DNA from: Amoebophrya sp. A120
Lineage: Eukaryota > Protista > Dinoflagellata
DNA: 64,000 bases
Reading direction: 5' to 3'
Assembly (NCBI GenBank): GCA_905178155.1
Contig: CAJINV010000002.1
Coordinates: 4,707,709 to 4,771,708 of the forward strand
Shown: one piece after another, positions 1-64,000 of the stretch
How the letters are laid out: each line of letters begins with the position of its first letter
How positions within the stretch are numbered: the first letter of the stretch is position 1
Notes under the pieces: generated by a model
Database searches by the model: none
What the model was told of the DNA's origin: nothing
Seen by the model: only the letters and a program-made list of their open reading frames with translations
Program-made: the position numbers and the translations under genes

Positions 1-1811
1 TCGGCCGGTGTATTCGGGTCGTACAGTCCCAAGTTGGAATATAAGAGTGCACAACTCCCCCTCGCGACCTAATGCAAAATCCCAAATCCAGTTGGTGCCT
101 TGTGGCTCTGTTTGCTACTTCAGCTTATTTTACTTTTTGTTTATTATTTTACAAACTCGTCCAGAAGCCGTGCAAGTTTGGAGTTCTAGACTCGGCGCCT
201 GAACTTGTCATGCACAGTGTCCTCCACGTGCACGTGTGTTGGGCTTGTGATAGACATCCTATACAAGTGAGGGGGACCAAGGAAACGAGTTTTGCACTCT
301 CATATGTTGAACATGGTAGTGGAGTGCGTCACCATGAACACGATCTTTCCCTCAAGTTGGGTCATGTCGAAGGCCCCCTGTTGCTGCGTAAAATGCTCCC
401 CGGCGAGCGCCTTGCGGAGCATGCGCCAGCTGCGCTTTTGCAGCTCCAAGAACTTCACGCCAACTTTTTTGTTGTCGTTGTCGTCACTGGGCCAGGTTTT
501 TGCGTTATCGCACGAAAAAGCTGCCGCAGTCTCAACTTGTAGTAATGCAGCGGACACTCGTCTTTCCTGAGCCACTGAATATTTTTTGTCATCATGCTCA
601 GCGTGCGAGAAAGCCACAGGGGCCTCTCCGTTCACATGTCTGTCTTTATGTTTCTCTCGCTGGTTGAAGCCTCACAGGAGCGATTTGGTGTGTTATGATA
701 TGATGATTTGCGCTGATGCTGCGTCTGCAAGGCTAGGCTAAGGCTTGAGACTGAGACAGTTTTATTCTTTCATATTTGTCTTCGGCCCCGTAGAACCAGC
801 TGTGCTGCGAATCATCCGCGTTTTGCAGGAAGAAGATGTTGTCACTCGGGTATGCAATACAAATCATCGGCCATACACGTAGGCTCTTGTTGTAGTACAA
901 AACGGCGCAATGCTAAGTTTGTAATGTTCATCTTCATGCCGAAATAAAAAAATGACGCTTATATATGAAAATCAAAATTTTTCATGCCGAACTGCATGTT
1001 GGTTGCAAAAGAATTCTTTCATGCTCAGCTACTAGCATTAGCCATCGCTTGTACTACTGCCGTGTACAGCGGTTATTTTTTCGTTTCCTGTGAATACGAA
1101 AGGATTCCCGTCTATGTCTTTCCACGAGGACGTCAACGGCCACTTGTCCGTTTCTGTGCCGTACTCGGATTTGGGAAGCTTGGTCGGATCCCAGCCCGGC
1201 GTGCCCGTCTCGCGAATTTCCGGAGTGAGGATGATCTTCTCTCGTCCAGCGTAGTCGGCTTCCGTGCCGTACTTGCCCGAGCTCACGAGCCCCTGGATGA
1301 AAAAGCTGGCCGTTTCCATGGCCCGGCGCATCGGGGAGACGAGGAACACGATATCCTTGCGGTCGTTGTCACTCAGTAGCTCCGGGTACACTTCGGCGAA
1401 TTTCGCTCCACCGTCTTTAGCCTCCGTTTGCCCGTCCCGTCCCTCGCCCTTCTTCGTGAGCGGGGGATCGGTTTGGTCGCCCCACTTTGGCAACTTCGCG
1501 TTGGCCGTCGACTCCGCGTGCCGCATGACAAACAGCTTCTTCGGGCCGACGGAGGTAGGAAGAACCTTCATCGGCGTCGGCGGCTTGATGGTGCTGCCCT
1601 TTGCTCCTGCTCCTCCCCCCTCGCCACAGACGCCCACGCACCAAAAACTGTGTGCAGCGACGAAACGATCCGCTGGAGAGAACGCGGTGAAGGTCAGCAC
1701 CAGGTGCGCGGCCAACATCTTCAAGCCGCGACGAGTAGAAGAGGGCGAGCAACGAGAAACTCCAGAGGTCGAAGAGGATGAAAGCGACAACATTTTGCTG
1801 GACGTGGTCAA
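1..1811 (-). CDS. Histidine phosphatase (phosphoglycerate mutase-like) protein, spliced, 3' end runs off the window
   Basis: LFVMRHAES (RHG-type motif), DPPLT, VSPMRRAMET and PEIRE in ORF 1038-1811; second motif VFMVTHS in 305-505. Removing introners 851-1096, 506-774 and 40-304 joins the exons in frame. Start uncertain (hydrophobic MLAAHLVL segment). Confidence 0.75.
40..304. mobile_element. Introner, family I (TATRAGAGTGCA TIR)
   Basis: TATAAGAGTGCACAACTC ... GAGTTTTGCACTCTCATA; decayed TSD tggaa/tgttg; removal restores the frame. Confidence 0.75.
506..774. mobile_element. Introner, degenerate G-like family
   Basis: TATCGCACGAAAAAGCTGCCGCAGTCTCAA ... TTGAGACTGAGACAGTTTTATTCTTTCATA; TSD tgcgt/tttgt. 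Confidence 0.7.
851..1096. mobile_element. Old degenerate introner
   Basis: TAT...ATA ends, weak TIR (cggccatacacg / cgtgtacagcgg); removal restores the frame. Confidence 0.5.
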
Positions 1812-3447
1812 CGATTACGATAGTGTAGTTGCACTCAGATTGTTGATGTTGAAAAAAAAACAAATGCGCGGAAAAAAAGATGGTTGTACCAAAACTTGTT
1901 CTATTGCGACTGATCCAACAACAAAGTATTGTACCAGTTTCTTTCAGTAGAACTTTGAATGAAGAAGCTACTTCCCGGAGTAAAGTCTCGTGAAGAGAAG
2001 GTAGTTGTCCTTCTTCAGTTTCAAAAATACTTACGTATTGATTTTGATTTTCAACAGGGATATGAAGTATCCGTGTGTGATCCTGTCGGAGATGCAGCAG
2101 TGACAGCGTTTGTTTTGTGTTGGTAATTATTTTGTCGCCTGCGCTAGTCTCTATTGATATTGTTGAGCATATTTCGTGCATCGAAATGATCTGTGCAACA
2201 TCTATTTCTGATCTTTTTCCTTTGTCTCACAAGCTCACCACACCGATGATCCTCCGCCTTCCTCGAACATGGTCAACCTGTTGCGTGTCGATATTTTAGT
2301 TTCATTGGTACTCGAAGACAGATACTTTTCGTGGCAGAAACGTCCGAGTTCTTTGGAACAACCGAGAGGACGACGTGTACAGTCTTTGTCAACCGATCTA
2401 TCTGTCTTTTTCTTCGGGGTCGATCTCTGATCCCTTCTTTTCTTCAACCAATATCGTGAAACTCATGGTGCTTGCGATCTTCTGTAACATGATCTTCGGG
2501 TATTCAACTAACATGATCATTCTCGGTGTTTCTAGATTGTCAATTAATAAATTAGTTTGATCCGGCGAGGTTTATAACGAACGAAACCATTGAACAGAAC
2601 CGTGGCTGCAACTGGAAACCATTGCTGAGTGATGAACGCGGTCGCAGCTGGAGAAAGCGTTTGCCACTCTTGTTTTCGTTTTCAACTTCTTGAGGAAGTG
2701 AGGAGCGAGCAACCTGGTGTCCATCCTGCTTGTGAAATCATACATAATCCTGAATGATCCTGATGACTCCTGGGACTAATGCTAGCACTTCATCCTCTGC
2801 TGAAAGTACTAGTCCTTGTGTCGGCTAAAAATAGGAGTCCTATTTGTAGTGGTCGGGATGATATTGCGTCATCAATCTTATCGGGATATTGATACTTACT
2901 TCCAGGGGAAGTGGGCGACTTTTCGAGGTCGATCATCTTCCCAATTTTGATCGACCCGGACTCGCCCCGATCTAGCACATCAGAGTCAAACTCAGACCTC
3001 ACGGTAGATCAAATATAATCAACTCGAGCTGTACTATCCTCTGCTTGAAGATAAAGTGTAAGTGAAGTGGAAGTGAAGTGATTGAGTATCAAAGATCCCA
3101 GAGTGGAGGTGGAGCTCTCACTCTGCAAGATCACGATATGTACCTTACTTTGAGATGAAGTCTTCTCCGAATCTCCAAAAATCTGTATTCATCCTCAGCG
3201 CCTGAGTAAAATCACAGCGCAGAAAAAAGCGTACACAGCTAAGGCGCCAGGACTGCTAGCGCACAAGCCATCACTTCAGTGCTCATGATATTTGTATATT
3301 TGTTCGACTCTAAATCATACACTTTCCCGCGTCCTACTCCTGTTGTTTGCTGTCCTTGCAGTCAGTAGATTTGTGGGTTAGGGTGCAGTCTTCTTTATTG
3401 ATTTAGATTTGTGGGTTAGGGTTTACATTACAATCCGATAATTTTAA

Positions 3448-3925
3448 TTACATAATTACTGGATGTAGGAGGTCATACTCCAAGTCGTACTTTTTCCTCC
3501 ACGAAACATCCGTCCGCATTTCCTCGACGCTATTATAGGCCTTCCAATCGTTCACAAAATTTGCCAGCAAATGCAGAAACGCCATGGCGCCGTGGTTCTT
3601 GTCCTCGAAAGCAGAAGTGTCGTTCTCTCCCTGAAACGGCAGCAGGTGGGCGCCCGTAAAAAAACAGATCTTGGAAGTTTTCCCGTCAATACCCTTAATA
3701 TTTTCCACAACTCCTTGTAGTGGTGTGTCCTCGCAGCTCCTCTCGTTCTTGATTCTATCACTACCGCCTTCAACATCTTCACGCAGGTCGGCACACTTGA
3801 TGCGGAAGCCCTCCGGTAGTTTGGCTGGGACGATTTTACTTTGTAGTTCCGTTGACTGCTCAACATGCAGGAGACCAGCACCAGAAGACCACGTACACTC
3901 GTCAAGACGGACCGCCCCAGAGGAC
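3448..3925 (-). pseudogene. Detached C-terminal part of the alpha/beta-hydrolase at 10178-12389
   Basis: Open frame SSGAVRLDECTWSSGAGLLH...KICFFTGAHLLPF...HPVIM*. Its first 44 bp duplicate 10178-10221 in the same frame; GAH is a candidate catalytic His. Confidence 0.75.
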
Positions 3926-3941
3926 CGCAGTCCCCCTTTAG
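3874..3941. repeat. 68-bp direct repeat (second copy 6299-6366); its 44-bp core is also at 10178-10221
   Basis: 3 mismatches between the two 68-bp copies; 6307-6350 is identical to 10178-10221. Confidence 0.95.
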
Positions 3942-5286
3942 AGAATCGTTTTCAACAGAAATCTACTTCCTTGTGAATATACTTATTTGTAAATGAAAGA
4001 ACAAACTCAGTGACAATAGAACGACAAGAAAAAGTAAAAGCTCTAGCAAATTTGTCTCGCACATAGAGACTGATCTCACCAGTAAACGCACGTCGATCCC
4101 AACTGTAACTGTTCCTTGCTGGTGCGGATAATTTTCGGTAGTTTTAAACGCGTCAGCGTCGTCTTTGAACAGCGCCAAGTCGTCCTCACTGGTTTCGTCT
4201 TCGTCGGTGCCGGAATCCCGAAACATCTTGCTCTTCCCTTCGAGCCACGTCCCGGGCCTTTTGCCCTTGGACGAGGTCGAGGACGACGTCGTCGGATCCT
4301 TGTTTACAGAAGAACCCACGGTCGTGGTTGTACTGGAAATCGAAGAAGAAGAAGGTGTGGTTTTGACATCATTTTCCGATTTTTTTTCTTCTTGATGTTG
4401 TCCATTTTCTTGCTTCATCGGCTGCTCCTCCGGGTCTTGTACTTGATGCTGCTGCGATACTTTCCCCGCCTCATGATTCTGCTCCTGATCTTTGGGAATG
4501 CTTCCTTGCACGCTTGAGGCAGTCATTTTTGCGGGTGCTCCGTCTTGATCATTTCTCCCCGGAGCAAGTTCTTGTGGGGGCGGTGGATGTGGCGGCGAAA
4601 CTTTGCTGTCAACAGAACTACTAGTGTGGTCCCCGCGCTGAGAAGAAGACGTGGACGACGAAGTTGGTGTTGTGGTCTGCTGGTAAATTTCGTTTTCTTG
4701 CTTCTGCCCGACATGATCATCGCGTTCTTGTTCCTGCTTCTTCTGCACAAACCCAGGAGCTGCACCAGGATTTTCATTTTTTTGGTTTTTGTCCCCCATA
4801 ACCGCCGCCGTTGTGCTTGCTCTTTCCCTTGCGATCTCACTCCCCTGTCGCCCCACTTCCTTCGCGAATGCGTGCGACCCTTCACGTTGCTTTTGCCTGG
4901 CCGCGGCGTGTTTCGCCTCCTGCACCTTGGTCGGCCGCTTCACATCGTCGGGGGAAGCAGTACCAGTAGATGATCTCGAGTTGATGTTGTGCTGTCCTTG
5001 TCTAGAAGATGAAGCGCGGTCTCGTTGATAGTAGTCTGAAGCTCCTGCTCCGCGATCATCGTAGTCGAAATTGTAGTTGGTCTTGTGGTAGTAATCCCTC
5101 GTCCGCGCGTCGTATTCCAAGTCCTCAGCCCGAGCGTATTCCTCCTCCCCGTTCTGGCGGCCCCGGCGGACGTAGTACAGCTCTTCCTCCTGGTATCCCG
5201 ACGGGTAGGTTTTGATCCGCTTGATCTGGTAGTAATCGTACTTTTTTTTTCCCCCGTAGAACCACACATCGTAGTAGCCGTGGAAG

Positions 5287-5439
5287 TATCCTGTGCAAAA
5301 GTATCGCACTCGTACTAATTGCAATCTTGCATGACAAACCTATCTTTTTACGACCTCAACTAGCATTACAAATTCCATTTTTCTTTCTGATAAAATTTGT
5401 AATGCAATTTGTGCTAGTACGATACTTTTGCAATGCATA
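5287..5439. mobile_element. Introner family B (in the duplicated segment)
   Basis: TATCCTGTGCAAAAGTATCG ... CGATACTTTTGCAATGCATA; TSD ggaag/gaaag. Confidence 0.9.
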
Positions 5440-5979
5440 GAAAGAACAGAAACTCGTCGACTAACAACACCAAAAAGAGCAGCAGAATCAGCCCGCAAAA
5501 CGACTTCGCGCAACAGCAACAGCTCAGGTTGCAGCAACAGCACGAAATATTTCTAGGTTTACTATTCGCCTGCTTTTTCTTCTCATTTGTTCCTTCATCC
5601 CCGTGGTCCCGCTTGGAGGTTCTTCCATCGTCCTCTCCTTTTGCAGCTGCTTTCAGTAGCGCCTTCTCCTTGGCTGTTTTCCCCAAGTAAAAGAGCCGCT
5701 TCTCGTAATCGGATAGCCGCTGCCGCACCGGCTCGTCCGCCATCGTGGAAGCGTCGGCTGTGGAAACTACAGACGAATCTTGTTTTTGGCCCAGGCTGTT
5801 GTTCATGTTCTTTTCACCCTGCTCTGTGGTCTTCTTTAATGCACCGCCTTCCTTTGCCACGGCGACCACTTGCGTCAGGTCTCTCGGCGCCTTCTCGACG
5901 GGGATCAGCGACAGGTCGTAGGCTTTTTCCGGGCGGAATTCCTTCAACGGCCGCCGGGTCGGGAATTCCACCGGCCGGC

Positions 5980-6299
5980 TATCAAAAGGAAAAATCCCCC
6001 CTCCCCATATCGAAAAGGTACGTCTCAAGAAATTTGTAATGCTGATTTGTGACCACAAATCGTCTCTGTCTTGCAAGAACGCAACCCCGCAGGCTCCGCC
6101 ACGTTCTGCAGGCGGTTTGTGATGCTGGTGGCCCTACAGACTAGACGTTTGCCATGCTCAGCGCCTAGCCCAAAACCTCCCTACTCAGGGTCAGCATAGC
6201 CTGCAGTCCTCTCTAGCAAGACAAATCTGATCTGTGTACGCAAATCCAGCATCAGAAACTTCGTTTTGATATGGGGAGGGGGGATTTTTCCTCACAATA
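5980..6299. mobile_element. Introner family C (in the duplicated segment)
   Basis: TATCAAAAGGAAAAATCCCCCTCCCCATATC TIR; TSD ccggc. Confidence 0.9.
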
Positions 6300-6366
6300 C
6301 CGGCACCAGAAGACCACGTAGACTCGTCAAGAGGGACCGCCCCAGAGGACCGCAGTCCCCCTTTAG

Positions 6367-6930
6367 GACTTCAGCACTAGCACGCGGATCTCCCTCAAGA
6401 AGTGTTCTTGAGACAAATCCGCATTACAGATTCCATCTGTAGTGCTGAGCAATTTCATTTGCGGACTTGCATCAAGAAAAAAATTTAAAATTTCCGCACT
6501 AGAAGTGGAGGACGTAATGCGGCTTTGCCTCAAGAAGAGTCTTGAGGCAAGTCCGCAAACGGAATTCGTCAGCTATAGAAAGAGGGTCTGTAATGTTGAT
6601 TTGCCAGCCTCAAGAAAAAGGGTCTTCTTGAGGCAAATCCGCACTACAGAGTCCATTTCCAATGCGGAAGTCCTAATCTTGAGGAAAGTCCGCAAGAAAT
6701 GGAATTCCTCAGCATTGGAAATGGAGTCTGTAGTTTGGATTTGCCTCAAGAAAAAGTAAAAGACTCTTCTTGTTGAGGCAAATCCGCAAACTGCGTTTCT
6801 AATGCTGATGTCCGCGTTACAGATTCCATTTCTAAAAATGGATGCTGAGGGAATTTGTATTGCCGTAGAGACGGCAATACCAATACAAGTCCCCTCATCC
6901 CGATTGAATACAAATCCGCATGACAAATTC
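6367..6930. repeat. Array of alternating inverted repeats CTTGAGGCAAATCCGCA(Y)TACAGA
   Basis: Roughly ten degenerate copies in both orientations (e.g. near 6403, 6541, 6628, 6776 forward; 6516, 6580, 6729 reverse). Confidence 0.85.
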
Positions 6931-6940
6931 CAAGATCCCC

Positions 6941-7019
6941 TCCGTGATCTTGGTGACCGTCCTGCGCTATAAATTGCATTTTGCCATTTATAGCGCAAGA
7001 CGGTGACCAAGATCACGGA
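6941..7019. repeat. Fold-back hairpin, about 34-bp arms and an 11-nt loop
   Basis: TCCGTGATCTTGGTGACCGTCCTGCGCTATAAAT / ATTTATAGCGCAAGACGGTGACCAAGATCACGGA, 2 mismatches. Confidence 0.9.
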
Positions 7020-7043
7020 AGGTGACGAATTCGGGCTCCAGGG

Positions 7044-7339
7044 TATCCTGTGTTAAAACGTCTTCACGCCGTAGTTATCACGCAACTCCGCATGCTTAGA
7101 ATGTTCATGTTGCCCATGCGGAGCCCCATGAGAAGCGTCTTCTAATGTTGTTTTGAGATTTGTCATGCTCCAATCAGCATGAGACACTAGATCTGTATGT
7201 AATGCTGCCGAACTAGCTCAAACAGCACTACACTACGCGTCCAAATTAATTTGTCATGCGAAACAACCAAAGCGTGTGGGTTAGGGTCTAGCCGATTCCG
7301 CATCTTGGCTATGGGGTGGGGGCGTTTTTACATAGGACA
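7044..7339. mobile_element. Introner family E
   Basis: TATCCTGTGTTAAAACGTC ... GGCGTTTTTACATAGGACA; TSD caggg/cagga. Confidence 0.85.
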
Positions 7340-7487
7340 CAGGAGGCCCAGGGGCAGGCCATGGCCTTCGGAAAGTCCATCCCCGCATTTCTCAACAACG
7401 TCGAGACCTTCTGGGCGGAGACAGAGGCCAAATTGCTGGGCAATGACGACAGTGCGGGCGCGTCCGCGATGAAGAAGGCGCCCAAAA

Positions 7488-7796
7488 TATCCTGAGAAAG
7501 ACCGTCCCCACCCCATACATAGGCGCATGCTAATTCGCACATAAGTACAGAAGCGCTTGCATTGTGCATCCCCCTGGGAGGCAGTTCTAGTCGTGTTTCG
7601 GAACAATTTGCAATACTCCCATGCATAAGCAGTCAGATGGATTTGTGATGCGGCTGTCCTAGCCAACCTGCACTACACTGAGTGACTCTAACTACAGACT
7701 GCAACTTGTCATGCGTGACACCCAAAGCTTCTGGATTTGTGTTGCAAAATTTCCATCTTGGCTATGTATCGAGTAGGGACGTCTTTCTAGAGGATA
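7488..7796. mobile_element. Introner family E
   Basis: TATCCTGAGAAAGACCGTCCC ... GGGACGTCTTTCTAGAGGATA; TSD caaaa. Confidence 0.9.
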
Positions 7797-8041
7797 CAAA
7801 AATAAAAATAAGGACCCCGAAGTGCTGGAGCCACTGGTCCTTGGTGCGGCAAAGGATAAGAAAATGTGCAAGCACACGGCGAAGATGTGCGACGAATTGA
7901 ACCTGGCGGCGCGTCAAGGCGTTTGCACTCTGCAGGTCGAGGACGACAGCGGGCAGTTCGAAAGCGTGACCCTGAACTTTGACCAGGTGAAACTGCGCGA
8001 GGCCCTCGAGGAGTTGAAGACGATGGCGAACCTCCTCAAGT

Positions 8042-8286
8042 TATCAAATGTAAAAATGTCTGGGTCTAGAAGATTCCGAGATTTGTAATGCGTGTTTTGC
8101 CTGGGCCATGATGTCTGTGATGCGCGCCCTAGCATCACAGTTTTTTTGAGGGCCTCGCGATGCCTATTCCGCATGACAAATGCCCTCTCCGCATGACAAA
8201 TGCCCTCTGCTGCTCATGCAATACAGATTAATTCAGCATCACAAGTTGCATTCTTCCCAAAGATGCAGACATTTTTACATTTGATA
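8042..8286. mobile_element. Introner family A
   Basis: TATCAAATGTAAAAATGTCTG TIR; TSD caagt/aaagt. Confidence 0.9.
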
Positions 8287-8386
8287 AAAGTCCATCATCG
8301 ACAAGAGATACGGGGGCTCGTCTTTCTTCGAGGTTAGCGTGAATCTCCTCGACTGCTTCACCGAAGACAAATCCTCCCGCACTAAC

Positions 8387-8630
8387 TAGCCTGTGCAAAA
8401 GTATCGCACTCGTAGCAATTGCGCTTATGCATTACAAATCTCTTCTCAAGGCAAATCAGCATTACAGATTTGATTTGTAACGCTGGGCAGATTTCTAAAC
8501 GCAGTTTATTTTTATACTAGTCCTAGTGCAAACAGCATTACAAGTTTGATTTGTAGCGCTGGGCTACTTGAAATGCAGTCAGTTTTTATATATATATATA
8601 CTAACTAGTGCGATCCTTTTGCGTCTGATA
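8387..8630. mobile_element. Introner family B with an internal duplication
   Basis: TAGCCTGTGCAAAAGTATCGCACT ... AGTGCGATCCTTTTGCGTCTGATA; TSD ctaac. Confidence 0.85.
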
Positions 8631-9050
8631 CTAACGAAGGGAAAACGATGTTGATGCACCTGGCGACGCATATTTGCGGGGGCACCGAGGGGGACATCAA
8701 CAAGGGCAAGAACTCGAAGTACGCCGAGTGCCTCGCGGACCTCAAGAGCAAGTACGACGCGCTCCGGGCCGCTTTTCACGGGTGCACCAGAGGACAGCGC
8801 AACAGCAACGCAGCCATTCTGCACTACGCCAAAACGCACAAGATCGAGTCGCCCATGGTGTCGTTCTTCTACGTAGCAGACCGGATGACGGCCTCTTCTG
8901 GCGGCGCAGAGCGGGCGCAGAAGTTCTTGCGTGGCGTCCGGACGAAGTACGCAAACAAAACTTGCGAGAGATTCGTCGCGGGGGCGTATGTGGCTGGCCT
9001 CGACCGCGAAGAGAAGCGGAACCTGTCCTACATCGTTGCCGACGCCTACC

Positions 9051-9201
9051 TATGAACTGCAAAAGTAGCGCACTAGTATAAATTGCAATACAAATTGGCT
9101 CAGCATTAAAAAACTCAATTTGTAATGCGGATTTGCCTTAGGAACTAGATTTGTAATGCATAAATGCAATTAGTACGAGTGCGATATTTTTGCACAGGAT
9201 A
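9051..9201. mobile_element. Introner family B (opposite orientation to 8387)
   Basis: TATGAACTGCAAAAG ... TTTTGCACAGGATA; TSD ctacc. Confidence 0.9.
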
Positions 9202-9293
9202 CTACCTCTACGAGAAGCCGCGCCGCTGCGTCCGCGGAAAGGACAGGAAGGCGGGCCTGACCTATGTGGCGCGGATGACCAAGGACGACAAGT

Positions 9294-9577
9294 TGCCCCA
9301 TTTAAAAACGCCCCCACCCCATAGCTGTATTTAGTGCAAAGCTGCATGCTGAAAATGCTTCGCATGCGGAGCCCCATGAAAAGCATTCTCCAGTCGTGTT
9401 TTGAAATTTGTCATGCTCCAATCAGCATGGTATGCTAGATCTGTGATGCTGCTGAGCTAGCTCAAACAGTACTACACTACGAGTCCAAATTTGTCATGCG
9501 AAACAGCCAAAGCCTGTGGATTTGTCTAGCCGATTCCACAACTTGACTATGGTGTGGGGACGTTTTTACTCAGGATG
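9294..9577. mobile_element. Introner family E with degenerate ends
   Basis: TGCCCCATTTAAAAACGCCCCCAC ... GGGGACGTTTTTACTCAGGATG; TSD caagt. Confidence 0.85.
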
Positions 9578-10052
9578 CAAGTACCTGAAGAAACACGGAA
9601 TCGCGCACACCGAGGTCATGCAAAACAAGAACAAAACGTCACTTCAAACGAGCAGTTCTTTGTGGGAATCTCAGTGAATCAATAAACCGGCCGAAGAAAA
9701 TGAATGCGCTATGCACGAAAGTCGTGGATCTTTCTAGATGCCATCCTCGCCACACTATGTATACTAGTGCAAAAAGCCGAGTTCTAACAAGTCGTCAGAT
9801 CTGAATCTAAGAAAGGCTACGCGCGGACTTGACTAGAACTGGTGTCGGTGGCGCCGCCTCCTTGGGCGGGGTAGAAGTACAAGACGCGTGGCATTGCCCA
9901 TATATATAACCATAGATATATGACGCGCAGCGCCACCTGTTTAGTAGGTGTGCCCGTAGTGCGTATATGTATAAATATATATAATTCAAGTCGTAGTTCC
10001 ATCGTGTGGACACCTAATCAGGATGCTACCATCAATGAAAGTAAGTAAATAA

Positions 10053-12389
10053 TCACCATACGCTGGGGATTAGATAATCCAGCGAGTTTTTTTTTTTTGT
10101 GACGCGTTGGCGTTGCTGATTTTCCTCTCCCAGGCTCTCCCAACCCAGGAAAAAGGGGGCTATAAACTGTGCTGTGGCAGAAGACCACGTAGACTCGTCA
10201 AGAGGGACCGCCCCAGAGGACGACGAAGCCGAGACGCCAGCAGAAGGAGATGATGAACCACCTCCTGCACGGGAGATGCTGACCTTGTCCGGCGTCAGAA
10301 TGATCCCTTGTCCGTCGGCGGATTCACGGACAAAAAGCGCTCCAATGTCGCCGACGCTCTTGTTTTCTCCCAGTCGTTCTTCCTTCATCTTCCCAGTTCC
10401 CTTTCCATCTCCAGGCCCGCCGCGCGGCGTAGTGACACTGCTTTCACCACCATTTATTTCATCCTCCTGTGCAGCGACCACGTACTTCCCCACATACAGC
10501 TTGTAGTACACTTCGTTCGCAGATTCCGGGTCAAACAACGTCCGCGTTGCGCGACCGCCCTCATTGCCCGTGAGAAACACGGCGGAAGATTCCGTACCGG
10601 GGTGGAAGTACCCACTTTCATCAACGCAGTACTTCTCAGTGTACGTTGTTGTAGAGGAAGAGGTTCTTTGTTCCTGTGTAGTTCCAGTACAAAAATCTTG
10701 TCGTGCTTTGCCATTTATTCTGTTCCTCAGCGTGTTGATATACTCTTTTCCCCCGTCCTGAAATTTGTCTATCTTGTTTTGCACGTCAATCGACCGGTTT
10801 GCAGGCACCTGTAGCCCGGGGAAGAGGGCTGTTGTAAACTCCTTTGCCAGGCAGGGCGGAATAGTCTCGTCGTATACCCCGTGCAAAAGAAGAACCTTCA
10901 GCCCGGACAGATTCTGCATCCATTTTTCCATCGTGCTTTCTTCTTCACTTTTGGTGTTCATTTTCCTTTTCCTGCCAACTACGTCAACATCATGTTTCCC
11001 TGTCGGACGAGGAGCGCTAGCAGAAGCAGCAGTAGAAGATTCCGTCATGTCCTTACTATCATTTCCATACTTCTTGTACCCGCTCAACTCACTCCAGTAC
11101 CCGCGCGCCGCACCAGCCGAAACCGGGGCAATCAGGTCTACCAGCCCCTCGCTGCGCAGTTTGATCCCAGCTTCAAGCGACATAATCCCGCCCATGGACT
11201 GGCCAAACAAGAGCACTTCGGCAGAGGACTTCTTCGCGTCGCAGATTTCCGCGGTGTGATTTCTTGCCCAGGTCAGCACTTTTCTCATGTAGGCTAGATC
11301 GTCCTGCACTGACATGGTCCCGCAAAATTCAGGTGAATACGCGAACGTGCCCATCTCTTCATTCGGTGGAGCCCGGTAACAACTTCCACCGCACTTCAAA
11401 TGCGTTTCGTAGCAAGGGTAAACCCGGCCGGCGATAAAGGGGTTTAACTCAGGAAGCTGGCAGAAATACGGGTCTTCTAAGCTCCCTTGGAAAGAATCCC
11501 CCCAGCCCAACCCGTTCCACCCGGCGGTGTTGGGAATGTTTTTGCGGTGCGGAACTTGGAATTTGTCCAAGTCCATGGTGTCCTCGGCGCCCCACGCCGT
11601 GATGTACATGACCGGGCGATTTCCCAGCTGCTTGGAGTACAGAGCCAGGTTGGTTTTCGTCGACAATTTGGTCCAGTCTCGCTCCCACTCAGTGCTCTCG
11701 GTCATGTAGCCATGACTGTCCACCACAATTTGCGGGAGAACTTTGTCTTTATTTCCACCTCGACAGTGGTCAATAAACCCGTCGGAGTAAATCACGTCGA
11801 ACTTACGAGGGTAGGACGAAGGTGGGGTGGTCGAAGAAGCTGCAGCAGCACTAGTAGTACTACTACCGGGACATTGAAAAGGCAAGTCGAAGGTGCAAGT
11901 GTCGACAGTTTGATGATCCTCACCATGCTTAGTACCTTCAACATCATGTTGGGGAGCTTGTTTCGGCGAGCAGACTATGTCAACGACGTCCTCCAGGTGG
12001 TCGAGGTCGTGGTCGCCCGCCTCCTCAGAAGAAAAATGCGGGCTCCTCTTGGTCGCCGCGTCGTTGACACTGATAGTACTGGACGAAAGCGATTCAGAAT
12101 TTTTATGCGTGTCGACTTGACTGGCTTCGGGTTCGGATTTTTCGAAGGCACCACCAGCGGACGATGTTGATGTAGAAATATTAGCGCGGCCGATCTCGTT
12201 TGCCACATCCGCATGCGATAGTCCATTTGGTTCATCCTCTTCGTCGAGAGCGTTCGTCCTGTGGAAGATACCTGCTACCAGAGGCGGGAAGCTAATACTC
12301 AGCTGCGCGACAGTACCTGCTTTGCTGGCCAAGAACAAAGGAAGCGCTGCTGCGCGAGGACGCCGGAGGACAATGTTGACCGGGGCCAT
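10053..12389 (-). CDS. Alpha/beta-hydrolase (esterase, possibly PHB-depolymerase-like), truncated by the insertion at 10177
   Basis: GQSMG nucleophile elbow and LLLHGVYDETIP acid motif; the last ~40 codons read into the inserted DNA; start at 12389 is inferred. Confidence 0.75.
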   Translation of the reverse strand: MAPVNIVLRRPRAAALPLFLASKAGTVAQLSISFPPLVAGIFHRTNALDEEDEPNGLSHADVANEIGRANISTSTSSAGGAFEKSEPEASQVDTHKNSESLSSSTISVNDAATKRSPHFSSEEAGDHDLDHLEDVVDIVCSPKQAPQHDVEGTKHGEDHQTVDTCTFDLPFQCPGSSTTSAAAASSTTPPSSYPRKFDVIYSDGFIDHCRGGNKDKVLPQIVVDSHGYMTESTEWERDWTKLSTKTNLALYSKQLGNRPVMYITAWGAEDTMDLDKFQVPHRKNIPNTAGWNGLGWGDSFQGSLEDPYFCQLPELNPFIAGRVYPCYETHLKCGGSCYRAPPNEEMGTFAYSPEFCGTMSVQDDLAYMRKVLTWARNHTAEICDAKKSSAEVLLFGQSMGGIMSLEAGIKLRSEGLVDLIAPVSAGAARGYWSELSGYKKYGNDSKDMTESSTAASASAPRPTGKHDVDVVGRKRKMNTKSEEESTMEKWMQNLSGLKVLLLHGVYDETIPPCLAKEFTTALFPGLQVPANRSIDVQNKIDKFQDGGKEYINTLRNRINGKARQDFCTGTTQEQRTSSSTTTYTEKYCVDESGYFHPGTESSAVFLTGNEGGRATRTLFDPESANEVYYKLYVGKYVVAAQEDEINGGESSVTTPRGGPGDGKGTGKMKEERLGENKSVGDIGALFVRESADGQGIILTPDKVSISRAGGGSSSPSAGVSASSSSGAVPLDESTWSSATAQFIAPFFLGWESLGEENQQRQRVTKKKNSLDYLIPSVW

Positions 12390-14446
12390 TTTCGTCTTGT
12401 CCAAATGTTTATGGCGATTTGAATATAAGAAATTGAAGTGCTTCGGTATCAGTACAGCAAAACGGGAACAATCAAAACCCCTGGTATAGTACAGTGCAAA
12501 AGTCAACAAAACGGGAATAGTCAAAACGCCGCCTGGTAAAGCACAACAAAACGGGAATATTCAAAACGGGAATAGTACAATGCAATAGCCAAAACCCCCG
12601 GTAGGTCAGATATAGCAGATTTGTGCGTTGCGTAGTTTACGGAAAAAAAGTACACAGTAACTGATGATGATGTGCCCAAATGTGAGTGGAGAAAGTCAAG
12701 TTAATACTTGTAGCAGAAGAAAACGTATCGAAGTAAAGGGAAACGATGCTTCTTTTCTTGTACTTAGCATAGACGAGACCAAAAACAGTGCTGACCGTTG
12801 CTGGTCTACTTCTCACTTCGTTCTTACAACTTTACCTGACAACAAGTTGCTGCATTCTTGTGAATCTCTCGACCACTTTTCTCGGCACTACAGCCGAACT
12901 GTGCGCCGCTGAGGTTTTCATCATACACTGGAACCGAACGACCTATAGACATTCCAACGAGGAGCAGGAACATTCCGATGTGGAAAATGACTCAGAATCT
13001 TCGTCTGATCTGACAACCAGGAAATTTTCTGGGTTATCGTCGTGCCATTCACATTTATTAATCACAATTATCTACAAGAACGATTGATTACCGATCACGA
13101 CAGCGCTGTCGAAAAAATGATGGGTGCAACCGAACATGAATAGAGATTTAAGATCTATTTTTATGCTCAGTGCGATACTTCTAGTCGCCGAGCTTCACAT
13201 TTTTCTGTACTGAAAAGAAAATCGCCAAGATGAAGTTGAAGTGGGGTGATTTTGATCCGTTCTTTTGCTCAACCTCATTCCTTGAAAACCGAGCAGATCA
13301 ATGCTCTAGAACGTCGACGTCCCAGAGGTTCCTTCGTATATTTCGTGAAGAGAACTCTTTTCACGAGTCGCATTACGCATTATCCTTTCATCACGCTTTC
13401 CTTCTCATTTCCGGGCCATGATGATCATCCTTGGGCGAACATTCTTCGTGTTTGTTGCGCCTTGTTTCCGTTTCGCTGGCTGGCTGTGTTCCTATTTTTT
13501 GCTTTTTTGCTTTTCTCGTAAAATCTCGCCGAGAGCTGCCTACTACCGCATCGGCTTTCACGTTCAGTCATCATCTTTTTTCACGCATCCTTAACAACCA
13601 TTCCAAACACGATTACGCCCTTACGGTCTTGGTTCTGTGCGTGCTGTGTGACGGACTAAAAACGAAATTGACACAGCGGGAATTCATTTAATCGTCATAA
13701 GATATTTATAGAGAAAGCACCTAGCTCAACGATCGTTCCCGTAGCCTGTAAAAAATCGAAAAAGGTTGCCACTACATTCACGCCCGCTCCCATTCAGGTG
13801 TAGAGAGTGTTTTCAAGGCGGTAGATCTTCAGCGCGTGTGTTGTGGTTGGGTGTGCAATTTGTTTGGGTATTCGCTCTAGATCTTACGCTTAATCCTTCT
13901 TCTCGTGCTTGTTTGTGCTGGGATCGGGATCAAACAGTCTAAAGATTTGCGGGAAGGAAGTCACTCAGAGGATCGGCCCAGAGTTTGAATTTTTGGTAGT
14001 CCGATGACACGATCAGTGTCTGGTAGTCTAGTAGAGAACGAACAAGCGTGCCTGGATGCTTCTTTGTTCAAAATTGAACTTAGACCAGTTACAGCCTGCT
14101 GCCATACATTTCCTTTGTTATTCTTTCAACTTCGAGCTCGTTTAGACGGTTCATTTGCACCGCTCTTCAACTTCAATGCGGGAAACTCACGAAAAAAAAA
14201 CGCCGCTTCCATGATCTTTCAAAAAGTTAAAGTTCTCTATCTTCACAAACAGGAAAGCGAGGCCCCGTGCAGCTGTTGATTACGCAGCAATGGCTCATTT
14301 TGCGTGGTTCTCCATCTCCATTTCCCTCGTTCTTAGCACGCCCACGCCGGTGCAGATGAAGCTAAAGGACCACGAAACCGTCGTAGCTGTTCTTCTTCTT
14401 CTTCTTTCCCCACGTCGCCTGCACTACTTTCTCCGCGACTTCTTCG

Positions 14447-17400
14447 CTAATGCGCCCGGTAGTGCGCCGGAAGCACGATGTCCACCTCGGTCATTTCTTT
14501 GAGAACCTTCTGACCAATGAAGGGTATCCGAAGGCAAAATGAGGGGGGATGCGCAAGACGGTTGTGTGTAAGCCAGCCGAGTGCAGCTGCCCTTCTTGTG
14601 TGCTTGTCATTATTTCTCGCTCCTTTTTGCATGTTGATTGATATTCATCATCTTTATACACTTTTTCATCAGCAGCATCGCAAATCAATTTTATGGAAGA
14701 ATGACGTGTAATTCAACTACATTGGCCTTCCCTTTTTCATTTTTTGCTTAGTGACTATACACAACATCTCGCGCACCCTTTTTTATCTGCCGGGGATATC
14801 CATCTTGTTGATTTCGCTGGTACCTTCGTAGATCTCCGTGATGCGAGCGTCGCGAAAATACCTGATAACCAAATATTGATTTTGTGCGCAATTCATTGCC
14901 ATGCGAGTCGCAAAACAATCTAGGCCCTTTCCCTTGTTGCCAGCAGCACGCGAATGATGCAATTATGAAAACGATAAATATGAAAAATCGAATCCCCACT
15001 GACGAGAACAAGCAGTGGCTGAGGACTTGTTCACAACTTCACACCTTTCCGCCGGCATGTCACTGACATAGCCCATGCCGCCCAAAATCTGTATTGCCTC
15101 GTTCGCACAGAACGTCGCAGCCTTACTCGCCGCGTATTTGCACCGCGCGCTGGCCCGCGTAAACTCCTCGCCGCGGTCCTTCATGCAGGCTGCCTGCCAC
15201 GTGAGCAGGCGCGCGGACCAGATTTGCAGGTCCATGTCCGCCAATTTTTCGTGCACAGCGTAGTACTTTCCGATCTTTTCCCCGAACGCATACCGCTCGT
15301 TTGCGTACTTCACGGCGCACTCCAGCGACGCCTGCGCGATCCCCAGCGCCTGGCCCGCAATGCCGATCCTGCCCCCGTCGAGGAGCTTCATCGCGATTTT
15401 GAAACCGTCGCCGCTCTGCCCCACCAGATTCTCCTTCGGAATTTGGCAGTCCTCCATAATTTATCAAATGTAAAAATGTCTGGGTCTGGAAGAATGCAAC
15501 TTGTGATGCTAACTTTGGACTCCGACTCTAAAAAAATCTGTATTGCATGACCAGCAAGAGGCGCCCAGTTTGTGCTACGCGTAGTAGTAGTAGTAGTAGT
15601 GACCATTTCACTCCTGGCGGGTGGGCGTTAGAACAGATTTAGCCTCTGCCGATACCTTGGGCGTTAGAACAGATTTAGCCTCTGCCGATACCCCTAGGTG
15701 GATACTTGCTCCACGTCCTAGCTACCACCCGGCCGCAGCCGCAAAACCGCTGGCATTTGTCATGCGGGATAGGCATCAGGAAGGCCTCTAGAAATATGTG
15801 ATGCGAGATCATGCATTACAGACATCCTGAGTCATGCAAAATATGCATGACAAACCTGGCCGCAACCTTCCAGACCCAGACATTTTTGCAATCCATATAA
15901 TCACCTGGGCGGTGGAGGACGCCCGGATGCCCAGCTTGTCTTCCTTCTGCCCCAGCTTCACGCCGCTATCAAGTGTAAAAATGTCTGGGTCTTGAAGAGT
16001 GGAAGATTTGTCATGCAGGTTTTCCATGACTCATGAGGTCTGTAATGCATGGTCTAGCATCACAGACTTTGAGAGGGCTTCCTGATGCCTGTTCCGCATG
16101 AGAAATGGCCTCTCGCCGTGGCAAAAACTGGACTCCTCTCGCCGGTCATGCATTACAGATTTTTTTCGAATCCGAAGACAGCATGACAAGTTGCAATCTT
16201 CCAGACCCAGACATTTTTGCATTTGATAGCCGCTACTGGAAAACGACCCGGCGACGTTTTCGTCAGGAAAGTTCGGGAGCGGGACGAGGAAGCAGCTGAT
16301 GCCCTTGTGCTTCCTCTGCTTGTCGGTCGTGGCAAAGACCAGGGTGCTGGCACCCTCGTAGGAATTACTGATCCACTGCTTTGTGCCGTTCAGCAGATAG
16401 TGGTCATCCTTCTCGACCGCCGTGGTGGCCGCCGCGGCCGCGTCGCTGCCGTTTCCTGTTTTTGGTTTCGGACGTTGGGTTCTTCGCCGCGGCCGCGGGT
16501 GATACGCTTATTAAGTTGCAAAATCTTGCTCACTCAGCATGTGCGAGCGTTAGGATCTTGCTCTAAGTAAAAAACTGTTCTTTCTAAAAACTCCCTGTGG
16601 TACTAAACTACTTAGCAAGTAGTAAGTACCAGGTTCCGACAGCGCAAAGCAGCCGATTTTTTCCCCGAACAGATAGCCGGGTAGGACTTCTTCCTTTTGT
16701 TTCTCCGAGCCGAAGTAGACGAGACCCCCGCAGTACAGGCTGTTGTTTATCGACAACAGCAGGCCGCAGCTGGGGCAGCCCCGGGAAATCTCCTCCATGG
16801 CCACCGCGTAGGCCAGTGCGCTCATGCCGGGCCCGCCGTACTTCTCGGGGACGTTCATGCCGAGGAAGCCCAGCTCACCCAGTTGCTTGATTTCGTCCTT
16901 GGGAAACGTGTGCAGGACGTCATTTTTCGCCGTATCAAATGCAAAAATGTCGGGGTCTGGAAAAGTGTAGACTTGTCATGCAGATTTTCCATGACCCATG
17001 AGGTCTGGAATGCGGGCCTCAGCATGACAGACTCTGCGAGGTCTCTGCCATGCCTATCCTGCATGAGAAACTCCCTTCCAGCATGGTCAAAAGTGTACAG
17101 CTTTTGGCACTCATGCAACACAGATTTTTGCATGCTTCAGATATACCATGACAAGTTGCAATCTTCCAGACCCAGACATTTTTACATTTGATACGCCGCG
17201 GTCTGAAACAAAACGTCCTCCGTGAACTGCTTCATCCTGTGCAAAAGTATCGCATTCGTATAAATGCAAGTCCTGCATTACAAATTTCTTTCTCAAGTTA
17301 AATCCGCATTACAAATTTTATTTCTCACGCTGAGGAAATTTGTAATGCATTTATACGAGTACGATACTTTTGCAGTGCATATGCTTGGCCTGCTCGCGAA

Positions 17401-17896
17401 TCATCTGGACCTCCTCAGGAAGCTCGGAGTACGAGGTGTAGGAACGGGCCTGCGTTTGATGTTGAAACACGTTCTTGCTGTAGTTCGACGGCGGTCCTCC
17501 GATTTTATTTCGAAACATGTTTATTGCAGTAGAAGTTCTTGTTCTGCAGCTTCTAGTCAGAACGAAGGACTTCGATTTTGATCCACCGCTCGTCCCGCTT
17601 CTTGCAGCAGCAAACGGCAGCTTCGAGGTAGACGACGAAGAGGGGGTCGGTGGGCTCCTGTGAGGGAAAAAAATATCTTCAGCTGCCCCACGACTAGTAG
17701 TACCCGAGTAGACAGGAGTAGAACATGCGGCGGTGAGGACGGGAAGAACAGGAGGAAACGAGGACGACGTAGTTGTAGACATTTTCGTCTGGTTACAGAC
17801 AGAAGATTTTTGTTGTAGTCCATTGTGCGCACGCAACAAGTGCGGCGCGAGGCGCCGCGACAAGGTCGCGGTGGAGGACACACGAACGGAGGCCAT
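14447..17896 (-). CDS. Short-chain-type acyl-CoA dehydrogenase, probably mitochondrial; 8 exons
   Basis: VPEKYGG, ALSEPGNGSDA, NGTKQWISN, KLGIRAS, GGRIGIA, QILGGMGY, RDARITEIYEGTSEI; 5 introners plus 2 GT-AG introns; Arg/Ser-rich N-terminus. Confidence 0.93.
14525..14798. mobile_element. Old introner (family H) with a fully diverged TSD
   Basis: TATCCGAAGGCAAAATGAGGGGGGATGCGCAAG ... CTCGCGCACCCTTTTTTATCTGCCGGGGATA; removal plus 5 nt restores the ACAD C-terminus. Confidence 0.75.
15462..15897. mobile_element. Introner family A with a ~170-bp nested insert
   Basis: Family A TIRs; TSD taatt/taatc. Confidence 0.9.
15967..16228. mobile_element. Introner family A
   Basis: Family A TIRs; TSD gccgc. 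Confidence 0.93.
16933..17193. mobile_element. Introner family A
   Basis: Family A TIRs; TSD cgccg. Confidence 0.93.
17233..17381. mobile_element. Introner family B
   Basis: CATCCTGTGCAAAAG ... CTTTTGCAGTGCATA; TSD tgctt. Confidence 0.93.
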
Positions 17897-18625
17897 CTTC
17901 TTGTTGCTGATAGACTGGAAACCTGAAAAACAAACTAGTAGGAGCAATCAAGAGCGTAGACGTACACAAAAAAGAGCTTTACATATTTATTAGCATCACA
18001 CACACACAAGAAGAAAAACTTTTATATTAAAGAGTGACTAGATACTGGAAGCCATGTATCTTCTCGACGGGGACGGAGCGAGAGTAAATATAATTAAACG
18101 GGGGTCGAAGCATTAGTTGAAAAAATAAAATACTTGTTGTTATTGCTTTATCTTGATTCGGAATGTAACCTTTATCTTTGGTTTTGGACCTGCATGATGC
18201 GTCGCGTGACAAAAGTAAAAGTAAAAACTAGCAAACCACTACTGCTCAACACAACAAAGCCATCGCGCGACGTCAACGTGTCGGTTCTTTTACATAGATA
18301 CTGTGGCTGCATGAATAATTTCAACTCTCTGCGGCAAAGTAAGTAAGTATCTCTCTGCCCGAAGTGCGCTCATCTCGTGCCCGCTTCTGTACAGCTTTGT
18401 TGATCCAAGCAAAAGTGCTTGCTACAGTTTTTCAAGTTTTTTTTCGTTCCACTGAACTACAACAAGAAACTGCAAAACAGCAGCACACGCACTCCGCCCA
18501 TGCTCCAGCACAAGCTGAAAACGTCCGTTCAAAATCTTCTCAATTGCGACGCCATGGCCGACGGGGAAAACACTATTTATAGCTCGCCTGCTGCAAGACG
18601 TCGGCAAAAATAATACCACTCATTT

Positions 18626-19777
18626 TCAGTCCTTCCGAAACGCCTGAAAAGTTTTCTTCAGTCCGTCTTGGCGAAATTTCAAAATGACGTCCTTCAGTGC
18701 CAACAGTTCCTCTTTGCGAAGGTGCAACAGACTCCGGCCGTTTTTCCCCGATCTTATCGTCAACACTGGTGTCCGGTGCCTGCCGTCTCGGTGCCGGACC
18801 AGGTGCACGTACATTTGCCGTTCCAGGTCTTCCCCGGAGTCCAGTTCGAACATAGTTGCCGATTTCCGCGACTTGTTGTTATCAAACATCGGCTCGATCC
18901 ACGGGGGTTCTCGGGGTCGTTGGGGTAGTTCTTGCTGCTGTTGCAGTTCATGATCTGTCCGCTGAGTTCTTTCCACTGCTCTGGTCGTCGTGTGAGCAGG
19001 AACTACTACTACGGAGTCACCATCGAAGATTTCTCGTCCCTGTTCTAGTACCTTCACATCATTCTCCCCGATATTAACCTCCATCCTCCCGCCCTCAGGG
19101 GCAGGAAGCTTCATTGCAGGCTTTTGCTGTTCAGCATCATGTGGTTCTTGACTACAGGCACGACCATACCTTGTTCCCCTAGCCTCCTGATCATCATGAT
19201 CGTCATTCCCAGCATACAGGTCTTCCGTCGCGAAGGTGTGGGTACCACCATCGTGATGAAGACGAGACAAATACTGCGAGATTCGGTTTTTGTGCGTAAA
19301 CAGCGGTACGACAGGGGGGGCCACAGGTGCCGCTACTGTGCGGGTTTGCTTCCTTGATGAACACCCAGGATAATCCCCAGGAAGTGGATGATCGCTGGAA
19401 AGAACCGAAGCAGCAGCGACCTGGCCACCATGATCCGCAAAAGCTGGCGCAGGACCTCCCGGCACGACCGACGTCGTAGAGAAGTAGAGGCTTCTTGCTC
19501 TCTTTGTGTTGGCACTTCTGTTAAAAAAAGGCGTACAACTGGACGAGAGCGAGACTCCGCTGCTGCTGCTGCTGCCTGAGGAATAAATTCGTGGGGGACG
19601 CGGTATTTTTTCTCCGCGGACACACTTAGTGCAAAAACAACAACTTCTAGACGTGGTTAGAGGACATAGAGCAGGGACTGTGTGGTGCACAACCTCCACG
19701 GGCGGCACCAGAGACGGCTGGCGCTGAAAAATATTACGCATGTTGAGCTGTAGGGAAGTAGCGGAGCTACTAATCAT
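18626..19777 (-). CDS. Hypothetical protein (383 aa, intronless ORF)
   Basis: Long ORF with a low-complexity N-terminus and an ordered-looking C-terminus; no recognised motif. Confidence 0.6.
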   Translation of the reverse strand: MISSSATSLQLNMRNIFQRQPSLVPPVEVVHHTVPALCPLTTSRSCCFCTKCVRGEKIPRPPRIYSSGSSSSSGVSLSSSCTPFFNRSANTKRARSLYFSTTSVVPGGPAPAFADHGGQVAAASVLSSDHPLPGDYPGCSSRKQTRTVAAPVAPPVVPLFTHKNRISQYLSRLHHDGGTHTFATEDLYAGNDDHDDQEARGTRYGRACSQEPHDAEQQKPAMKLPAPEGGRMEVNIGENDVKVLEQGREIFDGDSVVVVPAHTTTRAVERTQRTDHELQQQQELPQRPREPPWIEPMFDNNKSRKSATMFELDSGEDLERQMYVHLVRHRDGRHRTPVLTIRSGKNGRSLLHLRKEELLALKDVILKFRQDGLKKTFQAFRKD

Positions 19778-20953
19778 GAAGATGACACTCCTTCAGTAGA
19801 GTGGTTCATTTATTTGGCTGAAATAGACATATACGTGGCCTTTGAGGCAACCAACGAAAAAAGAAAAGTAACCCAGCACCCATCTAGACGTTGTACTATC
19901 ACGGTCAATATCCTATCAATTTCCTGCACGAGCTTCAACCCTCTTGACCGACAGCGCGGGTCGTGCTGGAGGTCCTCTCATCTACTGCACGGAAGTACCT
20001 GCTGGTGTAGCAGAAGTGTTGAACATTGAGATATGTGGGGGTTTGACTTTGATGTGCATGTGGGGGTTTGATTGTCCTTCTGCTCCCTTGTTCTTCCCCG
20101 AAATGTTTTCTTTTCAAACAGAATCAGAAACATGGAGGTTGGGAAAGTCATGGTGAAATTCGGGCCTTGTTCTTTTTTGGCGGGGTAAAAACTGAAAACA
20201 TCAAAACTTCCGCGACTTCTTGGGCACGGTAGTCCTGTTGCTATGAGACAATCATAATTATGCTAGGATTGTAGCATTTAGTAAGAATTTTTTCTAAAAT
20301 GTTGAAAATTTGTAATCATAATCGTGTGCGGAGCGGCACGGTGAAAATGAAAGAAACTGATACACGCCCGCGCGAAACGGGCACACATCATAAGCTGCAT
20401 TATTTGCGAAAACAAAAAATTGCAGGGCTGCTGCAAAAAAACAAACTCAGAGGTAAATGTGGACATGGTAAATCTCAATCGGAGTGCGTTTCTAAACTTT
20501 TGTCGAAAAGAGAAAATTTTATATACATATTTTCGTTTTCGCCGCACTGACATTTCGGACTCCCTTCTGTAAGTATGCGGCTCTTCTTTTCGGGGCCTGT
20601 TAAGATGATTCAAGAATAGTGTGACTCCATGTAATCCAAGACAAACGATCCTGCTATGCAAAATGTAATCAAATCATGAAGGCAATACTGTGGAGTAAAT
20701 GCGTCTCAAAAATAAATCTGATACTGATACTTATTTGTGTGACCACTGATTACAAACTTTCTAAGTAAATTCAAATAGAACTTTCCAAGTAAATAATATG
20801 TAAACCTGCGTGAGAATATACTGTGCGGTAAAAATGGACACCTGCCTTTTGAGAACTGCGACCAGCAGCACCTCATACATATTAAATGAACAACAACAAT
20901 CGGAGCAGACAGCGACTGAAAATAAATCGAGTCAACAAATCCATCGCAAGAAC

Positions 20954-23900
20954 TCACAACCCCCCGAATATGTTCAGAAACGTCCAGTCATCCTGCGTCA
21001 TTTTCGGCTTGTTTTGGTTCGATCTTGGCTTCGTCGCCTCTCCCCAATTCTTCTTGTTTTGACGTTCCCCAGCAGGTTTGTCCTGCTGAACTTTCACGCC
21101 CGCCTCGTTGTACGAGGGCCGCGGGTCTTTTTGCTCCTTCACCTCCGTTTGCGCCGTACGCGATGTACCTCCACTACCTCCGTTTTTAGAGTTGGAGGTG
21201 GCCGTAGTTTTCGTCGTCGATGTTGTTTCCTTTCCTTCCGCCTCCCGGCTGCGTTCTTCCACTTCCAAGATGCCAAGCTCCTTGAACAGCTGCGCCATCA
21301 TCTGCTCCCGCTTCGCAGGATCTTCCTCAGCATCCGCATCGGCCATCAGACCGAACAACGCGTCGAGGGAGGGCAGCAGCTCCGCCTCCGCGGCCCCCCG
21401 GTCGCTGCTCTCCTCATCTTCCCCGTCGGGGCCCCGAAAAAGACCAGCACTTCTACTCCGACCACCAGTAGTGCCGGAAGTAGATGTAGTCGAAGATGAA
21501 CCTCCAGAGCTTCTTCCAGAAGAACCTCCTCCCGACGAGGAGAAGCTGCCCGGCGCCCACGGGTGAAGCCGGTCGTCATCGTTTTTCTCCTTCTTGTTGC
21601 TTGAAGATATAGTTCCTTGGTCGGCCCCCGGTGAAGCAGATTTTTTGAAGCGGATCATCGCCCCGCCTTCCGCTTGCGGCTGAATCTCCAGGTGGAAGTC
21701 GCCCGACATGTCCACTTGGGCCATAAAATCATCGTCGTCGATGCTGCCGAAGGCGAAGCCATCTTCATCGAGATTGCCGCTTGTAGTTCCTTGCTGGTGC
21801 GGATAATTTTCGGTAGTTTTAAACGCGTCAGCGTCGTCTTTGAACAGCGCCAAGTCGTCCTCACTGGTTTCGTCTTCGTCGGTGCCGGAATCCCGAAACA
21901 TCTTGCTCTTCCCTTCGAGCCACGTCCCGGGCCTTTTGCCCTTGGACGAGGTCGAGGACGACGTCGTCGGATCCTTGTTTACAGAAGAACCCACGGTCGT
22001 GGTTGTACTGGAAATCGAAGAAGAAGAAGGTGTGGTTTTGACATCATTTTCCGATTTTTTTTCTTCTTGATGTTGTCCATTTTCTTGCTTCATCGGCTGC
22101 TCCTCCGGGTCTTGTACTTGATGCTGCTGCGATACTTTCCCCGCCTCATGATTCTGCTCCTGATCTTTGGGAATGCTTCCTTGCACGCTTGAGGCAGTCA
22201 TTTTTGCGGGTGCTCCGTCTTGATCATTTCTCCCCGGAGCAAGTTCTTGTGGGGGCGGTGGATGTGGCGGCGAAACTTTGCTGTCAACAGAACTACTAGT
22301 GTGGTCCCCGTGCTGAGAAGAAGACGTGGACGACGAAGTTGGTGTTGTGGTCTGCTGGTAAATTTCGTTTTCTTGCTTCTGCCCGACATGATCATCGCGT
22401 TCTTGTTCCTGCTTCTTCTGCACAAACCCAGGAGCTGCACCAGGATTTTCATTTTTTTGGTTTTTGTCCCCCATAACCGCCGCCGTTGTGCTTGCTCTTT
22501 CCCTTGCGATCTCACTCCCCTGTCGCCCCACTTCCTTCGCGAATGCGTGCGACCCTTCACGTTGCTTTTGCCTGGCCGCGGCGTGTTTCGCCTCCTGCAC
22601 CTTGGTCGGCCGCTTCACATCGTCGGGGGAAGCAGTACCAGTAGATGATCTCGAGTTGATGTTGTGCTGTCCTTGTCTAGAAGATGAAGCGCGGTCTCGT
22701 TGATAGTAGTCTGAAGCTCCTGCTCCGCGATCATCGTAGTCGAAATTGTAGTTGGTCTTGTGGTAGTAATCCCTCGTCCGCGCGTCGTATTCCAAGTCCT
22801 CAGCCCGAGCGTATTCCTCCTCCCCGTTCTGGCGGCCCCGGCGGACGTAGTACAGCTCTTCCTCCTGGTATCCCGACGGGTAGGTTTTGATCCGCTTGAT
22901 CTGGTAGTAATCGTACTTTTTTTTTCCCCCGTAGAACCACACATCGTAGTAGCCGTGGAAGTATCCTGTGCAAAAGTATCGCACTCGTACTAATTGCAAT
23001 CTTGCATGACAAACCTATCTTTTTACGACCTCAACTAGCATTACAAATTCCATTTTTCTTTCTGATAAAATTTGTAATGCAATTTGTGCTAGTACGATAC
23101 TTTTGCAATGCATAGAAAGAACAGAAACTCGTCGACTAACAACACCAAAAAGAGCAGCAGAATCAGCCCGCAAAACGACTTCGCGCAACAGCAACAGCTC
23201 AGGTTGCAGCAACAGCACGAAATATTTCTAGGTTTACTATTCGCCTGCTTTTTCTTCTCATTTGTTCCTTCATCCCCGTGGTCCCGCTTGGAGGTTCTTC
23301 CATCGTCCTCTCCTTTTGCAGCTGCTTTCAGTAGCGCCTTCTCCTTGGCTGTTTTCCCCAAGTAAAAGAGCCGCTTCTCGTAATCGGATAGCCGCTGCCG
23401 CACCGGCTCGTCCGCCATCGTGGAAGCGTCGGCTGTGGAAACTACAGACGAATCTTGTTTTTGGCCCAGGCTGTTGTTCATGTTCTTTTCACCCTGCTCT
23501 GTGGTCTTCTTTAATGCACCGCCTTCCTTTGCCACGGCGACCACTTGCGTCAGGTCTCTCGGCGCCTTCTCGACGGGGATCAGCGACAGGTCGTAGGCTT
23601 TTTCCGGGCGGAATTCCTTCAACGGCCGCCGGGTCGGGAATTCCACCGGCCGGCTATCAAAAGGAAAAATCCCCCCTCCCCATATCGAAAAGGTACGTCT
23701 CAAGAAATTTGTAATGCTGATTTGTGACCACAAATCGTCTCTGTCTTGCAAGAACGCAACCCCGCAGGCTCCGCCACGTTCTGCAGGCGGTTTGTGATGC
23801 TGGTGGCCCTACAGACTAGACGTTTGCCATGCTCAGCGCCTAGCCCAAAACCTCCCTACTCAGGGTCAGCATAGCCTGCAGTCCTCTCTAGCAAGACAAA

Positions 23901-24348
23901 TCTGATCTGTGTACGCAAATCCAGCATCAGAAACTTCGTTTTGATATGGGGAGGGGGGATTTTTCCTCACAATACCGGCGCACGTTCGGCAGCTCATGGA
24001 ACCTGCCACCTTCCAGATCCAGTGCGCCTTGGAGCTGCTTGCGGCGTTCCTGTATCAAATGTAAAAGTGTCTGGGTCTGGAAACTTGTGATGCTGGGTGG
24101 CGTCTCATGATGAGGCCACAAGTGCTGGCTCAGCATGACAAGTTTCTGAGCTTCTAGGTGTTGCCTATTCTGCATGACAAACAGCGTTTCTGCATCACAG
24201 AACAATGGAGCTCTTGGGTAACGTGCATGATAGATTTCAGAGTCATGCCAGACAAGCATGACACACATGCATTCTTCCAGACCCAGACATTTTTGCATTT
24301 GATATCCTGCCGCCGCTGGGTCTGACGGGGTCTTGTCGTCAACGCCAT
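20954..24348 (-). CDS. Hypothetical single-pass membrane protein, 4 exons
   Basis: MALTTRPRQ start; removing three introners gives a continuous frame; Cys cluster before a hydrophobic segment, then a Tyr-rich and a disordered region. Confidence 0.8.
22962..23114. mobile_element. Introner family B
   Basis: Family B TIRs; TSD ggaag/gaaag. Confidence 0.9.
23655..23974. mobile_element. Introner family C
   Basis: Family C TIRs; TSD ccggc. Confidence 0.9.
24053..24304. mobile_element. Introner family A
   Basis: Family A TIRs; TSD tcctg. Confidence 0.93.
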
Positions 24349-25416
24349 GACTTTAATACTGATATAGATTGATAGGTTTATTTCTGCAGCCGTGGAAGTA
24401 GTTGATTATGATTTGTTCTATTTCCACGAAAAAAATGTGCTGTAAGCTTCCCTGTGGAAATGAAAGAAAAAGAGGTCGTCGAGTGAAATAAAGTGACGGA
24501 CGCTAAGGTAAAAAAGGTAGCTCCACGACGAGCGGAAATATAAGCGTGGCTCCTTTCTCACAATACAATGATGAGCGTACGATTTTCAGATGAGGCACAG
24601 GCAGGCTGGAGTTCCTGCGACATCAGGTATTGATATTTCGTTGGGACGAAGAGAATCTGTACGGAACCAGCGAGAGCAGTACGACAATCGACCGATCTTG
24701 TGCACCAGCATTGGACGAGATTCAAATTTGAAAACGAAGCAAGCACGATCAGAATCTTCAGAAGCATACAGGGAGCAGGGTACGAAAAGAACCCGCGTTG
24801 AACTACTTATGTAGAATCCATGCAGAGACGTTGTTCCTGCCGACCAGGCAACGAGACTCTTTATCCAAGAGAGACGAAAATGATTACGCTTCGTACGAAT
24901 TTCTACACAGAGAAACACGATTTGCCTGTAGGTTCAACTTCAACTTGCGGTACGATGCGGTCCCTGTCTGTTCTTGCTGTTGCTGCAGCTTCTAAACGAC
25001 GAAATACTAAACAACGAGTAGAAGAAGTGTCTGAGCACAGTAAAACTACACTGCAGCAGGAGCCCCGAACTGAGTTGTGTTTCAGCAGGCGCCACAAAAA
25101 AAACTGCTGCTTCAGCAGGTCTCGTGGCGCTCCAGTTTTCTTTTACCGGTTCAATTTCTTTCAGACGTGGTAAGGGATTTTTACAATATCAACACCCTAG
25201 GAGGGAGAGCATCCGGATGCTAATGATCCACTCGCACAACCGACAAATACACACACGGTCAACAACGAACTGGCTCAAACATACATTCGGCGCATCTATC
25301 ATGTTCGTACAAATAAGTAAGTACCGCCCATCTTACCGCAGCACTCGTCTCACGAACCCAACTGGGGCGCATTGGCCGGCTCACTGCTAGTTAATATCAG
25401 TCGTGTGAAGGAGTTT

Positions 25417-25528
25417 CATTTGATATCGATAAGTTTTGACTAGAACCCTAAATCCCTAAAACCCTGAAACCCATCGCCGCTGCGTTCCGGGACGGTAGGC
25501 GGGAAGAAGGCATTTGATATCGATAAGT
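25417..25528. repeat. 76-bp insert with telomere-like repeats between 18-bp direct repeats
   Basis: CATTTGATATCGATAAGT at 25417-25434 and 25511-25528; CCCTAAA/CCCTGAA units inside. Confidence 0.8.
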
Positions 25529-26139
25529 AGAAATAAAGTGATCTAGGATATCTTAAGTTCGTAAGCTGAAGCTCTTTATAACCCGGAATGGGGCTCAATT
25601 TGTTCGTTTTGGGGCAAACATGGTCGTGTCAGGGTCGTTTAGTATACATAGGAGTCTAGCAGACCAAGACGTGAATAGATGTACATACGAGCACGAATGC
25701 GACATCAATTTTATTCGGGTGCGCAAGGGAAATCAAAAAGTGACAGTGAGGACTACTTGTTGCACAAGCTCGTGAATCATCGCAGACTTTCATTTTCATA
25801 CAATGATCTATCAAGGTATTAGTAGTGGTCCTGCTACATCAATCTGAACGAATCTACATTGAGCCAACGACGACAAGCACCGAGTCAATCACATTCACGA
25901 AGAACAAGATGGTACATTCATGTGGAACGACGAGAAAAAAAAATGAATGAGAAATAGCAGCTGTCATTCGGGCAAGAAAATCTCACCGACCAGTTTTGTC
26001 TCGTTTGTCTTAGTGAAAATAAGGAGTCAATTTTTTCGCACCCCCATTGGCGGAGGAGGTGGTCTTTGTCGGTCCTACTCTGCTGGTGCGTTCAAATTCT
26101 TCCCACGCGGCGGCGACGGAGCGAGCGCGGCACTCGGCG

Positions 26140-29100
26140 CTACTTGTTTTTTTCTTCTTCGTCCCGGGCGAGAATTTTTATACCATCTTCTTCGTCCGAA
26201 GGCCAGAACGCATCGGCATCGAGATAGTTATGGATGTTCCGATCGAAGCCGTCATCCTCCTCCTCTTCTATGGTTTCGGTGTCCTTCCTTGGTGCGACGT
26301 TTTGGTACAGATGCCCGTAGGGATCTTGATCTGGATCTCCCGCGTCTCCTGTGAGGACATGGTCCACCTCCGGAAGCCTCGCAGTGAGGACTTCCAAATC
26401 CGTACTAGTGGTGCGCGAGAAAGCTGATGTTCCACCTGTAGGTGCAGCATCTGTAGGTCGACGTGGGGGAACACGGGCGGAGAAATAGCTGGGCAGATCA
26501 TCCTCATCGTTCATCAAATCCTGTTTCTCGTGCTCCTCCGCAAGTGGACAGGTTCTCGTGGCCCCGGGATCAAAAGAAGGTGGGTCGATTGTGGTCGCTG
26601 TAAGGGAGTGGGAGGAGGAGGTTGAGGTGGCATATAATTGACTATTTTCACTCATTTACTTTTCATTCTCTGTCATATATTTTTCGCTTAGTACTGCAAG
26701 CAAGAATGGGTTTTCTTTTTCATTTTCACATGTCGAAAGTATATAACAGTACGTACCTGGTGGAAAAAGTTCTGCCAGTGACCACTCTACAAGAGAATCT
26801 GCATCGATTCTTGCTTCCGGGCGCGTTTGATGTGGTGAATGTGAATGTTGTTGTGGCGGATTTCCTTCCTTTCTTTCGATTCCCCCACAACTCCTAGACC
26901 GGCAACTGTCCTCTCCTGGAGCAGGGGTGGTGATCAAGCTTGCTGTTATCCAGGAAAAAACACCCATCCCCATCCACTTTTTGCATGACAAATAGTGGAC
27001 TTTATGCATGTTTTGCATGACAAATTGGATGGGGATGGGTGTTTTTTCCTGGATAGCTGTGATGCTGGTTCTACTTCCACCTTCCGTCCTGGTCGTCTTC
27101 GTAGCTGTTGCACACAAGGACGCGGCGTCTGCTTCCCCCACAGACGTACTGAGATTGGTCGATAGTTCTACTGTTGCGAGTTTAATATCACTTCCTGTTC
27201 TTTCCCCATGATCTCCGACGCTGTCCATCAGATCATACACCAGGGTACCGCCGAGAAGATCTACTTCTGGCTCAACCACGATATCTCCGTCCGACCCGGG
27301 TAGCAGATCACCAGAACCAGGAGCTCCTGCAGTACTGCTCCGATGTTGTCGATCCTCTTCTACTATTTGAATTTCATCGAAAGTTGCGGCCTGGAGAAAC
27401 AAGTCCTTTTCATCGGAGTTTTGCTCGGCAGGGGCGGCCGTTGTTCTCGCAGTAGAGTTCTGGATGTGTTCTACTCCTTGTTCATGATCTTGTCGATCTC
27501 GTTTACTATTTGGCACCACGGCGGTTGATGACGTAGCGGGAACGTCAAGAGTCGTCGTTGGCGAAGCGGCTTGCGTCGCTGGCGCAGGAGCTCGGTCTCG
27601 TGGATCTGCACCAGGAGGTCCACCGCTTTTCGAAGAAATTCTGGACGACATGTTGAGCGTCAACTCGTCTCGCGCGGCGACGTAGTTGCGCTGCTGCTGC
27701 TTGTCCATGTAGAGATTCATCATCGGTTCCTGTCCTCTACTTCTGTGAGCGCGGTTCAAACTCTCAAGCATTTCCAGCTCTTCGTCACTGCTGTCCAGCG
27801 AAGACTCGCAATCATCGTCGTGGTCATCGTCATCTTCGTCATCATCATCATCATCATCATCATCGTGATCAGTCCCGTCTTGATTTCCGTCATCGTCATC
27901 TGGCAACTCAACCACATCCTGCCCAACCTCTTCTATCGTGGCCTCGTTCGAACAAGAGCCAGCTGCTGGACGATTTATTGTAGTAGTGCAATTACTTGCA
28001 GAGTGGTCTCCGACGTTAGCAAGAAAAGTCGGGTCGTCGGTCTTTTCTTCTACTTTTTGTTCTTCAGCTACTTCACATGACTTTTCTCTGAAGATGTTCT
28101 TGCAGCTTTTCTTCACTTCCTCCTCACCGATGAAACAACCTTTCGCTTTTTCCTTTTCCCGTTGTTCCAGCAAAAGTCTTTCCCGGCATTGCTCCAGAAA
28201 TAGGGTGTTCCTTACCGATTCCTCGTCCTCTTCGAAAGCGCCATCATCTTCTCCTCCAGAAGATGAAGAGGATGATATCAAGAACCGCACGAACCTGTCC
28301 CGCTTCTTTCTCAACACCTCCATATCAAATGCAAATATGTCTGGGTCTGGAAGGATGCAACTTGTGATGCTAGTACGTTTGGACTCTTCTACATAAAATC
28401 TGCATTGCATGAACAGCAAAAGAGGTGTAATTTGCGCTACGCGGAGAGGGCATTTCTCATGCGGTATGAGCATCAGAAAGCCCTCGCAAAATCTCTGATG
28501 CTAGGGCATGCATCACAGACCTCATGGATCATGCAAAATCTGCATGGCAAACTTTTGCATTCTATCTTCCAGACCCAGACATATTTGCATTTGATACTCC
28601 ATTTCCTTTTTTAAATACCCCCGCTGCTCCTCCTCCACCTGAACCGTGAGCAACGCCAGGTAAAAGTCGCACCATCCAATCTGCTGCTTCGACGTGTTTT
28701 TGTCCAGCGCGTGGTGCTGGTCGTGGTGGCGGTCCTGCTTCAGAAGTCTCTTCAGCTGACTCTGGACAAAATTTGAAGAAGACTTGATAAGGTTGTTGTC
28801 CTGGTAAAAATGTTCATCCGCATTGTTGCTCTTCATCCTCTCGTCGGGGACCTCCTCCTGGTCTTCTTCGCTCGTGATGCTTTCACTCACGCGCGGCCTG
28901 GTGTTTGTACGACCGTCGTTATCTGAGTCGGAAAGCGAATCTTCATTTTTATCGGGGACGACCAGCTTGTCGTTTTTATTTTCCTCGTCCTGTCCCCGCA
29001 CGACCGGGTCTCGTCCCGTCCGGGGCGATCGAGATCTAGTCGGGCGGCTGGTGTGTTGTCTTGTTCGGGCAGCACGACTAGTGAGCGCCGAGCCAGATGC

Positions 29101-29604
29101 AGATTGCTCAGGATCCTCAGGATCTTCGTAGTCCTCCTCGCGGCCCCAGGTCGTAGTCGTACAGCTGCTCTCACCGTACTTCTCGTGCTCTTTGGAACAA
29201 GTGGACCACTTCTTGTTCTTCTTCCAACTACGACCATGACTATTCTTATCATAAGAATAGTCGACATTCTCATTCTCCTCGTAGTCGACCCAGCCCTTCT
29301 TTTTCCAACTCTTCCGATCTTCGTAGTCGTAATAGTCCTCCTCATCGTCCTTACACCATTTGTAGTTCTTCTTGTGCTTTTCGTAGTACTCGAACTTTTC
29401 GTTTTCGTTTTCCTTCTGCTTCTCGTCTACTGGCTTCTTCCAGTCGGCAGACCGCTTCCGACTACCACTTCTGAGCGGCTCTCCTGACGCTCGCGTATTG
29501 GAAGAAGACGGCATAATGTTGTTCGTTGTGCTGGAGGAGCAAGCTAGGAGTGCAGGTGCGGAAGAGTCAGTAAGTAGAACAACTACTTTAACTTTGTTCT
29601 TCAC
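26140..29604 (-). CDS. Hypothetical acidic, low-complexity protein, spliced
   Basis: ORFs 28522-29604 and 26656-28473 join (KEME|VLR) after removing an introner; probable GT donor near 26755 to a last exon; ends uncertain. Confidence 0.65.
26947..27055. mobile_element. Minimal 109-bp introner with perfect 30-bp TIRs
   Basis: TATCCAGGAAAAAACACCCATCCCCATCCA inverted at both ends; TSD gctgt. Confidence 0.93.
28323..28596. mobile_element. Introner family A
   Basis: Family A TIRs; TSD ctcca. Confidence 0.93.
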
Positions 29605-31433
29605 CGGACAGGATCGATTTCCTGTCTTGTTGTTAGTATTGCCAGTTCTAAACTACAGAGAAAAATTGCAAGAATCATGAAAGGAAAGCAGTAACAAATC
29701 GCGATGCTAGTGGAAGATACTGTTTTTTCCACATCCGCAGCACAGGACAACTTAACAACTCCTCATATAGAAGAAGTATAATAACTTCTTGTTCATCCCA
29801 CGTTTGCGTCGTGAGCTTTTGTTTCAGTGACAAAACTACAGAAGACGTGTGGCACGACGAGTAGAATAGAAAAGACAGAAGATCAGCTCTGCGTTGTTAG
29901 CTGCATCCTCGCAAAACTGAATTAAAGCCAGCGATCCTGAAAGCTCACCTGTCCCGGTCAACAGCACACCTCTCAACATGTAGAACTTACTACATCGCGC
30001 AGAAAAACTAGTGTAGTCCACCATTTGAGCTTCAGTAGTAACGTCGACGCACGTCGTGCTGCGGCATCTTCTTTTTGCAGCGCCAACAAAAAGAACAACT
30101 GCGTCTCTGACTTGTCTTTTCGTAGCCTCTCCTCCTCGCAGTGAAAGTAAAGAAGATCTCAATGGAACAGAAAAAATACCTCCTGGCTGCTGCTGCTGAC
30201 ACTGCACCCATGAGTTGTTCACATTGTGCAGCTTTTTTTTTCCTACGGAACGAGTTAGTTCCTTGCCTTTCCTGTTTCATCACTTGATAGATACAACTTG
30301 CAACCTGTCTGCCCAAGCCGAATATCCAAATCGGTTCAATATCGTTTTTTTTTACTGTTGTATGTACTTGTTTTGAACTATGCCGTGTACTTGTTCACTA
30401 ACTTGCCAGCAACGGTTTCTTGACGAACTAAGGTTAGATCACTGCGGGATCATACTCCGCCTTCCTTAGATCTTCCTCTTCGTGTGCGTCACTCTGTGCA
30501 TGTAGATTATCTTGCTACTTACATTTGCTCGTCCTTTCAGCCTGCCCGTTTTACTTCTGTTTCGGTTTGGAAGGGATAAATACATAACGAGAGTGATATA
30601 TTTTTCGGAAGCTACCGCGAGGCATCATAAGATTGAAACTAGCAATGTCGTCCGGAAGGGCTGAAGTCGCTACTTATGTTGATAGTCTACCACAGAAGAA
30701 TTCAGTTTTCGTTTTCGGTCGTGATCTTTTTTATTTCACTTTTACTCTTTATCCACAAGTCGCTCATTTGTTCTACTTCTATCCCGCTCTCCAAATAAAT
30801 ACTGAAATCATAAGCCGCAATGCGCGTAAACGTGGTCCCAGGTCAGACCTGATTGGCTGGTCGCCTCCTGCAGCAACTTCAAGTTGTAGGGTTGATACCG
30901 GACCGTCGTCATAACGAACAAAGTGTAACAACCCATGCCGAAGCAGGAAACTTTCAACATTTGTCCGAACCACCGCAAAGTCGTGCCAGAGGAAGAGCCT
31001 GCGGAGATGCTGGAGTCGCTGTTTTCCCGTCCGCTTTCCGCTGAAATTTCGGCACCGCCCTATACTATTTAAAAGCGTCACCTCGTCCCAATAAAGTGGA
31101 CCTCATGGAGATGTGGCTGCACGACAAACCCACGAAGTGTACCAACTGCGCTGCTGCGCATCAGCATCGTTTGGGCTTCTTGTGCCCGTGTAAATTCTTA
31201 TCAATCGTGTGTACTAAACTAGAACTACTTAGTTAGACTTAGTGCAATTGCATCACAAATCGATTATCTCATCCTGCCTCTACCACGACCAACGGCCATC
31301 TACCAGTCTTGCCAAATGAGAATGCTCGTCATCGAGGGGCTACCAACACATGAAAAACATTCGAGGCTACTTGCAGAATATTTGCATGACAAGTCTGGGA
31401 TGGTGATTGGGACGTAAGCTTTTGCACAGGATA

Positions 31434-33803
31434 ATACACCCGGTGACCCGGCTATCGTAAGAAAAAACTGTTTCACTGTAAGGATTTTGCAAGTTTTGCA
31501 TTACAAGTTCGCTACACATATAGAAAGAAGACTTGCCATGCGAGTATCCTAAGGGAAAACACCGCTGAAAATCACTTGTCCTGCATGTGTAGCAAGACAA
31601 ACACTTCAGTGATGCATTTTCTGCATTACAGGTTTAGAGTGAAACAGTTTTTTCTTGCGATACCGGCTCCCGCTTGGTCTATCTCGTCGTCCACCGGCCA
31701 GGGCTCCCCATCGTAGCAGGCGAGAAGGGTATGAACTGCAAAAGTATCGTATTGCATTCGTATTGCAAGTCTTGCATTACAAACATTAAGTCAAATCCGC
31801 ATTACAAATTCAATTTCTCACGCTGGGGAAATTTGTAATGCATTTATACGAGTACGATGCTTGTGCATGGCACAAAAGGGGGGCAACAGCAACGAACTCC
31901 ACCTGCTCGTCGTCAAACAACATAAACCGCCAGGTGATCCAGAGCCACTCCAGAATATCGTTCGCGAAAAAAACGAGAGACACCACGAGCCCGTACACGA
32001 TGTCGCTCCTTTCCTTCGGGAACCCGGGGAACGCGGACACGTTGTTGAGCAGACCCACCAGGGGCACGTATCAAGAAGAGGAGTTATCCCCTCTCCCGAT
32101 ATTGAAAAGGTATGTCTCCGAAAATTTGCGTTGCTAGTTTGATGTCACAAATCGCATTTGTCTTGCAAGAAAACAACGGCAGAGGCTTCCGCCATATTAT
32201 GGAAGCGATTTGTCATGCTGCTGGGCCTAAAGGGGAGCCGTCTGCTATGCTGAACAACTAGACACATACGCCCCTACCTAGCCTGGGGATCTGGCTGCAA
32301 TGGCTCTCTGCAATACAACGCTGATTTGTGTACACAAATCCAGCATTAGAAACTCCGTTTTGATATGGGGAGGGGGGATTTTTCCTTTCGATAGCACGAA
32401 AATCATCGCCAGAGCCGTGATCAGCCGCGTTTGCGCGCTATCCTGTGCAAAAGTATCGTACTCGTACGAATTGCAAATATGCATGACAAATATTTTTCCT
32501 AGGGCAAAACAGCATTACAAATTTGACTTTCCTTCTTGCCAAAATTTGTCATGCAATTTATACTAGTACGATACTTTTGCAGTGCATACGCGCGAATCTG
32601 GTACCGCAGGAAATTTTTCTGCCGGTAGAAGGTCACGCAGCTCTTGAAGGCATCCACCTCCGCGGGCGCCACTGGGGGGGGGGTAGAGAAGATGCTGACA
32701 CGCCCGCTCTATGCAATGCAAAAGCATCGTACTAGTATAAATCGCATGACAAATCTCCTCAGAATAAGAAATAAAATCTGTAATGCAGATTTGCCTTAGG
32801 GAAGAGATTTGTAATGCGTGACTGCAATATACTACGAGTACGATACTTTTGCACAGGATACCTTCTCCGGCCGAGCACGTACCCGAGGACCGCCCCGCCC
32901 TGCTCTATGGGGTTCTCAAACGTTACATTCTCAACTGTTACACGATTTGCCATGCAAAACCCCGATCAGATTCGACGCGATCAAGCTGCAGCGCATGACA
33001 AATCCCGAAAGTGGCCCAAACAGGCTGAGAATCTGTGCCAAATCTGTCACCCCCTTTGCTTTCAGTTTTGCCATTCTTGCATCACAAGTTCATGTATACA
33101 GTTGAGAATGTAACAGTTGAGAACGCCATAAGCTCCGTCAAGCGCTTGGGATTCGTGCTCACCATCGACCGGGCGCTGTATGGCGTTCTCAAATGTTACA
33201 TTCTCAGCTGTTACATGATTTCTTGTCATGCAAAATTACAAGTAGAAACGAGAACGACGTGATCAAGCTGCTTCGTATGACAAATTCTAGAAGAGCCAAA
33301 CAGGCTGAGCATCTGTCGCAAATCTGTCATGCGAGCCGTACAAGGTCGCCCCTTTCACTTTTGCCATTCTTGCATCGCAAATTCATGCTGTAACGGTTGA
33401 GAATGTAACAGTTGAGAGCGCCATACGCTGGCGCTTAAGGTTTGCCTCATCGTTGGCAGTGGCTCCTCGCCGCCTTCCTCGTCTTCCTCGCCCCCGCCGA
33501 AGTGGTCGCACAAGTTGTCCTCGTTTTTAGTTGTACTAGTGTAGCCGTTGTTGCAGCTGCTCCGGAACTTATTCACAGTGCTCGTCTTGTTCGTCACAAC
33601 CCCGACCGCCTGGTCGTGGTCTCCTGACTGCTGTGCTGCTGCATCTCCATTGTGGTCACTAGCGGAAGAAGTTGTAGTCGCAAGCAGTGTGTTGCAAGAA
33701 GGACCACCCACAACGTCGGGAGTTTGCTTCATGTTTTCGTCGTGATTCTTGGCTGTAGCGCCCGTAGTTTTCTTTTTCCCCACATCAACTTGCTCACGAC
33801 CCT
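31434..33803 (-). CDS. 3' exons of a multi-pass membrane protein interrupted by the copia element
   Basis: Short exons between seven introners join in frame; hydrophobic segments such as IVYGLVVSLVFFANDILEWLWITW; true stop not located. Confidence 0.65.
31453..31662. mobile_element. Introner family G
   Basis: TATCGTAAGAAAAAACTGTTTCACT ... AGTGAAACAGTTTTTTCTTGCGATA; TSD ccggc. Confidence 0.9.
31730..31875. mobile_element. Introner family B, degenerate right end
   Basis: TATGAACTGCAAAAGTATCG start; TSD aaggg. Confidence 0.8.
32069..32393. mobile_element. Introner family C
   Basis: Family C TIRs; TSD gcacg. Confidence 0.9.
32439..32588. mobile_element. Introner family B
   Basis: Family B TIRs; TSD cgcgc. 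Confidence 0.93.
32710..32860. mobile_element. Introner family B (opposite orientation to 32439)
   Basis: Family B TIRs; TSD cgctc/ccttc. Confidence 0.9.
32906..33130. mobile_element. Introner family D
   Basis: TATGGGGTTCTCAAACGTTACATTCTCAACTGT TIR; TSD tgctc/agctc. Confidence 0.9.
33179..33425. mobile_element. Introner family D
   Basis: TATGGCGTTCTCAAATGTTACATTCTCA TIR; TSD cgctg. Confidence 0.92.
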
Positions 33804-34171
33804 TGTGAAGATGCGAACTAACCAACGACGAGGTCGAACCCACTACGAGTAAAAACAACACCTAGTTGAGGTGGTACAAATATGCATGAGAGATTATTTG
33901 TGTGTGTGTGTGCCAATACTGGCATCAAGGGCCCTGGAGTTCATTGGAAGAGTAAAGGTCGATGGTACTGCGTGCCCAGGCAAAACTGGGGCACTCGGGA
34001 ACCTTCACTATTCTTGCCGTGACGTTCGTGCCCGTCTTAGCCTGTTTCAGGTTCAGTAGTCATCTTACTCTAGTAGAATTGAATTAGTGACGATCGTGCC
34101 CGTTTAGGTGTGCTTTGGATCTTTGGAGTGGATCAAGGTTCTTATCGTTGGTTGATGATTTATGTGTCATA
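33804..34171 (-). repeat. 3' LTR (368 bp)
   Basis: One difference noticed versus 40490-40857 (34084 t vs 40770 c). Confidence 0.96.
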
Positions 34172-34185
34172 GTCCCCCTCACTCC
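34172..34185 (-). other. Polypurine tract
   Basis: GGAGTGAGGGGGAC immediately upstream of the 3' LTR on the element strand. Confidence 0.85.
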
Positions 34186-34430
34186 AAATCCAAAGTCAAA
34201 AAATAAAATCTGTATTGCAGGTTCTTTGTTTATAGTCTTTGCGAGACTTGCGAAAAATGAATGCAGGCGTAAATGGAAGCGAATAAATTTGGTGCATAAT
34301 AAAACTCTCTTCGATAGTCATCAGCAGTCCCCCTTGCGCCGAATTTCTTCGCGTTCGTTCGTTCGTTCGTTGGTGTCCAGTTAGGGTTGCTGGCGGTCTG
34401 TGGTGTTTTTCATACTCGGAACGTTTTCGG

Positions 34431-37400
34431 TTAATCCAACTCGATTATGTCGTTTAGTTCGAGAAATGCACGAAACTCGATAGGAGGACAAGTCTTAGTC
34501 AAACCGTTTGACTTGTTAATCTTGGTCGAGTGATAAACGCACTTGATAAGTTGTTTCTCTTGCAAATCGCGCATCTGCATGCCACGGATGTCGATATGTT
34601 TCAAAGCGCTTTTGGTGCCGTTTTGGTTTTCAGTATACGAAATTGCGCTGGAGTTGTCACATCCAAGTTGAATAGGCAGTAAAAGGCTGTGTGATGCAAA
34701 GAACTTTTTCCAAAACGGGCGCAAAGATTCAAGACAATAGTGAAAACGTAAAACCATTTTCGCGGCTTCGCTCATGCCATAGAGCTCAGCTTCAGAAACG
34801 CTAGAACTAACGCTGTTTTGACTTGCGCAACGCCATGCGATGGCATTTCCGTTCAGACAGATCACTACGCCGGAATTAGACTTTCTATCTCCGAAACTAG
34901 CCCAGTCGGAGTCGCTCCACGCGGTGAGGATAAGACGATCTCCAAACTTTTCACTTCGGTTTTTGTATCGGAGACCTCGGCGGGTCCGTAAGTAGCGCAC
35001 GATGCGCTTGAGTGCCAAAATGCACTCGGGAGTAGCTTTCACGCGGGCGCACATCTTTAAAGCTACGACTATGTCCATCCTGGTTTGACACAAATACTGT
35101 AAGGAGCCAGTTAGTTCTTGCTTGGTTTTGACTAATTCAGGCACTTCAGGCGCAGAGACATCAGGAGGCGCATCCATTGGCGTGGAAGTGTTGCGACCTG
35201 TGTCACCGCCAAAGCGATCAAGAATTTTCTGCACGTATTTGTCTTGGTTCAAGACCATGTCGCCGGTCTTTTTGTTTTCGCGGGCTTCGATGCCAAGGAC
35301 ATCGTAGACGAGGTGCGTACCTTCGTCGCGAACCTCTTCGGGTTGTAACTTTAGCGCGGGCTTAAGTTCTTCGTGGTACTTCAAAACTTCTTCCTTGTCA
35401 CCGAAAAACCAAAAATTATCTACAAATACTAACAACAAAACACCGGCACGAGTCCAGAGAGTGGCCTCGATGGGGTTGCGCTTCCATTCTTGTTTGACAA
35501 GAACGGCATCGCGGTGGTCTTCCCAGGCGCGGGAACTAAGGCGCAGGCCATTCATGGCGTATTCTACCACACCAAGGCGGTAGCCTAGCTCGTTTTGCAA
35601 TCGCTGATCGAGATCGATCACGACCGGAACTGGGTACTTTGCTTGCAAAAAGGCTGAAGTAGCGTCGGAAGGGAATGCAAACATCCTAGGTGACTGAACT
35701 TTCATACAAAGCAACATACGCAAAATACTTAAATCAGGCACAGTAGCATACTTCTGGTTCCCAGACATTTTGTCCAGAAAGCCTAAGCATACGATCCGGG
35801 CCTTACGTTTGCCGCAGCGCTTTACACTAAGCAACATTTTGCAGGGTACTGCTCTGCTGCCGCTGCGTTTGAACCGTTCGACTTCTTCAGGTGTAGCAGG
35901 CCTGAATACGTGAGAATGTGCTTTGACTTCTTTAGAAATGGCTTCTTTCCAAGCGGGCTCTGTAGTGTCAAAACCAGACTTGTGATCAGGGACAGCGATA
36001 GCTTTGTAGCAAACTTCACCAGGCTCCCAGTCAGCACAAATGAGGGGCGCAAGCATGGCTGCAAGCGTATTGTCGTTAATGTCGTTGATGTTGAGCTGTC
36101 GGCATCGTTCTGCGATGTCAGAAGCGACTTTGTGCTTTTGTGCTTCTTTCAAATGCGAATACTCGGGCTGAGCATCGATTAACGCGCGCACTGTGAGTAG
36201 CGTTTTCTCACGTTGTTCGTTGCGTTTTATCCAAGCGCCACGCACCGGCGCTGTTTCAGTTGTCGCGATCAACTGGCGTACGCGCTGCACCTCTTCAGAT
36301 TTGAGTTTGTCGAAAACGCCCTGATAGTAGTCCTTGGTAAGACGGAACTTTTTCTCTAGTTCGATGGGTGCAACATCAAGTGAGACAGCCGGGCCACCGT
36401 TGCCAGGCGGCGGGAGCGTGTCAGGTTCACGAGATGACGAGCTTGCGCTGCTACTTGATGCGGCGGGGGCATCGGTGCTCGATTTTGGGTCGGCTTTGAT
36501 GCTGTCAGCTGCATCGAGGGTTTTTGGTGCGACCTTCGCATTACCATCCGGAACTATTTTGATGGTTGTCTCTTCGTCGAGAAATTCGCCCTGGGGCGTG
36601 TCCGGATGGCTATCAGGGACGTTGTGCGTTTTGTAGAGGCTTTTGAGTAACATGGGTGGAAAAGTCATAGCAGTGGCCGTCAGGTGCCTACGTACGTGAG
36701 ACGCATGCGAACGGCGATACCTGCCATCATGATCCACAACGGAAGTGACTGAGTTGTTGTTCACTTGGCGATAGATTAAGGCGCAGGGACCTAACCATGC
36801 TTCTTTGTCCTTGTCGAAAATTTCTACCAATTCGCCAACTTTGCACTCGTCGGATTCATGATAAAAATTGCGCTGAAGTTCCCTCAACTTCCGCATCTCA
36901 TCTACAAGCTGTTTGTCGTGCTTCAGCTCTTCGACCAGAGCACGGGCCCTACAACGGATTTTGTAATCGGACTCAGGACTTTGCTCGTTGACTAAAACTG
37001 CTTGCTGCTCTGTCAAATCTTCTACAAAATTAGGCTCGAGCTTAAACGGATTTATGACCCACTGCACCTGCGCAGGCGCAAGCCCGTCAAGCGCAGCGGT
37101 GGGCGTCATGTTAACCGCGTTTGTTGCTTGTTGTACCAGGCGCGGGATGATAGAACTCTTTTGGCCATAAACGTAATAAAGACGATGCAAAACAGCACGC
37201 AAAAGACGATGGCGGCGCTCGCAAGTTCCATTCACCCAAGAAGCCTTAGGCGTCAGGAAAAGCTGAATGCCATACAGCTGGCACCATTCGCGCACTTTTA
37301 TGTTGTCAAACTCCTTGCCTTGGTCGCAAAGAATGTTCTTGCCCATCATGCCAACAGTTTTCAAGTACTCTAAAAAATCAGCAGTGTCCTGCATCTTGAC

Positions 37401-40373
37401 TGCTCGTTTGAAAGTTGTGGTGGTGCTGGCGCGGGAATGGATGTTGATCCCATGTAGCACGCTAAACTCCTTACCTAACGGAAAAAACGTATCTAAGGCG
37501 CACCAGTCGGACAAAGAATTGGCTTCAACTCCTCCGACTTTATGGTGGGGAAAGGCATGGGTCTTAAGGCGCGTCAAGTTGTGCTTGCAGAAGTGAATAA
37601 CCATACTTCTGGAGCGCTGGGAGTTGTCAAGCGTTCGGACAATTTCCCACAACTTTTGGAAAGTAGGCATAAAAAGGCAAGCGCCAAGCTGGCATATCTT
37701 TTCATAACTAATTTGCTCGAAAGCCGGGGCCTCGGTCGAATCTGTTCGCCTGAACTTCTTCGCCGGGCGCGTTCGCTTTGGTTGGTCCTGGTCCTGGTCG
37801 GCCTTTTTGCGCTTTTTGTTCTTGGCCTTTTTCTTCTTTTTGGCCTTGGGCTGCTCAGAGCCAAGACGATCCGAAGTAGGTAGCTCAGAGCGGTCGGCAT
37901 TTTCAGAATCGCTTGAGGCGCTGCGGGTTGCATCCTGGCCACGATCTTCCTGTTGCGCGCTTGAAGATGTGGGGTCCGAAGATACAGCAGGCTCAGGCTC
38001 ATGCGATTGGTCCTCTGGTGGAACCTCTGGCGCGGGGAAAGAATAGGCACAAGATGCAAGCCACCTGACATCGTCGTCTTTGATTTCAAATGTCCGATGC
38101 TGGTGGTGACTCGGGCCATCAAGCACTACTACTTTTTCATCGAGATACGCTGACAAAATACGAAGTTTTTCTTTGATCTCGTCATTGATGATGGGCGCCA
38201 GTAGTGCAAGTCGTTTTTGACGGTTGTGAACGACTTCTGCGATTATCTCGTTTGTGCTGAGATTTTTGCAATCGATTTCGAAAAACTGAAGACGCAAAGA
38301 GCTATCGAAACCAATCAAAGAATTAAAGTAATCATGGGTGGCGCGCCACAAGTCCTGCATGAGTTCCTCGCTGCAGGTTACAAACGCCGTCTGGATCGGT
38401 TCCTTGTGGTTGATACGCACCGGGAGCTTGATCTGGGTGCATCCTTCCACGAGCTGAATCGCGTAGGATAAGAACTGCATCTTGTCCAAGGACATCGGGA
38501 TACCGGCATTGCGCAAAAGCGGATAACTCAGCAACACCCTGTTGCCGAGGCTGGGGACATGGGCAACGTTCTGGAGCTTGATCGGCGGTGAGGTTTCCAA
38601 CCAGATAGAACCCGTGGTAGTACTGGTGGTCGGTCCGTTTGCCGTGCTAAACGACATTGCGGGCGCTTTCACGAGTTCATGTAGAACCCGCACCGGTCCC
38701 GCCATGTGCTTGCTCGCACAAGAATCCAGCATCAAGAACATCTCCACCGTGTTTGCTGTCGCGGGAGTCGCAAACGCACTGTGGGGGTGGTCGGGGCAGG
38801 AGATTTCGACAGCCACGGCACAGAAAAATCCGCCCTGCTGGTTGTAGTTCGGGTTCGCCGGTTGGTGGACCATCTGTTGTTGCAGTTGCTGCGGGGGGTA
38901 CGGATTTTGTTGTTGTTGGTGCTGGGCACCGTACTGGTTGTAGTTCCCCTGCTGCTGCTGCTGCTGGTGGTATCCACCATGCTGATGGTGGTGTCCACCG
39001 CTGTTGTGGTCGCCGGATGCTGCATACGAGTTGTACTGCTTCCCCGGTGCCCCAGTTTTGCCGCCGTCGGTATTCTGCTTGGTACGGCACTCCGATTCCC
39101 AGTGGCCGGCGCGGCTGCAGTAATCGCACCAGGCGTCCGGGTTGTACGGCTTCCGGGGTTTACCACCCTTGCCGCCCTTCTTACCGCCCTTGCCACTACC
39201 CTTCTTGCCATGACGACCGCCCTTGTGCTTGCGGCCGCCCTTCGGGTCGTGGAAGGCAGGGAAGGCGACATCAGGTTTCTTCTTCTTCCCGAAAAGCTTC
39301 TCCGCTTTGCCAATCGCAGCCGCCAGCTGCGTCGCGTTTCTCGGTTTGTCCTGGACGATGATGCCCCTGACGTTCTTTTGCGCGTTCCGTTCGGCGTAGC
39401 GGACGACTTCCGAGAACGGCAGTTTGTCCGCAGGCAATTCAGCAAGAGCTTCGCAGAACTTCTTATACCACTCCTGTGGGTTTTGGTTCTGGTCCTGCTT
39501 GCAGTCTTCCAGCTTCTCCATACCCGCATCGGGGTCTTGCAGCTCGTTCCGGAAGATCTTGATGATGCGCCGGAGACGCTTCGAACTGTTATGCGCCTTG
39601 CGCACGGTCCTCCGTTTCTTCGCCGCTAAGTACTGCCGCAGGGTAGTGGTGTGCTGGATCTTGGATTCAATCCCTTTCAGGATACGGCTCGGCTTGTACT
39701 TCTCCTGCGCGAGCGACAAGTACTCGGTGAACGGTAACGAGTCGTCCTGGTAGAGCGGGAGTTGCGACAAGACCATCTTCTTCTCGTCTTTTTCGTTCGA
39801 CGATTTCTTTCGCTTTTTCGGTTTCTCGTCCTCCTCGGAACTCGCAGAACCGCTTGAGGAATCGGAAGAAGAGTTTTCGTCGCAGCTGCCACCACTGGAA
39901 TCCGAAGAAGACAGAATGTCGGAATCGGAATCCTTCCGCTTCGGTTTCTTCTGTTTCTTCTTTTTCGTACTGGTCTTCGTGGCTGGTTTCTGCAACTGCT
40001 TCTTCGCATCCGCGTCGCGCTGTTGTTCTTCCTTCGCGACGTCCTCGAGCTGCTTCCGGAGGTCGGCAACGACAGTGCCGCCTTTGTCGTCTTTCAAATC
40101 GTCCAGCAGCTTTCCCATTTGCGACAACTTCGCCACAACGCTCGGCGCGGTTTGCAGCGTCAGTGTGGTGTCGGCGGTAGAAGAAGTGTTTTGCTTCTTC
40201 TTCTTTTTCTTCTTGTCCGGGTTCGGCGTGATGGTTCCGTCATCACCGGCTGTTTGCTGTTCGCCCTCAGGCTCGCCAGAAGTTGCTGTTGCTGCTGCTT
40301 TCTCCTTCGCAGCCTTTTCCTTCGCAGACTTCTCATTCTTGTTTTGCTTCTGCGCTGCAGTCAGCTCGCCCAT
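34431..40373 (-). CDS. Copia Gag-Pol polyprotein (1980 aa)
   Basis: CCHC knuckle CDYCSRAGHWESEC; protease LDSCAS; integrase LDTF/CDQGKEF/NGTCERRH; RT KARIVCLG, DATSAFLQA; RNase H WSDSDWA, SEAELY, CDNSSA, KHIDIR; PR-IN-RT-RH order. Confidence 0.96.
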   Translation of the reverse strand: MGELTAAQKQNKNEKSAKEKAAKEKAAATATSGEPEGEQQTAGDDGTITPNPDKKKKKKKQNTSSTADTTLTLQTAPSVVAKLSQMGKLLDDLKDDKGGTVVADLRKQLEDVAKEEQQRDADAKKQLQKPATKTSTKKKKQKKPKRKDSDSDILSSSDSSGGSCDENSSSDSSSGSASSEEDEKPKKRKKSSNEKDEKKMVLSQLPLYQDDSLPFTEYLSLAQEKYKPSRILKGIESKIQHTTTLRQYLAAKKRRTVRKAHNSSKRLRRIIKIFRNELQDPDAGMEKLEDCKQDQNQNPQEWYKKFCEALAELPADKLPFSEVVRYAERNAQKNVRGIIVQDKPRNATQLAAAIGKAEKLFGKKKKPDVAFPAFHDPKGGRKHKGGRHGKKGSGKGGKKGGKGGKPRKPYNPDAWCDYCSRAGHWESECRTKQNTDGGKTGAPGKQYNSYAASGDHNSGGHHHQHGGYHQQQQQQGNYNQYGAQHQQQQNPYPPQQLQQQMVHQPANPNYNQQGGFFCAVAVEISCPDHPHSAFATPATANTVEMFLMLDSCASKHMAGPVRVLHELVKAPAMSFSTANGPTTSTTTGSIWLETSPPIKLQNVAHVPSLGNRVLLSYPLLRNAGIPMSLDKMQFLSYAIQLVEGCTQIKLPVRINHKEPIQTAFVTCSEELMQDLWRATHDYFNSLIGFDSSLRLQFFEIDCKNLSTNEIIAEVVHNRQKRLALLAPIINDEIKEKLRILSAYLDEKVVVLDGPSHHQHRTFEIKDDDVRWLASCAYSFPAPEVPPEDQSHEPEPAVSSDPTSSSAQQEDRGQDATRSASSDSENADRSELPTSDRLGSEQPKAKKKKKAKNKKRKKADQDQDQPKRTRPAKKFRRTDSTEAPAFEQISYEKICQLGACLFMPTFQKLWEIVRTLDNSQRSRSMVIHFCKHNLTRLKTHAFPHHKVGGVEANSLSDWCALDTFFPLGKEFSVLHGINIHSRASTTTTFKRAVKMQDTADFLEYLKTVGMMGKNILCDQGKEFDNIKVREWCQLYGIQLFLTPKASWVNGTCERRHRLLRAVLHRLYYVYGQKSSIIPRLVQQATNAVNMTPTAALDGLAPAQVQWVINPFKLEPNFVEDLTEQQAVLVNEQSPESDYKIRCRARALVEELKHDKQLVDEMRKLRELQRNFYHESDECKVGELVEIFDKDKEAWLGPCALIYRQVNNNSVTSVVDHDGRYRRSHASHVRRHLTATAMTFPPMLLKSLYKTHNVPDSHPDTPQGEFLDEETTIKIVPDGNAKVAPKTLDAADSIKADPKSSTDAPAASSSSASSSSREPDTLPPPGNGGPAVSLDVAPIELEKKFRLTKDYYQGVFDKLKSEEVQRVRQLIATTETAPVRGAWIKRNEQREKTLLTVRALIDAQPEYSHLKEAQKHKVASDIAERCRQLNINDINDNTLAAMLAPLICADWEPGEVCYKAIAVPDHKSGFDTTEPAWKEAISKEVKAHSHVFRPATPEEVERFKRSGSRAVPCKMLLSVKRCGKRKARIVCLGFLDKMSGNQKYATVPDLSILRMLLCMKVQSPRMFAFPSDATSAFLQAKYPVPVVIDLDQRLQNELGYRLGVVEYAMNGLRLSSRAWEDHRDAVLVKQEWKRNPIEATLWTRAGVLLLVFVDNFWFFGDKEEVLKYHEELKPALKLQPEEVRDEGTHLVYDVLGIEARENKKTGDMVLNQDKYVQKILDRFGGDTGRNTSTPMDAPPDVSAPEVPELVKTKQELTGSLQYLCQTRMDIVVALKMCARVKATPECILALKRIVRYLRTRRGLRYKNRSEKFGDRLILTAWSDSDWASFGDRKSNSGVVICLNGNAIAWRCASQNSVSSSVSEAELYGMSEAAKMVLRFHYCLESLRPFWKKFFASHSLLLPIQLGCDNSSAISYTENQNGTKSALKHIDIRGMQMRDLQEKQLIKCVYHSTKINKSNGLTKTCPPIEFRAFLELNDIIELD

Positions 40374-40475
40374 GGTTTGTCGTTGGGGTATTTATGATTC
40401 TAAATTTGTAATGCTGATTAGGTGCAAAGTGTAATCTTAAACGTTCGCAATCAGAAGTAAATTCTAGTGGTGATT

Positions 40476-40487
40476 TGGGCTCATAAC
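40476..40487 (-). other. Primer binding site, half-tRNA(iMet) type
   Basis: GTTATGAGCCCA 2 nt inside the 5' LTR boundary; complementary to an initiator tRNA anticodon arm, as in Ty5 and Drosophila copia. Confidence 0.75.
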
Positions 40488-40489
40488 TC

Positions 40490-40857
40490 TGTGAAGATGC
40501 GAACTAACCAACGACGAGGTCGAACCCACTACGAGTAAAAACAACACCTAGTTGAGGTGGTACAAATATGCATGAGAGATTATTTGTGTGTGTGTGTGCC
40601 AATACTGGCATCAAGGGCCCTGGAGTTCATTGGAAGAGTAAAGGTCGATGGTACTGCGTGCCCAGGCAAAACTGGGGCACTCGGGAACCTTCACTATTCT
40701 TGCCGTGACGTTCGTGCCCGTCTTAGCCTGTTTCAGGTTCAGTAGTCATCTTACTCTAGTAGAATTGAACTAGTGACGATCGTGCCCGTTTAGGTGTGCT
40801 TTGGATCTTTGGAGTGGATCAAGGTTCTTATCGTTGGTTGATGATTTATGTGTCATA
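40490..40857 (-). repeat. 5' LTR (368 bp)
   Basis: Direct repeat of 33804-34171. Confidence 0.96.
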
Positions 40858-43800
40858 ACCCTGTTGGCCGTAGGTCGCAGCTGTGTTGAGTTCATCTTGT
40901 GGTCCTCGCGCTAGTCCTTGACCCTCCTGCTCTACCGCCAGCACGTCGACGAAATTCTCATCCTCGTCCTCCTCCTCTCCGACGACTTCCTCAAACATGG
41001 TCCCGGCCGCCCGCGCACCGCGGGTTGCCTTTTGGAATTCCCGAAAAATGCGCACCGGCACATTCTCTATGAGCACACGAACATTAGAGAAGTGCAGTCG
41101 CACGGACTTCGTCAAGCCCTCCGTTTCTCTCGCTTTCATCGTGTACGTAAGGAGCTTCTCGACCACCACGTTTTGCTCGGGACTTCGGGTCGTTTTCAAC
41201 CGCCGAACCAGGGTCTTGGTAGTGGTTTCCTTCTGCACCACGACCGCGTTGCAATCATTCACTGCGGAAGTAGCGGCGGTCTCCATGATCCCAAGAGGCT
41301 GCGCTTCCGCTTCCAGTGCCAACTGTTTCTGGAAGTCAATCTTCTCCTCAAACGCGATGGCCAGGTACCGGCTCGTTGCCGTGATGCGCTGCGAGTGGTA
41401 GCAAATGGTGCTGAGAAGCTTCCATTGCATCGGAACGTGCTCGATCCCATCCACCTCCGAGCTTTTCCACGCGAACAGAACCAGGGACTCTTTCTGCCGG
41501 ATGGCGAAGTGCCAGACGTCAACATCAAATGCAAACACGTCTGGGTCGTTGGGACGAAACTTGTGATGCTACACATGCGTCACAAGCTGATCCTAAAACG
41601 CAGCCACGCATGAAAAGTTTCTGAGCGGTTGATCACTCAGTTGCGCTTTTGCATGACAGAGGGTTGGCGCCGCTATTCCGCAACTACATGCATCGCAGAC
41701 CTTAGGGTTATAATGCGAGTTCCGCAAATAGAAGTCTCGCAATCTTCCAGACCCAGACTACATATTTGCACTGTATAAACGTGGTAGGCGAGGTCGCGCA
41801 ACAGGATTACCGCGAGGGAGTAGGGCGCCAGGTCCAGGAACAAACCGCGGCCAAAGGCAAACCGAACGAGGTCAAAATAAAACATGACCAGCAGGCAGAA
41901 AGAATTCTGTGTGCGCTCCTTGACGTGCTGTACCAGGGCAGGGGAAAGCTCGCTGTACTGCTGGGCGTAGTCCTTATCCGACGGCAGAGACCAGGGAATG
42001 ATGACTGCACCGAGGAACTTCTCCATGACGGGCAGAAAGAGACTGAAAAAAATCCCACACACGGCGGCTTCCCCAACAAGCTTCTGTAGCACGGACAAAT
42101 CCGCAAACTTTCTCAGCAAGGGCGGCAAAACGTTGGAAACCATAAACAAGGTCAACCCGGCATACAGAAACTGGCCCATCGAAGAAACACAGTGCCGGTA
42201 GATGGCATTGCCGACCCCCGGGCGACAGCTGTTGTAGTTATAAAAGTTTATAATTTTGCTACAGGATTGATAATTTTCGTCCTTTCGGACGTCGAATCTA
42301 AGAAGCCTTTTCTCAACAAGTTTACGGCTTTAATGGTTTACCTAACTATAGCCTATCACTCGTCCATGCGGGAAACAAAAAGCACATCAATGCCAGCAGC
42401 AGGAGCAAAAACGTAAGTCTGAGTTGTACAACAACTAGGAACAATTACTTCTGTACCAGCGACAGCCGTCGCGCAAGGCGGGAATCAGCAGAAAAGCAGC
42501 TCCGATCAGTTTGATACCGGCCAGGGAGAGGCGAAACAACTTCAACTTGTCCGCCTGATCGGAAGCGAGCAGTACGTAGGTGCCGCCGTAGGCGATCATG
42601 TAAAAACTGATAACGAAAACGACGACTTTCCACAGAACGGACCTTGGATGCTTCTTCGACGTAGTGGTTGTTGTTTGTTGTTGTCCTCCAACTTCTGCGC
42701 CCTCCGGCGACGAGGAGGACCAAAATAATAGGCTACCCTGCTTCATCTCTTCAAAGGACAACACATGGATCAGCTGGACCGCTATGTACAGTATGCTATG
42801 CAAAAGTAATATCGCACTCGTACTAATTGCAAATATGCATGACAAATCTTCCTCCGAAACCAAAGGTAAAACAGCATTACAAATTCCACTTTTCCTCTAA
42901 GAGGAAAATTTGTAATGCAATTTATACTAGTACGTTACTTTTGCAATGCATATACAGCAACGCAATCGTGGCGTCCGCCATGATCATACCGATTCCGACC
43001 TCTTTATGGCGTTCTCAATTGTTGCATTCTCAATTGTTACCTGACTTTGTGATGCGAGAATGACAAAAGTGAAAGGGGGGACGTTGTGCGTCTTGAATGA
43101 CAGATTTGGCACAGACTATCAGCCTGCTCGGTCCTCTGATAATTTTTCATGCGAAGCAGCTTGCTGGTGTCGATTCTGAAGGTAATTTTGCATGACAAAT
43201 CTATCATGTAACAGTTGAGAATGTAACGCTTGAGAACGCCATACTCATGAAAGGCCGCGAACAGGAAGCTCGTCGGCACCGCAACCTTCTCGTCCTTGGG
43301 TAGCGTCGAATAATCGTAGTCTGTCAGCATGTGCTGCGCTAGTTTCCCCGCGTCGTTCAGTTCGCACGTGGGGCCGAGACCTGCAGGAGCTTATTTTGGC
43401 GGCTTTTTATTTGGGTGGGAAGTTGACTTTTTATATTAAGTAATTCGCATTGTTCCGGGGTTGTTGGTGGGAATTCATTTCTATTTCAGCCCGAGAACCT
43501 TCACCTTTGCCTATTTATGAACAGATGATATTCCCGTACCCGTTTTCTATTTGGCGATGAGTGTACTAGAAGGGGGCAACGCATATGCAAAAGCAGCCTA
43601 TGTGAACGAGCTGAAAACTTCTAACATTAACACTACAGCGAATATTTCATTTTACCTCGCAAAATAGTGACGTGGTATGCATTACAAAATTGATTATCGT
43701 ACTTGTAGGAATCGCAGAACAAATTTGCGGAGAAGTGCGAACTAATTTTCAAAAGCAGTTTGCAATGCTGATTTGGCTTAGGAAGGACATGGACATTCCT

Positions 43801-44362
43801 CATGCAGTACTGGGATTAATACGAGCACGATACTTCTTCTTTTCCGGTGGATACGAGGATGATGAAGACCACCGGGCCGAGCACGGTCGAAGCTATGCAT
43901 TGCAAAAGTATCGTACTAGTATAAATTGCAATACAAATTTCCTTAGCATGAGAAATGGAATTTGTCATGCGGATTTGGCGTGATAAAAAGATTTGTAATG
44001 CAAGACTTGCATTTATACGAGTACGATACTTTTGCACAGGATAGAAGCCGTGTGCCACCAAAACTTCCTCTTCAGCTCCGCCCTATGAGAGTGCACAACC
44101 GCAGGACCTCGTACATTTGCCGTGCAAAAGGCCAAATCAGTCTGCTCTTCGAAGCAGTCTGTTCATGAGGAAACGCTTCGGAAGGCGAACGCGAGTCCCT
44201 GCCCCAGCCCCGAAGAAAGGAACTACTTTTACAAAAAATCCGTGCGCGGATTTGCCATGCGAAAGCTACAGAAACATGATCTGTGGCACTGATTCTCTTG
44301 CGTTGCTGGCACTCCAAGTGAGGGAGAGGTTGTGCACTCGTCTCGTACGCCACGCGGGCCGT
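40858..44362 (-). CDS. 5' exons of the multi-pass membrane protein interrupted by the copia element
   Basis: Several TM-rich exons (41778-42190, 42435-42791 and others); ...TYGQQG joins REQVDV in frame across the TSD; start not located. Confidence 0.7.
41523..41777. mobile_element. Introner family A, degenerate
   Basis: CATCAAATGCAAACACGTCTGGGTC ... GACCCAGACTACATATTTGCACTGTATA; TSD uncertain. Confidence 0.8.
42792..42952. mobile_element. Introner family B
   Basis: Family B TIRs; TSD tacag. Confidence 0.9.
43005..43243. mobile_element. Introner family D
   Basis: Family D TIRs; TSD ctctt/ctcat. Confidence 0.9.
43894..44043. mobile_element. Introner family B
   Basis: Family B TIRs; TSD gaagc. 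Confidence 0.93.
44084..44347. mobile_element. Introner family I
   Basis: TATGAGAGTGCACAACC ... GGTTGTGCACTCGTCTCGTA; TSD cgccc/cgcca. Confidence 0.8.
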
Positions 44363-47300
44363 TTATACACGGGACGAAGATGAGAAAACGGGTGAAGTTT
44401 TATCAACACTACCAGATTTATCGATTTCGCTACTAGCATAATTTGTGTACAAACAAGTGCTCGCGCTGCTCCTCTGCATATTTATAAATATGCATTGTTG
44501 GCCAAGATCACTTCTGGCAGGCAGCAACGGCTTGAGCATCATGCCACGCCCTTCCATGCTACACAACAACAACAAGTCTCCTCGTTTCCTCGATTTTGAT
44601 GCACCCAGTCGCAGACAGAGAGAAGATGGACAGGCTTCTAATACCCGCTTTTCCAATTTCTTTCGTATCGTTCTTTGCTCGTCTATGGAGCCAAAATGTT
44701 CGTAATTTTCCATGGTGCTGGGCAACTAGAAATTCTTGGCAGAGAATGCTGCCGGAGCGCGGCCGCCTTCTAGCGTGGTTCCAACACCACAGCAGGGTTC
44801 GTAATTCAGCAGGAGCTTGTCGCAGTGGCAGAAAGTAGACCGTCCGTCTGGTTAATCTTGAAGATCTGATACTTCCTCTATCCAACTACTTGCGCAATGC
44901 AAATAATTGCTTCATCATGCTAGAAGTAGAACTCTCGTCGTGGTAAACGACGAGTGTTCCAACCTCTCTGTCGTCCTTTCCGAAAAGCTCAGAGGGACCA
45001 GGTGCCTGTGTTAGAAGTGGCTTCAATAGTTGTACGGTGCTTTTGTTTTTCTCCCTGTCAATCTTTTTTTTTTGCCGGATCTATCACGACAACGACTCAC
45101 AAAAAAAAATAGATGTTGAAGCCGATTACGATTTATTTTATTCTCTTGCATAGTGTCTATGGGGAAGAAAAGACACCACCAGGAACGAAATCCCACTGCC
45201 GCCAAACAACGACCTTCTTACACCGCTCCAGCGAAAAAAAAAGACACGACAGTCATCATCATCATCATCATCATCATTTATCCTGCCCTTAGGGGATAAA
45301 AAAAGAAAAAACTCGCTCTGCGTTGCCCATTCCTTCTACTTCCTTAATCTACTACTGCTCATTGAAAAGCCAAACCGCGCTATAAGCGTCAGCTCATGTG
45401 TGGTCGTCGTGGTACTTATCGCGCAGACTTCCTCGCCTCTTTGATTGTGCGCAATATTGATTTGATATTAGGTCAAAACAACACGACGATTTTGGTACAC
45501 GCCCTCCCCAAGAAGCGCATCGATGTTCATCTCCAATCCTCTTTACTGAGCCATCGTGAGCTTTTCATTCGGCTAACCCTCCGGTACGTAGTAAGTCCCG
45601 TACAAAACATTGAAAAGCGACTGTATTACAAAAAGGAACAACACATCACGAACACAAATTCTCCTGCCGCGCCTCCTGCTTCCAATCGACGTTCGGCTGT
45701 TAGTCGGCTAGTGACTTCTACCCGATCACAACTGACTTTGTTCTTCTGCCACATCTCATCTCAGCATACTTTCATTGAGCAGAGAGAAAAATTTCCTACA
45801 AATGTTATGGTACAGCAGCAGCACAGCAATTTTGGCCTCGCGACGAGTTGACGTCGCGGTCTACGTCGTTGCACTATCGGTACCGAGGGCACATACAAGT
45901 GAGATTCAATGTCGTGTCAGAAGCAAATTCTGTGGTTGTCGCGTACTTGTTCAACTGGGTCGCTTTATAATTCTCTTGGTTTTTTTGCCGTGAGAGGTTT
46001 TTCCTCGTTGAGCCAATCGCTCACGCTTGTTTCGAATAAAGCGGTCAAGCCTATATGTACAAATTTGGAAGCAAAAGGATAGTTCTACGGCTACGGTGTC
46101 GGTTGTAGGTGGCTTTTCCAAATACAACCGCCCAAGAACAAGATCGCAGTCGCAAAGAAAGTTGTGTACAAAACAACATGATTTTTTGCGAAGCAACCCT
46201 GTAGTTCATAATCATCTACAGAGTCGTTTTCTATTATACTCAAAAATTTTCTATCCAATGCTATAGTACAGCAGGTGATAAAAGCTTTTTGGTACATTGA
46301 AAAATTAATAATTGACAAACAACTACTGCAGAACTAGAACTCTACCCGTTCTGCATTTACTAGTTTGCTGATATAGGTTTGCTCTTTCCCGAGTTTGTTC
46401 CTGCGCCACTATCCAGTATCTTTTTTTACTTCTCCGGCGCGAACTACTAAGCGTAGTTTTTACTGCTAGTCAACGTAGTTGTTTTCACTTTAAATTTCGA
46501 GAGATCTAACAGCAAAATTTTGCTTTCTCAGTAGCTGCAGCTGCACCGTCTTTATTATTGCCGTCTGATTATGTTCCTGATATGGCGCATGTTTTCTATG
46601 TGGGCTAGCTGGCAATAAATCGATTCGAAAAGCTGCTGTGCGACGCCGTGCTTGTAGCTGCACTGACTAATATTTATTGCTGTTGATGTTGTACATTTTG
46701 AAACCTGAAAGATTTTCCTGTAGTCTCGTGTATAATTGCAATTGCAAGCGATGATAACGTGACGCCCTCACGCTACTACAGAGAAATTATAACAGCAGAT
46801 GTTGAGACCATCCTAGAAACATCAACTGCTGAGTCGTCGTAAAAATTTAGTGCGAAAGAAAATTGCGTGCTGAACGAAAAGTTTCTTCGAATGGTTCGTC
46901 TGCGTGATAAATTTGAAAAAAATCTGATACGTAAAGTCAAAAGGCCGCCCGTGCTCGTAAAACTTTAGAAAGCATTCTACTATTCTGAGCGCCCCCGCTT
47001 GCCGAGGATAGAGGAATATCGTATAATTTTTGGTGATGAAAACTTTTCTTTGGTAAGCCGTGCACTCGGATCGTTCTTGTTCTCGTGTCCGAATTTTCTT
47101 TCCTAGATCGCAAAGACTTCTTTTGCGCGCGCCGCTATATAGTCTCGAGAAACTACTGTGTTGTCGTGCCGCTCACGTGTTGAACGTGAACTCCTACTTG
47201 TCTAACAAGAAAGCTTCATACAGCAAATTTTATCTGTATTTTCGAACAATTTTGAAGATGTGCTGCTATATAGTCTCAAATAAACTGCGAAGATGTCGTT

Positions 47301-47713
47301 GTAGAAACGAAGTCGAAAAAGCATTTTTTGGATGAAAAGTTGTGTCGATTTTCAAGTTGATTCGCTCGGTCGAACTGAGATAATCTGGTGTCAAACTATT
47401 ACAAAAGGTGAGAACGATACTAGACCTAGAGAGTTTGTTGCTATAAAATGTGAAAAATAAGAAAAAGCTATAAATACGATCAGAAATTTGTTTCTCGTCT
47501 GGTTTCCTGTTTAGTAGATTGTGAATTGTGATTTTTGTCGGCAGCTGATGATTTAAATCTGTTCGACTCTAAGCCTTAGATTGTCCGGCAGCTACGGATG
47601 AAGATGTAGTTTGTTGCTTACCGCAGTCCAGGCTACTGCTATAGGTTCGTTGTTCTTTTGGTTCTTCAAAATAAACCCATGATGATCGAGGTGGATGAAG
47701 TTGTTCGTTGTCA

Positions 47714-50252
47714 TCACGCGGTTTGCTTGACCGGCGCCGTGTAGGGCTGGACGGCGATCGTTGGCGGCTGACTTTCCATCGCCCCGCCCTTGTCGTTTTC
47801 GACGGGTTTGAAGTAGGGGTGGTTGAACGCTTCCCGGGGGAGAATGCGCTGCGAGTGGTCGTACACCAGCATCTTGTCCAGGAGGTCGATCGAGTCCAGG
47901 TGCGCCAGGTGGCTGCAGTCGGAATTCACAAACTTGGTCCAGGATTTCTGCGGGAATCGGTCCAGAAGGTCGTCGAAGTGTTGGTCCAGTTCCAGGTGGT
48001 ACTTGTCTGTAGTGATAGTAGTCATGCAAGACGAATTTCATCTTTCTTTTTAATGTGACCCACGACCGGATGCATCCAAAAATCTTCTTCTTCCGCGGCT
48101 AGACCTAGTTGCACGAACCAAGAACATCAAAATCTGAACATCTACGGTACATAAATGAAACATGTCCAAATTTTTATACTCAAGTAAGCCTGCAGCCCGT
48201 CAAACCCGAGAACCTTCGCCACCCGCACCAACTGATCGTAATTATCGCTGCCTCGAAAAAATGGTTCCCGCTTGAAAATCATACCTGAAGTTGTAATCAT
48301 TTTTTGTGATACATCAATACTACTCACGTAGTACCCACCATCGCAGCACTCATCCGATTCCGGAGTCTCCTCGCCGAGACCAAAACCTCAAATTCCTGAT
48401 CTCTAAATCAATGGGATGGCAACAAGATTTCTCCTTACCTGCGAACATGCAGCCGAGGGACCATATGTCCAGAGAGTAGTCGTAGAGTTGGTAGTCCACC
48501 AGAAGTTCTGGGCCCTTGTAGTACCGGGAGGCCACCCGCACATTCACCGGCGTGTTCACGTGGTAAAATTCCGCAAGACCCCAGTCGATCAATCTGAGAT
48601 AGTTGTGTGGAAAGCAAAATCGATTTACTTGCTGTAGTGCCGTTTTTTTTCAAACTACATTGGTGTTCACTGCTAGGATTTCGCGCAGTGGGCATCATGA
48701 CAGAGCTGTCAGCCGCAAGTGCCCAATTTTTTACGCGCGTGACACGGGGAATAGAGACTCTTTCGTACGTACTAGCTGTAGAACGATAAACATAAAAATC
48801 AGCGAAAACTCCATACCGCAGTTGCCTCTTCTGGTGGTCGATCATAATGTTGTGGGGTTTGACGTCGCGGTGCATGATGCCTTGTGAGTGGCAGAAATCC
48901 AGGGCGCGGAGCATATGGAGAGAAAAAAGTTTGTCACAGTCATTAGCTTGCAGGTTTTGCATTACAAATTTTTTTAGCATCACAAATTTTCCTTGTATTG
49001 CAGAAACACTAGGGAAATCCCTAGTGAAGTTTGGCTATGATGCCTTTTTACGCATGACAGAAAGTTTTGTATTGCGAAAATGCGCACGAGTGATCGTGAC
49101 GAACTTTTTTTGTTTGATAGAGCACTTCCCTGATGTAAAACCGGATATCGTAGTCCTTGAAGGTCTATCAAATGCAAAAATGTCTGGGTCTGGAAGCAGG
49201 TTGGAACTTGTGATGCTAACTTGGGACTCTAAAAAAATCTGTATTGCATGACCAGCAAGAGGAGTCTAGTTTGTGCCACGCGGGGAAGGCATTTGTCATG
49301 CGCCGTAGGCATCAGGAAGGGTTCTAAAAGTCTGTGATGGTAGGGCATGCATCACACACAATCCTGGGTCATGCAAAATCAGCATCACAAACTCCTGCAT
49401 TCTTCCAGACCCAGACACTTTTGCAGTTCATAAGGTCGGGTAGAGCTGCTTGAAATCGATGTTGTTGATATACCTGTGATGTTGAAGAGTTTATTTGGAT
49501 GTTGAAAATTTGCATCGCGAAAGAACTACAACCTGGCTCAAAGAGCAAGTTTGCCATGCGTTCAGAACATCTGGTGCCGATCATTGTATAAAAAAATCAC
49601 ACCAAGAAGAAGTTGTGTCTGAATGAATCTGTACTCGAAGATGAGGGATGGTGTTTTTGACTGGTTGTCCCGCACGTAGTCCAGCAGTTTAACGATGTTT
49701 GGCCCGCTGCACACGTTCTGCAAGATCTTCAGTTCCCTTTTAATCTTCTTCTTTTTCACCGGCTTCAGGATTTTAATCACAATCTGCGTCTGCGTCTTCA
49801 CATGGATGCCCTCAAACGCCTCGCAGTATTTACCTGATACCGGGATAGTTGGGTTGGTACGCGCGCGGCCAGTCATTATTATGTACATCTAGCTGCTAGT
49901 ATAGGTACACGTAAAATTTGTATCCAAGCTTAGTACAAGAACCTTAGATGCAGTGCCAGTCTCACACAGGACAAGGCATGCGAAGAAGTAAGATGTTGAA
50001 ACTAGCACATTCAGCAAGTCGTAAAAGTTGCTCGCCCTGTCGATCATGTTAATTGGAAAATCACGTACCTCTGCCGATTTTGCGCACGATTTCGTAGTCG
50101 TCTTGATTGCCCCAGTTCACCGCAAGATTCTCGTAGTCCCAGTAGTCTCTGCTTCGCTTGGCGTTCACATCGCCGTAATACCTGTTATTTTTCACATCAT
50201 CTTCCTCATGTTCTTCATGGCACAAGTCCGCACCGTAGCTAGAACCTCCCAT
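47714..50252 (-). CDS. CK2A: Casein kinase II catalytic (alpha) subunit, spliced
   Basis: [69 protein letters not shown]; two introners plus five GT-AG introns; start inferred. Confidence 0.95.
48914..49119. mobile_element. Introner family G in CK2
   Basis: TAT...ATA ends; TSD gagca; removal gives EVL|RALDFCH. Confidence 0.93.
49166..49432. mobile_element. Introner family A in CK2
   Basis: TSD aggtc; removal gives LYPT|FKDYDIRFY. Confidence 0.95.
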
Positions 50253-52828
50253 GGGTGAGAGGCTGCAAACTAGGTGGAGCTTATTTTCTAGGCATCGACC
50301 CACACTTATCTGCGAAAGACACATGTGAACTGCGCCGCGCCGCGACTGGTGGTCTGCATCAAAACTACAAAGAAACACAAACGACAGTTCTATATCATCC
50401 TAGGTACCTTGGCCTGATGAATGGGACGCCGTCACACTCTTCCACCACCTGGTTTTTCACGCCCATACCGGCTCCCTGCACGGTGGCGTGCTGTGTCGCT
50501 GCGTTGTACGTGGACATCTTCGGGGAGAAAACGTCTCTTCCGTGGTATCTATACAGCGGGAGGTGCTCAAAAACTTTACTCTCGTCTCTCTTCTCGCCAC
50601 GGCCTCCGTCTGATCCGGCCGGGTTGCTTCTTTTTCGCGCGCCTTCTACACCGAACCGCTGATGTTTCTCCTCCGCTGGTAGTTCTGGTTGTCTCGTACT
50701 ACACAGAATCGCAGATGTGCTTTTGTGAAGCAACACAGTATTGGTTGTGGTTTGTAATTTTTACTTCGGTCGTTGCACGAAGATTTTACTCGCGTTGTTT
50801 TCTTTGTACCGGGGTCTTTTCGCGGCAAAAAAATTGCGACGTGCAACTGGCGTGCGTGAAAACGAGGTGGAAATGATAATAAATTGGTGGGAAAATAAGT
50901 GGGGCGTAGTCCAAGTTGGAATACTGCGGAGGTTTCAGGAAAGTGTTATCATTTTTGTCATGGTCTGCAGGTAGTACAAATACGAAAATCGAGTTCTTGC
51001 GAAGCAAAGTTACACATCATCGGTCGCTGAGAAGTCATTTGTACGAAGTGCCTAGATGCTACTAATCTCGTTTGTGCTTTCCCTTGTACGATACGAAGTG
51101 CAACGACGATATGGAATGCTTGTGTACGAACCGATCGAGTTTCTTTTGTTCGAAACAGTTCCGTTCTTTCTCGAGGAACAAGAGCAGGACCGATGAATTT
51201 TCTGCCTCGAGGCTCTATTGCTATTCAGAAGGCTAGGTGATCTACTATGTACGAACGCGCTTGTGTCTGTTTGTACTAGTTGTACCATATCGATTTGCAC
51301 GTCATGCGTGCTTCTACGCGGATGCCAATGAATTCCTTTTAGGATCGTACTTAGCTGCTACAGCAGGTGTTCTAAAAGCTATACTATCCTTTGTTTGGAG
51401 AAAAATATGCGGTAGAACCATGTCAAGCGTCCGTTGGCGTGTTGATCGTCAGAACAACACATCATGCGCCTAGATCTATGCTCTAGGCAGCTTTCTTATT
51501 GTATTGCTCATGATCTCTTCGCATCTGTTTCTGTCATATAGCATCGACCAAAATAGCTTTTGCTCAGCATCCAACAAAATAGCCAAAGTTGCTCAGCTAT
51601 CTAAAGATCTATGCTTGGAAAATCGATCCGGTACATTCAAAATAGAAAAGAGGCAGTGATCGTTTCATGCGGCGCTGCTCCACTTCTAGATCACGGAACA
51701 CCATGCCACATCGAGATTTGTTTAAAGGCTTCATGCCAAGCTGATGCGGCTCGCGGATCCTCTTGAGAGTCGCGCTCGCCTCAAGCTGTCTCTTTCTCTT
51801 ATATGCATGGGAACGAGGTGAGCTGCGAGTCCCCTCACGAACTTAGAATCTGTCCTCACATCCAGCAATGGCGTCTGTGGTTGTCGTCCACACGCGTTGC
51901 GGCAATTCCCTCGGCCATCCCAAAAGTTCGCAACTACAAGGTAGCTTGTTTCGAGCATGGTCTTACGATAAACTAGTAGAAAGCTTCCAGAAAAAGAAGT
52001 TTCCCTGACAAAAGCTGATACACTAGAAGAGAAAAGCGAATTCTACCTGCAGCTGCTGGTGAATGATGAAACATTTCCACTTCGTTGAGAAGAAGGAACT
52101 CAGCTTGAAGCTCGCCGTAATTTGCACAAAGCAACATACGTTCCTACCTCAAATAATATGCGGTGTAAAGTTTGGAATTTTTACGTGAAGATCGTATGTG
52201 AAAGATGATATATTGAGACGTAAACAAGATAGTAGATCTTCCCCCTCCTCCCCATCGGAGAATTGCCATTCTACTGCGACGGCGCAGAGAGCACCGCCGC
52301 AACTAAAATCTCAACCCAGCCAAAAAGAATATCTCTTTTACGTAAAAAATATCGGAAATTTTTACGCATCTTCGAAGTACTAACGTCCGGTAGTTTAGAT
52401 AAGATACTCAGTGTGGTCTTACTAGGTGCGGTTAGAAGATCGTCAGTATCTCCGGAATATCAACCAAAATGTCCTTAGACGAGGCTGCGGTAAGGCGCGA
52501 AGGTCAGTGCGAATTTTCAGTGACACCGGAGACGAAGATCAACTTCCAACCAAACAGTTTCAATCACCATCGTATCCAAAGGGAAACAGCGATCCGATAC
52601 GTGTGAAGCAGATGTCTCTGACAACATTTTTTTCATACATGCACACAACCAACCTGGTGGCCCTGCCAGGGAGGTGAAATCCAAAGCAGTGCCTTCGGCA
52701 AGGTCAAGACAAGAGTTCTTTACGGGAACAGACACGTGCTGACCAACATGACAAAATTTTGTTGCCGCAGCAAAGAGAATCTATTTCTACGGGTGACTCG
52801 CAAACATTTCACTTTGGATAAAACTGAT

Positions 52829-53721
52829 TTACTTGGGGGCGTTGAAAGTCGGGGCGTTGAACAGGGTTCCGGCGCCCTGGAACTTGGCCATCTCCTCCTG
52901 CATCTTGGCCTGCATCTCCTGCTGCTTCTTCTCCATCTCGTATTGCTGCTTCTGCATCTCCTCCTCGGCCTTCTTCTGCTGGTACTCCATGGTCAGCTGC
53001 ATGGCCTGCTGCTCCAGAGCGGCCTTCTGCTGGGCGGCCTGCTGCTGCAGGGCCATCAGCTGCTCCATGCGCTGCTGGTCCAGAGCCATCTCCTGCTGCT
53101 TCACCTCCATGTCGATCTGCATAATGAACTGCTTCTTCTGCTGGTCGGCCTGGCCCAACAGGTACTCCTTCTGGTGCTTCACCTGCAACTATGGAAAGGG
53201 AAAACTGAATTTGTATTGCTATTGTCATGTTGTTTTCATATCTTTTTGGTGGATTCCAATTTCATCTTTTCTGTCAAGCTGCATTCTCGCCGAGTGCAAG
53301 ATATTTCTGCAAAAACTCACTAAACGTTTCTACGACCACGTTTCATCATATTCAATGCACCGCTGTCACGAAACGCAGTTTTCCTTGCATACAGCCTCCA
53401 AGACCTGGGTGCCCTGCTTGACTTGCTCGTCCAACATCTTCATGTAGGCGTCCTTCTGCTTGGCGATGGTGGCCGGGTCCGGCATGCCTGGATAAAATTA
53501 CAATTATCGGCGTTGATCACTTTCAGACAAATCAAAAGCTAAGGGATAAATTCCCCCCGAGAGAAAGAAAGAACCGATCGAATATAATCGACGTTTTTCG
53601 CTGAACAAGAAAACAGCTGCCTCTTCCCACATGCGACTCAGTTTCATAATCGCGAAAAACTTATCTTACCAGCCGTCAAGGGCTGCGGCGGCATCATCAT
53701 CTGCGGAGCGCCAGCGGACAT
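52829..53721 (-). CDS. Gln/Met-rich coiled-coil protein, 3 exons
   Basis: MSAGAPQMMMPPQPLTAG|MPDPATIAKQKDAY...|QVKHQKEYL...NAPK*; strongly GC3-biased codons; function unknown. Confidence 0.85.
53190..53391. mobile_element. Decayed introner forming intron 2 of the Gln-rich gene
   Basis: TATGGAAAGGGAAAACTG ... CAGTTTTCCTTGCATA; internal TTGTCATG; diverged TSD. Confidence 0.7.
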
Positions 53722-54903
53722 TTTGTTCCGGTCTCTTTAAAGGAGCATGAAAGCGAAAGAAGACTTGCTTTTTAATTCAGCTTGGCCTCCCCGGGCAAAG
53801 ACAACCGAATTCCTTTCCTGAAGAGCCGAAGTCCTCGCTCTTCATGGATGGTTTCCGATTGCGATTCCGCATGACAAAGCTTTAATTTTGGCTCTTGGGC
53901 TTTGCTCGTTGCCTGCTTCGCGGCCACACCATGAACGCTTTGCCTTCAGGGTTGGCGGGTCCAAGACAAATTTGACAAGTCTTCTTTCGTCTTTCATAAG
54001 AGGTAGTTCCGAGGAACGAATGAAATTGACCCTACGGTTGTTGTTGTTCAAAATGTAAAATTTTTTTTCGTGAAAATTTCAATCTCTTTTCCAGTACACG
54101 CTCTGGGGGCAATCACTTCTCCTCATCTGCACGCGCTTCTAATACTTAATATCAACATCTTCATCTAACTACACGGAGGGGGGGGAAATTTAAAAGTCTA
54201 TCTCTTCGCGATTCCGATATCAGGAGGCCTTGCTGCTGCTCAAGTGGCACTGCTACGCTGGCTTTTCTTATCTCCACAAAACGAGGCGTGAATTCAGAAG
54301 ACACACAGGTGCAAGAACACGCCACACACACGCACGGGAAACCACACTTTTTCTCAACTCAACGTAAGGTTTACAAGCCACCTCATCTATTTTTTTGTTT
54401 CTCTCGTGCCTTTCTCGTGTACACACACCCACTGGGTTTCAGCTTCACATAAGTATATGAAAATGAATGATAGTTTTGAGAAAATTATGAGGTGTGAAGC
54501 TTCTTCTCCGCTCCCGAAGGGCCTTGCTCCTGCTTTTCTTTGTTTTTTAGTGCCGTTTCGGAGCACAATGGATGATTCAACGAGCCGGATAATTGCATGG
54601 GGGTCCAACCAAATATGATTTCTACATTCATCGCAATTTACATCTTTCTGCAACACGGTCCGCATCAACATTCGAAATTCACTTACTTCTTGTCGACGTC
54701 GTCTGGGCTCTGGCCCTAGCGCTAGGCCATCACCATCTAGATAAATGATTAGTTTGTCAATCTCCATCTTGATATTCTTGCGTGGCATAAAGCATTGTAA
54801 CATTTTGATATGAAAAGGTGCAAGTGCTCCCCGTCTAATTCACAGTACTTCCAGTTCGACGCTCTCCGGCGCCCGCAGCAGCAGACGCTCTCCGGCGCCC
54901 GCC

Positions 54904-57900
54904 TCACAAGTACAGCGTGCTCGGCCAGAATGCCGGTTCCTGCTCGGGTAGGTCCCACACATTCACGTGCACGAAATTGTCCTCGAATTCGCACCCGCTC
55001 GTCCCACCCGCCCGCTTGCAGTCCGGCAGACACGCGTTGTGATCCGTGAGACACTGGAGCACCGAGCCGTGGTCGCCGAACAGCTTCTCGACCGGTGCGT
55101 GGTACCGGTCGAAAAAGATGTGCTCCATGTGGTTATCAACTGTAAAAATGTCTGGGTCTGGAAGTGATGCGCATTTTAGAACACAGAAAAATGAAAATCT
55201 CTCATGCATAGGTCGCAAAAGCTTCCCACTCTCGGTCACCAAAGTGGGGGATTTCTCACGCGGGCTCGGCATTGCGGAAGCTTCTCGAAACCTGTGATGC
55301 TACAGCTTTCATGCCAGACCTTCTATGTCATGCAAAAACAGCATGACTCTTCCAGACCCAGACATTTTTACATTTGATAGTGGTGCTGGGACAGCGAAAT
55401 CGCGTACCGTTCCATCCCCAGCATCCGGGCCCGCTATCCTGAGTAAAAACGTACCCACACCAGAGTTGTAATGCAGATTTGCAAAGACAGGAAGGCTTGT
55501 AATGCGCATCCGCATGAGAGCCATTTCCAGTCGTGTTTTGGAATTTGTGATGCTGTGAACAGGATGAGCAGATGAATCTGTGATGCGGCTGCACTTGCTA
55601 ACCTGCACTACACTGCAGAGCGCAACTTGTCATGCGTGACTCACAAAACTCCTAGGCTCGTGTTGCGAAATCCCCATCCTGACTCTGGTGTGGGTACGTT
55701 TTTACTCAGGATACCCGCCAGGGGTGATTTTCCGTCTTGATTGAATGCTGGTAGTACACGTCCCCGATGTGGTGCGTGATGTTGGGGATGCGAATCAGGA
55801 AGTAGTTGTCGTCGCCACAACCGAGGAAGCTCCACGCCTGCGTCGTCCTGCTCGCGTCGTTGAGCGCGGTCCGCTCGTAGGAAAATTTCTGTTGCAGTAA
55901 CTCGTTAAACTGCTCCTTGGTCCGGTTCAGACTCGCGGAAGAGACCTCGTCCGTGTAGAGCTTCAAGTCAAAGTCGCTGTCCCAGGGGAATTGTCCCACC
56001 GCGCCGTTCCGCCACAGCGCCAGGAGTGATCCCTCCTCCGGTACGGCTTGCTTCCCCCTCTCGCGGACCCACCAGTCCAAAAAGTAGCGGAAGTGGTTCT
56101 CGATCTGCTCCCGGAAGCAGTAGCTCCCGATCACGCCGCGCGTGTTGATCTGGAACCAATTCAGCCCGGGCATGCAGTGTTGCGATTTCCGGATGTTCGT
56201 GCCCGGGGCGGGGGAACGATAATTACTGCTAGTACTAGAAGCGGCGCTTGCCTGTGTTGTACTGCGGCCTGCTGTTTCATCCTCGCTGTGTAGAAGAAGT
56301 TGATCGCCGTCGTCTGAATTCTTGTGCACCGCAATCACCTCGATTTGAAACTGGTCCGCCAGTGTTCCGTCCAGTACCGGGTAGTCCGAATACAAAACGT
56401 CCTCGGGAACCAGTTGCGTGCTGGCGTAATGCACATTTACCGGAAACATCCTGGTTGTGATATCGTTCAGCAGCAAATCGAGGTACAACAAGATCCTAGT
56501 TGATTCGCTTCCAGCTTGTTCTGATGCGAGCGTCGGTGTGTCCGCCGAGGAAGAGGATCCACTTCCACCAGCAGCACTAATAATTGTTGCATCCGGAACG
56601 TTGTTCGCCAGCTGACGGTACAGCTCCGCAGTGTAGACCCGAAACGCAGAACCGGCGGCGCAGGACTTCCGGCGGGCGCGGCTGTTGCTAAATGTGCTGG
56701 TGTAGTAAAGGGCTTTCCAGTACTGGACCCGCAACTGCCGGCAGGTCTCGACTCGCTCGCCATCTGAATTCACAGCCGGATAGAAGATCGCGTCGACTTT
56801 GCTGCTGGGAAAAGAAGTCGCTGGATCTTCGTTCGGATCTTCTGCTGCGCGATCTCCTTTGCGGCCGGTTGCACTTCTCGTCGCTGTTCGGTTTGTTCTA
56901 CCAGCATGGCGGGCGCCCGACGAATTTACCATGCCATCTCGTCCTCCGTCCTGCTGCAGGCTCTCCACCGTCTTCCGCACGTGGCTCTCCATTTCCGCAA
57001 AGCGCCACCGGTGGTCGAACAGGAACCGGGAAAAGACGAGCACGATGTAGGTATTCTTCTTGCCACCGTCGCTGAGATCGTGGTCCGTCGCGTGATCACG
57101 CGCATATTCCCGCATCCCAGCAGCACAACTTTCCTCGTCGAAGAAACTTACGGATATCCCGCTCGGAACCAGCTCCTCGTGCAGCCAATCGGTCCGGCCG
57201 CAAACGAGGAAGTGGAACTTGATTCTTTGCGACGAGTCCTCGCGTGCCACGATTTCATTTCTACCACGGGCATCACCGCTCTGCGCTTGGTCGTCCACTG
57301 CGAGCCACCGCACCGATAATACGGCGGGCTCCCCGGGTCGGGAACCGAGATTCTCGTGTCGACGGTCATCGGCCTTCTTTCGAATCCCTGTTGACGCCTC
57401 GTCCAGGCTGCTCGGCTGCTTGAACCGCAGCTTCACCATCACCGCACCGTCGAATCGGCGCTGCACAATGGCAGAAGAGTGCGGCACCACGGTGATCGAC
57501 TGGTGTGGCGAGAGTCGGAGCTGTAACCTATTGTCGGCAGCACTAGTAGTGCTCGCTGTTGTTCTTTGCGCCTCGGATTTATCGGGATGATCGTGCGGCT
57601 GTTGCGACAACTTTTTCCCTCTACTTTTCCTCTGATAGACGTAGACGCTGATGCTTCTGGACAGGTACAGACCTTCCAGGTTTGCAGCGGGGGGCGGAGC
57701 AGCCCCCGTTGAGAATCGGTCTTGCTTTTGCTCGTGAAAGTAACCTGGATGCCCGACCAGGAGACCCGGAAGGTGTTGCGTTTTTTCTGCTGCAGTCCTC
57801 CCGCCACTTTCCGTCAATCCACCTAGCAAAACTTGCAGCACCCGTTGGAAACACCAAAAGGAGGGCTTGGTGCTGGATAGCGGCTTGCGGTTCTTGGTCC

Positions 57901-60900
57901 TCAGAAGTAGGTGCTGCTCTTCCCCTGGCGTCACTCGCCGTTCGTCGTCCTGGGCTTTGTCTAGTACTTCGGCAACGTCCTCCACAATATCATGCTCGTC
58001 CCGCCCAACAACCGCCTCCACGGCTGCCAATGCCGCTCGCTCATACTCCCTGCAGTCCAGCCGTTGGTTCTCCTTCGCGTAGTACACGGCTTCCCGTATT
58101 CGCAAGTCGGCTACCTGCAGATAACTGACCCGCTCCCGTGCGGGTTTGTTGAAGCACAGATGCTGTGGGGTGCCGCTGCTCTTCAGTACCACATCCAGTG
58201 CGACCGCGAGGTTCGCCCATGGTGCACCCGTCGCTTGTAACCGCGATTTGCGCGAATCGCTGTTGCGATCAGCACTGTCCAACAACATTTTGTGTTTGTC
58301 ACCAACACCTACACCATCGTCTGCCGTTGTAATCGCTACGAGCTGCACCGCTTTCTCCACAGTGTTCAAGAACAGCCCTCCCGACCGAAAGACCCGTGCG
58401 GCAGAGTGCCCGCCTTCCGACTGGAAACACAGCTTCCCTGAGGTTTTCGCGTACCCCGTCGGGTAGGGCAGATACTGCAGTGTGTTATGGAGGTCGCGGA
58501 TCTTCCGAGGCTCCCAGAGGTAGTAACGCTGTGGCGGAGATACAGCAGCCCCGTAAGAACCTGACTGATTTGCAACTGCTTCGGCAGCTTCGCTATCGCC
58601 GTCGGCTGACGTTCCCGCTTTCGCTCTTTCGGCTTTCAACCCGGTCTCGTAGTCCGCGAGGATCGGGAAACCCACTACAGAAACGCTTTTCTCTTCCAAG
58701 AGTTGCTGGAGCGCCGTGGAAACAGCGATACCCAAAAAATCCTCCGTCCAACCGGGATCATGAGGATCGTCCACTGGGACGGCGTCGCGCTGCTGGTGTG
58801 AAGACTGCTCTTCTGCTGCGTCAATAGCCGTCCTCGTAGTCGTATCCGGCCCTTTGTGCTGCAGAAATTCACCTCCGACCACTTCGCTTGAGACGGCCCC
58901 GCTGAACAAACACAAAACAGGCGAGTCACGATCCAGCTGGTAAAAATCGCTGTCGGCTTCTGAAATGAACTCGATCTGATAGGGAGGACTCTTCGAACCT
59001 GAGGCTGTACTTCTTGACGAGGTGGATGAACCAATGTTTTTCGTACTGCCAAAGCTGATCGACATGAGCACCGTCCGTACGTGGTACTGCCGGATTTTAT
59101 CCGCCAGCACCTGGGCCTTTCGCAGCTCTACTTCTTGTCCGCTTTTGTCCAAGGTCGGGAAAAACACCACGACGATCGTCAGATCCCGCGGCTCGCCCCA
59201 GCCTTTGAAGTACGGAAAATAGGGGCTAATTGGCGCCTCGTGGAACACAGATTCCGGGTGGTCGGCGCGGGTCAAAGCCGGCCGCAGGGTCAGCGCGAAA
59301 GAGGTGACGACCTGATGCACGTCCTCCTGCTCTCCAAGGTCAGAGGCAGAGGCGCTTGCGCGAGAATCTCTTGAATCTGCGGGGTGCTCGTGGTTTCTTC
59401 TGCCGTCTCTACTTCTAGCTGCCGAGTTTTTTTCGTCCAACGCCGCATCTAGCTTTCTGAAGTCGTTCGCGATGTCTTTCCGTATTCCTTCTATTTTCCG
59501 TGCGGTCCAGACCCTTTTTTGGATTAGGTGCAGCAGCTTCCAGACGGGCCACTTGGTAGATATGGGGTTCTACTCAAGCGTTGGTTGCATTGTTTTGTGT
59601 ATACATGATTTTGCGACGCAAGCATGGCACATGCCAAAGCGGGGAGGTTTTTCTTGCGCATGCGCGTCTTGCAAAATTACAAATTTGGCGCGCAGTAGTT
59701 CCAGGCTATTTATTTCTAGCGCTTCGCAAAGTTTTCGTGCGAAGTCGCTCGATCGTCGTGTGGAGATCGATAGTGGTTTGTGTGGATGACAAATCAACAC
59801 GTAGCAGCAGTCAATGTAACCCCGCTTGAGAACAATGCCATAGTGGAGATCAGATCGTACAAACTGTCCTTCAGATTGTAGTTCATGAGATGCTTCTGTC
59901 CCTCCTGCAACAGCTCCTCGAGTTCCTCGATCGACTCCGCCGCTAGGGCCAACGCAAAAGCCGCGCTCGCCTTCCCAAACGGGCACTTCCCTATCCTGTG
60001 CAAAAGTATCGCACTCGTAGTAATTGCATTTATGCATTACAAATCTTTTTCTCAAGGTAAATCAGCATTACAAATTGAATTTGTAATGCTGGGCTAATTT
60101 GTAATGCAATTTATACTAGTACGATGCTTTTGCATTGCATATTCCCCAGGTGCCACCAATTCTTCTCCCAAAATAGAGCCGCGTTGTTGCTGTTCGTGCT
60201 ACCACTCCTCGAGGAGTCTGCTGCAGCATCTCCATCCGCTTCAGCAGCTGCGTTCTGATTGATTCCCGGCGGTTCGATGGAATTGGCCATGTAACGAAAA
60301 ATTGCCAGCTTCGAGAGCCGCAGCTTCGGAGATACGTAGGGTTTCTTGGGATGCAGGAGAAAGCTGTGGTTATGGATGTTTTCGAGTAACCTCAAATTTG
60401 CCGTTATGCTCTCCACAAGTTCTTGATGTAGCTCTACTTCCGTAGTTGTGCGTGCAGGTTGCTCGTCTACTGCTCTTTCTACGCTTCTAGAGGTTGGCTT
60501 TGCGCTTGTCGACGTTGTTCCTGGTTCATCTCTAAGCCTTTTGCGATAGTGTGCCAGCCGGTTTTTCAGAGCTTGTAACATTTTCCCCAATTTGGTCAAG
60601 GAGGCCTTACGTTCTTTCGCATGAAGGTCCACATTTTCATCGTCCTTACTTGCCCCCGTGAAAGCAGGAGCTGCAAGAGGGCCAGAGCCTTTCCTGGCTT
60701 CCTTCTCTTCTTCTTCGTGCCGCTTCGCGTTGCTCCACGTCTCCAAACCAATCACGGGGGTTTCCCGGCCAGATTCCGCTAGAAACACATTCAGCTGGTG
60801 CAGGAATTTGTCGGAGAAGTCCGCATCCAGGGAATCGCAAAAGTTGTAGAGCGGGAAGCCGGACGTGGACCTCAACTGCTGCTGAATCTCGTGCAGCATG

Positions 60901-62180
60901 CCGAAAATCGGCCACTTGCTGTTCCGGACCACGTGCGCGAAGGGAATGGAAATCAGGTCCACCATAGCCGAGTGCTCGCGGATCTGGATGCACCGCTCCG
61001 AGTCGTTCGAGGTGTACATGATGAAGGCCTGCAGGGCCAGCACCGCGAGCGGGTTCGAATGCGTCTGGTACGAGACGAAGAGGTGCGGTTGTTGCTGGTA
61101 CCAAATGTAGAAATCGCGGTACTGTGACCGGCCGTAGAGCGACTGGAGGGACTTCGTCGTGTCTTTGCTCTTTGGCGGGTGTCGTGGTGTATTTTCCGTG
61201 GTGTCGCTGCCCGCAGCGGAATTTTTGGCGGATGTGCTGGAAGTAGACGCCTGATGTGAAGATCCATCGGCTGATGTGGTTCTTGTCGACGGTGCGTCAA
61301 ACATTAAATCAGCGTCATCCTCCTCCTCCTCGTCATCCTCTCCTCCCCCAGAAAGGAACTTTTTCGGTTTGGTGCCATCCAGCGGGAAGTACTCGAGAAG
61401 CGTCTCCTGCACCTCTTGCCAGTCCAAGTCGACTATGAACTGCAAAAGTTAAAGTATCGTACTCGTATCAATGCATTACAAATTTTCTCAACATGAGAAA
61501 TAAAATTTGTCATGCTGATTTACCTTCACAAAAATATTTGTAATGCAAGACTTGCATTTATACGAATACGATACTTTTGCACAGGATATCGACCGGCTTG
61601 TGGCCTGGGGTCGCGGGGTGGTCCGGGATAGCGTCTTGATCTTCTCGGACGGATATTACAATGAAAAATGCCCCCACCCCAGAACTTGGCAGCATCTGTA
61701 TTGCAAACCTCTCCAATAGAAAGATTCCCCGTCTTGCGTATATCAGCATCACAAATTTCCCATGCTGAATAGCTCAAGTCTGTGTTACAAAGGAGCCCAA
61801 CAGTAGCCGGATCTGTTATGCAAAAGATACCTTGCGCGCCTAGATTCTGCATCAGAAAGGCTCATAGTCCTTTCATGCAAGACAAAAAGAAAAAGCTTTC
61901 ATTTGGAAACTTTGCATGAGAAACTTTTGCAAACTAATTCCGGGGTGGAGGCATTTTTCATTGTAATATTAATGGAGGCCTGCTGTTCATCCTGTTCGTC
62001 ACCGCGGCTGAAGGAAAATAAAGAAAACGTCAGCGCGAGGCAGGAGAGGATCAGGGCGGAGGTAGAAGATCCGTGCTGGCGGAGTTCGAACCCGGAGACA
62101 TGACCCTTGTCGTGCTCTTCTCGATACAACAAGCGACCCCGCCTCCGAGCCCGAGAGGGGCCGCGGAGTGGGAATGTCAT
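54904..62180 (-). CDS. Large secretory-pathway protein with a C-terminal LicD/fukutin-like phosphotransferase domain (about 1900 aa)
   Basis: EGSLLALWRNG..QFPWDSDFDL matches the LicD pattern G(T/S)LLGxxR...PWDxDxD; hydrophobic N-terminal segment; six introners separate in-frame exons. Confidence 0.75.
55134..55379. mobile_element. Introner family A
   Basis: Family A TIRs; TSD gtggt. Confidence 0.93.
55435..55713. mobile_element. Introner family E
   Basis: Perfect 32-bp TIR TATCCTGAGTAAAAACGTACCCACACCAGAGT; TSD cccgc. Confidence 0.95.
59561..59842. mobile_element. Introner, degenerate D-like
   Basis: TATGGGGTTCTACTCAAGCG ... CGCTTGAGAACAATGCCATA; TSD gtaga/gtgga. Confidence 0.8.
59992..60141. 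mobile_element. Introner family B
   Basis: Family B TIRs; TSD ttccc. Confidence 0.93.
61434..61588. mobile_element. Introner family B
   Basis: Family B TIRs; TSD tcgac. Confidence 0.92.
61654..61968. mobile_element. Introner family F
   Basis: TATTACAATGAAAAATGCCCCCACCCC ... GGGGTGGAGGCATTTTTCATTGTAATA; TSD irregular. Confidence 0.88.
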
Positions 62181-63402
62181 CCAGCTATTATCATCCGACT
62201 ACTGGCGCGGGCGCCGGCGGCGGGATTTTTATATTTATATCCTCCGCAGAAGTTGGAGGCTGGAAAATGATCCAAAAAAGGAGGACGCGTGTTGGTCCGA
62301 TCTCGTTTTTGAAATCACAATTGCCCACGCGTGATGTAAAGTACTTGCCCTTCCTGAAAGCAGGTAACGAGCACCAAGGAGCGTTTCTCTTCAAGATCGT
62401 CTTCGTCACGACACGAAATGAAAAACACGACAACTAGCTCTCGCTGGTGGAGCCAAACGATCGTCATGCTGGGAGCCCATAGGAAAAAAAAGGAGCAAGG
62501 GTAACTTTGTATCAAGGGGGATCTGCTCGACGTCGAGTGAGGATCATGCTCATGCGAATAGGAATAATCATGATCAACTATACATCAGGCGATCTTCACC
62601 TTCACGATCTTTCTCAAAGCTTGTTCACCTGAAATTTTTTGAAATCATGTCTACCTTCGAACAAAACCAGAGTAGGGGCTTGCTCGGTGCGAACGCCACA
62701 AACTTTATCTGTGAGGCAACGCGGACCCACAAACTAAAACTTCAGCACGAATAAACAAAAGGAGCTTAGTTGCTGTACAACATGCGCGTCAAGATGGAAG
62801 ATATTATTTTGTCAACTTATGTTGAATCAATAGAGAAGATATTATTTTGTCAATCAATGTCGTCTTTATTTGTTTTCTTTTTGTTTCTGTCTTTTTCTCG
62901 ACCGAGAAAGTCGAAGCAGCTTCAGTCAGAGACCAGGTTTCTTTTTCAATCCGCCAGTGAAAAAAAGTCGACTGCCTGGACACAATTCGATGCTATTCGA
63001 GGAAAATGAACGAGCTTGTCCTTCTACTTGTCGTCGTGGTAAGAAATCGTCCTCTGGAAGCGAAATGATGGCAAAAAGCCGCAGCGGTAGCCTTGTGTGG
63101 GAGAAGATCAAGTCGACACCAATCGCCAGGCGCCGGCGCGGAATATCATGGAGAAAAATCGTCTCAGGAGGTGTCTTCCGCAAGATGAACACATCTTCTT
63201 CGTCAGGTCTTCCGCATACATACTGCATCACGAATCACCGCTTTGGTGTGAAAATCATTCGCCCATGATCACACATTGACATTTCTTCGCCAGGTTACAA
63301 AAGCATAGTTGTTGTATGCAAGTAAGCAATTCAGCGCAAACACACATATGGAATATTATCAACTGAAGTAGATGACACAGCCGATACATTCTACGTTTTC
63401 AT

Positions 63403-63787
63403 ACCAGAGAGCACTGTGGCCGCCCCCGCCCCCGCGGCTGTTGTATTCTTCATCTGCCCGGCGTTTTATCGAATGCAAATATGTCTGGGTCTGGAAGAAT
63501 GCGAGACTTGTCATGCTTGTCTGGCATGACCAAAAAGTTTGTGATGCGTGTCCAAGAAGAGACCCTTTTGCTTGTCATGCAAAACCGCAGTCTGTCATGC
63601 GAAAAACGTAGCACAAAGAAGCGCAGATATTTCTCATGCTTGCCTGTGCATTACAGAGCACTCATTATTCCCCCAGCGCAGCATTACAAGTTTCCAGACC
63701 CAGACATTTTTGCAACCCATACGTTTCTTTCTAAAACCAAAGGCTTCCACCCTTCCGTGTCGGCCATGAGCTTTTCGTTGTAATCCA
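63403..63787 (-). CDS. Internal exons of a gene entering from beyond the window end
   Basis: DYNEKLMADTEGWKPLVLERN|AGQMKNTT joins across an introner; downstream exons not resolved. Confidence 0.5.
63467..63721. mobile_element. Introner family A
   Basis: Family A TIRs; TSD cgttt. Confidence 0.92.
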
Positions 63788-64000
63788 TATGGCGTTCTCA
63801 ATTGTTACATTCTCAACTGTTACATGATTTGTCATGCAGAATCGCCTTGACTATGAACGCCACCAAGCTGCTTCGCATGGCAAATTCTCAGACGGCCAAA
63901 CAGGCTGAGAATCTGTGCCAAATCTATCATGCACGACGCGCAAGGTCCTTCCTTTCACTTTTGCTACTCTTGCATTACAAATCTGTGTAACAGTTGAGGA
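63788..64000. mobile_element. Introner family D, cut by the window end
   Basis: TATGGCGTTCTCAATTGTTACATTCTCAACTG start; right TIR begins near 63986. Confidence 0.88.

Follow-up and report, generated by a model that had tools for sequence, protein, structure and literature searches.

How does the marine parasite Amoebophrya sp. A120 set the borders of introns that lack GT-AG ends and are bounded instead by terminal inverted repeats (TIRs) and a short duplication? About 65% of A120 introns are non-canonical, and Farhat et al. (2021, PMC7789003), in Table S4 and the sections considered here, leave their borders and mechanism open. The 64,000-nucleotide stretch analysed (the window) derives from this organism, two of its exons matching A120-named proteins at 100%, and it contains 46 complete elements between 40 and 63721, with one more, at 63788, truncated by the window end; one (506-774) is doubtful, and two are copies generated by a 2.2-kb duplication (4111-6304 = 21786-23979). 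The sequence-only reading had described 44 elements in at least eight families, mostly with TAT...ATA ends and a 5-bp repeat, and our counts bear this out. TAT...ATA ends, whose invariance is partly a product of the element search criteria, are present in 38 of the 46, with at least one terminal base altered in eight, and the flanking 5-mers match at 5/5 positions in 25, at 4/5 in 10, and at three or fewer in 11. Nine multi-member families have members in the window, in addition to singletons, when clustered with 334 elements from related contigs. Under a strict definition (TAT...ATA, an exact 5-bp repeat and a TIR of at least 12/20) there are 22 elements, whereas 200 shuffles gave 0.045 on average and never more than 1. 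Among 276 independent elements in related contigs the flanks match exactly at a length of 5 in 222, and at lengths of 3, 4, 6 and 7 only 4, 1, 0 and 1 times, and the duplication is therefore 5 bp.

The elements are short, non-coding and multi-copy with TIRs and a fixed-length target-site duplication, as expected of MITEs or other non-autonomous TIR transposons. They also have the features of A120 introners, namely TAT followed by seven loose bases and an A tract, a 3-5 nt direct repeat, family structure and non-GT-AG removal; they are the published A120 introners of Farhat et al. (2021), and the class is already known, as the sequence-only reading had acknowledged. No autonomous partner or transposase was found in 136 loci: a tblastn search of these with a Copia polyprotein was empty, and a 415-codon frame inside a 2459-nt candidate has no Pfam match.

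At least 14 element junctions are present in transcript contigs, and all 14 of those listed lose the element plus exactly 5 nt, in agreement with the earlier proposal of removal at the RNA level. The RNA evidence consists of contigs from one sample of one study (runs X1-X4, for which the RNA label is guessed), and the resolved junctions are all in minus-strand genes. The listing behind the junctions between 14525 and 33425 gives 15 of 21 joint rows. The 14 elements concerned, followed by two (55134 and 55435) whose loss is deduced by contig arithmetic, are as follows, with repeat giving the matching positions of the duplication.

14525..14798, minus strand: old singleton in the acyl-CoA dehydrogenase (ACAD) C-terminal coding region; repeat 0/5; intron 14521-14799, AT...CT; joint 14520>14800 unambiguous, 4/4 runs
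15462..15897, minus strand: ACAD element; repeat 4/5; element plus 5 nt lost; joint in 4/4 runs
15967..16228, minus strand: ACAD element, SG|VKLG; repeat 5/5; element plus 5 nt lost; 4/4 runs
16933..17193, minus strand: ACAD element; repeat 5/5; element plus 5 nt lost; 4/4 runs
17233..17381, minus strand: ACAD element, AK|QF; 3' ATG not ATA, yet element plus 5 nt lost; 4/4 runs
22962..23114, minus strand: element; repeat 4/5; register 0-1 nt upstream; joint in 3/4 runs
26947..27055, minus strand: 109-nt element; TIR 20/20; element plus 5 nt lost (contig joint)
28323..28596, minus strand: element; TIR 20/20; element plus 5 nt lost; joint in 3/4 runs
31061..31433, minus strand: element; repeat 1/5; intron 31057-31434, TT...GC; register 1+4 unique; also in protein P0002
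31453..31662, minus strand: element; repeat 5/5; element plus 5 nt lost
32906..33130, minus strand: element; repeat 4/5; register at least 1 nt upstream; joint in 3/4 runs; also in protein P0001
33179..33425, minus strand: element; repeat 5/5; element plus 5 nt lost
52573..52820, minus strand: old singleton; repeat 2/5; register 1-2 nt upstream; joint 52568>52822, run X1
53190..53391, minus strand: old singleton; repeat 1/5; intron GT...TG; register 1+4 unique; joint 53185>53393, run X1
55134..55379, minus strand: element; element plus 5 nt lost by contig arithmetic, jointly with 55435-55713
55435..55713, minus strand: element; TIR 20/20; element plus 5 nt lost by contig arithmetic

A single register is compatible with all 14 listed junctions, N|TAT...ATA|NNNN in the transcript direction, such that 1 nt before the element and 4 nt after it are removed. 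This 1+4 register is the unique solution at 14525, 31061 and 53190, where the duplications have decayed, and the registers allowed elsewhere intersect only there. The chance of such agreement among six registers is roughly 2e-3 from RNA alone and 1e-4 when three annotation-bounded sites are added, with two of the register-bounding sites (52573, 53190) lying in a gene that has a paralogue. Transcript-based A120 proteins agree with the register at 31730, 32710 and 41523, and the elements at 22962 and 32710, which are members of one family in opposite orientations, share the same transcript-relative register. Where only 0-2 of the 5 positions of the duplication still match, exactly 5 nt are nevertheless lost, again in the fixed 1+4 register, and the duplication is therefore not the splicing signal; that part of the proposed rule has to be revised, whereas the loss of 5 nt stands. 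We are confident of the cis rule alone, that is, loss of the element plus 5 nt in the 1+4 register. A published splice register was not found in the literature searched, although the figures of Farhat et al. or the datasets of Gozashti could contain one, and the register itself is apparently unpublished, though the introner class is not.

Several details of the contigs bear on individual junctions. The skips of the five ACAD elements and of two canonical introns occur at one contig depth, a 13-nt mini-exon is present at the 31061 junction in 3/4 runs, and 50 nt remain between the two matched contig pieces of the 55134/55435 pair (run X1). The element at 22962-23114 has a duplicate, 5287-5439, with identical flanks, and at 22311 the base in the RNA contig is that of the duplicate. 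The raw-read runs X16 and X17, recorded as RNA under the same species label, place 126 and 445 reads on the window, nearly all partial. A joint 24093>28565 (side 25 nt) was dropped as a chimera of two element copies. Among the joints listed there are 12 repeat-end chimeras from run X13.

Other elements are placed by annotated proteins, by reading frame or by sequence.

31730..31874, minus strand: element with 5' TGT; annotated protein P0002 gives loss of element plus 5 nt, register 0-2
32710..32860, minus strand: element of the 22962 family in opposite orientation; repeat 3/5; annotated protein P0001, register 0-1
41523..41777, minus strand: element ending in 3' ATG, its repeat decayed; register 0-1 from annotated protein P0001
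42792..42952, minus strand: element; repeat 5/5; annotated protein P0001, element plus 5 nt
48914..49119, minus strand: CK2 alpha element, EVL|RALD; repeat 5/5; loss of element plus 5 nt would restore the frame
49166..49432, minus strand: CK2 alpha element; repeat 5/5; predicted loss of element plus 5 nt reproduces the junction peptide
7044-7339, 7488-7796, 8042-8286, 8387-8630, 9051-9201, 9294-9577, plus strand: six elements; removal of each plus 5 nt would give one open frame
59561-59842, 59992-60141, 61434-61588, 61654-61968, minus strand: four elements, predicted introns of one gene
40..304, minus strand: element; repeat 2/5; sequence basis
5287-5439, 5980-6299, minus strand: elements duplicated at 22962 and 23655
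23655-23974, 24053-24304, minus strand: elements; repeats 5/5; sequence basis
32069-32393, 32439-32588, minus strand: elements; repeats 5/5; sequence basis
43005-43243, 43676-43832, 43894-44043, 44084-44347, minus strand: elements; sequence basis
53746..53998, minus strand: element ending in 3' ATG, some 30 nt before a probable start codon; sequence basis
63467-63721, minus strand: element; the next starts at 63788 and is truncated by the window end; sequence basis

The CK2 and acyl-CoA dehydrogenase identities proposed earlier hold, and the junction peptides, including SG|VKLG, are reproduced by removal of element plus 5 nt, the CK2 frame check covering the segment across both elements only. 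A reading of 31730 as a loss of 6 nt was rejected, as the annotated protein gives 5. The gene at 7044..9577 is the only plus-strand gene found; its repeats are compatible with several registers, and no protein record was found for it. Applying the 1+4 rule to the gene at 59561..61968 would leave its frame open through six elements, and 61654-61968 has a TIR of 19/20 but a repeat of 0/5.

None of the registers within the duplication gives GT-AG in any of the 25 perfect-repeat elements of the window; the sequence-only reading had claimed this for the CK2 and acyl-CoA dehydrogenase cases. Use of a nearby GT-AG pair was the outcome expected to speak against that reading, and at 31061, the one imperfect-repeat element that has such a register, a same-length GT-AG pair 3 nt off is ignored by the RNA; at 53190 a CAG 3 nt downstream is likewise left unused. 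In related contigs a GT-AG register is possible in 6/136 oriented perfect-repeat elements, and under the 1+4 register GT-AG ends occur in 2/171 oriented elements with all 16 3' dinucleotides represented, such that the ends are not those of canonical U2 or U12 introns. Across 214 elements there is no preference at +1 (G 62/214, p 0.42) or at the last two bases (AG 16/214, p 0.90), no coupling between +1 and -1 (p 0.19), and no purine rule at the exon start (A 66, G 60, C 54, T 34). Every element has U at +2 and almost every one A at +3, as in the GUA donors of canonical introns in the A120 genome, where U+2/A+3 is seen in 3/4 RNA-confirmed donors, or 8/9 if five CK2 introns read by eye are included; +2 never changes, whereas its mirror -5 does so seven times. 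The earlier proposal that sites are defined by the TIR stem or a bound protein rather than by dinucleotides thus survives as to independence from GT-AG, but 'not dinucleotides' was too strong.

That an RNA stem sets the splice sites is likely. Fold prediction pairs the terminal bases in 88/118 introns, and both element orientations occur. The four RNA-defined elements with repeats of 2/5 or less all keep TAT...ATA, three of them having no family match and lacking the internal motif of young families, and at 52573 13 of the first 14 arm positions are complementary (by eye) despite the decayed duplication. TIR mismatches, frequent at positions 4-7, show no wobble preference (G-U 122, A-C 123) and so give no pairing signal, there is no folding asymmetry between orientations (61/118), and no orientation bias to a TATG donor (32 versus 30).

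One coding exon carries an insertion of a different kind.

33804..40857, minus strand: intact 7-kb Copia-type LTR retrotransposon in a coding exon

Its 368-bp LTRs (33804-34171 and 40490-40857) are identical at 367/368 positions, and a 1986-codon stop-to-stop frame has the protease-integrase-RT order, with Pfam matches to RVT_2 above and rve below the cut-off. The LTR pair, 5-bp duplication and domain order are those of Ty1/Copia, whereas the ends are TA...CA and not TG...CA; non-canonical TACA and TATA Copia ends are known in plants, according to the part of a lotus transposable-element paper (PMC9804982) considered. In the transcript sense the element ends are TAT...ACA with no GT-AG register, only 4 of 5 terminal pairs are formed, and the public A120 gene model, an annotation, joins across the element plus 5 nt. 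It shares with the TIR introners the TAT-N7-AAA 5' end and the 5-bp duplication; the idea that the introner families are solo LTRs derived from it was rejected, since LTR homology is confined to 25-31 nt at the shared motif. In the sections of Gozashti (2025, PMC12130899) considered here, autonomous Copia elements and solo LTRs can act as introns in Panicum, and in A120 introners are attributed to LTR elements and TIR elements have Copia/Gypsy homology.

The reading we favour, at a probability of about 0.5, is that the cis rule is executed by a remodelled U2-type spliceosome that measures off the sites from the paired ends of the element. The splicing signal would consist of the terminal TAT/ATA with the adjoining A/T tract, given that both persist in old spliced copies from which the duplication and internal motif have disappeared. 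Pairing of the ends would juxtapose the sites, with intron base +n opposite -(n+3); U+2 and A+3 would be read as in a canonical GUA donor, and the 3' site would be counted from the terminal ATA and not found by AG scanning, possibly with a branch at A-7. A single integrase-like enzyme, bound to the internal motif that the families share, may mobilise all of them, and the 1+4 register, by removing one duplication's worth of sequence, would make a new insertion silent in mRNA in either orientation, which would explain the scale of the introner invasion. The spliceosome is favoured because U+2/A+3 match canonical donors, because of the site types in Farhat Table S4 (the top nine A120 non-canonical types are all NT-.., and 9/9 in A25 are TT-..; PMC7789003, in part), because published work finds 83/89 spliceosomal proteins in A120 with U1 not detected, U1 being present in a GT-AG Amoebophrya (PMC12005148), and because in Fritillaria the spliceosome copes with introns whose ends could form the usual terminal pair in only 45-55% of cases (PMC13326754, in the portion considered). 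Counting against it, such a spliceosome must enforce GT-AG canonically yet skip the same-length GT-AG at 31061 and the CAG at 53190. The lack of visible selection for RNA pairing in the TIRs counts against the stem, and, on the established structure of the spliceosome, pairing of +2 to +4 would compete with U6 binding.

The same cis rule could be carried out by a dedicated, non-spliceosomal cut-and-join system of the kind proposed for Euglena nonconventional introns, a prospect that we put well short of even. A protein nuclease and ligase, or a distinct particle, would recognise the paired TAT/ATA ends, cut at constant distances of 1 and 4 nt from them and free the intron as a circle or a linear molecule. 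The unconstrained +1, -2 and -1, the lack of +1/-1 coupling, the disregard of canonical sites 3 nt off, the symmetric arms in both orientations, and the absence of hybrid canonical/element junctions among the 18 RNA joint rows listed (X1-X4) are all consistent with it. In the Euglena code, too, spacers of fixed length flank a 3-bp pair, as N3CDG...CH'GN5-6|R (PMC12501133, in part); by our own arithmetic its N6 form shares the +n to -(n+3) offset. However, the canonical donor has the same U+2/A+3, in A120 and, per Table S4, in A25 as well, and terminal variants break wobble rules beyond the outermost pair (+4 with nine changes, -7 with three, on small and non-independent counts). A broader version, which we consider unlikely, is a universal 'TA...TA plus five' code on a machine apart from the GT-AG spliceosome, by which any Copia-type-integrase insert with TA ends and a 5-bp duplication would be excised at 1+4 together with exactly one duplication, be it a 109-nt MITE or an entire, intact 7-kb retrotransposon. 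The geometry of splicing would then match that of insertion, exons would offer a free landing site, and the code would converge on that of Euglena; A25 would have the same core, U+2 and A+3 pairing with A-5 and U-6, with introns TTA...TAA-NNN.

It is rather improbable that the ends are read as sequence and not as a stem, with a protein (a domesticated integrase or RNA-binding factor) on TAT-N7-AAA in DNA or nascent RNA placing the cutter. The near-equal G-U and A-C counts would fit this, as would a conservation pattern that resembles a protein site, with the outermost 3 bp and the A tract conserved and positions 4-7 loose, and the joining across a Copia with 4 of 5 terminal pairs; but old copies retain arm complementarity after the duplication has decayed (52573), and the two RNA ends differ in sequence, so two specificities would be required. 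Least credible by far is that no RNA removal occurs, the contigs reflecting DNA excision in some cells or transcription of element-less alleles or paralogues. Contigs drop rare variants such that low-level excision could escape, the 52-54 kb gene has a second copy, and the very young Copia insertion could be polymorphic in culture. Nevertheless, run X13, which is DNA-like in its flat depth of about 23-33 over unique sequence, has a contig that spans 52573-52820 and zero depth at the X1 joints, the five ACAD elements share one depth with the two canonical introns, and two decayed repeat copies combined in a fixed 1+4 mosaic cannot come from an empty site.

The sections of Farhat et al. (PMC7789003) considered here concern the same organism and describe inverted repeats of TAT + 7 nt + AAA in many families, a hairpin model, direct repeats of 3-5 nt (5 bp in the Fig. 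S19 legend) and RNA-supported removal. There the sites vary relative to the hairpin, the border is unknown, dinucleotides have no clear signature, and repeats lie 1-5 nt from splice sites, whereas here a single 1+4 register overrides nearby GT-AG, and mobilisation motif and splicing signal, which that text does not separate, are distinguished. Euglena nonconventional introns (Nomura et al. 2025, PMC12501133, in part) likewise lack GT-AG, have fixed spacers and a MITE-like origin, and coexist with canonical introns, in a lineage unrelated to A120 for which circular excision products are reported. They have a CDG/CH'G pair, spacers of 3 and 5-6 and a purine exon start, in contrast to TAT/ATA, spacers of 1 and 4 and no purine rule in A120, whose introns do not follow N3CDG...CH'GN5-6|R and share the fixed spacers from a terminal pair; they may also share a requirement for pairing. 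Fritillaria borealis also has genome-scale TIR/TSD-derived non-GT-AG introns, which a U2-type spliceosome handles, although in the parts of PMC11282704 and PMC13326754 considered its preferred ends are AG-AC and AG-AT, U1 is kept and U2AF duplicated, whereas A120 prefers only U+2/A+3 and U1 was not detected.

The class being published, the value of these findings is that an open mechanism is made testable. With a single register, 'no splicing signature' gives way to a precise code; about 40,000 intron borders could be re-annotated with it, and it predicts the position of a branch point or circle junction and the bases to mutate. It also explains how insertion in either orientation is costless at the protein level. 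If the whole Copia element obeys the rule, the code would neutralise autonomous retrotransposons too, hinting at the enzyme class behind the introners.

Contigs from four sequencing runs of one sample (X1–X4) show that the introners are lost from RNA together with five further nucleotides, in a fixed 1+4 register in which the intron starts 1 nt before TAT and ends 4 nt after ATA in the transcript direction, with positions +1, -2 and -1 (numbered from the intron's 5' and 3' ends) free. The RNA label of this sample was assigned by guess, and the contigs act like RNA: depth in X1 varies between 0 and about 9,000, and the contigs join across four GT-AG introns. Two window exons are 100% identical to proteins named Amoebophrya sp. 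A120. Among the joints listed, element plus 5 nt is lost at 14/14 element junctions; these derive from 15 of the 21 rows of one set (11 rows with 12 elements, three canonical introns, and one element-copy chimera) and from three X1 rows of another (two elements and one canonical intron). They take in all five elements of the acyl-CoA dehydrogenase (ACAD) gene, with the CK2 alpha junctions falling outside the list, and bear out the sequence-only reading that exactly 5 nt leave with the element. Contig arithmetic gives two further removals (50 nt left of 585).

Because a perfect repeat allows the cut to slide, its placement is fixed only where the repeat has decayed. The elements at 14525 (repeat matching at 0/5 positions), 31061 (1/5) and 53190 (1/5) each permit the 1+4 placement only. 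Others permit a range of upstream nucleotides (22962, 0–1; 52573, 1–2; 32906, 1–5; 15462, -1 to 4), and the permitted registers of all 14 junctions intersect at 1. Public A120 proteins, which derive from transcript alignments, bound further sites at 31730 (0–2), 32710 (0–1) and 41523 (0–1). Since 22962 and 32710 belong to one family in opposite orientations, the asymmetry of the register follows the transcript rather than the element. Every resolved site sits in a minus-strand gene; under the 1+4 rule, reading frames are open across five elements in ACAD, six in a plus-strand gene and six in a gene at 55–62 kb. Use of nearby GT-AG sites, which would have overturned the earlier proposal, is not what the RNA shows at 31061: a same-length GT-AG pair lies 3 nt away, and the mini-exon of X1, X3 and X4 agrees with a TT...GC cut, not with use of the canonical pair. 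At 53190, in a gene with a paralogue, a CAG 3 nt downstream is unused.

Several features of the transcribed regions were recorded alongside. A 13-nt mini-exon (31435–31447; 18 nt with the repeat) between two elements is correctly included in 3/4 runs. A glutamine-rich gene (52400–54030) reaches a contig depth of about 9,000 in X1, has at least one paralogue, and carries three old elements, one canonical intron and one exon without a Pfam hit. G runs near 32670 and 31878 may hide a single-base assembly error, in which case the annotated proteins P0001 and P0002 would be parts of one membrane-protein gene; by eye, the alternative frame after 31730 looks more protein-like.

Scans with and without the TAT assumption, curated against the RNA joints, give 46 complete elements of 109–436 nt and one cut by the window end, a count that includes one doubtful element (506–774) and two copies arising through a 2.2-kb segmental duplication. 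The 44 elements first proposed become 46; TAT...ATA ends do characterise most of them (38/46), and the flanking repeat is perfect in 25, matches at 4/5 in 10 and at three or fewer positions in 11. Across 200 shuffles the strict pattern appears 0.045 times on average and at most once; the window has 22 instances. Nine multi-member families have window members, in line with the "at least eight" of the sequence-only reading. A motif scan of metagenome contigs yielded 136 loci of the same families, fished with one family's end so that family sizes are biased. Exact flank matching peaks at 5 bp (222/276 strictly chosen elements) in a selection that did not demand the repeat.

The duplicated segments (4111–6304 and 21786–23979; 99.95% identity) carry two elements, and RNA loose ends at 21970 and 24039 hint at additional copies or at paralogues. 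The element at 61654–61968 has a terminal inverted repeat (TIR) of 19/20, family matches of 82% and a repeat of 0/5, and its four downstream intron bases recur as the next four exon bases; it is possibly a different insertion product. The intergenic-looking region 6360–6930 holds several copies of the internal motif described below and internal inverted repeats with no clear TAT...ATA ends. At one metagenome locus (L068, 476–2934; 2459 nt), family TIRs and a 5-bp repeat surround a 415-codon frame with no Pfam hit, and may represent two elements flanking a host exon.

A codon model oriented 171/334 locus elements, with 34/39 multi-element loci strand-consistent; 43 window elements were added. 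In oriented elements the 5' dinucleotide takes one of four forms (AT, GT, CT, TT) at background rate, all 16 types occur at the 3' end, and +1 and -1 show no coupling. Position +2 is never altered (225/225 in one count, 47/47 in another), whereas its mirror, -5, has 7 changes, and one such altered copy (17233) is spliced; there are nine changes at +4 and three at -7, in small, non-independent counts. Terminal bases are paired in 88/118 predicted folds. A simple stem model is opposed by the parity of G-U (122) and A-C (123) mismatches in the TIRs, with no excess of either and so no sign of selection for RNA pairing, by the frequent mismatches at arm positions 4–7, and by the alike folding of both orientations. 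The proposal that a stem or bound protein rather than dinucleotides defines the sites holds in part: independence from GT-AG agrees with it, the invariant U+2 makes "rather than dinucleotides" too strong, and a role of an RNA stem is likely, though no pairing selection is visible.

Chosen by eye from the elements, the internal motif GCATBACA is present in 166/171 young elements, across all families. Its density is 10.2 per kb within window elements versus 0.36 elsewhere, and the spliced singletons at 14525, 52573 and 53190 lack it. As old spliced copies without it keep TAT/ATA and the arms, the motif is likely a mobilisation signal and TAT/ATA with the terminal arms likely the splicing signal. 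Nearly all young elements, from families unrelated to one another, carry a longer form, GCATBACARAT, in both orientations (e.g. 8042–8286); it is a candidate transposase or integrase binding site.

A longer insertion shares features with the introners:
33804–40857, intact LTR retrotransposon with a 5-bp duplication (LTRs identical at 367/368 positions; 1986-codon frame; hits to RVT_2 and, weakly, to rve).
This very young Copia element, with TA...CA ends, lies inside a coding exon. In transcript sense its 5' end is TAT-N7-AAA, as in introners, and its 3' end ACA. It splits a reading frame; in P0001 the sequence continues straight over it as GQQG|REQV. Judged from this gene model, true splicing is slightly more probable than not; an element-less culture allele could yield the same model. 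The X1 contigs have a loose end at 33804, which shows that this LTR also sits at a further transcribed position. LTR introners (PMC12130899) and Copia elements with TA...CA ends (PMC9804982) are known, and Gozashti 2025 reports A120 TIR elements with Copia/Gypsy homology (PMC12130899). The common ends and equal duplication length hint at, but do not demonstrate, a Copia-type integrase as the maker of the introners.

For removal itself we favour a remodelled U2-type spliceosome (probability about 0.5). U+2 and A+3 equal the canonical donor; U1 was not detected in either A120 or A25 (PMC7789003) but is found in a GT-AG Amoebophrya (PMC12005148), and Fritillaria shows such breadth of sites to be possible (PMC11282704, PMC13326754). 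The neglect of canonical sites, together with fixed spacers of the kind described for Euglena (PMC12501133), speaks for a dedicated Euglena-like cut-and-join system, a serious though less probable alternative; protein recognition of the ends by sequence only is unlikely. Excision from DNA, or empty alleles, is very improbable, as a contig of the DNA-like run X13 retains 52573–52820 and the run has zero depth at the X1 joints. Paired TAT/ATA ends would serve as a ruler for the splice sites.

That the class itself is not new, as first supposed, follows from Farhat 2021 (PMC7789003), which describes A120 elements with inverted repeats of TAT, seven loose bases and As, direct repeats of 3–5 nt and RNA support for removal, all as here. 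Its Table S4 gives NT-.. for the top nine A120 site types and TT-.. for all nine A25 types. Its legends call the sites variable relative to the hairpin with the border unknown (Fig. 3) and place repeats 1–5 nt from splice sites (Fig. S23), whereas we find one 1+4 register. A literature search, with the Farhat figures and Gozashti datasets beyond its scope, found no published register for A120 introners; the class is known, and its splice code was not found in print. The register code makes the open splicing mechanism of these introns testable.
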